Shown: positions 1-64,000, counted from the stretch's first letter. The stretch is DNA of 64,000 nucleotides from an uncultured virus (IMG/VR IMGVR_UViG_3300014350_000183) (IMGVR_UViG_3300014350_000183), one strand, 5' to 3'. Made by a program: numbers and translations. The notes: generated from the sequence alone by a model not told the origin.

Positions 1-7
1 ACCCGAA

Positions 8-1138
8 ATGGCTTGGTCACGCGACTACAAAACCACCAACATCGTTACACTTATCTCCAAAATGCAAGCCATTAATCCAGATGCGACCCAATGGACAATG
101 ACCACATGGGGCGAATGGATTGACCGTTTCCACGAAGATGATGAACCAGCCGACCCAACATCGGATGAAGCGGTAGATGCGTTGCGTGCGGTTGTCACAG
201 AAATGGGCGGTGTCATTACCGATTCACCACAACCCGAAACACCTATCACCGATGCGCTCACCATTAGCATCATTGGCAAAATTATCAAATTGGCGGATAT
301 GTCAGATGGTGATGCAGAGAAATTAGCCACCAAAATTCATCGCCATGTGTCACCCCTTCTCATCTTCACCGACTGGATTAAATCCAATCGCGCCCGTGTC
401 AAAGTGGCAATTAAACACGCGCTCCGTGAAGCGAATTATGCGGATAATGACGGGATTGAAATCGTCTCAGATGAAATTGCCGACTTCTACCAAAGTGGTG
501 AAATCCCCGCATCCGACATCCTCGAACTCATCACCAAAGCCGAAGAAACGGGCGCGGTCGTGGATGCTATTCTTGAACCCTCATTCGCAGATGTGATAAA
601 ACCACGCATTCAAGTCCTTACACCTGCCGACCCATCTTCTGCAATTGGGTTAGCATCCAACGGAGCAAATTCCACAGTGTTTGTCTATATTGGAATTAAT
701 GAAATTCTCGTGCTAACTGAGAAGATTTACGCCACAGGCGAGCATTTTGTCATTCCCTCAAATCTCGACCCAATCCTCTCCAAAATGGAACGCTATAACC
801 CCAACCCCGATGAATGGGTCTCCATGAGCTGGAACGACTGGTATAAATCCGCCCATTCCGAACCCACCGACACCCCCATCGAAGCACCTCAACCCGTAGC
901 CGATGTGGTCACAACACCCGTCACCCCACCAGCCGATGAATCCACTTTCTCCAATGGAGAAAACACGCCATCCTACACCAACGGCAAAGACCATTCCGCA
1001 CCCTTGCCAGCCACCGCGCCCGATGTGTTGAAATCGCTCATTGACCAATTTCGCCCACTCGAATTGACCGAAATCACCCTCATGATTCAGGCACTTGAAC
1101 ACGTCCGCAAAGAAAAGACAGAAGGGGTATCTGTATGA
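8..1138 (+). CDS. Hypothetical phage protein with an internal repeat; possibly 5'-truncated by the window edge
   Basis: Long ORF whose stop overlaps the next start (ATGA). Repeat: LISKMQAINPDATQWTMTTWGEW vs ILSKMERYNPNPDEWVSMSWNDW. Confidence 0.75.
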   Translation: MAWSRDYKTTNIVTLISKMQAINPDATQWTMTTWGEWIDRFHEDDEPADPTSDEAVDALRAVVTEMGGVITDSPQPETPITDALTISIIGKIIKLADMSDGDAEKLATKIHRHVSPLLIFTDWIKSNRARVKVAIKHALREANYADNDGIEIVSDEIADFYQSGEIPASDILELITKAEETGAVVDAILEPSFADVIKPRIQVLTPADPSSAIGLASNGANSTVFVYIGINEILVLTEKIYATGEHFVIPSNLDPILSKMERYNPNPDEWVSMSWNDWYKSAHSEPTDTPIEAPQPVADVVTTPVTPPADESTFSNGENTPSYTNGKDHSAPLPATAPDVLKSLIDQFRPLELTEITLMIQALEHVRKEKTEGVSV

Positions 1139-1584
1139 AAAATTCGCCACAAATCGCAATCGGGGGGGAGTTACCCCCTATCCACTGGATTACGCCCAAA
1201 AATCGGCACAAAACCTACGCGGAATTGGTGCTAGAGGGGGTGATTAAGCCAACCATCCGCCTAGAAAATTGGGTGGACATCTCTGCTTTGCCCGCAGAAT
1301 TTGCCATCGTCATCGGCACGCCAAAATTAGTCGCGCTCAATCGCATCATCCCAACCCAACCCACTGTCACACTCGCGGGAGTGGCTCATTACCTGAATCG
1401 AAAACGCTACACCGATAGGGACGGGCAATTAGCGTGCGGTATCCAGTTTGCCGATTCGCCGAATGTGTATCTCATCAACGGGCATCATCGCCTCGAAGCA
1501 TCCCGCCGAGCAGGGCGCAAGTTCCTGCGTGTGGTGGTTGAATCTTATCCCTTTTCGTTATCCGAAGCATTGAAAGGACTCTAA
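1135..1584 (+). CDS. ParB/Srx-like N-terminal domain protein
   Basis: IIPTQPTV strand and YLINGHHRLEA, matching the ParB/Srx GxxR signature. Confidence 0.7.
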   Translation: MKNSPQIAIGGELPPIHWITPKNRHKTYAELVLEGVIKPTIRLENWVDISALPAEFAIVIGTPKLVALNRIIPTQPTVTLAGVAHYLNRKRYTDRDGQLACGIQFADSPNVYLINGHHRLEASRRAGRKFLRVVVESYPFSLSEALKGL

Positions 1585-1587
1585 TCC

Positions 1588-1974
1588 ATGCCCAACCAAT
1601 CCGATGTGAAAGAAATTACCATCGAAGAATTTTTGCAATATCCTGAACCCCAATTTGAATTTGCCGTGTTCAATCTCATGGCGATGCGCTCCATGAAGCA
1701 AATCGTCCTGTTTGAGCAAACCCACCGCTACAAGCGCAACACCCCAGAACTGGCAGAGGCACGCCTTATCCTCGAATCGGCTCACCGCAAATTGTTGCTG
1801 GATGTGTGGCACACCCACCCCGAACCCGGCGCGTATGTGTGGGCGGAGCGTGAAGGCATGTGGGTGAAATGCGAAACCCTCATGGACGGCACACGCGAAA
1901 TTGTGGTGGCATCCGACACCAGCCCCGTTCCGATGGTGGCATTCCGCTACACTCTGCCCGCGAAAGGGGGATGA
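1588..1974 (+). CDS. Hypothetical protein
   Basis: Tightly packed ORF in a + operon; its stop overlaps the ATG at 1971. Confidence 0.7.
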   Translation: MPNQSDVKEITIEEFLQYPEPQFEFAVFNLMAMRSMKQIVLFEQTHRYKRNTPELAEARLILESAHRKLLLDVWHTHPEPGAYVWAEREGMWVKCETLMDGTREIVVASDTSPVPMVAFRYTLPAKGG

Positions 1975-2849
1975 CAATGTCCCCACTTGATTATTACCAC
2001 AACGCTAATCAAACGTACAAGCAGTATGCAGATAGATACCCGTTACCCATTTATAAGTTCCCAAATGGGGACTTGTGTGTTGTGAATCGTCATGCAGGGC
2101 TTACATCGCTTGCTGAAAATGGGTTAGCATACATTCAGCAACTACCTATCATCAAGATTAAATTATCCGATTCATCCAAACTGGATTTGACAGGTAATGG
2201 ATTTGTTAAAATCAATGAAAACGAGTGGGAAGCCCCAAATGGGGCAACATTCGACATCCCATTGATAGAGTTAAACCCATTTAGCAATGATGCAATGGTG
2301 TTTTTCAATGCTCAACTACAAACGCATTCCCTATTTTCAATATTTGATACTATCTCACCCCAAGCCTTTAATATGCAAGCAGGTAACAAATACGTGTTAA
2401 AGCATACATTTGAAGTATTCCCCCAAAAGTTTGAGACAGATTGGTACTTCCGATGGGGGATTAAAAGTGGCACGCTCCCAGAATCAATTACATGGGAAAA
2501 TTTTGTCATTCCAACATTAGGATACGGGGATTTTAGAAGTTTTTCGGCACGTCGCATTGCAACAGTTTTGTTTGATGGCTATAGAGGGCGATGCTGTGAA
2601 GCAGAAGGCACAGAAAAGACGGTTATTGTTGTTGAGGCTGTGCGCCATTTTTGGAGCTATGTTGCCAAGTGTGTAGAAACAAAGCAAAAAATATCTGAGC
2701 AGGAGTTTATGGATTGGGTGAACTGGCTTGAACGTGTATCCATGTCGTTTAATTCATGCCACCAAGATACATTGAAAGACATACATCTATTCCCGCCTGA
2801 TAGCCTCACCAAGAATCCTAAGCCAAAACAGTTGTGTTTGTTTTGGTAA
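1971..2849 (+). CDS. Hypothetical protein with C-terminal beta-clamp-binding-like motif (QLCLF)
   Basis: ATGA overlap with the upstream gene after an AAAGGGGG SD; protein ends KPKQLCLFW. Confidence 0.7.
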   Translation: MTMSPLDYYHNANQTYKQYADRYPLPIYKFPNGDLCVVNRHAGLTSLAENGLAYIQQLPIIKIKLSDSSKLDLTGNGFVKINENEWEAPNGATFDIPLIELNPFSNDAMVFFNAQLQTHSLFSIFDTISPQAFNMQAGNKYVLKHTFEVFPQKFETDWYFRWGIKSGTLPESITWENFVIPTLGYGDFRSFSARRIATVLFDGYRGRCCEAEGTEKTVIVVEAVRHFWSYVAKCVETKQKISEQEFMDWVNWLERVSMSFNSCHQDTLKDIHLFPPDSLTKNPKPKQLCLFW

Positions 2850-2871
2850 ATAAAAGAGAAAGAAAATAGCC

Positions 2872-3753
2872 ATGATTAGCGCACAAGACAACGCTTTGGT
2901 GAAAATACCAAAGAAATATCTAAATCCCGATACACTGCTATTCATATCAATAGAGTTCCGAGACCGCCATTTCACATGGCAGACTCATCATGATAGGCTA
3001 TATACAAAAAACGAATCACCTGCCGAGAAAATTGAATCGGCAAACAGATGGCGCGAACCTGTCTTAGTTTTGGTGGGCAAAAAGAGTTTAGCGTCTGACG
3101 AATGGGTGCGCTTATTCCCAAACTGTCTCACAGTCACCAGCGCCCACCAATTCATGCAACAAAGTAAGCCATTGCCACCGCACCCCTTCCAAAACCTAGT
3201 TTTTCTATACCATAGGGGGGATGTCCCAACGATGTTCCTCGATTCGTACCCCTATGAGCTAGACAGACACATATCCCAAAATGGGCGGTTACTTCAGTCG
3301 TTTAATCGGGTAATCATCACCAGTCATTCATTCAAGTTCCCTTTGGATTATTATGGTTATAAACTGGTGGGGGAAAGTTACTGGTATAAGAATTTTACCG
3401 TCGAGCGCCCTGAGCATTGGTCAGACTCCCCAAAACGCGAAATACTGTGCGAGCAGGTCATCAAACCATTTGAACCCCACAAAGTTACGGCATCAGGAAT
3501 ACCAGAAGATGTATGGTCTATTAAACGACTGTATCACCCAGAAATATGCCACTGGATTGGTAAAGGTCTCCAGCCAATAGAGCTAGAAGGGTTACGCCAT
3601 TCATGGGAGTTCCCCCTACTAGAAATCCCAAAATCGGCTGAGCTGTGCGAGTTATTCCCATACGCCGAGACGGTCAGAAAAAACTGGCAAAGCCCTTATG
3701 CCATCTTTGCAGAACTGCCCACCGAAGAATATTGGCTAGACAAAAATGTATAA
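2872..3753 (+). CDS. Hypothetical protein
   Basis: 293-aa ORF continuing the operon; convergent with the par operon. Confidence 0.7.
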   Translation: MISAQDNALVKIPKKYLNPDTLLFISIEFRDRHFTWQTHHDRLYTKNESPAEKIESANRWREPVLVLVGKKSLASDEWVRLFPNCLTVTSAHQFMQQSKPLPPHPFQNLVFLYHRGDVPTMFLDSYPYELDRHISQNGRLLQSFNRVIITSHSFKFPLDYYGYKLVGESYWYKNFTVERPEHWSDSPKREILCEQVIKPFEPHKVTASGIPEDVWSIKRLYHPEICHWIGKGLQPIELEGLRHSWEFPLLEIPKSAELCELFPYAETVRKNWQSPYAIFAELPTEEYWLDKNV

Positions 3754-3774
3754 CCCAACAAAAAAGCGGAGGTA

Positions 3775-4518
3775 CTATCTCCGCTTTTTACTTCCACTTT
3801 TACCGATTGCTTCTATCTCATCTATCAGAACGCGCAAGCCCCGCACCATCTCTTGGCGTTCTTCCTCCCCTACCCTACTGGCTAATTTGCGCTGTTTGGA
3901 TAAAAAAGTAGACATATCTGCCCAAAATTTGGGGATTTTGGTGTCATGTGGCGGTGGGGTAGGGGGAACACCCTTAATTTCATCCGCCATCTTTTTGATA
4001 GACCACCCATTTTCAGACGCACTATTTAACCATTGAGTAGCCACATCAGAATCCCCCTCACACAAAGACAGAGCCGTCTGATGATGACCAAAACTTAACT
4101 TGTCATTACGTGATGACAACTCAAATTTGCGTGCCACCCAAACCAAATTGCGGAGTGTGTCATAGGTGTATCCAGTCATCTCTGCCACCTCCTGATAGGT
4201 CTTACCATACTGGCGTTCCCCATACGCCAGCCAATCCCCGATAATCCATTGGATAGACGTTTCCATTGTGCGGATATGTTGTCCAAACGCTTGCCACTCA
4301 TCAGCATCCACACCATCGGCAATTTGCAAACCCGTCTTTGATATGCGAAAGTTACCAATGGTAATTTGACCACCATCGGCAACCTCAAAGTGAGATAAAC
4401 CCTGAGTAGTATCACCTCCGCCAAGCATAGAATCAGTCAAACTGGATAATGTCGGTATTCCACTATCGCCTTTGCGTGCAAATGGGTTCGTCCCTTTTAC
4501 GCTTGGTCTTTTACCCAT
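3775..4518 (-). CDS. LmbU-like HTH DNA-binding protein; probable ParA partner
   Basis: WIIGDWLAYGERQYG...TGYTYDTLRNLVWVARKF...LSFGHH resembles the LmbU family. Basic N-terminus; overlaps the parA end. Confidence 0.7.
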   Translation of the reverse strand: MGKRPSVKGTNPFARKGDSGIPTLSSLTDSMLGGGDTTQGLSHFEVADGGQITIGNFRISKTGLQIADGVDADEWQAFGQHIRTMETSIQWIIGDWLAYGERQYGKTYQEVAEMTGYTYDTLRNLVWVARKFELSSRNDKLSFGHHQTALSLCEGDSDVATQWLNSASENGWSIKKMADEIKGVPPTPPPHDTKIPKFWADMSTFLSKQRKLASRVGEEERQEMVRGLRVLIDEIEAIGKSGSKKRR

Positions 4519-5309
4519 CCAAGCACCTCCATCGCCTTATTGACGGTTTGCCATGCGTCTTTGGCTTCCTGTCCAGAGGGAGAGAAGGTATATACCAATT
4601 GTTGTGAATTCGTAGCACTCGCCCAACCTGTGCGGAGTGTAATCGGAGACCACACCATATCCCCAAATTGATTCGCCAAAATAGACAGGTTATACCGATG
4701 TAATTCAGTGTTTGCCCGCAATTTGTTTGGCACAATCCCCAAAACAAAACTATCCCGTTGCAGATACCGTTTACGTTGTGTTGCAAACCCCTTCAATTGG
4801 TCAATCGCTTTAATTAACCCATCAAAGCTGAGGCGTTCACACTCGACCACATACAAATAAGCATCTGTCGCCAGCCACACCGCACCGTCAAGTTTGCTCA
4901 TCGTGGGGTTGGTATCCACAATAATCGCATCTAATTTATAGCTGGTTGCAAAATTATCCACCAATTCAACAAATGCAAACGACTTGGTTTCATCCAATTC
5001 GTGGGGGATTTTGAACGTCTTTTCCGCACCCGGTAACAAATATAATGCCCCTTTGGACGGATTATCCGCAGTCGAATAATTTTCGGGTGGCACAAACCGC
5101 ACACAATCCGCCAGTGGCTTATTTTCAATTAACACATCAAACAGCCCATTTTCTTCAGGCATTCCAAACATCAACGCCGCATGTCCTTGCGAGTCCGTGT
5201 CAATCACACCCACACGAACACCCAATGTCGCCAATCCCCCCGCGAGATGGACAGCTATGGTGGATTTACCCACACCACCTTTACGATTCACAATAGCAAT
5301 AGTTATCAT
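4497..5309 (-). CDS. parA: ParA/Soj family partitioning ATPase
   Basis: Deviant Walker A NRKGGVGKST, DTDSQG, IIVDTNP. Confidence 0.93.
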   Translation of the reverse strand: MITIAIVNRKGGVGKSTIAVHLAGGLATLGVRVGVIDTDSQGHAALMFGMPEENGLFDVLIENKPLADCVRFVPPENYSTADNPSKGALYLLPGAEKTFKIPHELDETKSFAFVELVDNFATSYKLDAIIVDTNPTMSKLDGAVWLATDAYLYVVECERLSFDGLIKAIDQLKGFATQRKRYLQRDSFVLGIVPNKLRANTELHRYNLSILANQFGDMVWSPITLRTGWASATNSQQLVYTFSPSGQEAKDAWQTVNKAMEVLGWVKDQA

Positions 5310-5320
5310 TCTATTTTCTC

Positions 5321-6244
5321 CTATAATCCAATAGACTTGCCCAATTCAATCAATTTCTTCAACCCCTCATCGCCCAACACATCACCGAGCGCCTTCAGCG
5401 TATACCGCATATCTACCGCGTCAATCATCACACTGACACGCCGACTCGTTTCACCTTCGCGCTCCCGTCTCTTTTCCACCCCTTCGGCACGATGCTCCAG
5501 CATGGCTTCATACTTTGCATTTTCCAAATCGGTGAGTGTCGCCTTCAGCAACGGCACACCGCCCAAATGACCCGTGCGGATAATCTCTGGCAATACATAG
5601 CTTTCTTTGCCCGCAGGTCTGCCCACCATATCCGCGAGAGGGGCTATCAATTCAGGTGCAGATAGCCCATATTGCGTGATGACCATCAGCACCCCCTCGC
5701 GCACATCTGGCTTGAGTTTGTTCAGCTCGTCCACCATACGCATTCCCCTTACCGCCGTAATCGTCCCGCTTGCAACCAGCTTGGCGATGACAGGGTAGGG
5801 AGAGGCTTGCACGTCATTTTCTACCTTCACCAATTCAACGGCTTGTTTCACATGACCAATCGTTGGGCGTGGCACACCATCCCCTTTGGCGAGGATGGTC
5901 GCCTTGCGGTATGCCGTCAGGCGGTCTGCACCGTTATTCAACATTTTCAATTGTCGCGCATGGGCTTCGGGTAACGTTTTCTCCAATGGAGAATCCTCAC
6001 TCATCCGCAATTCCCCTTCGATAACCGCCGCATCTTTCAGACGAAATAAGTGTGATGCGGATACCCCTCCAAACTCGGCTTTTATGCAGGCATTAAAACT
6101 ATCATACCCAAGCGCGAGATAGCCTTTCCTCTCCCACAAATTCAATACGGCTTGGCGCAAATCCACCATCTTGGTTTTGATGGATTGCACACATGCACGC
6201 GCCTCATCCGCACTCATTGGAGCAATGATAATTCCTACACTCAT
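5321..6244 (-). CDS. Hypothetical DNA-binding protein
   Basis: GYLALGYDSFNACIKAEFG..SASHLFRL segment is typical of mobile-element HTH-like proteins; coupled to the PolX gene. Confidence 0.6.
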   Translation of the reverse strand: MSVGIIIAPMSADEARACVQSIKTKMVDLRQAVLNLWERKGYLALGYDSFNACIKAEFGGVSASHLFRLKDAAVIEGELRMSEDSPLEKTLPEAHARQLKMLNNGADRLTAYRKATILAKGDGVPRPTIGHVKQAVELVKVENDVQASPYPVIAKLVASGTITAVRGMRMVDELNKLKPDVREGVLMVITQYGLSAPELIAPLADMVGRPAGKESYVLPEIIRTGHLGGVPLLKATLTDLENAKYEAMLEHRAEGVEKRREREGETSRRVSVMIDAVDMRYTLKALGDVLGDEGLKKLIELGKSIGL

Positions 6245-7227
6245 GCCACACCTCTCAGAATAGCAATCGCTCCCTGTGCGATGCGTATCATCTTCTCTTC
6301 ACGCGCCCACACGGGCAATTTGCAGGATAGCGTATGTGCGAATGACTCACGGCTTCGGGGCAACCGTCTAAAATAATCCAATTGCGTTTGTGCCTCATGG
6401 CTATCCATCGGGAACTTGCCCCACTTGCCATACCCGGTATGCACCCACACCATCCCGTCATCGCATAAAAATGGCTTCGTCCAATTCCACTGCGCTTTTG
6501 GTGCATTGCCTTTCTTTGGCGTTTTTGCCGCGCTATTTCGCGTTTCCAGCCATTCATCCCAAGAGTATGGGTTGTTTTCGGATTTATCCGCATTTACTGG
6601 CGTTGGGGTAGGGGCATGAACAAACCGACTCACATCACCCCACTTATGACCCCATCTGATGAGGCTTTGATACCGTTCCAATGTGCGGTCTTTCGGCTCA
6701 ATAAACGGGATGCCCAACAAGTCAAAATAGGCTTGTTCATCTGGAATGTGCAATTTTTGCACATTATCCCCCTTTGACCAAATATACCCGCCTTCCATGC
6801 GAAACGGGGCATGATACTTGGCAAAGGTAATCATCATGTGCTTGTTTTTATCTGCGGGTCCCGTCCGTAGCTCATACTCATAGCCCCGATTCCCCATATC
6901 ACACAGGAACAAATCAAATTTGATGGTTGCCCCGCCATGAGTGAAAACGAATGCCCGATATTTCTCCCCCCACCGATACGACTTCTTACCCGTCTTTTCG
7001 TTGGTGTATTCTTTCTTGGCAATCACCCCATCCCGCACCAGCTCGTCCATGTGGGCGAGGAGCGTGGGTTTGGCAATCGCCACCACTTCCACATCACCAA
7101 TATCGGGTTTCTCGCGCCGATAGCTTCCACCGGGTGAAATCCAATCGCAATGCGGGGCGAGGAGCGCCACCATCGCTTCTACGACGGGTGTCGCTGTTTG
7201 TCGGGCAATCCGTTGACCTTCACTCAT
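6241..7227 (-). CDS. polX: Minimal DNA polymerase X / pol beta family nucleotidyltransferase
   Basis: GGSYRREKPDIGDVEVV, KFDLF, RTGPADKN, EQAYFDLLGIPFIEPKDR. No lyase or PHP domain. Confidence 0.85.
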   Translation of the reverse strand: MSEGQRIARQTATPVVEAMVALLAPHCDWISPGGSYRREKPDIGDVEVVAIAKPTLLAHMDELVRDGVIAKKEYTNEKTGKKSYRWGEKYRAFVFTHGGATIKFDLFLCDMGNRGYEYELRTGPADKNKHMMITFAKYHAPFRMEGGYIWSKGDNVQKLHIPDEQAYFDLLGIPFIEPKDRTLERYQSLIRWGHKWGDVSRFVHAPTPTPVNADKSENNPYSWDEWLETRNSAAKTPKKGNAPKAQWNWTKPFLCDDGMVWVHTGYGKWGKFPMDSHEAQTQLDYFRRLPRSRESFAHTLSCKLPVWAREEKMIRIAQGAIAILRGVA

Positions 7228-7230
7228 GGG

Positions 7231-7494
7231 TTAGTCCTCATTCAACTCTGCCCGCAATTGGGCAATCTCATTTTGCACCTTATGTTTCTGATATTCCTGA
7301 TATTCAAACCAGCCGACCTCCGTTCCATCATCCGTAAAATACCCGCCTTGCGCGTTCACTGCATCCACCAATACGGCGAGCTTATCTACGATTGCCATAA
7401 CAGGCGGGTAAATCGCCTTCGCAAGTGCAGTCGCCCATGCTTGAATCTGGCTGTTAAATGCGTCTAATTCTGGTAACTCTGTCGGCTGGTTCAT
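7231..7494 (-). CDS. Hypothetical protein
   Basis: AGGAG SD; fits operon spacing. Confidence 0.7.
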   Translation of the reverse strand: MNQPTELPELDAFNSQIQAWATALAKAIYPPVMAIVDKLAVLVDAVNAQGGYFTDDGTEVGWFEYQEYQKHKVQNEIAQLRAELNED

Positions 7495-7503
7495 ATCATA
7501 CTC

Positions 7504-8046
7504 CTATTTGAGTTTGGCAAATGATAGTTCCCATTGGGCAGAGCTATCAATTTCAACCATAATCGTACAATTAGAATCTTCATCAAATGAAGGGTTTACC
7601 TCGAACAATTCAACCACGGTATTTGTACCTAGAAATGATGCACTGAGATAACCACATGTATCCTCTAAGACAACAATTGTAAGAGTGGTCAAATCGTACT
7701 CTTTCGCATCTGTTACAACAAAGGTAACTTGATATAATTCACCATCAAGCACCAACGGACCAAGAATACCCGTAGGGTTTGCTTCACTGGTAAACGGCCA
7801 TGAACAGTAATGATAAAAAGTAGCAAGTGCCTGATTAATTTGCATCGAAACTTCTGTAGGATTGTTAGTCACAATATCAGCAAACAAATTGACAATCCCT
7901 ATCAAATGCGTTTGCAATTCAACATAATTTTCTTGTGTACACACGTTAACGTCAGTATCCAGATTATCTTCCTGTGCCACAATGCCAACCCCACCAAAAA
8001 TTAGCCCCACCACCAATACGACCAACATATAACGTGCCATTTTCAT
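7504..8046 (-). CDS. Secreted or membrane-anchored protein (possible lysogenic conversion or exclusion factor)
   Basis: AGGAGG SD before the ATG at 8046; signal-peptide-like N-terminus (MARYMLVVLVVGLIFGGVGIVAQ). Confidence 0.65.
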   Translation of the reverse strand: MKMARYMLVVLVVGLIFGGVGIVAQEDNLDTDVNVCTQENYVELQTHLIGIVNLFADIVTNNPTEVSMQINQALATFYHYCSWPFTSEANPTGILGPLVLDGELYQVTFVVTDAKEYDLTTLTIVVLEDTCGYLSASFLGTNTVVELFEVNPSFDEDSNCTIMVEIDSSAQWELSFAKLK

Positions 8047-8122
8047 TTTGTGCCTCCTATTGTTAACCCTAATATTTGAAATGCTTGTAGGTATCAATAG
8101 AAATATATTACTTAATACGAAC

Positions 8123-8323
8123 TTACTCCCCCTTTTTCAGAATAGTCTCGACCTTCTCTAATATATCAGGTCGGTAAATCCTAAATAACTCTTGCAACGC
8201 CGAGTCATCAGTATATTTTTTTGTGGTCTCGAACTGCCGTTCCCCAGCAAAAACACGTAAAAGCGCAATGCTTTTAGGGCTTATCCGTGTTTGTTTGTTG
8301 TGTGATAGTTTTTCGTCTGACAT
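8123..8323 (-). CDS. Small RHH/CopG-like regulator (putative)
   Basis: 66 aa; KQTRISPKSIALLR strand-helix pattern; first gene of the leftward operon; AAAGG SD. Confidence 0.5.
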   Translation of the reverse strand: MSDEKLSHNKQTRISPKSIALLRVFAGERQFETTKKYTDDSALQELFRIYRPDILEKVETILKKGE

Positions 8324-8339
8324 ATATCGCCTTTCTTTA

Positions 8340-8375
8340 TGAACAATTGTACTGCCATAAACATTATTTTGTCAA
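8340..8375 (-). promoter_or_regulatory. Leftward sigma70 promoter overlapped by a LexA-type box
   Basis: TTGACA (8375-8370), 18-nt spacer, TACAAT (8351-8346). Box TGAAC-AATT-GTACT at 8340-8353. Confidence 0.7.
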
Positions 8376-8400
8376 CCTGTATTTACAAAGTAAACAATCA

Positions 8401-8429
8401 TTGACAAAATACAAATATCCCTATAAAAT
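8401..8429 (+). promoter_or_regulatory. Rightward sigma70 promoter (divergent switch region)
   Basis: TTGACA, 17 nt, TAAAAT. Confidence 0.75.
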
Positions 8430-8629
8430 ACCTACATACACATCATACAACAAAACACTGCATGATGTGTATAGCTAGGGTAGGGCGAGCGTCGGGAATA
8501 CAGTTTCAGTCCGCGCCCTACGCTTACCCTACTAATCTCATACTCACATTTTGGGCATCTCCCCGCGCCCGTAAGGATGGTGTAATATATGGTTAACTAA
8601 ACTCGAACATAATACCAACAAGACACATA

Positions 8630-8680
8630 CGAAAAATAGTTCCAATAAATGCTACACAAATTCGGAACATGAGTTATAAT
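8630..8680 (+). promoter_or_regulatory. Two degenerate LexA-type boxes overlapping a -10 TATAAT upstream of the replication operon
   Basis: CGAAA-AATA-GTTCC (8630-8643), GGAAC-ATGA-GTTAT (8664-8677), TATAAT (8675-8680). Confidence 0.5.
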
Positions 8681-8711
8681 GTTGTTAGATGTTCAAATGG
8701 AGAGAAGAACC

Positions 8712-9095
8712 ATGAAACAAAAAGTTATCACCAAAAAACCACGCTGGCATGAATCGGATGTTGAGAACTATGGGGTGTATTATGATGCTACCGCCCCCGA
8801 TAAAGACCTACCGCGCCATCTGGCTACATCCGTCCGCATGAAAATGACCGCCGTAGATGTGATGGAGCAAGGTTTATTCCAAGACCCTCATATCCGCGTA
8901 GTAGTCCCCATCGAATGTCACGATTTCCCCAATTGCCATTTTGAAGTGGTTGCAATGGAAAAACCAAGCCCACGCTCCCCGCGTATTGACGTGCGGATTA
9001 AATACATCGCACCAGAATCAAATCGCCTCAGTGGGTTTGCACACACCGTCCGCATGAATCCAAAAGCGCGTTTGCACATTATCGTTAACCAATAA
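8712..9095 (+). CDS. Hypothetical protein
   Basis: GGAG SD before the ATG at 8712. Confidence 0.7.
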   Translation: MKQKVITKKPRWHESDVENYGVYYDATAPDKDLPRHLATSVRMKMTAVDVMEQGLFQDPHIRVVVPIECHDFPNCHFEVVAMEKPSPRSPRIDVRIKYIAPESNRLSGFAHTVRMNPKARLHIIVNQ

Positions 9096-9188
9096 CGAAC
9101 CTGTGCATCCGCGCTCTTTGTATCTACAGGTGTTGTGGTCTACCGCCAAGTATGCCCACAACATCTGTGTATGAAAGGATAACTCAGA

Positions 9189-10994
9189 ATGAACGATTCA
9201 TCAACCAAACAAACGTCCCAAAACGGTGTTCATGGGGCAAATGGCACAAATTCCGCCAATGGAAGTACGATTTTAGCCCCAGAATCAGACGTAACGCTGG
9301 TCGCAGACACAACAATCCCCAATTTTGACATGCGCGGTGAAAGCAATCCGTGGGCTACTGCACGTAGCATCGTCACCATGACAGACGATACGGTCAAACG
9401 GATTAAACTGCTGGCGCAAATGTTTGAAGCCAGTAGCTTTAACAACTCACGAAACCCTCTGAAGCAAGGGGATTATTTCCTCATCATGCTCAAAGGCTTG
9501 GCAGTCGGATTAGACCCCATCATCGCCGTAGATTTTATCTCAGTCATACAAGGCAAACCTGTCATCGATGGCAAAGGGCTTTTAGCACTCATCCTCAATG
9601 CCAAACAACGGGGGGATGTCGAAGATATCATCATTGACTCGCAAGAGGAATATTGCGCCGTCACCATCAAACGCAGAGGGATGACTCCGCACACGGAAAC
9701 ATTTACCCTAGCAGACGCTCGGCGCATGAAAACCACCACATGGGAAAGTGGGCAAAAGAAAACAATCCCACTTATCGAAAAAGACAATTGGCAACAACAA
9801 CCACGCACCATGTTAAAGTGGCGGGCAGTCGCCGCCTGTGCGCGGGCGCATTGTGCCGACATCATTGGGGGGTTATACAGCAAAGAAGAAATAACAGATG
9901 GCGATATTGAGGTCTTAGAAGATGGGACTATGAATTTATTAGTGCCACCGCCCAAACAAAATGCACCTGCCAATATCACACCATTGCCCGCCAACACTCG
10001 CCCGAAACCAACCAGCAACGGGGCAACGCCTTCTGCACCCCCACCACCGCCCATCGAATACGACCCACTCACAGGCAATGAGGTCAATAGCACTCCCTCA
10101 TCGCCAAAACCCAATGGCGCGACCCCATCATCCACCGAACCCGACCCAAACGACCCTGAAGATATTCGCCATGCGATTCCCTTCTATGGGGCAGACCATT
10201 GGTACATTCAAAATTACAAAGGGTTTGTAAAAACCCTCCGCAAATTTATCACCAATCAAGACTCACTGCTTGACCATGAGGTATCATCAGCAGGGTTACG
10301 TTTGATGGGCATCCAAACATGGAAAACTTACCCCTCTGGCAAAGATGCGTTAATAGCGGTGGAAGCCAAATTTAATGCCACATCTGCACCCAAACCGCAA
10401 TCCACACCAGCATCGAAGCCCACAACGGAATCGAAGCCTCAAACCCCACCCACAGCCCCCAAACCATCGCAGACCGCGCCAGTTCCCGCACCAACACCTG
10501 AACCGACACCCAATTGGCACACCGCATTTGAGGATTGGCTATACACCTATTTCGACATGAAAAGCATCGCCGAATGGGAAGCCAAATCGGGCAAAAGCAT
10601 CGCCGACTATAAAACCCTCGCGGATGCCCAAGCGGATACCACCAACATCGCCAAGATGAATCATTGGGACATCCTAAGCACCACCGCCAAATATTTCAGC
10701 ATTGGGCGCGATACCTATATCGAATTCCATTCACTGTTCACGGTGCGGATGTATGGGCGCTCCAGCAAGTTCAAGCAACAAGTCGGCGATGAATATTATG
10801 CCGAATATGGGGTGGATGCGTGGAAACCCAACGGGGAATATGAAATCGGTTTGTTACGGGTGTCATGGAAACCCAATGAGAAAGGATTGGCTATTGCTCA
10901 TACTGTGACAGTTCTGGGAGATGGGGAAGGGGATGATTATCCCTCTGACCTGACACCAGAGGAAGAAGAGGCTTTGGCAAATGTGCCAATGTAA
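9189..10994 (+). CDS. RecT/Bet-like single-strand annealing recombinase with Pro-rich linkers and acidic C-terminus
   Basis: ISVIQGKPVI...NWQQQPRTMLKWRAVAACARAHCADIIGGLYSKEE is a phage RecT-like signature. Confidence 0.75.
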   Translation: MNDSSTKQTSQNGVHGANGTNSANGSTILAPESDVTLVADTTIPNFDMRGESNPWATARSIVTMTDDTVKRIKLLAQMFEASSFNNSRNPLKQGDYFLIMLKGLAVGLDPIIAVDFISVIQGKPVIDGKGLLALILNAKQRGDVEDIIIDSQEEYCAVTIKRRGMTPHTETFTLADARRMKTTTWESGQKKTIPLIEKDNWQQQPRTMLKWRAVAACARAHCADIIGGLYSKEEITDGDIEVLEDGTMNLLVPPPKQNAPANITPLPANTRPKPTSNGATPSAPPPPPIEYDPLTGNEVNSTPSSPKPNGATPSSTEPDPNDPEDIRHAIPFYGADHWYIQNYKGFVKTLRKFITNQDSLLDHEVSSAGLRLMGIQTWKTYPSGKDALIAVEAKFNATSAPKPQSTPASKPTTESKPQTPPTAPKPSQTAPVPAPTPEPTPNWHTAFEDWLYTYFDMKSIAEWEAKSGKSIADYKTLADAQADTTNIAKMNHWDILSTTAKYFSIGRDTYIEFHSLFTVRMYGRSSKFKQQVGDEYYAEYGVDAWKPNGEYEIGLLRVSWKPNEKGLAIAHTVTVLGDGEGDDYPSDLTPEEEEALANVPM

Positions 10995-11234
10995 ATATAG
11001 GCGATGAAAGATGTGTCTCTTGCAGAATATTGTGCTAAAGATAATTTTATGTTAAAGTTGTCTTTATATCGCTCTGAGCCTAAAACGAAAAAACGCCTGT
11101 GTCCAACAGCAGGCGGAAAAGCTCACAGTGATAAGTCTATTTTTGCAAGAGGCACTCGCAATGCCTCATGTCTTTTAGTGTACCCAATTTTTGGTTATAT
11201 GTCAAATTCAATTTGGCATTTTTAATCTAGGAGT

Positions 11235-12560
11235 ATGGTAATGGGTTATAAAGCAATGGAATGGGTGGTCAGAAATTGCCAGCAAACGGGGTCTAAAAAG
11301 CTGGCAATGATGATATTAGCATTCCACTCAGACGATAAAGGGGAGTGCTTCCCGTCACTCGAAACCCTATCAAATGAGGTGGTTGTCAATGAGCGCCAAA
11401 TGCGGGCTATTCTACGTGAATTAGAGACATCGGGCGAAATTGAAACGAAAACGGGCGGTGGAAGGCGCACAAACACCTATCGCATTCTAGGGTATATTCG
11501 AGATTCAAAATCCGATTTAACCGCCTCAGAGGGGCAGAGAATAACCCCTGTTGAGAACTGCCCCTCTAGTCATACATATACAGAAAACAACCTCTCTGGG
11601 GGGGCATCTACAACCCCTGTTATATCGCGCCCCTCTAACGGTGACATACAGAAAACAACCTCTCTGGGGGGGCATCTACAACCTCTCTCAGGGGCAGAAA
11701 ATAACCTCTCTGGGGGGTTATTGGCAACCCCCGAATTAAAATATAATATAAATTCAAGTACCATAGAAGAAACAAAACCCATTAAAAACAATGTCGCCCC
11801 CGTCGGTGACGACACGCAACAAACATATTTGCCAGAATCAACACACCCCCCACAGCTTACACAATCGGGTAACGCAAATATGTCGCAATCCTCCGACCAA
11901 ACAGGGACAACCTACCAACCCGCAACGCCTGTTATTGTCGCCGTTGAAGGGATGCCAACCAACTCGGATACGACCAAACCCAATTCAAAGCCAAGCAGTA
12001 AACCAACCCCCCCTGTAGTCCCCCCCGCCGACTCGCCCAAAGTGCGGACGCTCAGTGACCATCAACTCATGGTGAGTGCAATTGCGAAGGCGTTTGGGTG
12101 GGATTTTGCCATCATGACCAAGAGCAATAAAAAACTGGTCGGAAAAGTGGCGAGCGAACTGCGTGAGGCTGGCGCGACAGCCGATGACATCCCCGCGCTG
12201 TATGCGTATTGCAAAAATCAAAATTGGGGTGGCAAATGGACACCAATGGCATTATCCAGCCAATGGGCAAATTTCGTGGCAGATAAAGCCACCTCATCGG
12301 CATCAGTTTATCAAACCGAAAATGGCATGATTTTCCCCGTGTATGTCCCGCCAGCAGATTACAAACCGTTGTTTGATTACAGCGCGTTAACTGTGGCTAT
12401 TGCCGAATCTCCCCCGCAAAGTGATGTAAATGCCAATATTACCCCCGCAGAAACCGTAGAGGGCATTAAAGCCCTAATTAGCGAATTCGCCAAGCGAATG
12501 GATATTCCTGTGATGGATTTAGACCCAAACGACCCAATGAATGAGGTGTTACCATGGTAA
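11235..12560 (+). CDS. Phage replication initiator (N-terminal HTH_36-type wHTH)
   Basis: CFPSLETLSNEVVVNERQMRAILRELETSGEI...RRTNTY; internal iterons; directly upstream of dnaB. Confidence 0.85.
   Translation: MVMGYKAMEWVVRNCQQTGSKKLAMMILAFHSDDKGECFPSLETLSNEVVVNERQMRAILRELETSGEIETKTGGGRRTNTYRILGYIRDSKSDLTASEGQRITPVENCPSSHTYTENNLSGGASTTPVISRPSNGDIQKTTSLGGHLQPLSGAENNLSGGLLATPELKYNINSSTIEETKPIKNNVAPVGDDTQQTYLPESTHPPQLTQSGNANMSQSSDQTGTTYQPATPVIVAVEGMPTNSDTTKPNSKPSSKPTPPVVPPADSPKVRTLSDHQLMVSAIAKAFGWDFAIMTKSNKKLVGKVASELREAGATADDIPALYAYCKNQNWGGKWTPMALSSQWANFVADKATSSASVYQTENGMIFPVYVPPADYKPLFDYSALTVAIAESPPQSDVNANITPAETVEGIKALISEFAKRMDIPVMDLDPNDPMNEVLPW
11528..11760 (+). repeat. Iteron array and AT-rich tract: probable replication origin inside the initiator gene
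   Basis: Exact 38-bp direct repeat at 11578-11615 and 11646-11683; several GGGGCA-N6/7-AACC(C/T)CT units; AT-rich stretch at about 11734-11760. Confidence 0.8.
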
Positions 12561-13939
12561 ACGATACAAAACCGAATCGCCAACGACCAGTGCCAGTGCC
12601 AGTCTCAAAACCTGTTGCAAAATCAAACGACATGGCAGTGATAGAATACCCATACAGCCAAGAGGCAGAAGAAGCCGTCATTGGGAGCATCCTGATTGAC
12701 GAGCAGGTGTATTATAAATTGGCAACCTACCTCACCGCCAACTCGTTTTTCTTCCCACGCCACATCTACATCTGGGAGGCGATGGACGCCCTCGTGGATG
12801 AGGGGAGCGCCATAGATACACTGACCATCGGGGATAAACTCAAGGCAATGCGCCGTTTTGATGATGTCGGGCGCGATGCGTATTTAACCCATTTGTTGAC
12901 CAGCATCGCCACATCGCACAATGTCGAGGTGTATGCCAAAATCGTGCAGAGCAATGCGGCGCGACGGATGCTACTCCAATTGGCAGACGAAACAAAACGC
13001 ATGGCAATGGATGCCAACATCAGCATCACAGAGCTAATCGCCAGTGTAAGCGAAGCGGTAGACAAGACCGCAGGGCAATTAATGACCCCAGAAATTGCCC
13101 CCATCGGCAAATACCTGAATGGGCTATTAGACAGGATTGAAAGCAATACAAAATCCAACGGTCAAACCCAACTTATCCCGACTGGTTTATCGGCGTTAGA
13201 TGCGATTATTGGCGGGTATCAACGCAAAAAGGTGACATTGGTCGCAGGGCGCACGCATAACGGTAAATCTACACTCGCATACACATCGGTCATCGCTTGC
13301 GCCAAAATGGGTAAATCGGTGGCGCTATACAACACAGCAGACGGGGATGCTGAATCGGTGCTGATGTCGTTATTGTCTGTCGAATCAGGTGTTAGCACCC
13401 TCGCCATGAAAACGGGTGTTACCTCAGAACAATATCAGGCAATTGTTGGGGCGGCAGGGCGATTGGCAAAATTGCCAATATTTATCAAATCAGATAAAGA
13501 CCTCACCCCACGCGGATTGTATTTGCACGCGCGTGCCGTCCAATTCGTGCATGGATTAGACATGATTTTTGTGGATTATATCCAAGCGATGAAGGGCGGA
13601 CCGAACCAAACAGACTACGAGCGCCACTCATACATCGCCCAAGCATTGGATAACATCGCCAATAAACTCAATGTAGCGATGATAGAGATGGCACAAATTA
13701 ACCGCACAGGCGCGAAGAAGGCGATACCGGGGCTAGATGACATTGAGGGCAGTGGTAAATATGAGCAATATGCAGAGGTGGGGGCGATAGCCTATAACGA
13801 ATCCCTGTATAAACCAGAAGCCGACCCCAACAAAATGGCGTTTATCATCCAAAAGAACCGTGTTACGGGACGAACAGGGACGGCTATTGCCCATAAAAAT
13901 CCATATACCACAGCCCTAACAGATTGGCATGGGGATTAG
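12554..13939 (+). CDS. dnaB: Replicative DNA helicase, DnaB family
   Basis: PYSQEAEEAVIGSIL, Walker A AGRTHNGKS, FVDYIQ, AQINR, GSGKYEQYAE, KNR. Confidence 0.93.
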   Translation: MVNDTKPNRQRPVPVPVSKPVAKSNDMAVIEYPYSQEAEEAVIGSILIDEQVYYKLATYLTANSFFFPRHIYIWEAMDALVDEGSAIDTLTIGDKLKAMRRFDDVGRDAYLTHLLTSIATSHNVEVYAKIVQSNAARRMLLQLADETKRMAMDANISITELIASVSEAVDKTAGQLMTPEIAPIGKYLNGLLDRIESNTKSNGQTQLIPTGLSALDAIIGGYQRKKVTLVAGRTHNGKSTLAYTSVIACAKMGKSVALYNTADGDAESVLMSLLSVESGVSTLAMKTGVTSEQYQAIVGAAGRLAKLPIFIKSDKDLTPRGLYLHARAVQFVHGLDMIFVDYIQAMKGGPNQTDYERHSYIAQALDNIANKLNVAMIEMAQINRTGAKKAIPGLDDIEGSGKYEQYAEVGAIAYNESLYKPEADPNKMAFIIQKNRVTGRTGTAIAHKNPYTTALTDWHGD

Positions 13940-13943
13940 GCGC

Positions 13944-13974
13944 AAAAAAACCTCTGCATCACAGAGGCTTCTTT
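13944..13974. terminator. Intrinsic terminator-like hairpin after dnaB
   Basis: A7-CCTCTG-catca-CAGAGG-cttcttt. Confidence 0.6.
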
Positions 13975-14033
13975 GCACCTTTATTTCTTAACTAAGAGTC
14001 TATCAAATGTTCGACAAATTGTCAATGAATGCC

Positions 14034-14062
14034 TTGCAATATCACTAATTTAGTGATATAAT
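14034..14062 (+). promoter_or_regulatory. Sigma70 promoter with a palindromic operator in the spacer
   Basis: TTGCAA, 17 nt, TATAAT; palindrome ATATCACTA-att-TAGTGATAT. Confidence 0.8.
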
Positions 14063-14115
14063 CAATGGTGTTGAAACAATAAGATTATCCGACATAACCC
14101 GAAAGCGAGAATGAT

Positions 14116-14364
14116 ATGGCACAACCCTTACAAACAGAAACCGAACAAGAGTGCGTCGTTATCCCCCGTCCGTATGAATCCCTCAGCACAGAGGATGCGG
14201 TTTGGTTGCGTGACCAATTGGAAATCGTCAATGAACGGGTGAGTGATATTTATGCTCACGACTACGATGCTATCCCCGCAGATTTGGACGGCATCAATTC
14301 GGCATACATCGCCCTCGAAATGGAATTGGCGATGCGCGGTCTGGCAGATGAGGATGGTGAATAA
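14116..14364 (+). CDS. Small acidic hypothetical protein
   Basis: First ORF after the promoter; coupled to the next gene. Confidence 0.7.
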   Translation: MAQPLQTETEQECVVIPRPYESLSTEDAVWLRDQLEIVNERVSDIYAHDYDAIPADLDGINSAYIALEMELAMRGLADEDGE

Positions 14365-14831
14365 TGGTCATCAAAGTGGAATATCCCCTCACCATCATGA
14401 CAGACCCCGACACATTGTTGGCGGTAAAAGTCGGGCATCCAGAAGCGATGAAAGCCCTGAATGCCAAACTCACCACCCTCGAAGAAGAATCGGCGGTTGC
14501 CCTCGCGCAAGTGAACGACTTGCTCAATGACGGGTACACCATGATTTTCCGTGAACGGGTGCAAACTGGCACCGGTGAAACATTGCACCTGTTCTTTTAT
14601 CGTCCACCGCTCCCCGCCGAAACAGTCGAGCAAACCGCCATCAAAGAAGCGATACGGCTGTACAACAACCCGCCAGCGAACAATAGGGGAGGTGGACATC
14701 CAAAGGAACACCCCGATACGATTCGGTTGAATGCGGTGATGGATTGCCTGTTTAAGACAGGGATTTATCCAGATGCCACCAACGATGACACGCAAAAACT
14801 CGCGGTCAATATTGAGGAGGTGGGATGGTGA
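14364..14831 (+). CDS. Hypothetical protein
   Basis: TAATG coupling; GAGG SD. Confidence 0.7.
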   Translation: MVIKVEYPLTIMTDPDTLLAVKVGHPEAMKALNAKLTTLEEESAVALAQVNDLLNDGYTMIFRERVQTGTGETLHLFFYRPPLPAETVEQTAIKEAIRLYNNPPANNRGGGHPKEHPDTIRLNAVMDCLFKTGIYPDATNDDTQKLAVNIEEVGW

Positions 14832-14956
14832 TGAAACTCGAAATCCCAACCATTGTACTCATTGTATTGGTGCTAGTAGTGGGCTTGCTGATGGATAGCA
14901 AGCGCCCACGCGCCACCATGAAGCAAGTAGACCGCGCCATTTTTGACGGAAAGTAG
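14831..14956 (+). CDS. Small single-pass membrane peptide (41 aa; not in the ORF track)
   Basis: TGATG coupling; MKLEIPTIVLIVLVLVVGLLMDSKRPR...; fills the gap before the next ORF. Confidence 0.6.
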   Translation: MKLEIPTIVLIVLVLVVGLLMDSKRPRATMKQVDRAIFDGK

Positions 14957-14964
14957 GTGGTGAT

Positions 14965-15564
14965 ATGGACAAGATTAAGGTGGAAATTAGCACCGAAAAA
15001 GACGGGCAATCTCAATCCAAAATGCTAGACATGGTGCAAATTGGCACGTCCTACTATATGGCAGGATATGGCAAAACGGACAGCATCGAAGCCATGATGG
15101 TGAAAATTATCAATCGGCGGGTGAACTCAGCGTTTAGCGTCCGCATTTGGATAGGGCGATTCGTCATTGAACTGGTATACACCAGCACGCCAGAGACCAA
15201 ATTGTGCGGGTATCTATTCACCCTGCGACATGATGGAGTCATCCTCAGCACTGTCACCGAGAGTCAGGTGCATTATCGGTCAGCCACCCGCAACATCCAA
15301 AAGCAAATGGGGGTATGGCTGAAATGGGCGCGATTCACATTTGACCCCAAGAGCCACATCTTCCAATCGTATGGGGTGCTATGGGCGGAGCATGTGACCG
15401 ACATCGCCTCATGGAAAGCGTGGGTGTGGGATTCATTCTCGCGGGGTGGAGTCGCACACATCAAATCCTTAGACGATGCGTGGGAACGCCAAGAAGCCAC
15501 CCTCATTCCGTTAATTGAAGGTGTTATCCAAGAGGTGAAGCATGAACTCGCAAAAACCGCTTAA
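14965..15564 (+). CDS. Hypothetical protein
   Basis: AGGTGG SD; operonic. Confidence 0.7.
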   Translation: MDKIKVEISTEKDGQSQSKMLDMVQIGTSYYMAGYGKTDSIEAMMVKIINRRVNSAFSVRIWIGRFVIELVYTSTPETKLCGYLFTLRHDGVILSTVTESQVHYRSATRNIQKQMGVWLKWARFTFDPKSHIFQSYGVLWAEHVTDIASWKAWVWDSFSRGGVAHIKSLDDAWERQEATLIPLIEGVIQEVKHELAKTA

Positions 15565-16159
15565 AGAATTTTGTCACATGGATGTAGAAACAGATGGACT
15601 CGCTATGAACGCCTTAGCGGATGTGTATAACGAAGGGTGGGAATTATTTGCCCCGCCAGCGTGGGATGCCAATTCGCAGGTATGGCGAGTATTGTTGTGT
15701 CGGGATAAAGCCATCGCGCCAGTGCTTACACCAGAGCCGACCGGCAAACCGACTCTCATTAGTGAGGCGCTCCCTGTCACACCGCCAGCGCCCGTCACCG
15801 AGCAACCGATTATTCCACCTGCACCCGTCCCAGAGCCAACCACCGACCAACCTGAAGCGGAATCGGTGGATGAGGCACACGCTGAAGATACGCCAGCTCC
15901 CAAAGTAGATGAGCATCCTATCCTCATCGTGATGACGACAACAGATGACTCCTCTATGGATTTTGAGGCAGAGGTGCGCCGTATCCGCGCGGATAAATCC
16001 CTTTCGCCAATGGAGAAAGTGGAAGCCACTAAAGAAGCAGGGGATGCGATTATAGTGGCTAAAGCACGAATCGCGTATGAAAACGCGATAGATGCGTGGA
16101 ATCGCCTGTATCCTGTTACCACCCCTTCCTTCTTGTTGCCCGCAGAGGTGGAAGCATGA
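15542..16159 (+). CDS. Hypothetical Pro-rich protein
   Basis: GAGGTG SD; overlaps both neighbours. Confidence 0.7.
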   Translation: MNSQKPLKEFCHMDVETDGLAMNALADVYNEGWELFAPPAWDANSQVWRVLLCRDKAIAPVLTPEPTGKPTLISEALPVTPPAPVTEQPIIPPAPVPEPTTDQPEAESVDEAHAEDTPAPKVDEHPILIVMTTTDDSSMDFEAEVRRIRADKSLSPMEKVEATKEAGDAIIVAKARIAYENAIDAWNRLYPVTTPSFLLPAEVEA

Positions 16160-16671
16160 AACTACCACAACTGCCCCCAATTACCGAGCAACAAATTCAA
16201 TCTATCATGGATGGTTTGGATATGATGACATGGATGGAACAAGGGACTTTCACCAGTCCAGAGAATATGAAAGCCATGTTGGAACACGGCATGGCAATGT
16301 ATGCCCCCAATGACAGTTCCCTCAAAGGGTATCTGGAAGAACTGTGGACACGGGTGGAAGGCAATTTTATCACCACAGGTAAAGCGGTGTCGTGGATTGC
16401 AATGCAAGAAGCGATGATAGATGAACTGAAGAAAGAACGGGATTCCCTAATTGAAATCGGCTATGAGTCCTGCGAGATGGAACTCATGGGACAAGAACAA
16501 AGCCAAGTGATGGATGCGCTTATGGCTTGTGGCTGTGATGAAGAGGCAGTAGACATCTTTGTGCAAACCCTATACGGCGGTGAATTTGACCCCCACGCCC
16601 AAAAGCTGATACGAAAGTTAGTTGCCCATGTTTACGCGGTAGAAATGGAGAAACTGGAATATGTCGAATGA
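16156..16671 (+). CDS. Hypothetical acidic protein (paralogue of the next gene)
   Basis: ATGA overlap; aligns by eye with 16661-17197. Confidence 0.7.
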   Translation: MKLPQLPPITEQQIQSIMDGLDMMTWMEQGTFTSPENMKAMLEHGMAMYAPNDSSLKGYLEELWTRVEGNFITTGKAVSWIAMQEAMIDELKKERDSLIEIGYESCEMELMGQEQSQVMDALMACGCDEEAVDIFVQTLYGGEFDPHAQKLIRKLVAHVYAVEMEKLEYVE

Positions 16672-17197
16672 TGCACCCACAATCACCCAAGACCAAATCA
16701 ATGCCGTGATGACGACCATCACCGCCAAACTCGGCGGGGTGTTCGTCACCCCCTCTGCCATCGAACCCATCTTAGAGGGTATGGTGAATGAGAATAACGC
16801 CCTCGCGCCCATTGCCAATACGGTGTGGGACATCACCCAACGGATGCACGCCCAAACTGGCGAAGCCCTCACCCTGGTAGCGATGCAAAAGGTGATGATG
16901 GAAGAAATCCAAGCACAACGCAATTTTGCAATCAGCAAAGCCACAATTGAGGGGTGGGATAGCGGATTTAAGGACGGACTTCATGCTTCGGAAGAAATGC
17001 GTGAGGAATGGCAGTTCAGCTTTTTTCAAGGTGTGGCGGATAACGAAATCGAAGGGCTTGAAGAAGAGCAGGTTTTAGACTTTGCCGAAATCTTCTACGA
17101 AGGTCATTTGGACGACACCGCCAAAAAAATGCTATATGACCTCATTATTTATGTTCACCAGAAATATTTGGATGAATTGGCAGAGGTGGAAATTTAA
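16661..17197 (+). CDS. Hypothetical acidic protein (paralogue of the previous gene)
   Basis: Shares P.IT..QI...M, TG.A...AMQ..M..E and F....Y.G..D..A.K motifs with 16156-16671. Confidence 0.7.
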   Translation: MSNDAPTITQDQINAVMTTITAKLGGVFVTPSAIEPILEGMVNENNALAPIANTVWDITQRMHAQTGEALTLVAMQKVMMEEIQAQRNFAISKATIEGWDSGFKDGLHASEEMREEWQFSFFQGVADNEIEGLEEEQVLDFAEIFYEGHLDDTAKKMLYDLIIYVHQKYLDELAEVEI

Positions 17198-17200
17198 GTC

Positions 17201-17920
17201 ATGCTCACCCAGACCGCGCTTCCATTTATTGACCTGCGCCCGTTCTGCCCCGTGTGCAAACAACACACGGACGAGCTGGTGCAGGCATACCCCGTCACCC
17301 CGCGTTTACGGTTGTGTCGGGGATGTTATTCCCGTTTGGGTATCACGATGGATGCGTTTGAAGAATCACCAGCAGGTGAAATTCGCTTCAAAAATACAAC
17401 GGATGACCAAGAAGCCCTCAGCTTGTGGAAAGCGCGGGAACGGGTGCAAATGGTCAAACATGCGCTACAACGATTGACGGCTGGTTGTGTACTGAAGATA
17501 GATGACATCCCCGCCAATTTGGATTTACCCTGCGGGAATCGTCCTAATTGCCCTAAATGCAGGAGAGATGCCCAATACCAAGCAGGCATCCGTCAACAAG
17601 CGCAGACCGTCCGCCACAATCGCGGATTAGCCCCCACAACCATGCCATTTCCTGTGTGTAATCGGTGTGGCGGGGTGCATGATAACCGCATTGAATGGAA
17701 CGGGAATCCTGCCACATATTGCGTGCGATGTGAAGATGAAATCGCCGTTGAAATGCACTACAAGAATCGCCAGATATTCCGCGATGACGAAGGCAATCTC
17801 TTGGATGATGAAGCTATCCTAGACAAACTCGCCACCCATCGCCGTGAATTGTTTGATAGAGGGGTACTCCCCGATTATTGGTATATGCTAAAGGAAGCCA
17901 AATTATGCCAGATGAAATGA
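17201..17920 (+). CDS. Cys-rich zinc-finger protein
   Basis: Multiple CxxC motifs (CPVC, CRGC, CPKC, CNRC, CVRC). Confidence 0.7.
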   Translation: MLTQTALPFIDLRPFCPVCKQHTDELVQAYPVTPRLRLCRGCYSRLGITMDAFEESPAGEIRFKNTTDDQEALSLWKARERVQMVKHALQRLTAGCVLKIDDIPANLDLPCGNRPNCPKCRRDAQYQAGIRQQAQTVRHNRGLAPTTMPFPVCNRCGGVHDNRIEWNGNPATYCVRCEDEIAVEMHYKNRQIFRDDEGNLLDDEAILDKLATHRRELFDRGVLPDYWYMLKEAKLCQMK

Positions 17921-18864
17921 TAACACTCCAAATGAAAGCCATCACCATCCATCAGCCGTGGGCATCGCTCATCGCCAGTGGCGCGAAGCGATACGAAACA
18001 CGCGGATGGAAAACCAACCATCGCGGGCGACTCGCCATCCATGCGGGCAAAGAGTGGAGCAAAGACCACGAACACGCATGGAATAAATTGCGTCGTTCCC
18101 CATATACGATAAGCATCCCCGAAGTCGCGCCACTTGGTGCAATCATCTGTGTGTGTGACCTCGTAGATTGCATCCCTGTGGAACAAATCCGCGACCAATT
18201 ATCGCCACTAGAACGCGAACTGGGCGATTACTCCGATGGGCGCTATGCGTGGGAATTGAAGGTGGTAAAAGTCGCGCCAGCACCGATTCCAATGGCGGGC
18301 AAACAAGGGTTATGGACATGGGAATATGACATGCCCAAACCCAGACCGAAAGCCTTCCTCGATACTGAGACCACAGGCTTAGACGAAAATGCGCGAATCT
18401 GTGAAATTGCAATTGTGGATGAGCATGGGGAAGTCCTGCTCAACACAGTGGTGAATCCGCAAATCCCCATCCCAAAAGAGGCTTCCGCGATTCATAGCAT
18501 CACTGATGCTGTGGTCAAAGATGCCCCCACATTTGATGAATTGTGTTCTCAAATTTTGGATATATTTGCGAAATATGAAATCTGTATTTATAACGCAGAT
18601 TTTGATGCACAGATGATGTGTCAATCCGAGTCTACCAAAACATTCCCAGATATAACATCGGTACGCTCAACTATTTGCCTAATGGAGAAATTCGCCGTCA
18701 TCTATGGGCAATGGAATGATTACCATCAATCCTATACCTTCCAATCGTTGGCGAAGGCATGTGAATACTACGACATCCGCAATCCTCATCCACATCGTGC
18801 ATTGGGTGATGCGCTCACGGCGCGGTTGGTATGGTTGGCGATGAGCAAAAAGGCGGTGCGCTGA
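17905..18864 (+). CDS. ASCH domain fused to a DEDDh 3'-5' exonuclease (DnaQ-like)
   Basis: ASCH: AITIHQPWASLIASGAKRYETRGW...GRLAIHAG...GKQGLW. Exonuclease: FLDTETTGL, YNADFD, HRALGDA. Confidence 0.9.
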   Translation: MPDEMITLQMKAITIHQPWASLIASGAKRYETRGWKTNHRGRLAIHAGKEWSKDHEHAWNKLRRSPYTISIPEVAPLGAIICVCDLVDCIPVEQIRDQLSPLERELGDYSDGRYAWELKVVKVAPAPIPMAGKQGLWTWEYDMPKPRPKAFLDTETTGLDENARICEIAIVDEHGEVLLNTVVNPQIPIPKEASAIHSITDAVVKDAPTFDELCSQILDIFAKYEICIYNADFDAQMMCQSESTKTFPDITSVRSTICLMEKFAVIYGQWNDYHQSYTFQSLAKACEYYDIRNPHPHRALGDALTARLVWLAMSKKAVR

Positions 18865-19061
18865 TGGAAACCTGTCAATATTGTAAGGGGCAATTAATGC
18901 ACTTGAAGAATGAGCAAATCGTTGAATTGTCGGTGATGCGCGTCAAGCGGGTGTTCATCTGCCGTCGGTGCCGTCGACCATCCACCAAGACCGAGATTTA
19001 TATGCTGGTGCGCGGTGTGCCACTCAATGCCGAGATGATGAAAGGGAAGGGCAGTTTGTGA
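18864..19061 (+). CDS. Small zinc-ribbon protein
   Basis: CQYC...CRRC; TGATG coupling. Confidence 0.65.
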   Translation: METCQYCKGQLMHLKNEQIVELSVMRVKRVFICRRCRRPSTKTEIYMLVRGVPLNAEMMKGKGSL

Positions 19062-19225
19062 TGAAGAAAATAGTTATCTTGCTCATGATACGCAATCGAA
19101 AAATGGCATTTAATCGCAGAGCGTATAGTCGGATTTTGCGGGATTGTTTTCTTTGGAATTACCCGCAAATTGACTTACCAATTGAAACACCTATCCCATT
19201 GATGCGTTCACCTTATTTACTTTAG
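19061..19225 (+). CDS. Small hypothetical protein
   Basis: TGATG coupling with the previous ORF. Confidence 0.45.
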   Translation: MKKIVILLMIRNRKMAFNRRAYSRILRDCFLWNYPQIDLPIETPIPLMRSPYLL

Positions 19226-19238
19226 AAAGGATACCTTT

Positions 19239-19631
19239 ATGCGCTGGCATCAACCTGTTAGACAAGTTCCCCCATCAATTAACCCCACCGATTCCAATGG
19301 CGACTATCGCCCTGAGTATGTGGAGTGGCTTAAATCGCTTCCCATCGAAACATGGGATGATATTCGTAATTGCCTCGAAGCTGGGGTGTGTGATTATGCT
19401 GAATGGGACGGCGATAAGGATGGATTTACCATTAAGCTGTTTGCAGATAAAAAAGAAAGCGGGGATGGATTTGGCTATATTTTCTCTATCTCTACGAATG
19501 TTTATCTTGAAGATGATACATGGTGGGATATAGAAACAACCGACATGCACACCGATTATTGGCATCACGCGCAAGCCTGCGCCTTTATGTGGCAAGGCGA
19601 CCCAGAAGAATGGGTAATGGGGAGATATTAA
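19239..19631 (+). CDS. Hypothetical protein
   Basis: GAAAGGA SD. Confidence 0.7.
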   Translation: MRWHQPVRQVPPSINPTDSNGDYRPEYVEWLKSLPIETWDDIRNCLEAGVCDYAEWDGDKDGFTIKLFADKKESGDGFGYIFSISTNVYLEDDTWWDIETTDMHTDYWHHAQACAFMWQGDPEEWVMGRY

Positions 19632-19633
19632 TC

Positions 19634-20032
19634 ATGTGGCGCTATATCCGCAAGCGTATCAAACGCTATAAATCCCACAGGCGTTATATACAACACGAGC
19701 GTAAACTCGCCAGACGGTGGCGCTTGCCCAAGAAATTGCGCCTTATTCAAAGTTGGGATGAGTTGCAAGACATTTTGAACGATGCCCGTCCAATTCAATT
19801 TGTAGGCGGTGACGAAATGTTTATCGTGCCACTATATCCAGCGCCCCATTATCTGGCTATTTATGGCGAAGATCATAAGTTTTGCTGGACGCTTGATGAG
19901 GCGATTCAATTCATGGATACCCCTCTGGCAAATAAACCGTACTGGTGGGCTATCCCACACGATAAGGAAACAATGGAACTTGTTCAAGAAATTTTATTTT
20001 GGTTTGACGAATACGATAAGGATGTGATGTGA
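19634..20032 (+). CDS. Hypothetical protein
   Basis: GGAG SD before the ATG at 19634. Confidence 0.65.
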   Translation: MWRYIRKRIKRYKSHRRYIQHERKLARRWRLPKKLRLIQSWDELQDILNDARPIQFVGGDEMFIVPLYPAPHYLAIYGEDHKFCWTLDEAIQFMDTPLANKPYWWAIPHDKETMELVQEILFWFDEYDKDVM

Positions 20033-20226
20033 AGCCAACATTTGAAATGAAGATGTGGACACACCTAGATTGCACATGCTCAGTAATTTGCATAAATGGC
20101 GTGTGGACGTGGCGCACAGAGAAAATCTCAGGCGATAAGATTAATAGTGGGGTTGCAACCTCTGAAAAAGAGGCAATCGAAAAAGCGGAACAAGCATCGG
20201 CTAAATTGAGCGGGCATAGAAGCTAA
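20029..20226 (+). CDS. Small hypothetical protein
   Basis: GTGA overlap; AAGGA SD. Confidence 0.6.
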   Translation: MKPTFEMKMWTHLDCTCSVICINGVWTWRTEKISGDKINSGVATSEKEAIEKAEQASAKLSGHRS

Positions 20227-20238
20227 ATAAAAAAGGAT

Positions 20239-20712
20239 GTGTTGTGTATGCCATTATCTAAAATGGAATTTCTCTTCTTTCTCCGTAAGGGGTATGCGCT
20301 TTTTGACCGTAAAAGCAAAACTGCGTGCATGATGGAACTCCGCGAAGAACCATATCATTATGAAAAAAGCAAAGTTTACTATACTAATGGGCTTTACCAT
20401 TATGAAGATAAAGAACACCACTGCTTTGATTCTGATACACCAGACCTTGATATAGCTGGGTTTTGGGCTACCAACCGCAATGGGGATAAAGAGTTTTTTG
20501 CTGTTGGGGATAGCGTTATGAATGCGAATGATAAGCCGTACACGGTGGATAAAATAGGCATCCAATATCCTAATAACCCATTTTTATTGTGTAACTATGA
20601 TGGGATGGCTGTCTACTTTGCCCCATCTGATGTTGTTGTTATGAGTCATAACCGTGATGTTTGTCATGCGGATTTATTGTTTAGATGGTTCGGCAATTGG
20701 ACAGAAAGGTGA
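20239..20712 (+). CDS. Hypothetical protein
   Basis: AAAGGA SD; operonic. Confidence 0.65.
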   Translation: MLCMPLSKMEFLFFLRKGYALFDRKSKTACMMELREEPYHYEKSKVYYTNGLYHYEDKEHHCFDSDTPDLDIAGFWATNRNGDKEFFAVGDSVMNANDKPYTVDKIGIQYPNNPFLLCNYDGMAVYFAPSDVVVMSHNRDVCHADLLFRWFGNWTER

Positions 20713-20717
20713 ATAAC

Positions 20718-20999
20718 ATGGAATGTCCAAACTGTGGAAGTAGCGATTGCGTCACCAGAGATGGATTGCAAAGCATGTGCATGAATTGCGATACCGTGTG
20801 GGATGTTGTTGATGGAACTGTCACCTTTTGGGGGACTCCGCCAGAAGATAATGATAGTGCTTTGGTCTGCCCACATTGCGGTGATGAAACAAATGGAGAG
20901 GACTACTGCGATAGCTGTGCTAATATATGTCTTATTTGCGGGGATGATGCAAATATCAGTGGTTTATGTAATGATTGCTCATCCTATTTTGGAGGTTAA
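20718..20999 (+). CDS. Cys-rich zinc-finger protein
   Basis: MECPNCG...CMNC...CPHC...CDSC...CLIC...CNDC; AAGGTG SD. Confidence 0.65.
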   Translation: MECPNCGSSDCVTRDGLQSMCMNCDTVWDVVDGTVTFWGTPPEDNDSALVCPHCGDETNGEDYCDSCANICLICGDDANISGLCNDCSSYFGG

Positions 21000-21000
21000 A

Positions 21001-21687
21001 ATGCTTCACGAAATTAGATACCCCTCAATCCCGCGATTACCGTGGTCACAAGATTATCGTACAGCCCAACAATTAGGGACCGCGTTCCGTGATGATACAG
21101 CTACTAATTTCCTTGCAAACGCTAACAACGTTGAATATGCCCAATTAGTTAAATGGGATGGGGGGAATATTTATATAGATAATCAACATATTCATCCTAG
21201 AAGCCCATCAGATAACGCATCTCACGCGGTATATTCAATGGCAAAATCAATATGGGCGCGAATTGCTCCTGATATTCCTGTAAATATGGGTATATTTTGC
21301 GAAGATTTGCATGTTACTCGTAGTATACAATATCATAATTTGCCCGCATTCTTAATTGCGTTCACATTTGTTGAATTGCGCGGGCATACCCCAATGGTTT
21401 TATCTATTGATAAACAACAGGAATGGTGTGATTTATTGGGGCTAACCCATACGCCTATTTTATGGAGAGGCATTATCAACGAGCAAGCTGAAAGCCAAAT
21501 AATGACTTATACCCCAAATTGGAATAATGATGAGTTAGAAGGGTATGTGCTTCGCCCTGCAAACGATTTTCCCTTGCACGAAATCCCAAAATGGTGTGCT
21601 AAATTTGTGCGGGCAGGGCATGTTCAAAGTGAAACTCACTGGCGTGTGCCACCATATAAATACAATCAATTATTCATCTCAAAATGA
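21001..21687 (+). CDS. ATP-dependent RNA ligase family protein
   Basis: YPSIPRLPWS; motif I KWDG; HPRS; motif IV EGYVLR; motif V AKFVRAGHVQ; GGAGG SD. Confidence 0.8.
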   Translation: MLHEIRYPSIPRLPWSQDYRTAQQLGTAFRDDTATNFLANANNVEYAQLVKWDGGNIYIDNQHIHPRSPSDNASHAVYSMAKSIWARIAPDIPVNMGIFCEDLHVTRSIQYHNLPAFLIAFTFVELRGHTPMVLSIDKQQEWCDLLGLTHTPILWRGIINEQAESQIMTYTPNWNNDELEGYVLRPANDFPLHEIPKWCAKFVRAGHVQSETHWRVPPYKYNQLFISK

Positions 21688-21770
21688 CCTTCAGAGGGGA
21701 TTACTCGTCCGCAAAACAGTTTATCCCCCGAAGCAGTCATTTTATACCTTCTTTAGAAAGGATGTCTAAA

Positions 21771-22307
21771 ATGTACAAGATTCAGATGAAATCTGCAAGG
21801 GGCTGGCTAGATGTTTCCCAATACGCCGACCAATCAGAGGCAAATCGTAAGGCAAAATTGCTCTCAGTCGAAAACCCGAATCATTATCGGGTGGTAGAGA
21901 TTATTGAAGGGGATGAAGGCACAACCGAGCAACCCCTCATCGCCTACAATTGGGGGCAACCCTACATGGATATGGATGGGGCAGAGGTGAAAGTTCCTTC
22001 CTATTATGATTCGCTCACCGATGAGCCAGACGACGACACCCCTCTGGTGTTCTATGGTATTCAATCCCGCCTGAACCCGGTATTGAACGACCTGCGCTAC
22101 ACACTATGGACACGCTTCAACACCCGCCAATATGTGGAATTGGAAGAAGCCTTTGCGGATGCAGAGGCACTGAGCAGACAACACCCAGAGCGCGATTTTC
22201 GGGTAATCTATACCGATTTAGTGATATTGCCTTGTATTGTATTTCGTGGTGGTGCAAAATACGCCCAATTGGGGGATGCCCCAATAGATGAATTAGAAAA
22301 ACGGTAA
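21771..22307 (+). CDS. Hypothetical protein with a duplicated domain
   Basis: Y.IQ...QY.....A...A..LS...P...YRV pattern occurs twice. Confidence 0.65.
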   Translation: MYKIQMKSARGWLDVSQYADQSEANRKAKLLSVENPNHYRVVEIIEGDEGTTEQPLIAYNWGQPYMDMDGAEVKVPSYYDSLTDEPDDDTPLVFYGIQSRLNPVLNDLRYTLWTRFNTRQYVELEEAFADAEALSRQHPERDFRVIYTDLVILPCIVFRGGAKYAQLGDAPIDELEKR

Positions 22308-22327
22308 CACCATCATAAAGGACAACT

Positions 22328-22747
22328 ATGTCAACACCAATCCTAATTGAAACCAGCGAAGAGCTGAAAGAACACATGGCGGTTATTGCAGAATACCTGT
22401 CTAAAGTTTCCCGTGTCTCGTTATATGGGGAGGCGATTAGCAGTTCATACATTGCTGTGATGTCAAATTTCACCTTTGCCAGAGACATAAAGGCAGGTCT
22501 CGTCACACCAGACATGCTAAAAACGCTAGAGGAATATTACCGCGAATACCGTGTGCGCGATGATACAGTGAACACCAATGTTTATTTCAAACCAGTTGAT
22601 ATTGACGATTTGAATAGTGTGGTGGAATTCCTCTCTAAAACCGATGTGCGCCATCTATATCACGGCAAAAAAGTCAATAAAAAGATGGTGGTGATGTTTG
22701 GATTACACTACACCTATCTACTCGCACTCAAAGACCAACAGGGATAA
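22328..22747 (+). CDS. Putative DNA-binding regulator (tandem RHH-like halves)
   Basis: Two similar halves ending EYLSK and EFLSK; last gene of the operon; AAAGGA SD. Confidence 0.45.
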   Translation: MSTPILIETSEELKEHMAVIAEYLSKVSRVSLYGEAISSSYIAVMSNFTFARDIKAGLVTPDMLKTLEEYYREYRVRDDTVNTNVYFKPVDIDDLNSVVEFLSKTDVRHLYHGKKVNKKMVVMFGLHYTYLLALKDQQG

Positions 22748-22752
22748 AAAAT

Positions 22753-22781
22753 TCGCAATATCACTGAGTTAATGATATAAT
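22753..22781 (+). promoter_or_regulatory. Sigma70 promoter with the same operator as 14034-14062
   Basis: TCGCAA, 17 nt, TATAAT; GCAATATCACTgagttAaTGATATAAT. Confidence 0.75.
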
Positions 22782-22827
22782 ATACCTACCTTAAAACCCT
22801 AAATTTCCATCAAAAAGGTAGGTATAT

Positions 22828-24114
22828 ATGTCACAAATGGCAGTTCCCCAAACATCCCCACCCCCCACCACATCCCCGCCACCCGAATACCTGCGGATTC
22901 ACCTCACCGCTCCGCACATCCCGCCAGATAGCTTCCCAGCCGTCACCACCCCGATTTACTGTGGTGAATTGTCGGGCGCAATCACAGGCGGGGTGCATTG
23001 CTTTGGCTATTTGCAACTCGGCTCACAACTGGTTTATCTCAACATGGGCGGTCCCAGAATGGCAGTCGAAGCCATCCGCGCACGCCTCTCGCGGGGAGAG
23101 ACGATTTTCCTGAATCCAGATGATGCACCATCGGTTGAACTTATCAATAGTAAATCTGGATTTGATGATTACAGCGAGTATATGTCGTCACATCATTTTC
23201 AGCACACGATTTTGTTACATCGCAATATGTTCCCGAATTACACCGAGCCAGCCGACCTTACTTTCGCATTCATCCTCGCCAAGTCGCCAGAGCAGGTGTA
23301 TTCAGCGTTTCATCAACATCTGAATCAACTCATCAACCTGCCTGTATTCCCTCACTGGCTACCGACCCTGTGGGCGACAGGTATGAGCGCCCAAATCATT
23401 GAGAAATGCAGTGGGGTAGGGGCAGTGGGATATGGCGTGTTCCTCAAGGCTTCGGATTGGGAACACATCATCTCACTCGGCGTATCCACAGGTGCATTGC
23501 CCTTATCTGAAACGGGTGAGCATCCGCAGACCGTGACCATCCTGAACATCGAAGCACAGGTCGCGCAACCATCCACAGATGAACCCACATCCGCCAGCGC
23601 CGACAGCACACCGAGCGACCCTGTGTATGACCTGCTCAAAACCAAATTGCCATCGGCGGATAAAAGCCTGCTATCTACCCTCATAACAGAGGTGTATTCC
23701 GTTATACGCAAACATGCAGTAGAGGGGTGGGAACGAAAGACATCCTATCAATTAGAGATGCACCTTGCAGTGAATGAGTGCCTACAAAATCGGCTGGATG
23801 GGTATACACGGGATGAACTCGCCCACATCGCTCATGCAATCGTGACACTGGCAAAAACACTGAATTTGACGGAATTGGTAGATTATCCCGCAACGATAGA
23901 CACGGACGGGAAACGCGCCTTGTATCGGTTGCTCAAAGATGAAACAACTGTGCTACAATTACATGAGCATATCATGGATGTTCGCACACATGGTTGGCGG
24001 GATAACACATTCAAAGAACGGCGCATCAAATATCTGATTCCCCAATATGTGGGCAAATTTGGAATTTCACCTGAAACTGTGTTTTGGGTCATCAAGACCC
24101 ATGAGGAGTATTAA
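22828..24114 (+). CDS. ICE-type partner of the MTase-helicase, fused to two HsdR C-terminal-like helical modules
   Basis: C-terminus YPATIDTDGKRALY...HGWRDNTFKERRIK...IKTHEEY resembles type I R-subunit C-termini; the preceding module (VIRKHAVEGWERK) is DUF3387-like. Confidence 0.6.
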   Translation: MSQMAVPQTSPPPTTSPPPEYLRIHLTAPHIPPDSFPAVTTPIYCGELSGAITGGVHCFGYLQLGSQLVYLNMGGPRMAVEAIRARLSRGETIFLNPDDAPSVELINSKSGFDDYSEYMSSHHFQHTILLHRNMFPNYTEPADLTFAFILAKSPEQVYSAFHQHLNQLINLPVFPHWLPTLWATGMSAQIIEKCSGVGAVGYGVFLKASDWEHIISLGVSTGALPLSETGEHPQTVTILNIEAQVAQPSTDEPTSASADSTPSDPVYDLLKTKLPSADKSLLSTLITEVYSVIRKHAVEGWERKTSYQLEMHLAVNECLQNRLDGYTRDELAHIAHAIVTLAKTLNLTELVDYPATIDTDGKRALYRLLKDETTVLQLHEHIMDVRTHGWRDNTFKERRIKYLIPQYVGKFGISPETVFWVIKTHEEY

Positions 24115-24116
24115 TC

Positions 24117-27100
24117 ATGAGTCGCGCAACCAATCGTGAAGTGATGGGTTTTTTCGCCATTGGAGAAAAGCACCATGAGGCAATTCTCTCGCTCATCGAA
24201 CCGTCCCCATACACCGAAGGGCGGATTTTAGACCCGTTTGCAGGTGAGGGGGATTTCCTGCTCAAAGCCTCAAAAACGTGGCAATTAGCGCCGTATGCCA
24301 ACGAATTAGACAAAGCTCGCGCCGAAGCCTGTGTGCAAAAATTCGGGTCAGAAAACGCGGTACAAGGCGATGTGATGCGCCTGTCTGCTTCCGTAGAATC
24401 ATTCAGTGTCGGCTGGTATAACCCCCCTTATGACAATGATAAACTGGCAGATACCGATGAAACCCCCGAAGCCAAACGGGTAGAATATCGCTACCTCCGC
24501 CATGCGTGGAAATGGATTCAACAAGGCGGGATTGTGATGTGGGTGGTGTATCGTCATCACATCACCGAGAGCGCAACAACCTTCCTCAGCCGTCACAGTT
24601 CCCGTGTGGATATATGGGGACTGGAAGGCAAACACTTGGGCGAATATGACCAGATTATCGTGGTGGCAATCAAAGGCAAGCACAGCAACCCGCAAGCCTT
24701 GTATGCCCACATCATGGCGACCAAAGACGACCCGCATCCGTTGACGGTGTTGGATAAGCCTGTGTATCAAGTGCCACCCCCGCCGACCATCGCCCGATTC
24801 ACATTCACCCCAGATGAGGTCACACCAGAACTCGGATTGAAACTCATCCAAGAACGTGGGGCGCACCTGTCCGCCCGATTCAATGCGCTATTTGCTATCC
24901 CCCCAACAGATGAACGGATAGAGACCATCGTCCCGCCTCGTCCGGGTCACATGGCGTATGTGTTGGCAGGTGCGGCGACCAGTGGCATTGTCATGGAAAC
25001 TGAGACATACGGCAAGGTAGCGATGCGTTCTGTGGTGAAGCATGTTGAGGAACGGAGCGACGCGGTTATCACCCATTCGGGCAGTGAGCAAGTGACCATC
25101 ACCAGCAAGCCGAAGGCATCTATCACCCTGCTGACCGAGACGGGGGGCATCGTCAATTTGGCAGGGGATGATGATTTACTCAGTTTCATCGTCAAGAATA
25201 AAGACCGCCTCATCGAATTTGTGAAGTCGCGTTTCACACCCCTCTATGAGTTCGATTACGCGGGATTTGGGCGGATTTTGGACGGAATCGCATTGGTGAA
25301 GGGCGAGAAGCGGTATCCACTATTTACCCCGCAAAAACACGTTATTGGCGCGATTTTGAAGGGCTTTGAAGAACGTCGCGGGATATTCTTGGTCGGTCAG
25401 ATGTCGACCGGGAAAACTTTGATGGGTGGCACCGTGGCATCGGTCATCGGCAGTGGGGCGCATCCGACCTTCCGCAAACACATCGCGCGGGGCGGGGTGG
25501 TGGTGATTGTCTGCCCGCCACATTTGGTCAGTAAATGGAAGCGCGAAATCTTGTCCATCAATCCCAATTGCATCATCCGTCAGGTGAATCGGCATGAGGA
25601 TATGAAGGCGTTCATGAACATCCCTCATAAACTTGGTCATCCCAAAATCGCTATCATCAAGCGCGACATGACCAAACTCGGTAGTGGGTGGCGTGAATCG
25701 GTGGTCTGGCGCAAACATCCCTATGCCCTCTGGAAAAAGGACGGGACACCCCCCATCGGCACGAGTGAAGATACGGAACGGGTATACACCGTCGAAAAAC
25801 CACACTGTCCGCATTGCCACGCGGTGTTGCACAGTGAAGAAGATACCCGCACCAAAGAGGAATTTATCAAATACTTGGGTGCATCGAAGCGCGAGTGTCC
25901 CAATTGTCATTCACCCCTCTGGCGTGAAATCCGCGAACCGAACACCGTCCAGAATGGGAAGATTATTCAAAACCCGCGTTATCGCCTCGACCAATACATC
26001 AAGATGCGGTATCGCAGGGATATTGCCTTGCTGATTTGGGATGAGGTGCATGAAGCACAACACTCTGACACGGGCAATGGAGAGGCATTCGGACGGCTCG
26101 CCAATTGTGCGCGTGCCACCCTCGCCATGACAGGCACACCGTTCAATGGCTATGCTTCTTCTTTATTCAACCTCGAATACATCCTGAATCCGCGTGTGAG
26201 GCGCGACTACTATTGGGGTGGGGGGATGCGATACACACGCAAGCGGAAGGGGAGCAAAGACTTTCCATCTGCCAAATCCAATGGGGCAAAGACGACCAAA
26301 GGGCAACAAGAATCGCGTTGGGTGGCTCAGATGGGTGTGCGCGAGAAGGTAGAGACCACGACCAAAGAATATTCTTCTGCGGGCAAACTGACAGGCACAG
26401 AGACCTACGTCCGTCCGTATGAGGAAACGTCTGGCATCTCCCCGATGCTGGTCTCCACCATGCTTGACCACACGATTTATTTCTCGCTATCCGACCTCAA
26501 GAAGCATTTGCCCATGTATTCGGAGACGACCTACTCGGTTGACATGGATGCTTCGATGGAATCTGAATATGAGGATGTGGTGGAAAAACTGCTGGATTGC
26601 CTGATTGCCCAGAAGAATGAATCCGCCAACGCCAAAGACCATACCATCCTGCCCAAGTACCTGCAATTCACGATGGGGTGGCCCAATGCGCCCTGGCGGG
26701 ATTACCGCATCCGTGACAAATGGGGTGATGAAATTGCACGCGCCTTGCCACAAGATTACCAACCGAGTGATATGAGTGATGCGGATTGGTTTCTGTATGG
26801 GGGTGATGAACTCTCGCCCAAAGAGGAAGCGTTCATTGAGTACATTAAAGAAGAACTTGAGGCGGGCAGACCGTGTATCGTGTACTGTCGCCAGACACAG
26901 AAGAATGACATCCAAATCCGCCTGCAACACCTGATAAAGACGCATGTCAATGCCAACACCTACATCCTGCGGAGCAATATCAATGCAGAACGGCGTGAGG
27001 CGGTGATTGACAAGCAAATCGGGCAGGGGATGGAAATCCTCATCTGCAATCCTGAAATCGTCAAGACGGGGTTGGATTTGGTGTTTGCGCCAACCATTAT

Positions 27101-27638
27101 TTTCTATGAACCAACCTTCAACCTGTCCACGATGATGCAGGCGGCGGCTCGGAGCTACCGACTCAACCAGACCTTCCCGTTATGCCGAGTGGTATACATG
27201 TACTACAGAGGCACGATGGAAGAACGCGCCATTTTGCTCATGAGCAAGAAGCAACGCTCATCCAAACTGCTCACGGGCGATACAGGCTTATCAGGATTGG
27301 ACGCACTCACCGAGAAAGAGGACAAATTTGAGTCGGTGTTGATGAACAGCATCGGCAAGGATGCCCGACTCGAAGCACCCGATTTCACCCAAGAGAATTC
27401 GCGGTATGCCGAGTTTGATAATGCCGACCTCGCCTACTGGAATGTGGAGACAGTCACACCCGCCACTGAAACACCGATACGGGTGGAGCAAGTATTGAGC
27501 ATAGCACAAAAGGCAGTGGAGCAGGTGATAGCGATGCGGGGCATCTCCGCACCGAAACCTGCTCACTACAACCCCTCCCGCGAGACTGTATTGGGTAGCG
27601 ATGGTGACAAGACCATCTACCAATTGAGACTGTTCTAA
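24117..27638 (+). CDS. N6-adenine DNA methyltransferase (DUF6094-like) fused to an SF2/SNF2 helicase; DarB-like architecture
   Basis: MTase: DPFAGEG, NPPY. Helicase: GQMSTGKT, WDEVH, MTGTP, TGLDL, QAAARSYR. Internal CxxC pairs; C-terminal QLRLF. Confidence 0.88.
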   Translation: MSRATNREVMGFFAIGEKHHEAILSLIEPSPYTEGRILDPFAGEGDFLLKASKTWQLAPYANELDKARAEACVQKFGSENAVQGDVMRLSASVESFSVGWYNPPYDNDKLADTDETPEAKRVEYRYLRHAWKWIQQGGIVMWVVYRHHITESATTFLSRHSSRVDIWGLEGKHLGEYDQIIVVAIKGKHSNPQALYAHIMATKDDPHPLTVLDKPVYQVPPPPTIARFTFTPDEVTPELGLKLIQERGAHLSARFNALFAIPPTDERIETIVPPRPGHMAYVLAGAATSGIVMETETYGKVAMRSVVKHVEERSDAVITHSGSEQVTITSKPKASITLLTETGGIVNLAGDDDLLSFIVKNKDRLIEFVKSRFTPLYEFDYAGFGRILDGIALVKGEKRYPLFTPQKHVIGAILKGFEERRGIFLVGQMSTGKTLMGGTVASVIGSGAHPTFRKHIARGGVVVIVCPPHLVSKWKREILSINPNCIIRQVNRHEDMKAFMNIPHKLGHPKIAIIKRDMTKLGSGWRESVVWRKHPYALWKKDGTPPIGTSEDTERVYTVEKPHCPHCHAVLHSEEDTRTKEEFIKYLGASKRECPNCHSPLWREIREPNTVQNGKIIQNPRYRLDQYIKMRYRRDIALLIWDEVHEAQHSDTGNGEAFGRLANCARATLAMTGTPFNGYASSLFNLEYILNPRVRRDYYWGGGMRYTRKRKGSKDFPSAKSNGAKTTKGQQESRWVAQMGVREKVETTTKEYSSAGKLTGTETYVRPYEETSGISPMLVSTMLDHTIYFSLSDLKKHLPMYSETTYSVDMDASMESEYEDVVEKLLDCLIAQKNESANAKDHTILPKYLQFTMGWPNAPWRDYRIRDKWGDEIARALPQDYQPSDMSDADWFLYGGDELSPKEEAFIEYIKEELEAGRPCIVYCRQTQKNDIQIRLQHLIKTHVNANTYILRSNINAERREAVIDKQIGQGMEILICNPEIVKTGLDLVFAPTIIFYEPTFNLSTMMQAAARSYRLNQTFPLCRVVYMYYRGTMEERAILLMSKKQRSSKLLTGDTGLSGLDALTEKEDKFESVLMNSIGKDARLEAPDFTQENSRYAEFDNADLAYWNVETVTPATETPIRVEQVLSIAQKAVEQVIAMRGISAPKPAHYNPSRETVLGSDGDKTIYQLRLF

Positions 27639-27738
27639 TTCCCCTCGCAATACCCCTCTATTGATTCCCCTCGAAATTTGAGACCAGAGCGCCCAACACG
27701 GCGTTCATGCTAGGCGCGATAAAATCCGCTTTATTCAA

Positions 27739-28839
27739 TTATAGATAGCGATTCACAACCGCCTTTAGTTGTTCAGCATACCCGTATATATCGTCTACCG
27801 ATTCGATGTTTATTTTCTGTTCAATTTTGTTTTCATCCAAAATAGCAATGCGCTTTTGGGCTTGGTTGAAATACAGACGGCAAATTATCTTACGGTTATT
27901 ATCATCCAACAGAATACTACAATATGTTTGAGCATCACGCATGGTAACACGCTTGGCAGGCAAAACCTCACGAATGATAGACTTAACCACGAAATACGCA
28001 TCAATCTCATCTTGTGTGGTGATGATTTTATTTGTGTCTGCAACCGTAGCTTCTTCTACAGGTGGGGTAGGGGGAATGTCCGCTTTTGGTTGTTCGCTCG
28101 TGGCGGTGGTATCGGCTGATGCAAGTGCAGATTTAAGGCGGTTATCCACTTGGTCATTGATTACCCCTCTGAGAACTTCCTTCAGCAGAGGGCGGAAATC
28201 TATCAACACGGTTTGCGTCATGCGCCCCTCGTATACTTTAGATTCGGTAAGGCATAAACGAATAAAGTCATCAGATGGGTCTTTTAGTAGCTTATCAATA
28301 AAATCTCTGAGCGCACTACGATACTTGAGATTACTGGCTACCGATAGATTTCCTGTCTCATCGAAGGCGGATTTGGTGAACTTTTTTAGCACCTCAATAC
28401 TCGCCTCATTGAAATTCGTCAAGTCAAAAATAAAAAATGGCGCGGAATCCATTTTGTTATGCTCGATAAGGTCACTATAGAAACGATAGGTAATGCCATT
28501 GGTGAGGATGCCGAATCGTACAGGGGTAACTGAGAAATAGCGGAATAACTGTGAAGCGTGGTGTGAATTGAGGTCAGCGTCAAAGCCTTTGCACTCTACG
28601 ATGATAATTGGTTTCTTATCCCGCAGAATGGCATAGTCCACTTTCTCGCCTTTTTTCGTTCCCACATCGGCGCTTAATTCAGGTGTTACTTCTGCTGGGT
28701 TAAATGGGTCATACCCCAATGCGGATAAAAACGGCATGACTAGCGCGTTTTTAGTCCCTTCCTCTGTCTTGACCAACCCACCTTCTTTCAACGCAGGAAT
28801 ACGGTTTGCCAAGTCTTTTAATCTGTCTATTAAGTCCAT
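27739..28839 (-). CDS. HSDR_N-type PD-(D/E)xK endonuclease domain protein (prophage-associated family)
   Basis: TEEGTKNALVMPFLSALGYD...KKGEKVDYAI...IVECK...QLFRYF...GILTNG. Confidence 0.88.
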   Translation of the reverse strand: MDLIDRLKDLANRIPALKEGGLVKTEEGTKNALVMPFLSALGYDPFNPAEVTPELSADVGTKKGEKVDYAILRDKKPIIIVECKGFDADLNSHHASQLFRYFSVTPVRFGILTNGITYRFYSDLIEHNKMDSAPFFIFDLTNFNEASIEVLKKFTKSAFDETGNLSVASNLKYRSALRDFIDKLLKDPSDDFIRLCLTESKVYEGRMTQTVLIDFRPLLKEVLRGVINDQVDNRLKSALASADTTATSEQPKADIPPTPPVEEATVADTNKIITTQDEIDAYFVVKSIIREVLPAKRVTMRDAQTYCSILLDDNNRKIICRLYFNQAQKRIAILDENKIEQKINIESVDDIYGYAEQLKAVVNRYL

Positions 28840-29041
28840 AATATAGCCCCTAATCTTGAATAAGTTTATATCAAATACAATGCTTATATTATAGGCGAAA
28901 TCGGTTATTTTTGTTACTTAACTGTTTACACATTAATTGAACTGCGTGGCTAATTATCCCCATTTATAATTGAGTTTTAATCTTGTTGATTTTCTTGTAA
29001 ATTTACTTAAATCACAAAAATGTAATGATGACAATTATCAT

Positions 29042-29070
29042 TTGTCAAAATTCGGTTGTATAATTATAAT
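29042..29070 (+). promoter_or_regulatory. Sigma70 promoter of nurA-herA
   Basis: TTGTCA, 17 nt, TATAAT. The -35 is half of the inverted repeat TGACAA-N7-TTGTCA (29029-29047). Confidence 0.55.
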
Positions 29071-29114
29071 GTAAACGGAGTTATAAAGTGGTATTGTAAA
29101 ATACTATATTAGAT

Positions 29115-30206
29115 ATGGGGAAGGATATAGTTTTGTCACGAAAATTAAACGATAATAATTTTTATAATTTACTTCAAAGTGCCGAAGATATTACACATCG
29201 TTATGATATTGATTTAGGCGGATTACCTGATGACATTTTGTCTGCCACACAATTAGTTTCTCCTCTTATTAGGGAAGTTCGTAGAAGGATGGAAAGTCTT
29301 GTACTACATCCAGATATAGATTTGACTGATATTGAAACAGGGCTTATAAATATGTCAGAATGGGCAGATTATTATGGGCAGGTCGTTAAAGAAGCTCTGG
29401 ATTCTGGGGATGTAGTAGCAATTGATGGGACTCCTCTAATTCCACATCAGAAATATTTAACACAACAAGTTTATGCTTGTGCCATTGGCAGCCTAACATC
29501 AAGAGAGCCATTAAATTTGAAAGCAAAACTTGTTAAGGTAAAAGCAGAACTAGATGATGATAATGTAGAAAAAGCTATAGATGAAATTGAGGAACTCAGT
29601 CAATCCACCTCATGGCCTACTGCCTTTATGGAATACCAAGAACGTGAGTTTGCATTTAAAAACACAAAAGCAAATTTTGTACTTATTGATGGTAGTTTAT
29701 TACCTCAAAATTTGATAACTCGTCAGGCTGGAAGAGTATTATTCAAAGAAATGCTTTTAGGCAAAAACAGGCGATGTTATGTGGGGGTACAAAAGAACAT
29801 TACTGGGAATAATACCGAACGGCGTTTTCTTGCACGGGCTCTTAAAACTGGGGAGCTATACATACATGAAACATTAGCTTCTTTTTTGAAACGCTATGAT
29901 GTTGGAGATATGGGGGATTTTCTTGATACGGTAGGAGTTCATATCTTTAGAGGGGTTTTCAAACCCGGACGTAAAGCCTTTGGGTTTGAGTGCCATCGTG
30001 ATGATTTACCATATGTCGTAGCATTATTATATTTAGACGCAAATAATGTGCCTGGGTTTGAAATTCCTTTTTTGCTTGCTCAAGTGGATGCACAATTACG
30101 AGGGCGTTATCGTCCGAGTGAAGCTGTTTCTGCTATAGAAGCTACTCTTGCACGATATGGCGAAGATGATTTCTTTGACGAAGCTAATGAAAGGACATTC
30201 CGCTAA
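29115..30206 (+). CDS. nurA: NurA-family nuclease (RNase H fold)
   Basis: VVAIDGT and VLIDGSL catalytic Asp motifs; VGVQK; GFEIPFLLAQVD; adjacent to a HerA gene. Confidence 0.75.
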   Translation: MGKDIVLSRKLNDNNFYNLLQSAEDITHRYDIDLGGLPDDILSATQLVSPLIREVRRRMESLVLHPDIDLTDIETGLINMSEWADYYGQVVKEALDSGDVVAIDGTPLIPHQKYLTQQVYACAIGSLTSREPLNLKAKLVKVKAELDDDNVEKAIDEIEELSQSTSWPTAFMEYQEREFAFKNTKANFVLIDGSLLPQNLITRQAGRVLFKEMLLGKNRRCYVGVQKNITGNNTERRFLARALKTGELYIHETLASFLKRYDVGDMGDFLDTVGVHIFRGVFKPGRKAFGFECHRDDLPYVVALLYLDANNVPGFEIPFLLAQVDAQLRGRYRPSEAVSAIEATLARYGEDDFFDEANERTFR

Positions 30207-30209
30207 AAA

Positions 30210-31901
30210 ATGAACGAAGGGTATGAATTTGTAGTGTGGGCAGATAATCAATCTGGGGATGCTTATAATATTGAAGCATTAAGCTATGAAGGGGAGGCTA
30301 ATTCAATTAAAAGCCCTCCTATATCAGCAGGGGATTTTATTATTGTAGATGATAAAGACCAAAATAGCAGTTGGTTTGGGCAGGTTATTGAACCGCAAAG
30401 AAATTTGGCATTACAGGGATTAAGCCGAGATAACCCAAGTAACATCGCCGCAATGGAAAGGGTATTATCTGGTAGTGTTGAATCTTCAATATTTTTACGT
30501 CAAGTATATTATTATCACATACGGCTTATGGGGGAAATTGATTGGGAATCTAAACGATTAAGGTCTGTTATTCGTCGCCCGCGAGCGGGGGCATGTGGGC
30601 GTAGGGCAAGTGAAATTGAGGTGCTACATTATTTAGATTTACCCCCACTTAAAGATTTTGATAATCCACAACATAGTCTTATTGGAAGAGTTTATGGGGT
30701 TAATATTCCTATAGCATTAGATGATAAACGACTATATCAACACTTATTAGTGGCAGGAGCCACAGGAAGTGGCAAAAGCAATACGGTTGCAAATGTTATA
30801 AAAGCCGCACAAGCATATGGCATGTGCGTAATTGTTTTTGACCATAAACCCGATTATCAAAATGTTCATGAACCAAATGATGAAATAAGTCTTTTTCGCA
30901 AATACGAGGCTTTTAATTTTAATCAGTTTGGTTTGGATAATGTTCAATATTTTTCTTTATATGAAAAAGATGATGACAATAAATTTAACAAAAACGAAAA
31001 ACAAATTGCGGTTAGAGCAAGTGATGTTCCAAGTATAATGTTAGGGGCATCAATGTTTTATAGACAAGGTGAGGAGCTTCAGAGAGAGGCATTTGGAATT
31101 CTTGCTAATGAATTTATCTCTGGGGGAAAACGTGATAAGTGGACGCTTGATGATTTTTTAGAGTGGTATCATAAACAAAACACTCAACAGCTTTCTGCAA
31201 TATTTGAGGGGACTCCCCCTATGGACAGTGTTTTAAGTGCAATGGAACGTAGGTTAAAAGCGCGTCGCCCTACTTGGATGGACTCGTTTGGGGCTGTGGA
31301 GCAAAAGCGTAGCTCTACATTTGATAATAAGAAAACGGAAAAATCAGATTATTTTGTCCCTGCTTCTTATCTTCAAAAAGGGAAAGTTTTAGTAATCCGC
31401 GTAAACACTAACGGCGCAGAATATGGGCTATTTTTATCTTATATGTTACGAGAGGTTTATAATTTGCGACGTAACAAGAATATCTCTTTTCCTATACTGA
31501 ACATAATAGACGAGGCTCAAGATATTTTTCAGGCTGAAAAAGAAGTAAGAAATACTGCCACACATGCAATTAATGAAATCCTTAGAAAAGGTCGTAGTAA
31601 ACAAGTCGGGTTTGTCTTTGCTGTCCAAAGTGCAACACAATTGCCAAACGATATTCTTAACAACCTAAACTCAAGGATTATACATCGTCAAAATACAAGG
31701 GAAGAACTTCAAAATGCTATTCCGGGCGCTTCGCGTGAGCTACTAAATTCTGCCCTAAGTTTTGGTGCAGGAGAAGCATTGGTAAGTATACTTGGAGCAA
31801 GAGGTATCATTCATGGGGAAATGGCACCATCACCTTTTATGCTCACAAAAGATATGCCAATGAGTCTTGGAACATTAGCTGACCAGTATAAAGATAAATA
31901 G
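30210..31901 (+). CDS. herA: HerA/FtsK-family ATPase with N-terminal barrel domain
   Basis: HLLVAGATGSGKSN, VFDHKPDY, IIDEAQ, RKGRSKQVGFVFAVQ. Confidence 0.9.
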   Translation: MNEGYEFVVWADNQSGDAYNIEALSYEGEANSIKSPPISAGDFIIVDDKDQNSSWFGQVIEPQRNLALQGLSRDNPSNIAAMERVLSGSVESSIFLRQVYYYHIRLMGEIDWESKRLRSVIRRPRAGACGRRASEIEVLHYLDLPPLKDFDNPQHSLIGRVYGVNIPIALDDKRLYQHLLVAGATGSGKSNTVANVIKAAQAYGMCVIVFDHKPDYQNVHEPNDEISLFRKYEAFNFNQFGLDNVQYFSLYEKDDDNKFNKNEKQIAVRASDVPSIMLGASMFYRQGEELQREAFGILANEFISGGKRDKWTLDDFLEWYHKQNTQQLSAIFEGTPPMDSVLSAMERRLKARRPTWMDSFGAVEQKRSSTFDNKKTEKSDYFVPASYLQKGKVLVIRVNTNGAEYGLFLSYMLREVYNLRRNKNISFPILNIIDEAQDIFQAEKEVRNTATHAINEILRKGRSKQVGFVFAVQSATQLPNDILNNLNSRIIHRQNTREELQNAIPGASRELLNSALSFGAGEALVSILGARGIIHGEMAPSPFMLTKDMPMSLGTLADQYKDK

Positions 31902-31912
31902 GGGAATATCCC

Positions 31913-32908
31913 CTATTTTATACTCGCTAAATCTATACCGATGCCAGTTCTTCCCATTCTTTGTGCAACTGTTATTGTAGTCCCTGAACCGCAGAATGGG
32001 TCAAGAACTACGCTTGGGATTACTTCAGCACCACATTTACAATTCGTCCAACCAACAGACTCACGTAAAGGGAAAGTATATTCCCTAAAATACCCCCCTA
32101 ACACATCTTTTGCTTCTCTGGCTAACTTTTTGATATGTTCGCTACTTTTACCTGCTCCAGATTGGTACTCTTTTGCTCTATTCACATCTCCTATACCAAA
32201 AGATTGAATTGCGGCAATATGTTCTGGTGTAAGGTATTTTTTTGCTAATTCCATTGCTTTAACCGCTCCCGGTCGTGATGTATCAAGGTGGTCAGTTTTT
32301 TTTACTATTCTTTCTCTTGGCACACCACAATTCGAGCATATTTCATACGGGGAAGCTATTGTAATTATTCTTTCGACAAGCTCTTCGGGGAATGGAGCCA
32401 TATGCCCACTTTTTCTTCTGCCTGGGGGGATGTGCCAAACATCCCCTATATCTCCTGTCGCCTTATATTTTTCCATGTAACCAAACAAATCATAATAATA
32501 TTTGTTGCTCAAAGTTAAATGAAAAATATATTCATGACGACTAACTAAACGATTCCTTACCGGGGTGGGCATCCCCATATTTTTTACCCATGCAATACGA
32601 TTCCTTACTAGCCAACCAGCCTCTCTTGCTTTTATTTCAAAAATACTCGGGATACCTGCGAGACTTCTATCTGAGTTATAAGTGTCTCCTAAATTTATAA
32701 AAACGGAGCCTGTAGATTTAATTACTCGCTTGCATTCTTCTAATGCTAAAATCAATTGTTCAATATATCCCGAATATGTTTTCTCTTGTCCAATTTGTTT
32801 GGCATATCCATAATCACGTTTTTGCCAATACGGGGGAGATGTAATAATTAAATCTACACTTTGTGATTTTAGAGGTAATTGGCGTGCATCGCCGTTAATC
32901 AATGACAT
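31913..32908 (-). CDS. Site-specific DNA methyltransferase (N4-C/N6-A, beta class)
   Basis: LIITSPPY precedes VLDPFCGSGTT; also HMAPFPEEL. Confidence 0.92.
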   Translation of the reverse strand: MSLINGDARQLPLKSQSVDLIITSPPYWQKRDYGYAKQIGQEKTYSGYIEQLILALEECKRVIKSTGSVFINLGDTYNSDRSLAGIPSIFEIKAREAGWLVRNRIAWVKNMGMPTPVRNRLVSRHEYIFHLTLSNKYYYDLFGYMEKYKATGDIGDVWHIPPGRRKSGHMAPFPEELVERIITIASPYEICSNCGVPRERIVKKTDHLDTSRPGAVKAMELAKKYLTPEHIAAIQSFGIGDVNRAKEYQSGAGKSSEHIKKLAREAKDVLGGYFREYTFPLRESVGWTNCKCGAEVIPSVVLDPFCGSGTTITVAQRMGRTGIGIDLASIK

Positions 32909-32997
32909 AATTTGTAGTCCAGTTTTTGTCTAATTTCTTATAAAATAATACACCTTTATAAATTTGTTGTCGACGGAGAATATTCTTGGACACCCCC

Positions 32998-33026
32998 TTG
33001 CATCCCTAGCTCACCTGTGCTATACT
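32998..33026 (+). promoter_or_regulatory. Sigma70 promoter with no ORF downstream
   Basis: TTGCAT, 17 nt, TATACT, with extended -10 TG. Confidence 0.7.
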
Positions 33027-33032
33027 TTACGT

Positions 33033-33182
33033 ATCCTGCCCCCTAAACAGGACGCATGACACAGCAGGGTCTGGCTTCCTAACCCCACAGGTCTCCCTGC
33101 TGTGACCATCATGCGAATAACCCCTAAGATTATTTGTTACACTTGTTATACTAAACTTCCCGCGAGGGAAGTATTTTTGTTT
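33033..33182 (+). ncRNA. Candidate structured small RNA of about 150 nt
   Basis: Bounded by a promoter and a GNRA-capped terminator; contains the long stem GCATGA-CACAGCAGGG...CCCTGCTGTG-acca-TCATGC. Confidence 0.5.
33155..33182 (+). terminator. Intrinsic terminator
   Basis: ACTTCCC-GCGA-GGGAAGT followed by ATTTTTGTTT. Confidence 0.7.
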
Positions 33183-33225
33183 CTCCAGTGGCGAAAACGT
33201 AGAAATGGATAACTACATATTGTGC

Positions 33226-33306
33226 GGCTTCTGAGAGAATGAACAACGGCTCATTTCTTAGAAGCCTAAGACTCTAAGAGAGTAAACAACGGCTTACTTC
33301 TTAGAG
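33226..33306. repeat. Tandem covarying hairpins with an identical ACAACGGC loop
   Basis: Hairpins at 33226-33266 and 33272-33306; both have a bulged G five base pairs below the loop. Confidence 0.8.
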
Positions 33307-33475
33307 CAATTCTTCTAAGTAGCTATTTTAACCCATAGACACGCTTTATGAACCACTATAAATGAAGCCCCAGTGAATAATATCTCCTTGATTGTCCACC
33401 ACGTTCTAATTTTAGAACACTACATTAGAGTTCCCTATTTCCATTATTCTTAATAAAATATGCCTACTTAGTGGG

Positions 33476-33516
33476 TTGACATTATGAGCGAATGGGCTTA
33501 TACTTATATGTATAAG
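33476..33516 (+). promoter_or_regulatory. Strong near-consensus promoter of the early genes, with an overlapping palindrome
   Basis: TTGACA, 17 nt, TATACT (33476-33504); CTTATAC-N6-GTATAAG (33497-33516). Confidence 0.8.
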
Positions 33517-33561
33517 GTGAGGCAATAAAGACCACACCGACTAGCAAAAAGGACGGATAAA

Positions 33562-34098
33562 ATGACCGCTTACGAATATGCAAAAAAAACTGGAATCGCC
33601 CACGCATTGATGGATGTGTGCCATGCAAGCCCCGACAAAACCGAAGAAGGGCTTTATGGCGCAATGGTTGATGCAGTCATGATTTGGGTTGAGCAAGAAG
33701 GTATCGAAGTCGAAGAATTCGATGGTGATGATACAACTAGCGGGTTACAAGAATTTGCGATTGAAGTTGTTGGTTATGTCAATATTGATACCCGCGAATT
33801 TCAAAATAACAAATCTGCAACCAGCGCCATTGAACCCGCCCCCGTCAAATACGACATTGTTTCCGATTTTGTAGGTGGGAAATCTGCCACTTTATCGGAA
33901 ATCGAACAACTTATCTCCGAAATTGAAATTGACGGGTGGAACTTAACCACAGGCAGTAACCATGACAACGAAATCCGTGTGTATGCGGAGCAAAATGATG
34001 ATTATGATGATGATGCACACGGGCGCACCCCGACACGTTATGACAATTGGGTAAAAATCACAAGCGGGGAATACTACCTAGTCGTGGCTAAAAAATAA
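33562..34098 (+). CDS. Highly acidic hypothetical early protein
   Basis: AAGGA SD; first gene after the strong promoter; D/E-rich. Confidence 0.75.
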   Translation: MTAYEYAKKTGIAHALMDVCHASPDKTEEGLYGAMVDAVMIWVEQEGIEVEEFDGDDTTSGLQEFAIEVVGYVNIDTREFQNNKSATSAIEPAPVKYDIVSDFVGGKSATLSEIEQLISEIEIDGWNLTTGSNHDNEIRVYAEQNDDYDDDAHGRTPTRYDNWVKITSGEYYLVVAKK

Positions 34099-34352
34099 CC
34101 CCCCACCACCATAGCAGGGTGCTAGACCAAAAATCTAGCACCACCGCCAAACGGCTTGCCCACAGTATCCAAACTCACGGGCAAGCCCATTATATCAAAT
34201 GGTGAATGGTTAGAACATCATCCACCACCGCATCAAAAACGGGCGACATCCAACACCCTCTATATGGGCAGAGCAAAGCGGGCAAGCATCTGAAACATCA
34301 AATCTCATTCGAATTATCGCCCTCAATGGGGGGGGAAAGAAGGATAAACAAA

Positions 34353-35072
34353 ATGAACGAAACAATCATCACCACCACATCTTCACAAATTGCTGACTCA
34401 GGTTCATATTATGACAGCACTTATTTCACCATGTCAGACATCGTGCCATATATCGAAAATGGGGTCATCAAGACCTATAATTTTGAAGGGACTCGCCGCG
34501 GGTGGGGTCGCTCACAATGCAAAAGCACCATTGTTGTTAACGAAAACGGATTGGTCTCTATCCATGTTGGCTTTAGTCACAAACACGGTGGTGGGCAAGG
34601 CTATCATCACTTTGTTAACGGGCAAAAGCGCACATGGGCGCAATTGACCGAAGCGCAACAAATGGTCATCGCCGAAGCCGTTAGCGAAAAAGCCGAGTCA
34701 TGGTGGAAATCCGCAGGTAAATTGAAATCAGAACGGGTTATCCCAACAAGCACCGTTGCATACAAAATCGTGCGGATGAATGACGATGAATTGGTATCCG
34801 TTTATGATGCCACCACCCGCTATGAAATCGGCAAAAAACTCACCCAAGCCTGCTCGGAAGGGCATGGTGGTGGATATTACGCCTTTGAATCAATGGAATC
34901 AATGTATTCATCTTTCAAAAATGGGACAACCTTCCCCGAAGGCACTGATACCGAAGGCACATTTGCGGTTATCCAAGTCGAGTGCAGTGGCAAACGTGTT
35001 GACTATAAAAATGGAAAGTCAGCGTTTACCCACATCAAACCGGTTGCGGTCATTGCAACATTCACCGCCTGA
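34353..35072 (+). CDS. Hypothetical early protein
   Basis: AAGGA SD before the ATG at 34353; C-terminal AYKIV...YEIG...GGGYYAF domain typical of phages. Confidence 0.7.
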   Translation: MNETIITTTSSQIADSGSYYDSTYFTMSDIVPYIENGVIKTYNFEGTRRGWGRSQCKSTIVVNENGLVSIHVGFSHKHGGGQGYHHFVNGQKRTWAQLTEAQQMVIAEAVSEKAESWWKSAGKLKSERVIPTSTVAYKIVRMNDDELVSVYDATTRYEIGKKLTQACSEGHGGGYYAFESMESMYSSFKNGTTFPEGTDTEGTFAVIQVECSGKRVDYKNGKSAFTHIKPVAVIATFTA

Positions 35073-35183
35073 TTACCGCCGTAGCGGGGTGAGGGCATAA
35101 GCCACCCTCACCTAAGCCTGCTAGACCTCCGAGCCTCGCAAGCATGTGGTCTAGCTCCACCTAACCCAATATATTAGCCCATA

Positions 35184-36104
35184 ATGGGCAGAAAGCGCAA
35201 TCTAATGATTATCCAAAATGATGCAAAATCAATCCGTTTAGCCGATAAAAACAAAACGTCGGGGGGCAAATTTGTGACCACTAGCAACGTACCTCTTATT
35301 TCTTTTGAAGGTGGGTCAGGTCCCGCACCTTCGCCATTTGGCAACGAACAATTCCGCCCTGTCACCCAAGAAGAAATCAAGAAATATAGCGCCATGCTTG
35401 GAAATTTAAGACGTTTATATTGTGTGCCATTTGACAATGGCGCACTCATTTATGGCAATATTGCTTGGGAAAACTGGGAACAATTTCCTGGCGGTTTTGC
35501 TGGGGGTGGGACGACTTGCTACCTCTGGATTCCAAGCAATTCGTTATCAATCAAAAAAGCAATCTGGATGGCACAAGACCAAACAGAAACAGGCTACACA
35601 TCATTGTTTGATGCAATTGTAGTGAGCGACCATCGCACATCGTTTTCGCCAGAGCCAATTACCGCCGAAGAATTAGAGCATTTGCAACTACTCTATGATA
35701 TTCTCGCAAAAATGCGGTTAAAGATGCAAAATATAGGGTTTGTATTCGATAATAATCACAACTTAATCACCCCGTCAAAAATTGACCAAGAAATCAAAAC
35801 AGCAAGCCCCGCGCCCGAAAAAGAGGAAGATGTAGCTAAGAATCCCGTATTTTTGGGATATGGGAAGTTAGATTCAAAAGATAAACTGGAAGGAGTGAAA
35901 CTGGTCAGCCAGCGCCAAGCCCTTGAAATCTACTTTGAAGCCCCGCACAAAGGACATGTGGCATATCGCCACATCGGGCATGAAAACGGGTTCACGTCAA
36001 CAGGATATGGCATGGGCAACCGCCATCCTAATTTGTGGTTACAAATTTGGGGTGATAATCCCGAATGGGAGTTAGACCTCCCACAAGAACGCCCTACTGA
36101 ATAA
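35184..36104 (+). CDS. Hypothetical protein
   Basis: 306-aa ORF. Confidence 0.65.
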   Translation: MGRKRNLMIIQNDAKSIRLADKNKTSGGKFVTTSNVPLISFEGGSGPAPSPFGNEQFRPVTQEEIKKYSAMLGNLRRLYCVPFDNGALIYGNIAWENWEQFPGGFAGGGTTCYLWIPSNSLSIKKAIWMAQDQTETGYTSLFDAIVVSDHRTSFSPEPITAEELEHLQLLYDILAKMRLKMQNIGFVFDNNHNLITPSKIDQEIKTASPAPEKEEDVAKNPVFLGYGKLDSKDKLEGVKLVSQRQALEIYFEAPHKGHVAYRHIGHENGFTSTGYGMGNRHPNLWLQIWGDNPEWELDLPQERPTE

Positions 36105-36152
36105 CCTTATTGTATCAATGCCCCGCCATCGTGCGGGGCAGAAAGGTTTATT

Positions 36153-36740
36153 ATGCAGTTCAATGCAATCAATCAATGGGATATGGAATACCACCAATCC
36201 CGCCCTGCTCTGCCATTTGCAGGCTACACCACCTATATGGACGTTTGGGCATTCATGCCCTGTGAGCACGACCCCAAAACGCCCAATTTTGATGAGACTA
36301 TTTTATCATCCATCAAACTCCAATGGATGGATAAAATCGATTTGCTAACACCCCAAACATGGCACTCTATGTCGTTATATCCATATCAGTATCTGTGGAT
36401 GTCTGGCGACAATATGGTCATCAGGCGCAGAAATATAACGTTAACCCAAATGGCGGAGTATGACCTAAATCATCCCGTCATTGCACCCGCACCAAAATTT
36501 TTGACCCGCAAGGCGTTGGCGAAATTGCGCGATACGGGGGTTATCCATCCCCGCGCCCGTATTACGCAAGGCGAAGGAGAACGCCAACGCCATACTGATT
36601 TTTATGATGTTGTAGATGTGATTTTTGCTCTCCACATGCGCCAACGCAACGGGCGCAATTTTGATATGACCCGCATTAACGAATTTTGGGGTATCCGTCT
36701 AGCAAAATATGCAGAACAAGATGCAACTGAGACAGACTAG
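36153..36740 (+). CDS. Hypothetical protein; possible C-terminal MerR-like HTH
   Basis: LTRKALAKLRDTGVIHP...FYDVVDV; AAAGG SD. Confidence 0.55.
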   Translation: MQFNAINQWDMEYHQSRPALPFAGYTTYMDVWAFMPCEHDPKTPNFDETILSSIKLQWMDKIDLLTPQTWHSMSLYPYQYLWMSGDNMVIRRRNITLTQMAEYDLNHPVIAPAPKFLTRKALAKLRDTGVIHPRARITQGEGERQRHTDFYDVVDVIFALHMRQRNGRNFDMTRINEFWGIRLAKYAEQDATETD

Positions 36741-36754
36741 AATGGAGAGTATCT

Positions 36755-37939
36755 ATGAGTTTATTGGATAATTTTATTAAAAACGGTACACCTGCATTAA
36801 AAGAGCCGATGCTCTCCCAATGGCGCGATAAAATCAACGCCGAAATCTGGACAGGTGATGGGCTAAAACGTGTCATCGGTTATCAAACGCATATTGACGC
36901 ATACAATATCCATCCCGATGCGCCAGACGCCGATGTGCAAATGCGTAGCATGGCGCTAGATTATAACCGCATGACCGAACTCTGGCGGTTAGCCATGCAC
37001 AGCATCCCCGAAACGGTTTTAGGTTTCGATATGTCCATGCACAAAGACATCAATCGCTGGCTCATCGCTCTGATGTATACCGAGTCGGGGCAAAAACTGA
37101 CCACAGAGCAATTCTATTTCTGGTCGGGGGCAGATATTTATGGGGTGAGTATAATGCGCCCATCCCATGAGGACAAAACTATACCCGACAAAATCACATC
37201 GGCGTGGTTCGAGGCACAAAAGGATGTGTTGCCTGAGTTTGCCAACCCCGAATATGTGGCTTTAGCGACTGCGTTTAAGGCGCAAATGGTCAATGAGGCA
37301 GTAGGTCATATCCCATTTATAGGCGACTTGATTATGTCCTATGAGCCGATACCCGCCTTAGATGCCTTAATCCAATGGGATGCGCTACGGCTAATGATAC
37401 GCCCGTATGGGATATGGGCGACATTTAGCGGGCAGTCTGGGGTGTTACCGATTTACTGGCAACCCAACCGCCACACCATCCGTACCCTGACGGGCGGGCT
37501 TTTAGCGTATGTTGCCGATGTAGTTTTGGCGGGTATTTGGCGTGATGCTTCTATTGTGCGTGAGCGTGCATGGTACGAGCGCAATCCATACACCCCACGC
37601 CCACTTAAAAAATCGCAGAAACACCGCAACCCGGTTGTGTTACCCCGCACTATCCAAACCGTAAAATGGGGTGCATCATCCGATGAGCATGATGTAATCA
37701 CCCGCGCAACGCACGCAGTACGCGCCCACTATCGGTTGTTGGGTGATGGTCGCAGAGCCAGCGAGGGCGCACTCGCCAGCGCCGATGAGTATGGTATGCC
37801 ACCCCCCCCCACAGGCTACACGTTTGTGCGCCCGCACCTGCGCGGTAGTGGGGAATCGGTAGACCATGATGCAATTCGGCGAGTGGTATGCCGTGGTCTA
37901 AAGACAGTAAAAATCGCTTTGGGTAGCGAGAGCAAATAA
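36755..37939 (+). CDS. Conserved-type phage protein with C-terminal HxVRxHxR...VRPHxRG motif
   Basis: HAVRAHYRLL...GYTFVRPHLRG; GGAG SD. Confidence 0.7.
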   Translation: MSLLDNFIKNGTPALKEPMLSQWRDKINAEIWTGDGLKRVIGYQTHIDAYNIHPDAPDADVQMRSMALDYNRMTELWRLAMHSIPETVLGFDMSMHKDINRWLIALMYTESGQKLTTEQFYFWSGADIYGVSIMRPSHEDKTIPDKITSAWFEAQKDVLPEFANPEYVALATAFKAQMVNEAVGHIPFIGDLIMSYEPIPALDALIQWDALRLMIRPYGIWATFSGQSGVLPIYWQPNRHTIRTLTGGLLAYVADVVLAGIWRDASIVRERAWYERNPYTPRPLKKSQKHRNPVVLPRTIQTVKWGASSDEHDVITRATHAVRAHYRLLGDGRRASEGALASADEYGMPPPPTGYTFVRPHLRGSGESVDHDAIRRVVCRGLKTVKIALGSESK

Positions 37940-37946
37940 AGATAAC

Positions 37947-37978
37947 AAAAAGCACCCCATAACGGGGTGTGTTTTGTT
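37947..37978. terminator. Bidirectional terminator between convergent early and late units
   Basis: AAAAA-GCACCCC-ataac-GGGGTGT-GTTTTGTT. Confidence 0.75.
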
Positions 37979-38237
37979 AATTCCCTGTTGCAGATAGCCC
38001 TATACCTACAAACCCTGCAAATATAGCTTCCCCTGCGAATATTGCCGCCACAATAAAACTGCCAAAGGCTACTAAATCTGCCCCAATCCCATTGGTGCTG
38101 ACTATCCATAGCCCCATAAAGCTGAAAAAGATTCCTGCAAGAACGGCAATGCCAATTGCCACTAACAGGTTAGCGTGCGAATCATCAAACAAATCTATCA
38201 CTTTTTGTAACTCCATAATCAATAAACCGATAATCAC
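37977..38237 (-). CDS. Small two-TM membrane protein (start uncertain)
   Basis: Two hydrophobic segments; downstream of the putative lysin. Confidence 0.55.
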   Translation of the reverse strand: MIIGLLIMELQKVIDLFDDSHANLLVAIGIAVLAGIFFSFMGLWIVSTNGIGADLVAFGSFIVAAIFAGEAIFAGFVGIGLSATGN

Positions 38238-38281
38238 AGTGTATGTTAATTGTCATAGTAAATACAATTAGCCCATTCGTA

Positions 38282-39613
38282 CTATTTCACATACCATACA
38301 CGCAACAAATCCCGCCTAGAATATCCCCGTGTTGCCACACCTTTAACCGTAATCTGCATCGGCAACCAGCGATAACCCTTATCATCCGTCACCATGCCCT
38401 CAAACCACACCAAACACGGTGTAGACGGATAGATACGTGCTAATTCATCCGTTTGTTTACTCCCCCCTGCCCGCAGATTCACCCAAGCGGATAAGCGCGG
38501 AGATGCCATACACAACGCCCAATTTTCACCCGCGCCAAATCGTTTGACCATCAAATCATGCAATGTGCGAGCGCCCGCATAATTTTGACCATCGTCCCCC
38601 GTCCCATAGGCATATATCAACATGCCTTCAACATTGGATGGATAGATGCTATCCATCCACGCTAATTGTTCCACTAGGGCTTCTTCCAGTGACCAGTGGG
38701 GATACGCCTTCTGGTATAGATTCCGCAGGCTCATCCCACCATCGAGGCTTCGAGCGCCGTCACTTGGGGGATAATGTGCATCCATTGTTTGATACAGCGC
38801 AGGGTCATGGTCAAGTAAATCGCTCATCTTCCCCCACCCTATCTCAGTGAGTACCGTAGGTGTATCGCCTAACCCGATTTTTCGTGAGCGCAAATTAGTG
38901 ATAATGCTTGTCCGTAAAATATGCGGTGCAGTGCGTGGGTTAATTTGATTTGCCTTAGCCCAACGATTCTGGTGCATCGCAGACAGGTCGCGTGGTGGCT
39001 TAATATCCAATGGCGATACATGCCCCGTCCCAGATGGCAACCAGCCGTAAGCATACGCATGACCGCCATAATATGCCCTACCCGGATACTTAGCAATTTC
39101 ACGCAACACCGGGTCATAAACACCTGCATCTGCCCAATCAGCACGCTCATTAGCAGGCGCAAAATTGCCAAAAATGGCGCGGAATTTGATTTCTTTGCCT
39201 GTCTTGGGGTCACGCCAGTTCATCAGTAAATTAATGACACGCGCAAGCCAATTCATGTAAATTCGCGCTTCTTCGATATTCCCAAAGTTCGGTTCATTCC
39301 CGCCAGGGTATTTAACAGTGCGTGGGTCAGGTGATGTCTTAACCAAAGCCTTCACATAATTTTCAGGGATAGACCAATCCTTATCGCCTGTCCAGTATGG
39401 ATGTTTTTTCCATACATTGCCTTCATCCTGCCGTCCGTCTAGGTAGATTCGGCGGTCAATAACATTTGGGACGACTGCCAACAATTGCTCACACATCAAT
39501 GGGGAGTCAATCATCAGTGTCCATGCACAATTCATTTGGCGATTTAGGTGAACATAATACGGTTTATCGTATATACCCATTTCGATGGCGTTCCAGCCAA
39601 TACGTGATTTCAT
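38282..39613 (-). CDS. Putative endolysin: clan GH-A-like glycoside hydrolase with C-terminal SH3b-like domain
   Basis: GGNEPN (acid/base), HAY, LTEIGW (nucleophile); C-terminal WVNLRAG...GYRW...RGY; located in the lysis position. Confidence 0.65.
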   Translation of the reverse strand: MKSRIGWNAIEMGIYDKPYYVHLNRQMNCAWTLMIDSPLMCEQLLAVVPNVIDRRIYLDGRQDEGNVWKKHPYWTGDKDWSIPENYVKALVKTSPDPRTVKYPGGNEPNFGNIEEARIYMNWLARVINLLMNWRDPKTGKEIKFRAIFGNFAPANERADWADAGVYDPVLREIAKYPGRAYYGGHAYAYGWLPSGTGHVSPLDIKPPRDLSAMHQNRWAKANQINPRTAPHILRTSIITNLRSRKIGLGDTPTVLTEIGWGKMSDLLDHDPALYQTMDAHYPPSDGARSLDGGMSLRNLYQKAYPHWSLEEALVEQLAWMDSIYPSNVEGMLIYAYGTGDDGQNYAGARTLHDLMVKRFGAGENWALCMASPRLSAWVNLRAGGSKQTDELARIYPSTPCLVWFEGMVTDDKGYRWLPMQITVKGVATRGYSRRDLLRVWYVK

Positions 39614-39631
39614 AGTATCCTCTCTTTATAT

Positions 39632-39656
39632 AAAAAACGCCCCTTCAGTGGGGCGT
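39632..39656 (-). terminator. Terminator between the holin-like gene and the lysin
   Basis: On the minus strand: ACGCCCC-actgaa-GGGGCGT followed by TTTTT. Confidence 0.6.
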
Positions 39657-39679
39657 AAATGTCAGGTCAAATATTGGTG

Positions 39680-40333
39680 TCATCCGCCAAGCGGGACGGC
39701 ATCTGTAGGTGGCTTTTTGGTTTCTGGTGGTGGTACAGGTGTATCTTTATTCCCATTCGGGGTATACCCAATTTCAGCGAAATATCGCCCTACCCCACTA
39801 GCAATCGCACCGATAAACTTGTCATCCAATTCATACGGCATCGGTAATCGCTTCGCCACATCGGTTAGCCCCTGCACCCCCTTATCCACACCGAGCAGGA
39901 AAATATCTTTAACCGCTTCTGGTGTCACGGAGCGATGCAGAAATTTAAGGGCAATATAGGTAATCGTCCCAAGCGCACCGAGCAACACCGCCAAAATAGC
40001 ACCGAGCGCGACTAATACATGCGTCAATACATCCCGTAGCGTATACGCCGTCACATCGGTTAATTCTTGGGTCACACCTTCCACCCCCGTTGGGTCATCT
40101 ACATTAACTGGTTGTGGGACTTCCTGAGTCGGATTCACTGGCGGGGTTTCCGCTTGGGATTTCACCGGGTGAAACGGGTTGGTTGTCTCCACCGCTTTCC
40201 CCTGTGCCAGTTGAATCATGCTCTGACCCGGTAATGTTGGGTGTGGGTTGGGAATCGCTGGCAGAAAATATGTTGTCATGATGAATACCATCATCACCAA
40301 CATCACGGTAGCTAGTTTTTCTATTGGGGTCAT
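39680..40333 (-). CDS. Membrane protein, holin-like
   Basis: Two hydrophobic segments; GAGGAG SD; in the lysis cassette. Confidence 0.55.
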   Translation of the reverse strand: MTPIEKLATVMLVMMVFIMTTYFLPAIPNPHPTLPGQSMIQLAQGKAVETTNPFHPVKSQAETPPVNPTQEVPQPVNVDDPTGVEGVTQELTDVTAYTLRDVLTHVLVALGAILAVLLGALGTITYIALKFLHRSVTPEAVKDIFLLGVDKGVQGLTDVAKRLPMPYELDDKFIGAIASGVGRYFAEIGYTPNGNKDTPVPPPETKKPPTDAVPLGG

Positions 40334-40976
40334 CGTGTGTCTCCTCGACCTCTACGGTCTCTAATTTCTTGAGCGCATTTTCCATGCGTTCACAATACGG
40401 ACTGAGAATAGATTGAATTTTGTTCGGCAGTGCTATCAGCGCCGACTTAAACTCTTCGAGTTCTGTCTTGACGCTGTTAATAGCCGTTGTATTGGCGGTA
40501 ATGCCTGCATTGGCATCGGCGATGGCGGTGAGCATGGCATTGGAATTGGTGGTCATGGTAGAACGAAAGACCACGCTGGCATCGGTATGGTCTTTGAGCA
40601 GGGTGGTGTTGCTATCCACCGATTTGACCAATTCATCTACCGCCTTCAATTCTTTCTCGCGGATGATGCGGTCATGCTCGCGGTCTTCGGTAATCTGGGT
40701 GGATTGAGATGCGATTTGTGTCGTCAATGATGCAATTTGTGCAGTTAGTTCCCCCACCATCTTGAGGCGGATTTCTTCGAGTTCCATCTCTGTTTTCTTC
40801 GCCTTATCGTCTGCCTCGCGCCCCTCTTTCTTTGCTTTGAGCGCATTATCGCTATACCGAAGCCATCGCCATGCTACCAACATAGTGCCACCAACCAACA
40901 AACACAACAAGAACAACACCAGCACGACAATGCCAGCTTCTAAAAAGAATTTGTATGTTGGGTCTAATTGGCTCAT
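40104..40976 (-). CDS. Membrane-anchored coiled-coil lysis-cassette protein
   Basis: AGGAG SD; N-terminal TM segment then coiled coil; overlaps the next gene by 230 nt. Confidence 0.6.
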   Translation of the reverse strand: MSQLDPTYKFFLEAGIVVLVLFLLCLLVGGTMLVAWRWLRYSDNALKAKKEGREADDKAKKTEMELEEIRLKMVGELTAQIASLTTQIASQSTQITEDREHDRIIREKELKAVDELVKSVDSNTTLLKDHTDASVVFRSTMTTNSNAMLTAIADANAGITANTTAINSVKTELEEFKSALIALPNKIQSILSPYCERMENALKKLETVEVEETHDDPNRKTSYRDVGDDGIHHDNIFSASDSQPTPNITGSEHDSTGTGESGGDNQPVSPGEIPSGNPASESDSGSPTTS

Positions 40977-40993
40977 GCCACTCCTACAAAATA

Positions 40994-41017
40994 AGAATAT
41001 ATGTTCTAATTGTACCA
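40994..41017 (-). promoter_or_regulatory. Lysis promoter (extended -10) with a LexA-type box
   Basis: TGgTACAAT (41017-41009) adjacent to AGAAT-ATAT-GTTCT (40994-41007, + strand reading). Confidence 0.7.
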
Positions 41018-41070
41018 TAAGTATTACCCATTAGCACGCATTTAGAACAGATTTAACAATTCTCTAACAG

Positions 41071-42840
41071 TTAGGTCGGGAGTATCGCTTGACAAATCGC
41101 AAGCACTTTGGTCGTCAATTCCACCACGCCGCTAGAGGATGGGTCAGAGATAGCCACATACATGCCTGTAGCAGAGAAGCGGTAGTCTGCCCTGAACACA
41201 ATCTCATGCTCACGGTAAATCCCACCACTGGCATTGAGGATGTCATCGGTAATATCCAGCGATATATCCACCGCCACATTGCCAGAAGCGTTCCACGGTC
41301 CGCCATATTTGTTGGTGACATCTGTCCCGTTGATGTATAGGCGCAATCCCATTGGGTAATTACTCCCCACGCGCACACGGAACTCCTGCCCCAAAGAGCG
41401 ATTGGGCCACGATGGACTCGGCGCGAATACACTATCGAAAAAATCAATCAGGCTATAGAGAGGTTTGGTCTTGAATCGAATCCTCACTCGCACCAATTCA
41501 GTGACAGTGTTATCTATCTCCAGCTTAAATTCGGCATTTTTGTTAGATGAATCGAATATATCACTGAAATGATTGCGTTGGAGAAAATCGGTATAGGTAT
41601 AGGTGAAAGTGGATGGAAATGTGGCAGGTTTTAGATTCTGCACGCGCAACCCCTCTAGCGCCCCAATGATGGTTTTCGCGGTAGATTGCACCACTTGGTC
41701 AACATTGCTAATCTCAAGGCGCACACTCATCCCATCTGGTGTGTACGATTCGCTCACCCCGACCACCCAAAACAAGTCGTCCACTTTCTCCAATTGGAGA
41801 ATCTTACCGTCTTTTGTCTCGACATCTCCGACATATTTCACACGGATTTTGTCACCCGGACGAATGCCCTTACTGACCTTTTTCAGCGAGATGGAATAGG
41901 TGACTTGTGCCACACTATTGCGGTCAAGCCACACCTTCGCCGCATCATACAAGGCATTACTGGCAATCTCTTTGGAGGCTGGCGAATTGGTCAATGGTGC
42001 AATATCCTTAAATGTCCCCGCCTTTTGTATCACGCCATAGGTGGCAATACTGTCATCGTCTGTGATGTAATACAGCGTCCGACCATCTGCCCCTGTCATG
42101 GTCTTAACCCCTTCACGGGTGCAATAACGGAGTGTGAGCGAGGCTTCCCCCTCCCCTGCCCCAATCGGGATGAGCCAATTGGCAATCGCCTCACTGGTTT
42201 CACTTTTCTGGATGGATTCAATAATCGCCACATCCGCATTGGCATACACGTCATTCGGAATCGAATCGCCACTGACTGCCACCAGACCACAATCATCGCC
42301 AAATGTCCCGATTTCCAAAACACTATTTTCGCTGAGGGTTTCGCGCAGATGTAACCCATTCTGCTCGGCGATTTTCTGCAAGGCAGATAGCACACTCACG
42401 CCATCGAATCTGGCAGATAATAAGGAAGTGGTCGCATCCGCCTCCACGCTCCACCCCGCCAATTCCGCCAGACTCGCTAACACCTCATTGCGGGGGAGTT
42501 GGGTGTATTGACGATTGAGTAGCACCGAATAGCGTTTCAAATCATCCAGCGAATCGGGACCCGACACACTGAGCGTTAAACCCCCTTGCGAGAAGGTTTT
42601 CTGGACATTCCGAATCACACCCTTCGCAATCAGGCGTGTGCCTGCATCATCTGCCAAATACACCTTCACTCGCTTTTCGTTGGTGAGCGTTTCCAGTGTG
42701 CGTTCATCGGTAGCCACACATTCCAGCGAGAGCGTGCCTGCCCCATCCAACAGACGGTCAATGGTGGCAGATTTCACCGACACGGGACCAACACCGGTCT
42801 TAACCCAATTCGCATCACATACATCTATCCATAGATTCAT
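41071..42840 (-). CDS. Baseplate hub / Tal-like minor tail protein
   Basis: Position after Dit and fibre genes; N-terminal hub pattern, IRPGDKIRV, VVGVSE. Confidence 0.75.
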   Translation of the reverse strand: MNLWIDVCDANWVKTGVGPVSVKSATIDRLLDGAGTLSLECVATDERTLETLTNEKRVKVYLADDAGTRLIAKGVIRNVQKTFSQGGLTLSVSGPDSLDDLKRYSVLLNRQYTQLPRNEVLASLAELAGWSVEADATTSLLSARFDGVSVLSALQKIAEQNGLHLRETLSENSVLEIGTFGDDCGLVAVSGDSIPNDVYANADVAIIESIQKSETSEAIANWLIPIGAGEGEASLTLRYCTREGVKTMTGADGRTLYYITDDDSIATYGVIQKAGTFKDIAPLTNSPASKEIASNALYDAAKVWLDRNSVAQVTYSISLKKVSKGIRPGDKIRVKYVGDVETKDGKILQLEKVDDLFWVVGVSESYTPDGMSVRLEISNVDQVVQSTAKTIIGALEGLRVQNLKPATFPSTFTYTYTDFLQRNHFSDIFDSSNKNAEFKLEIDNTVTELVRVRIRFKTKPLYSLIDFFDSVFAPSPSWPNRSLGQEFRVRVGSNYPMGLRLYINGTDVTNKYGGPWNASGNVAVDISLDITDDILNASGGIYREHEIVFRADYRFSATGMYVAISDPSSSGVVELTTKVLAICQAILPT

Positions 42841-43959
42841 CAATTCATCTCCAGCAGGATTTGGCGATACATCACCGACTTAGCGACATTCTCTTGGGTT
42901 TGCAAATGGCTCGACCACCCACATGAGGCGGTGCTAGAGGGCATGGTGGCGCTGACAACGGTTGGCGTGCTATCGTTAATAGAGAAATAAGCTACCCCGT
43001 TAATGATGGCGATTTGGATTTTGTAAACGNNNNNNNNNNNNNNNNNNNNNNNNNNNNNNNNNNNNNNNNNNNNNNNNNNNNNNNNNNNNNNNNNNNNNNN
43101 NNNNATCCCCCGCCACAGTGGAATAGCGCAACACCACCCCAGACACACCTGTCCCTGCCAGATTATCCCCCGCCCCATAAATTGACCCGGTGTGAAACCC
43201 GATGTACCACCGCATCCCCGCAATGCTACTGCCTGTTTTTATCCACAAGGTCATCACAGGATTTGAGCGTGGTTGCAAAATGGCAGAGCCTAAACTGGCA
43301 ATGCCTGCTAGTGAGGATGTGGTGGCGACACTGGCATAATTGGTGTATGCCCCGTCTGCCTCAAATACGTTTGTTGCAGTGCCACTAGACGAAATCGCAG
43401 GATGGGCAACGACGACAGATGAGCCATCGATGAAGGTAATGCGAGCCAGACGACGGTCAATGGACTTGGGCGCTTCACCGAGCAGAACCCACTGCGTGCC
43501 GTCATACAGCAGGGTGAGCGCCTTGCGTGGGTTATCCAAAAAGACATCGAAACCGTTGAGGAAGATGTTCCCCGTCCCATTTTTGACCACCACCACGCGG
43601 GCAGAAGTCACAGATTGCAACACCAGCACATCCCCCGCAACCCCGCCGTTAATCGTGTCGAGGTCGTCATAACTGGCAGAGGCTTCGGTATCCACCAAAT
43701 GGCGCGTGCGGGTGACGGTAATCGCGCCACTGGAAATGGTGAGTGTGGTGGTGGTGGATAAATTCAATTGGGTGAATCCACTCGCCCCAGAGAGCAAATT
43801 GGTGACGGTGGTATTCAAGGTGGCGACATCGCTCACGGCATCACTGACATCGGTGGTTAAATTGGTAATGGCACTATCCAATTGCCCCAGAGGGGTATTG
43901 AATGTGCTGGCATTGGCAGGAGCGCCAATGGCGATAGGGGTATGGTGATTGGTGGTCAT
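42840..43959 (-). CDS. Tail fibre / receptor-binding protein, interrupted by an assembly gap
   Basis: N-terminal anchor then DDLDTING...LTLLYDGTQW module. The N-run breaks the frame; the downstream part probably ends at 42840. Confidence 0.7.
43030..43104. other. Assembly gap (75 N)
   Basis: Run of N in the sequence. Confidence 1.
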
Positions 43960-43964
43960 AATCG

Positions 43965-44828
43965 TTATCTCCAAGCGTCTAAATAATCGGCATACAGGGT
44001 GATATTCCCTGTGAATGAGCCGTCAATAACAAGGGTGTTTGCACCAGAGGGGAGTTCTAAAAAGCCATTCCCTTTGGATGGATTGAAAACGTCATAGCGT
44101 CCATTGGTTGCCGTATCCGTCACGGTCACAGAAAGCGCGGTGCTATCTACCTCTAAAATCTGTCCTGCTAAGAGGGTATCTTCAAAGCGCCAGCGTCCGA
44201 TTTCGACACCTTCCGCATCTCGGAGTGAGACACGCAAATTTGTGACGGCATTGCTTCCCGCATCGAAGCGCAGATAAAGTGGGGTGGCTGTTGAGCCATT
44301 GTTGGTGAGACTTAGCGAGCTACCGTTATTAACAGCGTTGCTACTGGCGCGATACCCACCAACGGTTAACCCATCGTCTAGCACTTCCCCCGAATCGAGT
44401 AGCCATGCGGTGGGATGCGAATACCAACGTGGGTCTGAGCATTGAAATGAGAGTGTCACCTTCTGCCATAGGTCGGTATGGCGTTCTCGTTTTTCGGGGA
44501 TGTTGATGTTATTCACTCTGGCATACGTCCAACGCGGTTTAGCGGTGGGGTCAGATGGTTGCATCCACAGCTTCTTCACCCCCCACCCTAACATCTTTTT
44601 CAATTCATCGCGCAAGGTGGTCATGCCGTCGCGGGAATCCTCACTTATAAGGAAGAAGCCTGCTTGGATGTTGCCTACCTCGCTCAGTGCCACCCCTCTG
44701 CCAAATTCATCCACACCGCCACTGACCCCCACCACACGCGATGTCCGCGCCAGCACATCGGCAAAGTTGTCGCGGTAATCTTGGTCATAAGCAAATTGAT
44801 ACGTGTGAAATTTCGTGAGTCGCGTCAT
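43965..44828 (-). CDS. Distal tail protein (Dit)
   Basis: Follows the tape measure gene; LSFQCSDPRWY, NNGSTATP, FLELPSGANTL. Confidence 0.8.
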   Translation of the reverse strand: MTRLTKFHTYQFAYDQDYRDNFADVLARTSRVVGVSGGVDEFGRGVALSEVGNIQAGFFLISEDSRDGMTTLRDELKKMLGWGVKKLWMQPSDPTAKPRWTYARVNNINIPEKRERHTDLWQKVTLSFQCSDPRWYSHPTAWLLDSGEVLDDGLTVGGYRASSNAVNNGSSLSLTNNGSTATPLYLRFDAGSNAVTNLRVSLRDAEGVEIGRWRFEDTLLAGQILEVDSTALSVTVTDTATNGRYDVFNPSKGNGFLELPSGANTLVIDGSFTGNITLYADYLDAWR

Positions 44829-47608
44829 CCTCTACTCCGATTCCATTTCTCAAATTCATCCACAAATCCCTTCGCCGCAGACCGTCCGCCTTCTTCCGTA
44901 TTGGCGTGAATCACGACTGAGCCAATGGTGGGTGTGTTTTCACGTTCAAACAAAGTGTTCATCTTATCCATAAAACCGGGTATGAATTCGCCATCGGTGC
45001 GTGGCACAAAAATCTCGTTATCCTCTTGGGGTCTGCCAATGGCATACATCATATCTGCCAAGCCAATCCCGCCCGAATCGCGTTGTGGTATGCTCCCACC
45101 AAACAATCCCAATTGTCCTATCATGCTATTGTTGAGAGGGCTTTGCGAAATATCCCCCATCAGACTACCTGTGGTGATATTTTGTTGCAGGTTAGGCAAG
45201 TTACCGGGCGCGAGGATTTGTTGGGCAGAGTCATTGACCTTGTTTGCCTCATTGCCTTGAAAGAACCGTTGAACCGCGCGTAATGCGTCATCCACAGCAC
45301 GCGGGATAGACAAAATCGTATCTACTACAGGTTGAATAATGTTATCGCGGATAAATGCAAAAATGGCGCCTATCCCATCACGTAATCCCTCTAAAAATGG
45401 TCTAGCCGATTCCCAAATCCCACTCAACAGGCTAACCAGTCCATCAATAATCGGGGTTACTGCATCTAGCCCAGCTTGCACCGCAGGTCCCATGACATTT
45501 TGCCAAAAATCTACCAGTAGGTCTAAAAATGGCTCGACTAATGTCCAAATCCCTTTGAGTGTTTCGATAAAAATGCCAATAGCAGGGGTGATGATGTTAT
45601 CAATAAATCCCTGAATAGCGGGCCAGCCTGTGGTCTGAAACCAATCGACAAGCGATTGCAACACGGGACCGACTACACTCCAAATTGCACCTAATACATC
45701 GCTAAACGCCTGCACCGCAGGGATAATCACATCGTTAATTAGTCCAGCGATAATCGGTACAGCTTGCGTCACAAACCACTCAATGAGGAATTGCAAAATC
45801 GGCGCAACCGTCTCATATACCTCACGGAACACATCGGCAATGAATTGAATCGCTGGGATGAACACCGTCTGAATCATATTCGAGATAGCAGGGATGGCGG
45901 TGGTGATAAACCAGTCGTACATCTCTGCTAAGACAGGGGCGATAACTGCCCACACTTCACCGATACGTGTGCCAATATCTTGAATAATCGGGATGAACAC
46001 GGTTTGGATGATATTCCCAATAGCGGGGATTGCCTCATCCACAAACCACCCATACAAATCTGCCAAAACAGGATAAATCTGTGACCACGCATCGCCTAAT
46101 GCGCTCACCACCCGCCCAAATGTGGGAATAACTGTGTTCTGCACAAATTCCACGATTGCGGGGAAGCCTTCTTCGACCACCCATACACGGATGGATTCCA
46201 AAATGGGTAACACCCCCTCCGCCACATCCTCAAAGGCTTGGCGCAAATCCACATTGAACACCTCCGCCAACACCAACCCCGCACCCGCAACGAGTCCGAG
46301 TGGCGATGTGAGCAACCCAAACAAGGGTGTTACGACACGGAGCGCCGTACCGATATTGCTCACCGCCATACCCGTTGCCATGAGCGTTGGTCCTGCCACA
46401 GCCAGCGCCGACCCGATTTGTAAAATGGTGCTGGTCAATTCGGGGTTTTTACTCACCCAATCAGTGATACCATTCACCACTACTATCATGCGGTCAATAA
46501 ATGGCGCGACCACCTCATTCATGAAAGGGGTAAACGCCTCAATCTTGAGCGTCTCAAAACTCCCTTTCAGCGATTCAACCTTGCCCGCAAAGGTGTTCAT
46601 GAACCCATCTGCCAGTTCCCCAGCTTCTGGTGCTTCCCGCATCTGATTGAGCATATCCCCAATGCCGTTACTGGCACGCAAGGCAGATAACCCCACAATG
46701 CCATAACTCCCCCCGAGTCGTTGCATCAATTCATTTTGTTGCTCAACAGGGAGTGCATCGAGGGCAGAATCCAGTTCAAGCATGACGGTGTTAAAATCGC
46801 GCAGATTACCTTCGGTGTCATAAAAACTCACCCCCAACTCACGATAGGCTTGTTGCACCTCTTCCGTTGGGCGCGACAGATTCAACAGCATCGATTTGAG
46901 CTGTGTCCCAGATTCCGCCCCCATAATCCCATTGTTGGCAAACACCCCCAAAATGGCAGATGTTTCTTCGACATCTAGCCCAAAATCTTCTGCAATCGGA
47001 CCAACATTAGAGAGCGCCTGCCCTAACCCACTCACATCGGCACGCGAGGCATTGGCGGCTTGTGCGAGCGCGTTAGTAACACGATTCGCCGACTCTGCAT
47101 TAAGTTCAAATTGAGCGAGTCCCGATGTGGTGATTCCCGCCGCTTGTGCCAATGACATCTCCCCCGCCGCGGCGAGGTCTAAAACATCTGGCAAAGTGGC
47201 GAGTGCTTCTTCGAGGGATTGCCCACTCTTGAGCAGGTCAAGCAATGCCATCCCCGCATCTTGGGCGCTAAATTTGGTGTCTGCCCCCATTTGCAATGCG
47301 TACTGGCGGACGGTTTCCAGTTCATCACCTGTCACCCCACCAAACAATTCAATTTGTTTCATCAGGGCATCAAAATCGGATGCAGTCTTGATGCCCGACA
47401 CACTCAAAACAGTCATCGGGGCAGTAAGCGCGGTGATACGTGCGCCTAATCCTGTCATCCTATCGCCAAACGCACTAATACTCTGCCCCATATTGGCGAA
47501 ACTGTCATTGAGTGTTTGACGGGCGCGATTAATCCCATCGGTCATGCCAGAGGCATCCAATAGGATTTTCCCATACACATTGCCTAAATCATAACCGCTT
47601 CCGTCCAT
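44825..47608 (-). CDS. Tape measure protein (TP901 family core)
   Basis: MGADTKFSAQDA, GIMGAESGTQLKSML, periodic W/F helical repeats. Confidence 0.95.
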   Translation of the reverse strand: MDGSGYDLGNVYGKILLDASGMTDGINRARQTLNDSFANMGQSISAFGDRMTGLGARITALTAPMTVLSVSGIKTASDFDALMKQIELFGGVTGDELETVRQYALQMGADTKFSAQDAGMALLDLLKSGQSLEEALATLPDVLDLAAAGEMSLAQAAGITTSGLAQFELNAESANRVTNALAQAANASRADVSGLGQALSNVGPIAEDFGLDVEETSAILGVFANNGIMGAESGTQLKSMLLNLSRPTEEVQQAYRELGVSFYDTEGNLRDFNTVMLELDSALDALPVEQQNELMQRLGGSYGIVGLSALRASNGIGDMLNQMREAPEAGELADGFMNTFAGKVESLKGSFETLKIEAFTPFMNEVVAPFIDRMIVVVNGITDWVSKNPELTSTILQIGSALAVAGPTLMATGMAVSNIGTALRVVTPLFGLLTSPLGLVAGAGLVLAEVFNVDLRQAFEDVAEGVLPILESIRVWVVEEGFPAIVEFVQNTVIPTFGRVVSALGDAWSQIYPVLADLYGWFVDEAIPAIGNIIQTVFIPIIQDIGTRIGEVWAVIAPVLAEMYDWFITTAIPAISNMIQTVFIPAIQFIADVFREVYETVAPILQFLIEWFVTQAVPIIAGLINDVIIPAVQAFSDVLGAIWSVVGPVLQSLVDWFQTTGWPAIQGFIDNIITPAIGIFIETLKGIWTLVEPFLDLLVDFWQNVMGPAVQAGLDAVTPIIDGLVSLLSGIWESARPFLEGLRDGIGAIFAFIRDNIIQPVVDTILSIPRAVDDALRAVQRFFQGNEANKVNDSAQQILAPGNLPNLQQNITTGSLMGDISQSPLNNSMIGQLGLFGGSIPQRDSGGIGLADMMYAIGRPQEDNEIFVPRTDGEFIPGFMDKMNTLFERENTPTIGSVVIHANTEEGGRSAAKGFVDEFEKWNRSRG

Positions 47609-47609
47609 A

Positions 47610-47892
47610 TCACTTCCTTACTAATCCCATCGCCTCAAATTGGGCAATAGACACCGTTTTTTTCTGGATGGGGATGTCGAGTAATCGCTCAATACGGTTT
47701 ACAGGTCGTCCGTCCCTCTCCCGTTCCGCCAGCTTATTTTCGACCCACACCCCAAAGGTATGCACCGCCCGATTGAACATCCAACACAACCACTTTTCGT
47801 CACTGGGTAGACCTATCTCGTTTGCGGGCGTTGTGTGATACGCTTTTGTGATTTGATACAGCTGCCACACCTGCCTTCTGTTCTTTAGGAAA
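47610..47892 (-). CDS. Tail assembly chaperone T part (frameshift extension)
   Basis: Overlaps the G chaperone in another frame with no convincing SD; putative shift site TTT-CCT. Confidence 0.6.
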
Positions 47893-48294
47893 TGTGGCGG
47901 TCTCTGAATACAGATTCCCCCCAATCGCCCAATTGAACGCAAACAATTTGTCGTCAAAGGTCAGATTATTGACATATACCAACTCGCTGTCGGCGGATGG
48001 ATGCGGGTCTGCGGTCAGGCGTGGTTCAACAAAACAGGCAATTGCCACCCGATTAATTAATTCGGTGAACATCAGCAATTCTTTCGGGTCTGCCCCAATG
48101 GGCTTTTGTGTGATGCTCCCACCTGCCAAAGTCGCTAAGACCATGTTCGTTAATGGGTCGGGAATATCCCCCTTAGCATCCAATAACGACATCAAATCCA
48201 CTTTCCGCACCAGCACACATTCATCTTCCGCCATGTTAGGCAATCTCAATTCATGTGGTTTGTTAAAAAAACTTGCGCCAACAACCTTCGCCAT
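47800..48294 (-). CDS. Tail assembly chaperone G
   Basis: Position between the major tail and tape measure genes. Confidence 0.75.
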   Translation of the reverse strand: MAKVVGASFFNKPHELRLPNMAEDECVLVRKVDLMSLLDAKGDIPDPLTNMVLATLAGGSITQKPIGADPKELLMFTELINRVAIACFVEPRLTADPHPSADSELVYVNNLTFDDKLFAFNWAIGGNLYSETATFPKEQKAGVAAVSNHKSVSHNARKRDRSTQ

Positions 48295-48304
48295 ATCATC
48301 CCCC

Positions 48305-48871
48305 TTATGCGGTCAACCATGTTTTGAAGGTCGCGCCATCTGTGGGTTTGGCGCTATTCCATGCGGCGAGGTTGTCATACACCTGCCCGATGAACACCCG
48401 TTGGTCAATGGCGAGCGCCGACCCTTTCATGTCACTCACATTGAATTTGTTGGTTTGCCCATCGAATTTAATCATGGGGATGGTATCCAGCTTGCAGGAA
48501 CGCAAACCCACCACCAAGATTTTGCCTTCATCCGAACTGGCAACACCAATCGCACCGAAATAATTCAATCCAGCCCCACCCGCCACAGGTTTGAAATATG
48601 ATTGCCCTGCTGTGCCATTGGTGAGGATATTGAGCGCCAAAAAGTCCACCCCACCCGCCGTAATGCTGATGTTGGCGTGGGTGAACACTGCGAGTTTGCG
48701 CGTGACTTGACCACTATCCCGCATGGTGTCGGTATCGGCTTGCGGGTCAACTTCAAAGATTTGGTCAGCATCCAAGTCGTAGGGTGTACCATACGTATCG
48801 GTGCTACGGGTGTGCAGAGCAATCAGCACTTGGTTGAGCGTGAAGATGTAATTCTGAGATGCGTTATCCAT
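48305..48871 (-). CDS. Major tail tube protein
   Basis: Position and size (188 aa); beta-rich. Confidence 0.75.
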   Translation of the reverse strand: MDNASQNYIFTLNQVLIALHTRSTDTYGTPYDLDADQIFEVDPQADTDTMRDSGQVTRKLAVFTHANISITAGGVDFLALNILTNGTAGQSYFKPVAGGAGLNYFGAIGVASSDEGKILVVGLRSCKLDTIPMIKFDGQTNKFNVSDMKGSALAIDQRVFIGQVYDNLAAWNSAKPTDGATFKTWLTA

Positions 48872-48873
48872 GA

Positions 48874-49314
48874 TTATTTTCTCCTGAGAATGAGATTGAA
48901 TCGAACAAATTTGAATGGTGCGGATGCCAGTTCTTCGGCGACTAATTCACCACTGGCGAAAGCGAAACGCAGAAATGCGGTAGACGCATCACTGCTCACG
49001 AAATTGCGTTCATTGAGTACCACCTTCAGCCGACTAATCGCCGTCTCGATGGTGGCATAGCCTTTGTGGGCATAGATGTAAAATTCCACACTGCCCCGTT
49101 CTGCGTTCAGGTCACGGATACCCTCATCATTCATCCCACGTCTGCGAATCACGCCAAACGGCTTAATGCTTACCCCATCCGCTTGTTTTGGCGCAGATGA
49201 GAGGGTCATTCCTTCACGGGGGAGCGACTCGCCGTCAAACCAACCCCCCGTCAGGATGGCGGATAAGGCGGTGTCGCTTATGAGTGTGCTTATGAGGTCA
49301 GATTGAAATGTCAT
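48874..49314 (-). CDS. Tail terminator / completion protein
   Basis: LISDTALSAIL N-terminus; synteny. Confidence 0.65.
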   Translation of the reverse strand: MTFQSDLISTLISDTALSAILTGGWFDGESLPREGMTLSSAPKQADGVSIKPFGVIRRRGMNDEGIRDLNAERGSVEFYIYAHKGYATIETAISRLKVVLNERNFVSSDASTAFLRFAFASGELVAEELASAPFKFVRFNLILRRK

Positions 49315-49712
49315 ACTCTGAACACCTCACGGAGCATCCGTTGAATATCTGGCGCATGTTGTTGCAGGGTCGGGTAGATGATGGCGAATCTGCCCGCAAA
49401 TCCCGTTTCCAAATTAACCCCATATTCCACCCCATGCGAGAGGAATAATTCCACCACCTCTTTAGCAAGTTGTTGGCTACTCGGATACCCTGCTGGTGCA
49501 TCTGTCCCGATGTATGCCCGTAGCGACTGTCTCGCATTAGCGGTTCTGTCTGTCCACGGTGCATTTTCTTTGGCGGATGATTCCAGAATCGGCGCAAAAT
49601 ATTCTGCTATTTTGGTGAGGGCTTCCTGCACCTTCCCGACATAGGCGAGTAACTTAGCATCCATTTGAGGGAGTCCACTCCATTCGATTTTATTGCCAGT
49701 CGGACGACTCAT
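49311..49712 (-). CDS. HK97 gp10-like neck protein
   Basis: AKENAPWTDRTANARQSL...HGVEYGVNLE. Confidence 0.8.
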   Translation of the reverse strand: MSRPTGNKIEWSGLPQMDAKLLAYVGKVQEALTKIAEYFAPILESSAKENAPWTDRTANARQSLRAYIGTDAPAGYPSSQQLAKEVVELFLSHGVEYGVNLETGFAGRFAIIYPTLQQHAPDIQRMLREVFRV

Positions 49713-50077
49713 TTCCCCGCCTCCGCGTTAGCTTGAATTTCACCAGTAGTTGACATGACGAACACCACTTTGAATATCTGCCCGTCATACGCGAATAAAT
49801 CCCCATACTGAAGATTGGTATCTGTGATACTTGGGTGATTCTTCACCCCAAACACGACCACATCGCGCACCGCGCTCATGCCATTTGCCTCACCTGTCAC
49901 CACCCGTTCCGATTCGCTGTATTCGATGCGAACCGTCTGTGCGGGGAGTGCCGTCCCGTTCCGATTCACGGTGATAGACGTGGGTTTATCACTTATCCGT
50001 TTCCACGCATCCACCGCCCGTTGGGTCGTATTTGGCGCAGTATTTCCACTTGCTAACCATGCGTTGATGTCAACCAT
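49709..50077 (-). CDS. Head-tail adaptor / closure protein
   Basis: Synteny; LQYGDLFAYDGQIFKV. Confidence 0.65.
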   Translation of the reverse strand: MVDINAWLASGNTAPNTTQRAVDAWKRISDKPTSITVNRNGTALPAQTVRIEYSESERVVTGEANGMSAVRDVVVFGVKNHPSITDTNLQYGDLFAYDGQIFKVVFVMSTTGEIQANAEAGK

Positions 50078-50453
50078 TTGGCACATCTCGCTTTCGTGGG
50101 GGATGATTGCGAATCCCACCCCATTGCACAGGCGGACGGGTGGCTTGGGTCAATAGCGTGGTGAGTTCCTTCTCGAATTTCGCCTCCAAAACACGCATAT
50201 TGGCGAGCAGTTGCGACCCCTTCTCTTCAGACTGGTTTTGCTTATAGTCAACCCTTTTGCTGGCTTGTACCATCATCTCACGCCACGCTTGCAACCGAAC
50301 AACGGCGAATAGTATCCCCCTGTTATCCACATGCGCGGGATACAATGCTTCCGCTTCCGCCCACATCGCGTTAATATCTGCATCTGGGAGCGCGGTGGCA
50401 TCTGTCGCTAGTTGCCTACGCAGGCTGGCGATTTCGGTTGGGGTTGCACCCAT
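50070..50453 (-). CDS. Head-tail connector protein
   Basis: Synteny; GGAGGTG SD; helical. Confidence 0.6.
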   Translation of the reverse strand: MGATPTEIASLRRQLATDATALPDADINAMWAEAEALYPAHVDNRGILFAVVRLQAWREMMVQASKRVDYKQNQSEEKGSQLLANMRVLEAKFEKELTTLLTQATRPPVQWGGIRNHPPRKRDVPNG

Positions 50454-51459
50454 AACGCACCTCCAATACAGCTTTCCAAATGGCGAAAACACGGTCAGCA
50501 AATACATCCCATGTTTGTGACCACAGATAACTGGCACTGCTCACGCGGAACGATTCATACTGCGGATACTGATTCACGACATGGGTCATGAGGTTAGCAA
50601 GCGCATCCACATCAGGTCGCGCCCATTCGCCCAATTTCCCATACCACTTTTCTTCACCGAGCCATGCCGTTTCCATCGTGGCAGGAATCGGGATACCCCA
50701 ATGAGGCAACCCCTCTGCTGTCCCACCCCAATCTGTGGCAAGGGCTAATCCGCCTGTGGCGACAAACTCACGCGGAGGCATTCCATGTCCTTCAGCGTGT
50801 GTCGGAAATGCCATCACATGCGCTTTTGTGTATAACTCCGCCAGTTCCGCATTGGTCATATCACCTGTGATGACTTGGATATTCGGGTTTGTGATACCAA
50901 ACGGCAACGGATTTCGTGCCTTGATGATGAGACGATAATTCATATCATCCCCAAACGCCCGTACAAATGCGGTGCAGGCTTCCATCCATCCCTTGCGCCG
51001 TCCTCTATCCCCAATCGTGAGGAAGCTGAACGGTTCATCTGCTTTTTTGACTCGTGGGGTATAGCGCATAAATTCCGCACTTATCCCCAACGGCACAACA
51101 TGAATCGGGGCAGTTACCCCCGCCTTCTTGAAAATATCCACGAGGAAGGTCGCAGGCACAATCACCGCATCACACTGGTTCAACGCTTCCGCCCACCCTT
51201 CTGGTAAGACGGTACTCTCAAACATGGTGATAGCGATTTTCGGTCCCGTGTTGACCATCCCCCCAAATTGTTGGTGCAGTGTCGGGTATCCCAACAACAT
51301 GCCCCCCATCGCGGGATGAATCACCCCGTTGCCAGACCCGTCCAACGCGAAACGGTTCACATACACCTGTGACGACACATGAGTCGCTAATTCAGATGCG
51401 AGCCGTCCGTAACTGTCGGCAGGGTCAAATGATGGGGAGCAAATGTTGATGATTGTCAT
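50416..51459 (-). CDS. Glycosyltransferase family 4 (GT-B fold)
   Basis: TMFESTVLP...CDAVIVP, RRKGW, PTHAEGHGMPPREFVATG (ExFG...E-like motif). Confidence 0.9.
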   Translation of the reverse strand: MTIINICSPSFDPADSYGRLASELATHVSSQVYVNRFALDGSGNGVIHPAMGGMLLGYPTLHQQFGGMVNTGPKIAITMFESTVLPEGWAEALNQCDAVIVPATFLVDIFKKAGVTAPIHVVPLGISAEFMRYTPRVKKADEPFSFLTIGDRGRRKGWMEACTAFVRAFGDDMNYRLIIKARNPLPFGITNPNIQVITGDMTNAELAELYTKAHVMAFPTHAEGHGMPPREFVATGGLALATDWGGTAEGLPHWGIPIPATMETAWLGEEKWYGKLGEWARPDVDALANLMTHVVNQYPQYESFRVSSASYLWSQTWDVFADRVFAIWKAVLEVRYGCNPNRNRQPA

Positions 51460-51471
51460 AACGACTTATCC

Positions 51472-52545
51472 TTATGCTTGCCCACTGGTGGCAGTTGGCA
51501 GAGTGATTTTTTGAACTGCACGGGTGGGGTCCGCAAACATACCAAAGTGGGTGTCGTAGATATTTTGCGCCATGATAAAGCGCGACACATCGGGATTGCC
51601 CATCGTCATCCGCAACGGGATTTTGATATAACTTTGGAAGTCGGTCATCTTGTTGCTGATGTCAATCAGGTAAGCTGTCCCGCTTGCCACACCATCATAT
51701 TCGACTTCGATTTTCCCGCGTGTGCCTGTCCACCCATCATAGGCGATGACAGTACGAAGCTGTCCGATGGCGGATGATTGAATATCAAACCCTTCTTGCG
51801 GGACAACACGCAAGGCACGTTCAAATGTGAACAAATCATTGGTGCTACAAAGCAACACAAACGGTCCGCGACGTGGGTTTTTCTTGTCTGCTGTACCATC
51901 AATGATGGCTTGCTCAATTGCCCGCAAGTATTTTTCGGGCATACTGGCAATTTGGCGGAAATTGGTCAATGCGGTGCCATTGGTCACATTAGCCGTCGGA
52001 TAAGTGTGATTGATGATGGGATATAAATGGATGTGGTTGTGAAGCGCATTGTGCGCGACACCAAATTGCCGTTCAATCGGCGCAAATTGCCACATCTGGT
52101 TATACAAAAACAATCGCTCTGAGTATTCAATACCCGCCGCAAATTGTTCAATCCGCACCACTTTTTTACCACCACTGACGGTAGCAAATTTCACTTCGCC
52201 ACCTTCTTCAATCTTTTCAAACACCACGCCTGTTTGCCCTAACGTGAAAACGTCAATAAGTTCAGGCAAGGTGGGGTCTGTGATGGAGTTATAGATTGGC
52301 AGGTACAGAAGCGGTTCTTGGTCGCGCCCCGCGTCAATTTCATAGCGTTGGCGTTGATAGAATTGTTTGGCAAAGCTATCGTTGCCGATAAATTCCGCCA
52401 CAATCCCACTACCCCCACCAAGAGGGCGCACATGGTCGCGCAAGTTAAACTCGCGCACTTTCCCCGTTGCATCCCGCATTTCATTGATAGATGCGATAGG
52501 ACGGGTTTTTTCCAGCAATGCTTTGCTGATAACTTGAATAGCCAT
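51472..52545 (-). CDS. Major capsid protein (HK97 fold)
   Basis: Size and synteny; FEKIEEGGEVKFATV. Confidence 0.8.
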   Translation of the reverse strand: MAIQVISKALLEKTRPIASINEMRDATGKVREFNLRDHVRPLGGGSGIVAEFIGNDSFAKQFYQRQRYEIDAGRDQEPLLYLPIYNSITDPTLPELIDVFTLGQTGVVFEKIEEGGEVKFATVSGGKKVVRIEQFAAGIEYSERLFLYNQMWQFAPIERQFGVAHNALHNHIHLYPIINHTYPTANVTNGTALTNFRQIASMPEKYLRAIEQAIIDGTADKKNPRRGPFVLLCSTNDLFTFERALRVVPQEGFDIQSSAIGQLRTVIAYDGWTGTRGKIEVEYDGVASGTAYLIDISNKMTDFQSYIKIPLRMTMGNPDVSRFIMAQNIYDTHFGMFADPTRAVQKITLPTATSGQA

Positions 52546-52571
52546 AGGTTATCTCCTGTGATAAGTTCCGC

Positions 52572-52949
52572 TTATACCCCCGCCAACAAGATGCCCGTTA
52601 CAACGTTGTTTGCATCTTTGTCGCTGGTGGCTTTGAATAGGTTGATATTGGTGGCAGACAGCGCGTTTTTGTTATACGCCCCATCTGGTGGAATGTGGGT
52701 GCTGGTGATGGCGGTGGTATCCAAGCGCACAATATCGCCCTTGCTGACGGATAACCCGCTTGGCACGGTGAATTGATATTCTTGGCGGTCAACGGTGAGC
52801 GCCACACTATCACCACTATCACCGCTTCGGGCGCTGATGCCCAGAAAACCGTCCGCGTAAATAACGGCGTTGGCTTCGATGGCATACAGCAACGATACGG
52901 TGACTGAGCGCCCATCCGACTCTTTGTGGGTATCTAACCCTGTAGACAT
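52572..52949 (-). CDS. Capsid cement/decoration protein (DUF2190-like)
   Basis: ESDGRSVTV, GFLGI...SGDSVAL, VSKGDIV; lies between scaffold and capsid genes. Confidence 0.7.
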   Translation of the reverse strand: MSTGLDTHKESDGRSVTVSLLYAIEANAVIYADGFLGISARSGDSGDSVALTVDRQEYQFTVPSGLSVSKGDIVRLDTTAITSTHIPPDGAYNKNALSATNINLFKATSDKDANNVVTGILLAGV

Positions 52950-52994
52950 ATTTCATACTCCTCTGCTCGCCTATTTGCGATGCGAATTGGGAAA

Positions 52995-54131
52995 CTATTT
53001 ATCTTCTGGGAATGCAAAGTATGGGAATTCATTATCCCCATTTGGCACGACTGGACGTTGTTGGGGCGGTCCCATTTCAGCGAGAGTGGTGGCTTTCAAC
53101 ATCGCTTTCACCGATTCTTTAGCCAGCACTTTTTGAACAGCGACCACCATATCCGATTTGGACGCTGGTTTTTCAGCTTTGACCATTTCGAGGATGATTG
53201 GGCGCAATTGTTCAGCGACCACTTTTTCAGCAATCGCCAATTGCATTGCCGATTCCAACAAGGTGAGGTTTTCACGCTTCAAAGCGTCCAATTCCAACAA
53301 ACGGGCTTGCACCGCCAATTGGACATCGCCATCTTCTGGTTTGCCCACCATATCAAAAATCGCGTTATACGCATTGAGTTTGGGGGTGTTTTGAGTCGCT
53401 TCGATGGTCAATTCGCGCACGCGGTTTTCCAATTGGGCGACTTGTTCTTGCAAACTTTTTTCTAGTTCGCTGAGTACCCCTTGTGTTGCTTCTTGGGGTT
53501 TGGTTTGGGTTTTCGGGTCCATAGATTTCTCCTCTGTGGATTCACTAACTGTATCGGGCTGAACTGTCTCTTGGGTGATGAGTGGAATACGTGCCGCCAT
53601 TGGCATCCCCACTCGTTTAGGGTGGGCGAGGTCAATATTTTCGAGTTCAAGAGTTTCCCCTACGATATTGCCATCGCCGTCAATTTCAGCAGTACCATAA
53701 ATGCTCGTGCCAATCTCGGCATTCGCGCCTTTACTCGCACGTATGTAGTCGCGCACATCACGGGCGGTAGGCAACACATACGCTTTGCCCCATGCCGTGC
53801 GTGTGTCCGCAACATAGGTCGCGCCGACCCACCGAAGCGGAGGAATGTCAAATTTGTAGGGACGATCCCATTGAGGCAAGTGACCTAAATTCCCAACGAT
53901 ATTGCGTGTATTGACCGCGTTTACAATCCGAATCACATCTTTTTCGGCATAGTTCACTTGATTGCGCGAGGTTGCTACAAATGCAATCGGCAATGTGATG
54001 AACATCGGGTTATCATCGCCTTCTGTCAGCTCTGCCAAAACAACACCTTCAGCAAGCGGGACATCGGGGTAATCACCCTTTAATGCGTGTTGCGCTTCGG
54101 ATAGAACACCTTGAATTTTACGAACACTCAT
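52995..54131 (-). CDS. Prohead protease / scaffold fusion
   Basis: SRNQVNY, GNLGH, GTSIYG, IDLA in the N-terminal half; coiled-coil C-terminal half. Confidence 0.7.
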   Translation of the reverse strand: MSVRKIQGVLSEAQHALKGDYPDVPLAEGVVLAELTEGDDNPMFITLPIAFVATSRNQVNYAEKDVIRIVNAVNTRNIVGNLGHLPQWDRPYKFDIPPLRWVGATYVADTRTAWGKAYVLPTARDVRDYIRASKGANAEIGTSIYGTAEIDGDGNIVGETLELENIDLAHPKRVGMPMAARIPLITQETVQPDTVSESTEEKSMDPKTQTKPQEATQGVLSELEKSLQEQVAQLENRVRELTIEATQNTPKLNAYNAIFDMVGKPEDGDVQLAVQARLLELDALKRENLTLLESAMQLAIAEKVVAEQLRPIILEMVKAEKPASKSDMVVAVQKVLAKESVKAMLKATTLAEMGPPQQRPVVPNGDNEFPYFAFPEDK

Positions 54132-54146
54132 GTACCATCTCCCAAA

Positions 54147-54173
54147 AGAACAAATGTACTAATTACAATTATA
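54147..54173 (-). promoter_or_regulatory. Capsid-operon promoter with a LexA-type box
   Basis: TATAAT (54173-54168); AGAAC-AAAT-GTACT (54147-54160) lies between the -10 and the SD. Confidence 0.7.
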
Positions 54174-54247
54174 TAGGATTTATTTATCAGATTACAATAA
54201 ATATAATGTTACAAAATATAGACAATTACGTGTTACATTACTGTAGG

Positions 54248-54574
54248 TTATGGGAGTTGCTTTAGCAGGTCGTGGAACTCAGCTCGTATCTCTGGATGTG
54301 TGTCATCTGTACATCCCAATTCAATCGCTTTCCGCGCATCCTCATACCGCCCACATCGCCAAGCGAGAGTCGCCGCACTCCGATATAGTACAGACCGTGA
54401 CGGCTCGGTAACAGATAACCCCGCCGATTCCAGCTCTAATTCGTATGCACGGCTATTGAGTTCGATTGCCAAATCAGGGTATCCCATGCGCCTCATCTTA
54501 TCGGCTTCGTCCACCAAGCGCATTGCTTTATGATGCAATGCGTGCATTTTCGATTCAGGTTTAACTTGCTCCAT
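54248..54574 (-). CDS. Small helical TPR-like protein
   Basis: LHHKAM...EPSRSVLYRSAATLA...PEIRAE. Confidence 0.65.
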   Translation of the reverse strand: MEQVKPESKMHALHHKAMRLVDEADKMRRMGYPDLAIELNSRAYELELESAGLSVTEPSRSVLYRSAATLAWRCGRYEDARKAIELGCTDDTHPEIRAEFHDLLKQLP

Positions 54575-55745
54575 CTGCTAACACTCCTAGTAATAATCGG
54601 ATAAATTCTGTGACCATCAGAGGGGTCATGATGGGGTCGAGATATTCCTTGCGTGCATCATCCATCATCGTGCGTAGCTCGTTGGTGACGGTTTCTTGGC
54701 TATCCCGCATCACATGGCGGATGTTGCACTTATCATGCGGGTGATACGGTGGAATCATCCCCGTTTCGTAGGCATAAGGCGGTTTCACCCTATTCCCCCC
54801 CATATCAATCGTGGCGTGTTGCGGGCAGATTTTACACTGTGGGTCGCCATTGTAACTCCGCGCCACATCAAACCCACTGGTATACGGGTTCAAATACCCC
54901 GATATGAACGATGCCTGATTCACCGCCCGCGTGATTTCCGTCCGTGCGAGTCGCATGGCATCATAACTGGCATCCCGTCCGTATGGCTTATCCGTCCTCA
55001 GTGGCGCTCTGCTCGGTAGAAGGAATTGCTCAAGCCTGTTAGCCAGATTTTCCGCACTATTCCCCGTCCGTATCGCATCGGCAATCAGCGCATCCACTTT
55101 CATGCGCGTTCTCAGACTCGCTTCCCATATACGGTCACTCAGGCGATACCCACGCTCATCCTGCCAACGGTGCATCGGGACCCAGCGCCGTGTCGGGTCA
55201 AGTTCCGCCATCGGATTAGGTCGGAATATCCGCAGTTTGCCGATAATATCAGGGTCAAGCGGTGGCACATCTTCTACTTCAGACAGCAGATTCCCACTAT
55301 CCAGCAACCGCTTATTCATGCCGATACGCACACGCCGTTCATCCGCTTGGGTGAGTTCCGTGATTTTTAACGGTCTCGGATTACGAGTGAGCCATTCGCG
55401 CACATCTTGGGGGATATGTTTCACCATCCAGCGATGATGCACCATCACCGATTCTTTGACAGCGAACACATACGCATCGTTCAGCACTTTGGCATATCGG
55501 GACAACGGTTTCACGCCATCATACGATTTTCGTCCATCGAAGGACACAAACATGCCCTGCACCATATCCCCGACCTGTGCTTGAATGTTTTCCGCTTCAC
55601 GCTCGGAGATACGACCATCTAACCCCGCCATGCGGATAATCACCCCTCTGGCGCGGTCTGCAACATCGCGGAAGGCAGATTCTACCTCACGCTTCACCAA
55701 TGCCAATGCGCGTGTTTGGATGTGCTTGGTGGAGATGGTTTTCAT
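54561..55745 (-). CDS. MuF/gp7-like minor head protein
   Basis: LSDRIW, AMRLARTEITRA, CKIC, PPYHPHDKC. Confidence 0.85.
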   Translation of the reverse strand: MKTISTKHIQTRALALVKREVESAFRDVADRARGVIIRMAGLDGRISEREAENIQAQVGDMVQGMFVSFDGRKSYDGVKPLSRYAKVLNDAYVFAVKESVMVHHRWMVKHIPQDVREWLTRNPRPLKITELTQADERRVRIGMNKRLLDSGNLLSEVEDVPPLDPDIIGKLRIFRPNPMAELDPTRRWVPMHRWQDERGYRLSDRIWEASLRTRMKVDALIADAIRTGNSAENLANRLEQFLLPSRAPLRTDKPYGRDASYDAMRLARTEITRAVNQASFISGYLNPYTSGFDVARSYNGDPQCKICPQHATIDMGGNRVKPPYAYETGMIPPYHPHDKCNIRHVMRDSQETVTNELRTMMDDARKEYLDPIMTPLMVTEFIRLLLGVLADGAS

Positions 55746-55746
55746 C

Positions 55747-56547
55747 TCACATCCTCACAATCTCAAAATCGGTGCGGTTCTTACCCTCATACGGTGCATC
55801 CACACCTTCAAACGGGATACATAACCCATAGCGCGACTCATCAAACGGCAGGTGATAAATCTCTTCTTCAGGCAACCCGCCCCATTTCCGCAGGTAATAT
55901 TCCCGATTCGCTACGAATGTGCGGTGATGTTGTTCCATTAATTCTGGATTTGTCCAGATGGTTTTGCTTCCCTGATGGATGATGTTGGTATCAGGTAGGA
56001 CGATTTTCCAGCTATCCCAACTGCCCGTCATGAGCATGGCACGCCGATACCAATCTCTGTCCTCAAAATAAATCGGGAAGAAGTTCTGGTCGAAATAGCC
56101 CACCTCTTGTATCGCTCGACGGCTAATCACCGCCATGCTGAACAGCATATCCCCGTCTGTGTTGGTACGGATTTCGCGCCCCCATCCACTGACCATATAA
56201 GCGGATGGATTTTCCACCGCCTTGCACGCCAGGGCAACCACTTCATCATAGGTGCATAGCGCATCATCGCTGGCGATGAATGTCGCATCTGCCCCATATT
56301 TGCTGTATGCCAGATGAAAGCCTTCATTCCATGACTTGGCGAGTCCACGATTCACCCGATAATCATACAAATGGACATTCTTCATTTCGTCCAATTCATC
56401 ACACACCTTCACCACATCGGGGTAATCGCTGTGCAGGAATAAATGCCATGTGATACCCACCCCATCGGCATTATCCACCAGCCGATACAAGTCATCCGCC
56501 AATCCATAGGCGGTGATAATAATGTGCATGTTAGGCAGATTCATCAC
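55747..56547 (-). CDS. Glycosyltransferase family 2 (GT-A fold)
   Basis: NRGLAKSWNEG, ASDD (DxD-like), GYFDQNFFPIYFEDRDW, YLRKWG. Confidence 0.9.
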   Translation of the reverse strand: MMNLPNMHIIITAYGLADDLYRLVDNADGVGITWHLFLHSDYPDVVKVCDELDEMKNVHLYDYRVNRGLAKSWNEGFHLAYSKYGADATFIASDDALCTYDEVVALACKAVENPSAYMVSGWGREIRTNTDGDMLFSMAVISRRAIQEVGYFDQNFFPIYFEDRDWYRRAMLMTGSWDSWKIVLPDTNIIHQGSKTIWTNPELMEQHHRTFVANREYYLRKWGGLPEEEIYHLPFDESRYGLCIPFEGVDAPYEGKNRTDFEIVRM

Positions 56548-57058
56548 TCACCCCCTCTTCGATTCGCCAATCCCACAAATACGGCTTAATGGCGGTTTTC
56601 CATTGGCGTTTCATGCGGTTGCCGAAGCCACGATGTTGCGCTTTTTCGCCAATGGAGAAATGATATGTATACCCGTCATCCTCAAACATCGGCGGAGTTG
56701 CCCAGATACACATATCCAGATAGACAAACCGTTTGCCAGCTTCAACCTCTTTGGTCAGCCATTGCATCCGTTCAAATGTGGGGTTACTCGCCCCATACGC
56801 ATCTTTCAGATTCCCAATCCCCCATGCTTCAATCGGCTTTAATTGCTCCATATACGCCAGCCAATCCATTGGGTTGGTGAATAACACCACATCCGCCTTA
56901 TCCTGCCGATGCAATTTCACATACCAATAGGGGATAAACAAAATGGATGTCTTGCCAGCCACAACCATCACATCAGTCATACAAGTAACGGTATTGCCCA
57001 TGTGGTCGCAATGCTCGGCAATCTCCACGCGCTTATTGGTTTTCGGGTTGTTCATCAT
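56531..57058 (-). CDS. Hypothetical protein
   Basis: GAGGAG SD; overlaps both neighbours. Confidence 0.6.
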   Translation of the reverse strand: MMNNPKTNKRVEIAEHCDHMGNTVTCMTDVMVVAGKTSILFIPYWYVKLHRQDKADVVLFTNPMDWLAYMEQLKPIEAWGIGNLKDAYGASNPTFERMQWLTKEVEAGKRFVYLDMCIWATPPMFEDDGYTYHFSIGEKAQHRGFGNRMKRQWKTAIKPYLWDWRIEEGVSDESA

Positions 57059-58682
57059 CCATCTCCTCATCTTCGTCTGGATTATCCTCATCACTGCTCA
57101 TATCTTCATCGCGTCTCTGCCCAGAGAGCAATGCCTCTTGCCTACGGTCATATTCCTCTGCTTTTTCGGCTTGTTCCGCTTTTGCCTTCGCAATCACATC
57201 GGCAGGATTCTCAATGTCGAGTGGCAACAATCGCAACGCCGTCTCATCATCTAGTAACCCTCTATCTACCGCGAATTGCACCGCTTGGAGCGTCAACGAC
57301 CCATCGGCATTGGTGAGTGGCATCCAGCCAATGTTCACCGATTCATCCTGTCCGATTCCCGTCTCATACGTGCGGATAATCGAAACTACCACATCCAGCA
57401 CCGCATTGAGCCAGCGTGTGACCTGCCCTTGTTTCTTCTCAATGAAGCGCACAAATGGGGGCATCTGGCTCTCCGCGCTCGCTTTGGAACTCGCAATCGC
57501 ATTCCCCCACACAAATTCGGGGATTTCACTGTGCTGGAGTATCAGGTAAAACAGCAATTCCAGCAGGTTTTGGGTGTCGGTGGTGAAACTACCCGGTGCT
57601 TTCCAATCAAATTTGGCATTCCCACCCAACGTCAGCACCTTATCGGCATCAAAATCTAAGACAGGCACAAGTTCTTCATTCCCATCAGCATCTACATGCC
57701 GTTCCTTCTTCCCGAACAATTCCCAGAAATTTTTAATCTGGTCAACATCCCCCATCTCAGAAATGACGGGTGTTGGTCGTCCCTGACGTTTGTTACCCGC
57801 GATGGCATACTCAAACACATCATCATAGCGATACATGGCGTGTAATAACCCCTCTGCCACAGGATGACCATACCGCTCATCCGCACCTGCATCGTGGGCG
57901 ATGTGGATAATCGGGATTTTCCCCGTCAAATTGCGGAAGCGTTGCGTTTTTAGCGTGTTGGTTTGCGTCTTATACACCCCGTCTTGAATCACATCGGCAT
58001 CTATCGAAACCGTCCGTACACGCTCGGTAGCGGTGTAATCATTGGTGATGGTCATCCGCGAAAAGGTGTACGGGTTCTGATGCACCTCAGTGACACGATA
58101 CCCCACCACAACCGAATAATCATCTTTCGCCAGAATCGGCATGACCACCTGTGGCGGTAGGATGGTCAGCGACAAATCGGCATTGACCAGCAGGTAACAA
58201 TCACCAATCGCACAGGCTTCTTCATACGCTTCAATCAGTTTGGCATGATGTTCACTCACCCAATCCGACACCAATTCTTGTGCGGTTTCAGATTCACTAC
58301 GGATTTTCGGTATCTGCCCAAGTGTCCATGACGCGATTTTACTCGCCAGTGGCTTGATGAATAACCCCCCCAACCCAAGCCCTTGCGCCCTACCCCGTCG
58401 CGCCTTATCCCAGAAGGCATAATCCGTCTGACCAATATCCACTGTCGGCTGAAAGTGGGGCATATTCCAACGGAGCATGAGCCGATTTGGACGCGGGTTA
58501 TCCTGTGATTCACTCACCATCCCACGCTTGCCCACATCGGTGAGCATATACCCCTCAGTTGTTGATTGTATCATCCCGCGCCGTTCTAATCCCGCAATCG
58601 TGGATTTTTTCGCCTTCCCAAATGACCCGCTTTGGTGGAATTGTTTCAGCGCCTCCTGCATCGTGTCTGATAATGTCGTCAT
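57033..58682 (-). CDS. Portal protein with an N-terminal wHTH-like extension
   Basis: Follows terL; GDCYL, IPIIHI...YGHP, SEIPEFVWG; acidic tail. Confidence 0.85.
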   Translation of the reverse strand: MTTLSDTMQEALKQFHQSGSFGKAKKSTIAGLERRGMIQSTTEGYMLTDVGKRGMVSESQDNPRPNRLMLRWNMPHFQPTVDIGQTDYAFWDKARRGRAQGLGLGGLFIKPLASKIASWTLGQIPKIRSESETAQELVSDWVSEHHAKLIEAYEEACAIGDCYLLVNADLSLTILPPQVVMPILAKDDYSVVVGYRVTEVHQNPYTFSRMTITNDYTATERVRTVSIDADVIQDGVYKTQTNTLKTQRFRNLTGKIPIIHIAHDAGADERYGHPVAEGLLHAMYRYDDVFEYAIAGNKRQGRPTPVISEMGDVDQIKNFWELFGKKERHVDADGNEELVPVLDFDADKVLTLGGNAKFDWKAPGSFTTDTQNLLELLFYLILQHSEIPEFVWGNAIASSKASAESQMPPFVRFIEKKQGQVTRWLNAVLDVVVSIIRTYETGIGQDESVNIGWMPLTNADGSLTLQAVQFAVDRGLLDDETALRLLPLDIENPADVIAKAKAEQAEKAEEYDRRQEALLSGQRRDEDMSSDEDNPDEDEEMDDEQPENQ

Positions 58683-58698
58683 GGTATCCTCGTGTATA

Positions 58699-58733
58699 AG
58701 AACATTTGTACTAATTGTAACATATCTTGTCAA
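58699..58733 (-). promoter_or_regulatory. Portal-operon promoter with a LexA-type box
   Basis: TGtTACAAT (58722-58714) and TTGACA (58733-58728); AGAAC-ATTT-GTACT (58699-58712). Confidence 0.75.
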
Positions 58734-60242
58734 TTAGCGCCAACTTGCCTGCATAAACCCAATCTCTTTCTTTTCCGCCAGCTTATTGAACGCACCCGCC
58801 GTCGCATCGGCTTGGTCACGATACATCCCATTGGGGATGGCAACCATCTCCTCAATGTAATCGTGATTCCATTTGCCCCTGACCAATTTCACATTCCCCG
58901 CTTCGGTCTGTGCGGCGAATGGTTCTAACCGTGTATCCTTATCGCCTGTGGGACGGTCTGCATACACCGAGTGACCAACCAGATTGCGTATGGTGGCTTC
59001 TGCCGATTCCTTCCCACCACTACCCGGTTCTTGTTCGATGAATACGCGAACTTTTCCTGCGCCGTATTTCTGGGCATCCAGTTCAGCCGTTTGCTTAATC
59101 ACCCGTTCCCGTTCCAATGCGGAATACCATCCACGCACCACATCTTCGATGTAAATCATCCCGTCATCTGTCATGGCGATGAGTACGCCCGCAGTCGCGG
59201 CAGATTTTCCATTTCCGTTTGAATACGCCGTCCCTGCTTTGTCCCAATACCTTATCCGTTTGGCATGAATCGGCGCACTGTCCACAATCTCAAACCATGA
59301 CCGCTTAAACCGATTCCCCTCTGCACTTCTCGGCACACCCTGATATTCCGATGTCCATGCCATGATACCAACATCGCGTTTAATCCGCAGGAGTTCTTCT
59401 TTGCTAAATCGGCTTGGCGATAAGGCTTCACCCGCTTCTCTCCCTAATGGGTCTGGCTGACCTATTGGCAACCCCAAATATTGGTTATTTGCATCCCGTT
59501 CTTCTTGAGATTCGGCTAATGCAGGCAGTCTTAATACGGTCCATTCCTCTGGGTTATCCGCCAAAAGCATCCCTGCGAGGTCGTTTTGATGCCACCGCGT
59601 CATAATCAGCACAATCGCACCCCCTTCCCAAATACGGGTACGAAATGTCGCCCGATACCAATCCCACACCCGTTCACGATATGTCCGACTCTGTGCCTGC
59701 TCCCAATTTTCATGCGGGTCATCTATAATCCCAAACAACCCGCCATGCCCCGTGACGGGACCGCCAACCCCAACCGCCAACATGCTCCCACGATATGGCG
59801 CGTTCAATAACCAATTATCCACCGCCCGACTATCTGACCGGGTTTCCACTGGTGGCAGATTGCGTAACGCATACCGTCCAAACAAACGGCTATACTCAGT
59901 AGATTCCACCACAGCTCGCGCCTGACGTGATTTCGATTCTGCCAGTGATGCCCCATAGCTAGATAACACAATCGGGTCATTTGAACGGTCTCCCAAACAC
60001 AAGGCAGGGAAACGGACGGATGTTAATTCGCTTTTCCCATGCTGGGGTGGGGTGAATATCATTAGCCGTTTTATCAACCCCATTCGCACATCATCCAATT
60101 TAGAAGCAATGAGATGATGTACAGGGTCAGCTTTATATTCAGGATAAGTGTATTGCGTGAACGCCATTAACCCCAATCGCGCCAGTTTACGCCGATGGTA
60201 TTCTATACCCGCTTGTTTCCTTGTGATTAACTCACCACCCAT
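58734..60242 (-). CDS. terL: Terminase large subunit
   Basis: PPQHGKSE, IIDDP, MTRWHQNDLAG, YWDKA, IEQEPGSGGK, DQADA. Confidence 0.96.
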   Translation of the reverse strand: MGGELITRKQAGIEYHRRKLARLGLMAFTQYTYPEYKADPVHHLIASKLDDVRMGLIKRLMIFTPPQHGKSELTSVRFPALCLGDRSNDPIVLSSYGASLAESKSRQARAVVESTEYSRLFGRYALRNLPPVETRSDSRAVDNWLLNAPYRGSMLAVGVGGPVTGHGGLFGIIDDPHENWEQAQSRTYRERVWDWYRATFRTRIWEGGAIVLIMTRWHQNDLAGMLLADNPEEWTVLRLPALAESQEERDANNQYLGLPIGQPDPLGREAGEALSPSRFSKEELLRIKRDVGIMAWTSEYQGVPRSAEGNRFKRSWFEIVDSAPIHAKRIRYWDKAGTAYSNGNGKSAATAGVLIAMTDDGMIYIEDVVRGWYSALERERVIKQTAELDAQKYGAGKVRVFIEQEPGSGGKESAEATIRNLVGHSVYADRPTGDKDTRLEPFAAQTEAGNVKLVRGKWNHDYIEEMVAIPNGMYRDQADATAGAFNKLAEKKEIGFMQASWR

Positions 60243-60243
60243 G

Positions 60244-60837
60244 TTAATCCCCCATGATGATAGTTAAAAGTTCCTCATCCGATAATTCTTCGGGGTTAAT
60301 CGTGTGTTGAATCTTGCCAACCACCGCCATTTTAGTGATTTCCAAACCAAGCAATTTGTCAATTTGCGCCTGCGCTTTCATGGCGGTTTCTAACCAATTC
60401 CGTTGTTCACTGGCAATCTTAGGCGAATACACCCGCATTTCGCTCATGGTGGCACTCGCCTTGCGATACCCCTCCCAAGCGCGTGTTTTAATTTCTTCAT
60501 ATTGAGCGATGGATTTTGCCCGCGCATCGTCCACCTGTTGCATACTATCCCGTCGCCACAGCGTATACACCCGTTGTATATCGCGTTGGGCGGTGCGAAT
60601 GGGGATAGAGAGCGCCTCTGCCACCTGATGCCCCTTTGCCCCTTGCACGATGAGATTGGCAACCGTTGCCAGTCGCCTCAGAATTTCTTCATCTTGGTCC
60701 CACGGGATATTCTTCTGATTCCGATTGCGTGGGGGTGGCAATTCAGGGACGATGATTTGCGGTTTTACTTTTTCCGCTTTGGGCTTCGGTGGTTGGGGTG
60801 GCTTCGGTGGTCTACCCCGTTTTTTCGGCTCATCCAT
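60244..60837 (-). CDS. terS: Terminase small subunit
   Basis: HTH (HQVAEALSIPIRTAQRDI), KLLGL, LSDEEL; directly upstream of terL. Confidence 0.8.
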   Translation of the reverse strand: MDEPKKRGRPPKPPQPPKPKAEKVKPQIIVPELPPPRNRNQKNIPWDQDEEILRRLATVANLIVQGAKGHQVAEALSIPIRTAQRDIQRVYTLWRRDSMQQVDDARAKSIAQYEEIKTRAWEGYRKASATMSEMRVYSPKIASEQRNWLETAMKAQAQIDKLLGLEITKMAVVGKIQHTINPEELSDEELLTIIMGD

Positions 60838-61000
60838 CTTCACCCCCCTCTAGTTGTTCATCCTCATCATGGTTGGCATCTTTAACCAAATCCATGCCTT
60901 GCTTGAATTTATCTGCGATTTCCGACTCTGTTTTGGCGTTCATAATTTGTTCCGCCAATTCAAGGGCTTTCATCAATCTTGCTTTCGCATCATCACTCAT
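60830..61000 (-). CDS. Small hypothetical protein
   Basis: ATGA overlap with the ParB-like gene. Confidence 0.55.
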   Translation of the reverse strand: MSDDAKARLMKALELAEQIMNAKTESEIADKFKQGMDLVKDANHDEDEQLEGGEDG

Positions 61001-61755
61001 GAGTTTGTCTCCATTTCCTCTGCTAATTGGGCTAATCTCTCTAGTGCCAAGCGTGCCATTTCTGCCAGTGCGGTTGGCGCATTGACAATATCCATATCGG
61101 CACGCACACGCTGAAACGCTTTCTTCCATTCCTCATAAATCTCGCGGTTGGCAATATACACCGCATCTACTTGCGTCTTGGGCATAATCGCCTCGATGAC
61201 CGCATCAAAGTCGCATTTCTGTGTCGGCAGGAACACCAGCATAATCGTTTTGGCAGTCGTGACCATATTCACATCTACTGGCTTAAAACTCACTGGTTTC
61301 AGGTCAGAAAATTGGGCAGGGTCAATGAACGCCTCAAATCGCGCTTGCACATCGTCGATCTGTTCCCATATCCGCTTCACGATTTCGGGGTCAGATGTGC
61401 CATGAATACTGTTATGAGCTAACTGCTTGGCGCGAATCTGGGATGGGGTGAGTTCCGTGTACACAATGGCGAGTGTCTTAGCGATACCCGCCGTCCGCAT
61501 GGCGCGGATACGATGATGCCCACTGACAATATCCAACCCCTTATCCGTCTTAACCAATAGAGGCAACGATTCTGGCGCACCTGAATTTTTCAGGTTATTC
61601 ACCAATTGGTCAAACATCGCTTTGGGCATGGATTGGGCATTCAGGTCTTGTTCGCGCACATCATCCACCCCCACATACATCAAGCGCATGTTGGTCGGTA
61701 GCACCTGCGCGGATAAGGCTTCGAGCGTGGCATTAATATCGGTTAAGTCGGTCAT
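60997..61755 (-). CDS. ParB/Srx-like domain protein associated with DNA modification
   Basis: NAQSM...IVSGHHRIRA...QLAHNSIHG. Confidence 0.85.
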   Translation of the reverse strand: MTDLTDINATLEALSAQVLPTNMRLMYVGVDDVREQDLNAQSMPKAMFDQLVNNLKNSGAPESLPLLVKTDKGLDIVSGHHRIRAMRTAGIAKTLAIVYTELTPSQIRAKQLAHNSIHGTSDPEIVKRIWEQIDDVQARFEAFIDPAQFSDLKPVSFKPVDVNMVTTAKTIMLVFLPTQKCDFDAVIEAIMPKTQVDAVYIANREIYEEWKKAFQRVRADMDIVNAPTALAEMARLALERLAQLAEEMETNS

Positions 61756-63200
61756 TTTCCATCCTTCTGCACATCGGCAAATCGGGTTAACCACTCTTTC
61801 AGCGTCGCCTCACGACTACGCCGATTCGTGGCGGTGCTATACGTTAACTTATACGTCCCGTCTTTTTGTTGTTCGCGGGTATCCAGCTTAAAAATCCCCC
61901 GCGCACTTTTCACCTCTGGATGATGCGTGAGCATGGTGGTCTTAACGTGTTTCGGCGCTCCGTTCAGCTCATACCAATTCTCTGCACCCAGCACATCATC
62001 CCAAAACCATTCGCTGGTGATGCTCATGAGCGTGAGTTTGTGTAACCTGTCATATCTGGGATGCCCTGCTGTGAAGGCGAATGTGACACTCGCGCAATGC
62101 TCCAGCACCTTATCCCCCTTCTTTATCACCTTCCCCCTACGCAAATCGGCAAGGTGTAATCCGATGATACCCATGAGGAAGCCGTCCGCGATGAGCGCGA
62201 TATACATCTCGGTCACGCTACCCGGTAAACGGTGGATGAACAGGTCGCGGTAATAATCCCCCACCCCTTTTTCGACTCTGAGCGCCTTAATCGCCGTCTT
62301 GTCGGTGATGTCACCCGTGAACAGTGGGAATTTCGCCCCACTCGCCACAATCTTCCCTCTGGATGCTTCGACTCCCACCGGGTCACGGTTAGCGATAATC
62401 CAGTTAATCGCCGCCTGCCCCATACTATTGGGACGGTCTGCAAACACACTCCGCCACGGACTACCCCACTGTGGCGACGGGTCTTCACCATCTGTCGCAT
62501 AGTACATCAGCGAGAGCGCCTCATCTTCTGCCAGCATATCCATGAGCGTGGGATAATCCTTCTCGGTGAATTGCTTGGCACTCGGTTCATCCCACGCGAA
62601 AATCTCATCTATGCCCGCAAACATACGAGAGTAACCCCCGGTATATCGTGGTGGATTAATTAAGCCAACAATATCGGCGCTCCCTAGCTCATTTTCCATC
62701 GTCACCCACATATCTTGAGGCAAGTAAGTCAATCCTTGCAGGTATGACCGCATTTCGATGACCTGCTCCCGCAATTGCCCGATGTACACCAAGCTATTAC
62801 GGACAAGTTCCATCCGCCGATGTTCGTGATACGCCTTCTTGTCCTTCCGCACATATTGCAAAATCCGCACCATGAGCAATACCCCTACCGCCTTATCCAG
62901 TGGGGTTGTCATGAGTGGGGTCATGATGTCGGCATATTCAGGCGATACACCATCTTTGAGGTCTAATCGCCAGTCACTATCCATGATGGCATTGCCGAGT
63001 GCGGTGGAATACAGCGAGATGTCACCACACACGATACTATCTGCCGATACACCCGCCTCACGCGCCACCCACGCCAATGAGAATGACCCGGTACACGGGA
63101 TGACCACCTTGCGCGGTTTGACTGCACCTAACACTCTAGCGGTATACCCTCTCGTTTTGCTTCTCGGTATTCCCCGGAATAAAATATCTGGATTGGAAAT
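61752..63200 (-). CDS. Dam-like adenine MTase-fold plus C-terminal GNAT/Mom-like DNA-modification (anti-restriction) protein; probable ATT start
   Basis: IPCTGSFS, GDISLYS, INPPRYTGGY; C-terminal GNAT-like half; the frame stays open upstream to AAAGGAGG-8 nt-ATT at 63200. Confidence 0.7.
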   Translation of the reverse strand: MSNPDILFRGIPRSKTRGYTARVLGAVKPRKVVIPCTGSFSLAWVAREAGVSADSIVCGDISLYSTALGNAIMDSDWRLDLKDGVSPEYADIMTPLMTTPLDKAVGVLLMVRILQYVRKDKKAYHEHRRMELVRNSLVYIGQLREQVIEMRSYLQGLTYLPQDMWVTMENELGSADIVGLINPPRYTGGYSRMFAGIDEIFAWDEPSAKQFTEKDYPTLMDMLAEDEALSLMYYATDGEDPSPQWGSPWRSVFADRPNSMGQAAINWIIANRDPVGVEASRGKIVASGAKFPLFTGDITDKTAIKALRVEKGVGDYYRDLFIHRLPGSVTEMYIALIADGFLMGIIGLHLADLRRGKVIKKGDKVLEHCASVTFAFTAGHPRYDRLHKLTLMSITSEWFWDDVLGAENWYELNGAPKHVKTTMLTHHPEVKSARGIFKLDTREQQKDGTYKLTYSTATNRRSREATLKEWLTRFADVQKDGK

Positions 63201-63250
63201 ATGCCTACCCTCCTTTCTCCATTGGAGAAACGACCTATATAAACAAAAAG

Positions 63251-63321
63251 ACCAGCCCGTAGGATTTGTCCTACTCCTCCACCTTGAGCAGATGGCGACC
63301 TAACACATAGTCGAGGGCTGG
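63251..63321 (-). ncRNA. tRNA-like four-arm cloverleaf in the 5' leader (not a canonical tRNA)
   Basis: CCAGCCC/GGGCTGG 7-bp closing stem plus three hairpins, followed by a U-rich tract. Confidence 0.6.
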
Positions 63322-63398
63322 ATAATGAGTCTGCCATGCGGAGGGTGTTTTTAGCCTATAGCACATCACACCAACAAAACACTTACCCACAGCATAAC

Positions 63399-63447
63399 AG
63401 AACTTTTGTTTTATCGCAAGTATACCTAACTCGTTTTCATACGTCAA
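63399..63447 (-). promoter_or_regulatory. Leftward promoter of the modification/packaging operon with a LexA-type box at the start site
   Basis: TTGACG (63447-63442), 17 nt, TATACT (63424-63419); AGAAC-TTTT-GTTTT (63399-63412). Confidence 0.75.
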
Positions 63448-63458
63448 GTGCCTAACCC

Positions 63459-63487
63459 TTGCATTTATGGAACGCCTATTCTAAAAT
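63459..63487 (+). promoter_or_regulatory. Divergent promoter of the DUF488 gene with a LexA-type box in the spacer
   Basis: TTGCAT, 17 nt, TAAAAT; GGAAC-GCCT-ATTCT (63469-63482). Confidence 0.65.
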
Positions 63488-63529
63488 ATATATAATGTAA
63501 TGTGGTTTACTAATAAAGGATAAATCAAA

Positions 63530-63985
63530 ATGACAACACAACTTCACGCCCTCTATACACTCGGTTACACTGGCGCTAAACTCAATGACATCCAAGCATG
63601 GCTCGAATCCAATAACGCCATTCTCGTAGATACTCGCTATTCACCCCTCTCGCGTGTCACCACTTGGCAAGGCGATAATCTCAAAAAGGTCATCGGCTCT
63701 CGCTATATCCACATGCGCTCACTTGGCAACAAGAACTACAAGAAACAATTCGGTGAAGGCATTATGATTGTAGACATGGAAAAAGGCGCATCCGACCTGC
63801 TCAATATCCTCAAGACGCAACCTGTCGTATTGATGTGTGCTTGCGAGGATTATCACACCTGCCACCGCACCACCACCGCCGATGAGATGGCAAAACGCTA
63901 TGGGGTTAAAGTGGTGCATCTGGCACTATCCGACCTGAAACCCACACCACCTAGCAAATCCGAACAAGACAAATTCCCCTTCTAA
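63530..63985 (+). CDS. DUF488 family protein
   Basis: LYTLGY, LVDTRYSPLSR, YIHMRSLG, VVLMCACEDYHTCHR. Confidence 0.88.
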   Translation: MTTQLHALYTLGYTGAKLNDIQAWLESNNAILVDTRYSPLSRVTTWQGDNLKKVIGSRYIHMRSLGNKNYKKQFGEGIMIVDMEKGASDLLNILKTQPVVLMCACEDYHTCHRTTTADEMAKRYGVKVVHLALSDLKPTPPSKSEQDKFPF

Positions 63986-64000
63986 TCCGTTACCCAAACC

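Follow-up and report, generated by a model that had tools for sequence, protein, structure and literature searches.

In the phage-plasmid P1, the phage-encoded repressor C1 acts at many dispersed operators, and expression of the late genes further requires Lpa as an activator. Coliphage 186 and the Gifsy prophages use LexA-controlled antirepressors. A LexA-regulated antirepressor is likewise described for the plasmid prophage N15 (PMC11652158). The closest known system to the locus studied here is GIL01, a tectivirus of Bacillus thuringiensis (with relatives such as Bam35), whose lysogeny depends on host LexA. According to the published accounts, LexA represses its early promoter P1 and its late promoter P3, the latter driving capsid and lysis genes, and the prophage is extrachromosomal, has no dedicated CI-type repressor and is induced by DNA damage (PMC6182141, PMC4551915). 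As described there, the system also depends on the LexA co-factor gp7 and on gp6, a truncated homologue of LexA that activates P3, and its authors themselves compare GIL01 with LexA-gated colicin/bacteriocin operons (PMC6182141). In a full-text literature search, direct LexA repression of late genes was found for the GIL01 group only, besides N15-type antirepressors. So far, a host SOS repressor serving directly as prophage repressor has been worked out essentially for one small Bacillus tectivirus.

Here, we analyzed a window of 64,000 nucleotides from an uncultured virus (IMGVR_UViG_3300014350_000183) together with 3.9 kb of flanks; the whole contig is probably 70.5 kb long, with ~2.6 kb outside this coverage. 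The element is a tailed phage of ~70 kb (Table 1), and three box-bearing transcription units make up its virion gene block. No integrase family was found among the 75 ORFs of the window or in the flank search, which, together with a ParA/ParB-like module and the phage's own replication genes, makes it most likely that the element is maintained in a Chloroflexi host as a plasmid prophage. The plasmid state that we infer would resemble the extrachromosomal GIL01 prophage, whereas GIL01 itself lacks a tail, contains a membrane and has three promoters on 15 kb, compared with a ParA module, five or more separately boxed promoters and a probable Chloroflexi host here. The host was assigned solely via metagenome bin G001, where the same phage occurs at 99-100% identity on many contigs; the GAAC-N4-GTTC-type motif is common to several phyla and therefore does not pin down the host. 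None of the RNA runs searched contained phage sequence.

Table 1. Features of the window discussed in the text, in order of position
Feature	Position	Strand	Sequence	Score or match	Remark
Maintenance and replication block	3775..13939				
ParB-like gene	3775-4518			weak match	
ParA	4497-5309			E = 1.8e-23	
Sole perfect GAAC-N4-GTTC core of the window	8229..8244			11.6 bits	
Box on P_L	8339..8354			10.8 bits	
Strong sigma-70-like promoter, no box	8401..8429	+	TTGACA, 17 bases, TAAAAT	11/12	
Two weaker boxes	8629..8678			10.6 bits; 7.9 bits (weak)	8629-8644; 8663-8678
RecT-like gene	9189-10994				
Replication initiator	11235-12560				
DnaB	12554-13939				
Perfect palindrome, second operator type	14041..14057		ATCACTAATTTAGTGAT		within spacer of promoter TTGCAA-17-TATAAT, operon 14116-22747
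Intragenic LexA-like 16-mer	14141..14156			13.6 bits	25 bases into ORF 14116-14364
Second copy, second operator type	22760..22776		ATCACTGAGTTAATGAT		promoter of operon 22828-27638
Box H	40993..41008		AAGAATATATGTTCTA	16.5 bits	
Virion gene block	41071..63134	-		Pfam and PHROG matches	
Dit	43965-44828	-		Pfam/PHROG	
Tape measure	44825-47608	-		Pfam/PHROG	
Capsid	51472-52545	-		Pfam/PHROG	
Box I	54146..54161		AAGAACAAATGTACTA	13.8 bits	
Portal	57033-58682	-		Pfam/PHROG	ATG at 58682
Box J	58698..58713		AAGAACATTTGTACTA	13.8 bits	between TerL and portal genes
TerL	58734-60242	-		Pfam/PHROG	
Box K	63398..63413		CAGAACTTTTGTTTTA	13.3 bits	
Box L	63468..63483		TGGAACGCCTATTCTA	12.0 bits	

In order to obtain the LexA motif of the host lineage, lexA was located in 40/41 related genomes and recA in 25/26, and 56 lexA and recA upstream regions from the host order were subjected to unsupervised EM motif finding with random seeds. 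The 8 best of the 10 EM solutions printed represented one motif, TAGAAC-N4-GTTCTA, in various registers; the GAAC-N4-GTTC motif given for LexA in the sequence-only reading thus agrees with the host lineage and is extended by it. The scoring matrix was symmetrised and built from 75 distinct sites in host-lineage lexA and recA promoters; picking these because they belong to SOS genes is reasonable, but enrichment under this matrix is then not assessed blindly. With it, the operators of lexA and recA in the host score 14.0 and 14.5 bits, respectively, and the five strongest phage boxes (H-L), at 12.0-16.5 bits, are equal to them. The host LexA sequence contains an Ala-Gly site, GDSM and the conserved Lys and therefore looks self-cleaving.

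All eight boxes proposed by the sequence-only reading were recovered within one base (core starts at 8341, 8631, 8665, 40995, 54148, 58700, 63400 and 63470), each with exactly one mismatch to GAACNNNNGTTC, and the observation of host-LexA-type boxes on phage promoters is confirmed. The expected enrichment over background held in intergenic DNA but not window-wide. Across the window, GAAC-N4-GTTC matched 20 times compared with 21.45 +/- 4.47 times in shuffled sequences (66/100 shuffles reached 20), and 8/20 matches fell into non-coding DNA, which makes up 5.5% (3,505 bp) of the window (binomial P = 5.6e-6). The proposed matrix scan of promoters versus coding DNA gave, at 10 bits or more, seven intergenic matches and three in 60.4 kb of coding DNA; composition-preserving dinucleotide shuffles of the intergenic DNA yielded 0.22 on average, and 0/2000 reached seven. 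The intragenic 16-mer at 14141 is probably a chance match, and the orthologous sister-phage contig L069 has no site of at least 9.5 bits there. The only perfect core lies inside a 66-aa ORF (8123-8323), in a region that has diverged in the sister-phage contig L061.

The promoter scans and direct reading placed boxes H-L at the -10, just downstream of it or in the spacer, where a bound dimer would block RNA polymerase, and the five copy the placement of the lexA and recA operators of the host. Box H adjoins the extended -10 TGGTACAAT (41009-41017, minus strand) in the promoter of module 40976-37977; this extended -10 was read from the sequence, with no -35 match (0 promoter-like sites in the scan). 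The module is a putative lysis module whose proteins are membrane or coiled-coil in character, with no Pfam or PHROG match. Box J adjoins the -10 TACAAT (58714-58719) of promoter 58743..58714 (minus strand), and the near-identical geometry claimed for these two sites was borne out: an extended -10 (TGnTACAAT), two bases, and the 12-mer core, the same two-base distance as for the second box of host-family lexA promoters (e.g. TATAAT-TA-GAAC, L010). In promoter 54197..54168 (minus strand), which drives the head-and-tail operon 54131-41071, box I follows the -10 TATAAT (54168-54173) at a distance of 6 bases. In promoter 63447..63419 (minus strand), box K follows the -10 TATACT at 5 bases; the operon of this promoter, 63134-58734, comprises a Dam-like/GNAT gene, a ParB-like nuclease and TerL. 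Box L fills the spacer of the DUF488 promoter (TTGCAT 63459-63464, 17 bases, TAAAAT 63482-63487, plus strand) in the layout of the host recA promoter (TTGCAT, 5 bases, 12-mer core, -10). The position of the box relative to the -10 differs between promoters, which fits operators rather than a promoter element. Boxes H, I, J and K on late promoters recall P3 of GIL01 as described in the cited accounts, and colicin/bacteriocin lysis operons similarly place suicidal functions directly under LexA operators overlapping the promoter, although these are single plasmid operons and not a whole virion programme.

All five boxes H-L are kept in the sister phage of bin G001 and in viral and metagenome relatives with 73-93% portal identity. 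The box H ortholog on sister-phage contig L098 scores 15.6 bits with an altered spacer, box J orthologs (L063/L071, L072, L073, L085) keep TAGTAC-N4-GTTCTT while the N4 varies, and box I orthologs score 14.5 bits in L064, where the stretch is just 65% identical, and 12.0 bits in L072/L074. Box K is kept in L065/L071, and in L085 its degenerate half-site has shifted from GTTT to ATTC, with a higher score of 15.0 bits; in box L orthologs, 2-3 of the 4 spacer bases differ around an unchanged core. Over nine pairwise comparisons, changes affected 2/72 core, 12/36 spacer and 6/36 flanking positions, with a Fisher P of 2.4e-5 that is overstated because the sequences are related and not independent. 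Host sites drift in the same way, with variable spacers and fixed half-sites. More distant relatives with 29-50% portal identity (GC 50-66%) have no box at the portal promoter. These data bear on the view that the boxes are chance matches or a by-product of AT-rich promoter sequence with no regulatory role. The chance-level count across the window and the AT-rich intergenic stretches (GC 0.20-0.56) would agree with it, but the intergenic shuffles, the conservation of the core despite spacer drift and the half-site shift in L085 that keeps and even improves the score make it highly improbable.

A phage DNA-binding protein unrelated to LexA in sequence could instead read the boxes as the phage's own repressor or late regulator, their likeness to SOS boxes being mimicry or coincidence. 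Boxes I and J and the box at 8339 share a non-consensus GTAC half-site and a longer common context, CTAATTGTA, and the phage encodes many small orphan ORFs, among them P0001, a 66-aa four-helix protein. However, GTAC halves also occur in native recA operators (L045, L034, L036, L038, G042) and, in two host-genus genomes outside the training set, upstream of a gene for an AlkZ-like DNA glycosylase, in its promoter; the shared context is simply the -10 element, and no PDB structure matched the modelled fold of P0001. Since the varying box positions, the recA-like layout of box L and the host-like drift also speak against such a protein, we consider it improbable.

In the early control region, the box at 8339 overlaps the -10 TACAAT (8346-8351) of promoter P_L (8375..8346, minus strand), which precedes operon 8323-3775 with a 66-aa orphan, a polX-like gene, ParA and the ParB-like gene. 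This box is absent from the sister-phage contig L061, where the second palindrome type described below takes its place. The replication operon 8712-13939 has the two weaker boxes at its promoter 8653..8680 (plus strand). The 8663 box overlaps the -10 TATAAT and is identical in L062, but the local identity of 91% makes this uninformative on conservation, and the 8629 ortholog falls beyond the contig end in the sister phage. The best sigma-70 match of the region, the unboxed promoter 8401..8429, points to the replication operon across a hairpin-rich stretch (8435-8560), and positions 8397-8563 show 89% identity to the sister phage between diverged flanks. Where GIL01 has LexA boxes on its early promoter, the replication promoter here has boxes of 10.6 and 7.9 bits, and the stronger promoter at 8401-8429 has none. 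In GIL01, LexA acts mainly at the early switch, while the strong and conserved boxes here are late.

The two DNA-metabolism operons 14116-22747 and 22828-27638 have no LexA-type promoter box and carry a second operator type, an ATCACT-N5-AGTGAT-like palindrome. It has 8 strand-wise matches compared with 1.84 expected (0/100 shuffles reached 8). In host genomes, the phage's own contigs aside, it occurs solely as 1-mismatch copies at 1.7-4 times control. Its presence in two operons suggests at least one further regulator, probably phage-encoded. Taken together with the weakly boxed early region, this indicates that LexA is probably not the sole control.

The absence of a visible CI noted by the sequence-only reading agrees with the searches: no CI, S24 or LexA homologue was detected in the window or its 3.9 kb flanks, and there was no CI/Cro family among the 75 ORFs. 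When 2,404 six-frame fragments of window and flanks were searched (host-LexA HMM, filters off; best E = 0.12), neither a LexA-like DNA-binding domain nor an S24 domain emerged, and hence also no counterpart of gp6 of GIL01. The proposal in that reading that most operons are boxed fits the five promoters H-L and, more weakly, the early region, but not operons 14116-22747 and 22828-27638 or promoter 8401-8429. Its idea of LexA control rather than CI control is partly supported: motif, placement, conservation and the failure to find a CI are in line with it, but setting aside any CI overstates the case, as the ATCACT operator points to a further, probably phage-encoded regulator. In the strictest form of this idea, host LexA would be the sole lysogeny repressor, with neither a phage CI nor a late activator, and the lytic programme would be released in one step. 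In addition to the lack of CI, Cro, S24, LexA-like or integrase domains in window and flanks, the sigma-70 scan matched both hexamers of late promoters I, J and K, and none of the four late promoters is obviously activator-dependent (H having the extended -10 without a -35 match). Most of the ~2.6 kb outside coverage probably belongs to two long ORFs, as their 5' regions; the ORF in the left flank begins within a UvrD-like C-terminal domain, and the right-flank SH3 protein is 5'-incomplete. Nevertheless, the phage-specific second palindrome in two promoter spacers, the strong unboxed early promoter, the same palindrome type on P_L of the sister phage and more than 40 ORFs without known family, among which a repressor may be found, render this form unlikely.

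An antirepressor switch as in 186, N15 or Gifsy would place LexA at one small gene (DUF488 or P0001), with an unseen phage repressor and the remaining boxes incidental. In its favour, a short first gene follows box L and likewise the 8339 box, and N15 offers the precedent cited above. DUF488, however, is not known as an antirepressor family. These systems resemble the present one in coupling induction to SOS through a phage promoter that carries a box for host LexA. They combine one LexA-controlled gene with a phage CI-type repressor, whereas here at least five boxes are conserved, including four at promoters of structural or lysis-like genes that such a switch leaves unexplained, and no recognisable repressor was found in the window or flanks. 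We regard this switch as very doubtful.

We therefore favour, as somewhat likelier to be right than wrong, that the boxes are host LexA operators on phage promoters, with LexA probably not the sole control. Motif match, enrichment, geometry and conservation are seen in the sequence; binding, repression and SOS induction are what we infer from them. As the sites on virion promoters resemble host LexA operators, host stress signalling probably silences and releases the virus. Four separate sigma-70-type promoters (units H, I, J and K) would drive the virion and putative lysis genes and a fifth (unit L) the DUF488 gene, each with one host-type LexA box on the -10, directly after it or in the spacer. 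A LexA dimer bound there would block RNA polymerase; upon DNA damage, activated RecA would trigger LexA self-cleavage, and all five promoters would open together. The weakly boxed partition and replication region may stay expressed, as a plasmid prophage needs it anyway, and a further, probably phage-encoded regulator would act via the second palindromic operator. Such a system would resemble phage-plasmid P1 as a plasmid prophage with one repressor at many scattered operators on separate operons and no single switch, but the repressor would be host LexA and no activator was seen.

If true, the strategy would extend to large tailed phage-plasmids and to Chloroflexi, a phylum in which phage genetics hardly exists, and in a different form, in which many scattered operators gate each of the late operons and an activator homologous to LexA is absent. 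It would also provide a concrete regulatory map of five operators and the host LexA gene for an uncultured virus-host pair, and operator mimicry of host lexA/recA promoters could serve in assigning hosts to metagenomic phages and in predicting their SOS inducibility.

A bolder version, in which the phage has no repressor of its own, LexA sits at every virion and lysis promoter, firing upon SOS is activator-independent and occurs in one step, replication and partition remain on, and the arrangement recurs in the distant Anaerolineae prophage L078, appears to us a tentative proposal with rather low probability. In L078, two promoter copies carry a 12.7-bit box with recA-like geometry, and the LexA motif of its host is the same.

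The element in the window is a tailed phage: 75 ORFs scanned against Pfam and PHROG gave the genes listed below, and among these ORFs no match was obtained to integrase, S24 peptidase, LexA-type or CI/Cro-type families. For 28 proteins that are small or of unknown family, relaxing the Pfam threshold to E = 0.5 gave nothing above any curated cut-off; the window had no Rfam or tRNA match, and no deposited phage matched 10 kb of it by megablast.

Features of the window: annotated genes, late units and LexA-type sites, with scores from the host LexA matrix
Feature	Position	Strand, block or location	Score (bits)	Source
TerL	58734-60242	minus		Pfam/PHROG
Portal, SPP1-type	57033-58682	minus		Pfam/PHROG
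Capsid	51472-52545	minus		Pfam/PHROG
Tape measure	44825-47608	minus		Pfam/PHROG
Dit	43965-44828	minus		Pfam/PHROG
RecT-like	9189-10994	rightward replication block		Pfam/PHROG
Replication initiator	11235-12560	rightward replication block		Pfam/PHROG
DnaB	12554-13939	rightward replication block		Pfam/PHROG
ParA	4497-5309	leftward maintenance block		Pfam/PHROG
ParB-like (weak match)	3775-4518	leftward maintenance block		Pfam/PHROG
polX-like	6241-7227	leftward maintenance block		Pfam/PHROG
Dam-like/GNAT DNA-modification gene	61752-63134			Pfam/PHROG
Late unit H	40976-37977
Late unit I	54131-41071
Late unit J	58682-54248
Late unit K	63134-58734
Box H	40993	intergenic	16.5
Box J	58698	intergenic	13.8
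Box I	54146	intergenic	13.8
Box K	63398	intergenic	13.3
Box L	63468	intergenic	12.0
LexA-like box on P_L	8339	intergenic	10.8
LexA-like box	8629	intergenic	10.6
LexA-like site	14141	coding	13.6
LexA-like site	8229	coding	11.6
LexA-like site	23940	coding	10.6

The nearest genome to the window is G001, a 1,300-contig metagenome bin labelled as an uncultured Chloroflexi, which holds the window phage on many contigs at 99-100% identity and also a sister phage at 65-93% identity. The window represents part of the element, as one of its proteins is also recorded on a 70,515-bp contig and G001 contigs carry sequence past it (2,570 bp leftward, 1,347 bp rightward). On the left, a giant ORF (window 2-1138 and contig L059 1-3693; 1,236 aa or more) has its C-terminus at the window's end; as far as seen, it begins within a UvrD-like helicase C-terminal domain and continues in long repetitive acidic modules without a family match, and a search of viral contigs for relatives gave one uninformative 33-residue match. 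The right flank encodes DUF488, an ORF of 79 aa and, in convergent orientation, a membrane protein in which Pfam finds an SH3 domain and whose tail is rich in cysteine. In the tail-gene region, 75 consecutive N (43030-43104) overlap ORFs 42840-43223 and 43000-43974. Among the sequencing runs listed as containing the sequence, none was an RNA run.

G001 encodes one canonical LexA, with the Ala-Gly site, GDSM and the conserved Lys readable in the sequence. The operator motif was derived from lexA upstream regions of 30 same-order genomes and recA upstream regions of 26 loci (lexA was present in 40/41 genomes, recA in 25/26). In an EM search from random seeds, TAGAAC-N4-GTTCTA registers formed the best 8 of 10 printed solutions, in agreement with the host motif GAAC-N4-GTTC that the sequence-only reading had proposed, and 75 distinct sites were used to build a symmetric matrix. 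Binding of Dehalococcoides LexA to GAAC-N4-GTTC has reportedly been demonstrated in print; our literature search did not retrieve that work, and the host motif rests here on our own derivation. In the host genus, the first lexA box lies in the spacer between TTGACA and the -10 and the second 3 bases past the -10 (2-3 bases in other genera), while recA promoters read TTGCAT, 5 bases, GAACTTTTGTGC, -10. Across 12 host-genus loci (about 40 kb), the sole match of at least 10 bits besides the lexA and recA operators, which match by construction, scores 10.2. The strict pattern WAGAACNNNNGTDCTA was not enriched in three host-genus genomes (7 matches versus 9 for the reversed control). Three of the seven are one conserved stretch, clearly within a long ORF in two of the three genomes and, at a guess, ribonucleotide reductase; the only informative match is a site in the promoter of an AlkZ-like DNA glycosylase, found in two genomes.

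All eight sites named by the sequence-only reading were recovered, each with one mismatch to GAACNNNNGTTC. Over the whole window this pattern occurs at chance level (20 matches versus 21.45 +/- 4.47), and 8 of the 20 fall within the 3,505 bp (5.5%) that are non-coding by our own gene list (P = 5.6e-6). With the host matrix, seven intergenic sites reach at least 10 bits, compared to 0.22 in dinucleotide-preserving shuffles of the intergenic DNA, where 0/2,000 reach seven; the eighth named site, 8663, scores 7.9 bits. We consider it very improbable that the boxes are a product of chance. The phage box scores equal those of the host's own operators (lexA 14.0 bits, recA 14.5 bits); that a phage-encoded protein binds the boxes is judged improbable.

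The placement of the boxes follows host promoters closely. In boxes H and J, the 12-mer core lies 2 bases past an extended -10 (TGGTACAAT, TGTTACAAT), just where host-family genomes have their second lexA box. Boxes I and K lie 6 bases past TATAAT and 5 bases past TATACT, respectively, thus covering the start site. Box L occupies the whole 17-base spacer of TTGCAT...TAAAAT, touching the -10 and matching the spacing of the host recA layout base for base, and the 8339 box overlaps the -10 of P_L, the minus-strand promoter (8375..8346) of operon 8323-3775. Since the position relative to the -10 varies, the boxes are better understood as operators than as a promoter element. In one half of three phage boxes GTAC replaces GAAC or GTTC. 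This half-site also occurs in native recA operators of four related genera and of an Anaerolineae genome (G042), as well as in the AlkZ-like promoter, which belongs to a DNA-repair gene outside the training set. A role at the RNA level, as a 5'-UTR element, was rejected, because box L lies in an untranscribed promoter spacer and 4-bp stems would be unstable.

The sister phage and five contigs from viruses or metagenomes (portal identity 73-93%) keep all five late and right-end boxes (H-L); the one ahead of 54131 persists though its surroundings are only 65% identical. Over nine window-versus-ortholog comparisons, which are phylogenetically non-independent, changes numbered 2/72 in the core (eight positions), 12/36 in the spacer (four positions) and 6/36 in the flanks (Fisher P = 2.4e-5). 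In contig L085, the mismatch in the degenerate half of box K has relocated (GTTT to ATTC), raising the score to 15.0. Relatives at a greater distance, with portals 29-50% identical, did not show the portal-promoter box. In an Anaerolineae genome, a prophage of 45% identity (L078) carries in duplicate (617, 4334) a promoter some 60 bp long whose spacer holds a 12.7-bit LexA-like box; one copy is upstream of a large ORF preceding the portal gene, and one is at the apparent prophage edge, adjoining a WD40 gene. The lexA and recA genes of its host carry the same motif, and we regard the boxed promoters as a lead, rather than proof, for a similar strategy in a distant prophage. The 512-aa ORF upstream of its portal gene had no Pfam match and was not called a terminase. 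The same host genome contains a second LexA-like, S24-only gene, with two strong boxes in tandem ahead of it (L111 2171-2212; 14.4 and 19.4 bits).

Our preferred reading, to which we give somewhat better than even chances, is that host LexA operators gate the late units and DUF488 of a plasmid prophage, with a second regulator acting elsewhere. Carriage as a plasmid prophage is suggested by ParA, own replication genes and the lack of an integrase; replication and partition genes would then have to remain on, and virion and lysis-type genes would be those needing silence. The four late units and DUF488 each have a promoter of sigma-70 type bearing a single host-type LexA operator, at a position that would block polymerase, so that SOS induction would open them together. 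The second regulator would act on two operons for DNA metabolism and perhaps on the early region too.

A second operator-like palindrome, ATCACT-N5-AGTGAT-like, is found at 14041-14057 ATCACTAATTTAGTGAT and 22760-22776 ATCACTGAGTTAATGAT, within the spacers of TTGCAA/TCGCAA-17 bases-TATAAT promoters of operons 14116-22747 and 22828-27638. The window holds eight strand-wise matches versus 1.84 expected. In four host-genus genomes, one-mismatch sites number 8-17 per genome per strand versus 2-7 for the control (1.7-4x, the phage's own contigs aside), with no sign of a host regulon. Just one perfect copy was found (C53), and a copy identical to the window's second site, with one mismatch, lies on C207; both are phage contigs. 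As the host genomes, apart from the phage's own contigs, show nothing closer than one-mismatch copies, the binder is probably phage-encoded.

This palindrome also bears on the stronger reading in which host LexA is the sole repressor. In its favour, a host-LexA HMM run with filters off on 2,404 six-frame fragments of the window, flanks and relatives gave no match (best E = 0.12); thus, a homologue like gp6, the truncated LexA homologue of GIL01, is absent from the sequence seen. However, two operons carry a different operator, the sister phage's P_L lacks the 8339 box and has an ATCACT...AAGTAT palindrome-like sequence instead, the sequence that best matches a sigma-70 promoter in the early control region (8401-8429; TTGACA, 17 bases, TAAAAT) is without a box, and the window contains more than 40 orphan ORFs. 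We therefore consider sole control by LexA unlikely. The proposal that LexA replaces CI stands insofar as CI/Cro, S24 and LexA-type matches are missing from the sequence scanned, but gives way at the second operator type, the box-less early promoter and the unconserved 8339 box.

The stretch 8397-8563, read through from the 8401-8429 promoter, has 89% identity to the sister phage between flanks that have diverged on either side. It is a candidate non-coding RNA or replication element. Downstream of the promoter lie a hairpin of 18 bp (8435-8473) and then a GC-rich stem (~8479-8540); folding of 8440-8620 was not significant (z = -1.56). The first gene of the P_L operon, P0001 (66 aa, 8123-8323), has one relative only and no named Atlas neighbours; its single-sequence AF2 model predicts a four-helix bundle (pLDDT 78.6) with no fold match in the PDB (best E = 4.8). 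A role as repressor or LexA co-factor was supported by none of these analyses.

Phage P1 follows a dispersed-operator logic, which the arrangement proposed here shares, although the repressor here would be the host's. For the Bacillus thuringiensis tectivirus GIL01, two reports describe LexA repression of both its promoter P1 and its late promoter P3 (PMC6182141, PMC4551915); a host protein as repressor is likewise proposed here, for a tailed phage. In full-text searches, direct LexA repression of late phage genes was found for the GIL01 group only, and a LexA-controlled antirepressor for N15 (PMC11652158); a switch of the antirepressor type appears very improbable here. The principle would be that of GIL01, at work in another type of virus, another host phylum and another architecture; the case for it is computational so far.

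Within a 653-bp non-coding gap (32909-33561), the stretch 33015-33362 matches segments of at least six other G001 contigs (C1059, C1026, C224, C315, C146, C671) at 73-95% identity, which further connects the phage with this bin. Inside the stretch are a TTGCAT-17-TATACT promoter, hairpins and a stem that resembles a terminator and has a T-run; copies of the 35-base palindromic unit CTCTAAGAGAGTAAACAACGGCTTACTTCTTAGAG come after it. The stretch had no Rfam match and may be a repeat element or a small RNA gene shared with the host. Nearby, 33403-33418 GTTCTAATTTTAGAAC is a perfect palindrome with both LexA half-sites in opposite (tail-to-tail) order, to which the LexA matrix gives no score. The adjacent low-GC (0.38-0.40) island 27739-32908 encodes an HSDR_N-type endonuclease, a 363-aa unknown protein, a HerA/FtsK-like ATPase and an N6/N4 DNA methylase, flanking a divergent promoter region (28840-29114, 25% GC); its promoters carry no LexA box, and the island resembles a cargo module for defence or anti-defence.

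Two relatives (L071 2288-2656; L065 around 542) have an extra 122-aa gene, containing an internal LexA-like site of 10.2 bits, between the box K-type promoter and the Dam-like gene; the corresponding gap in the window holds only a doubtful 69-aa ORF (63128-63337). At recA loci of the host genus and family (L052-L056), several recA genes lie in open frames of 664-750 aa whose RecA match is broken after about 200 positions, which suggests inteins.
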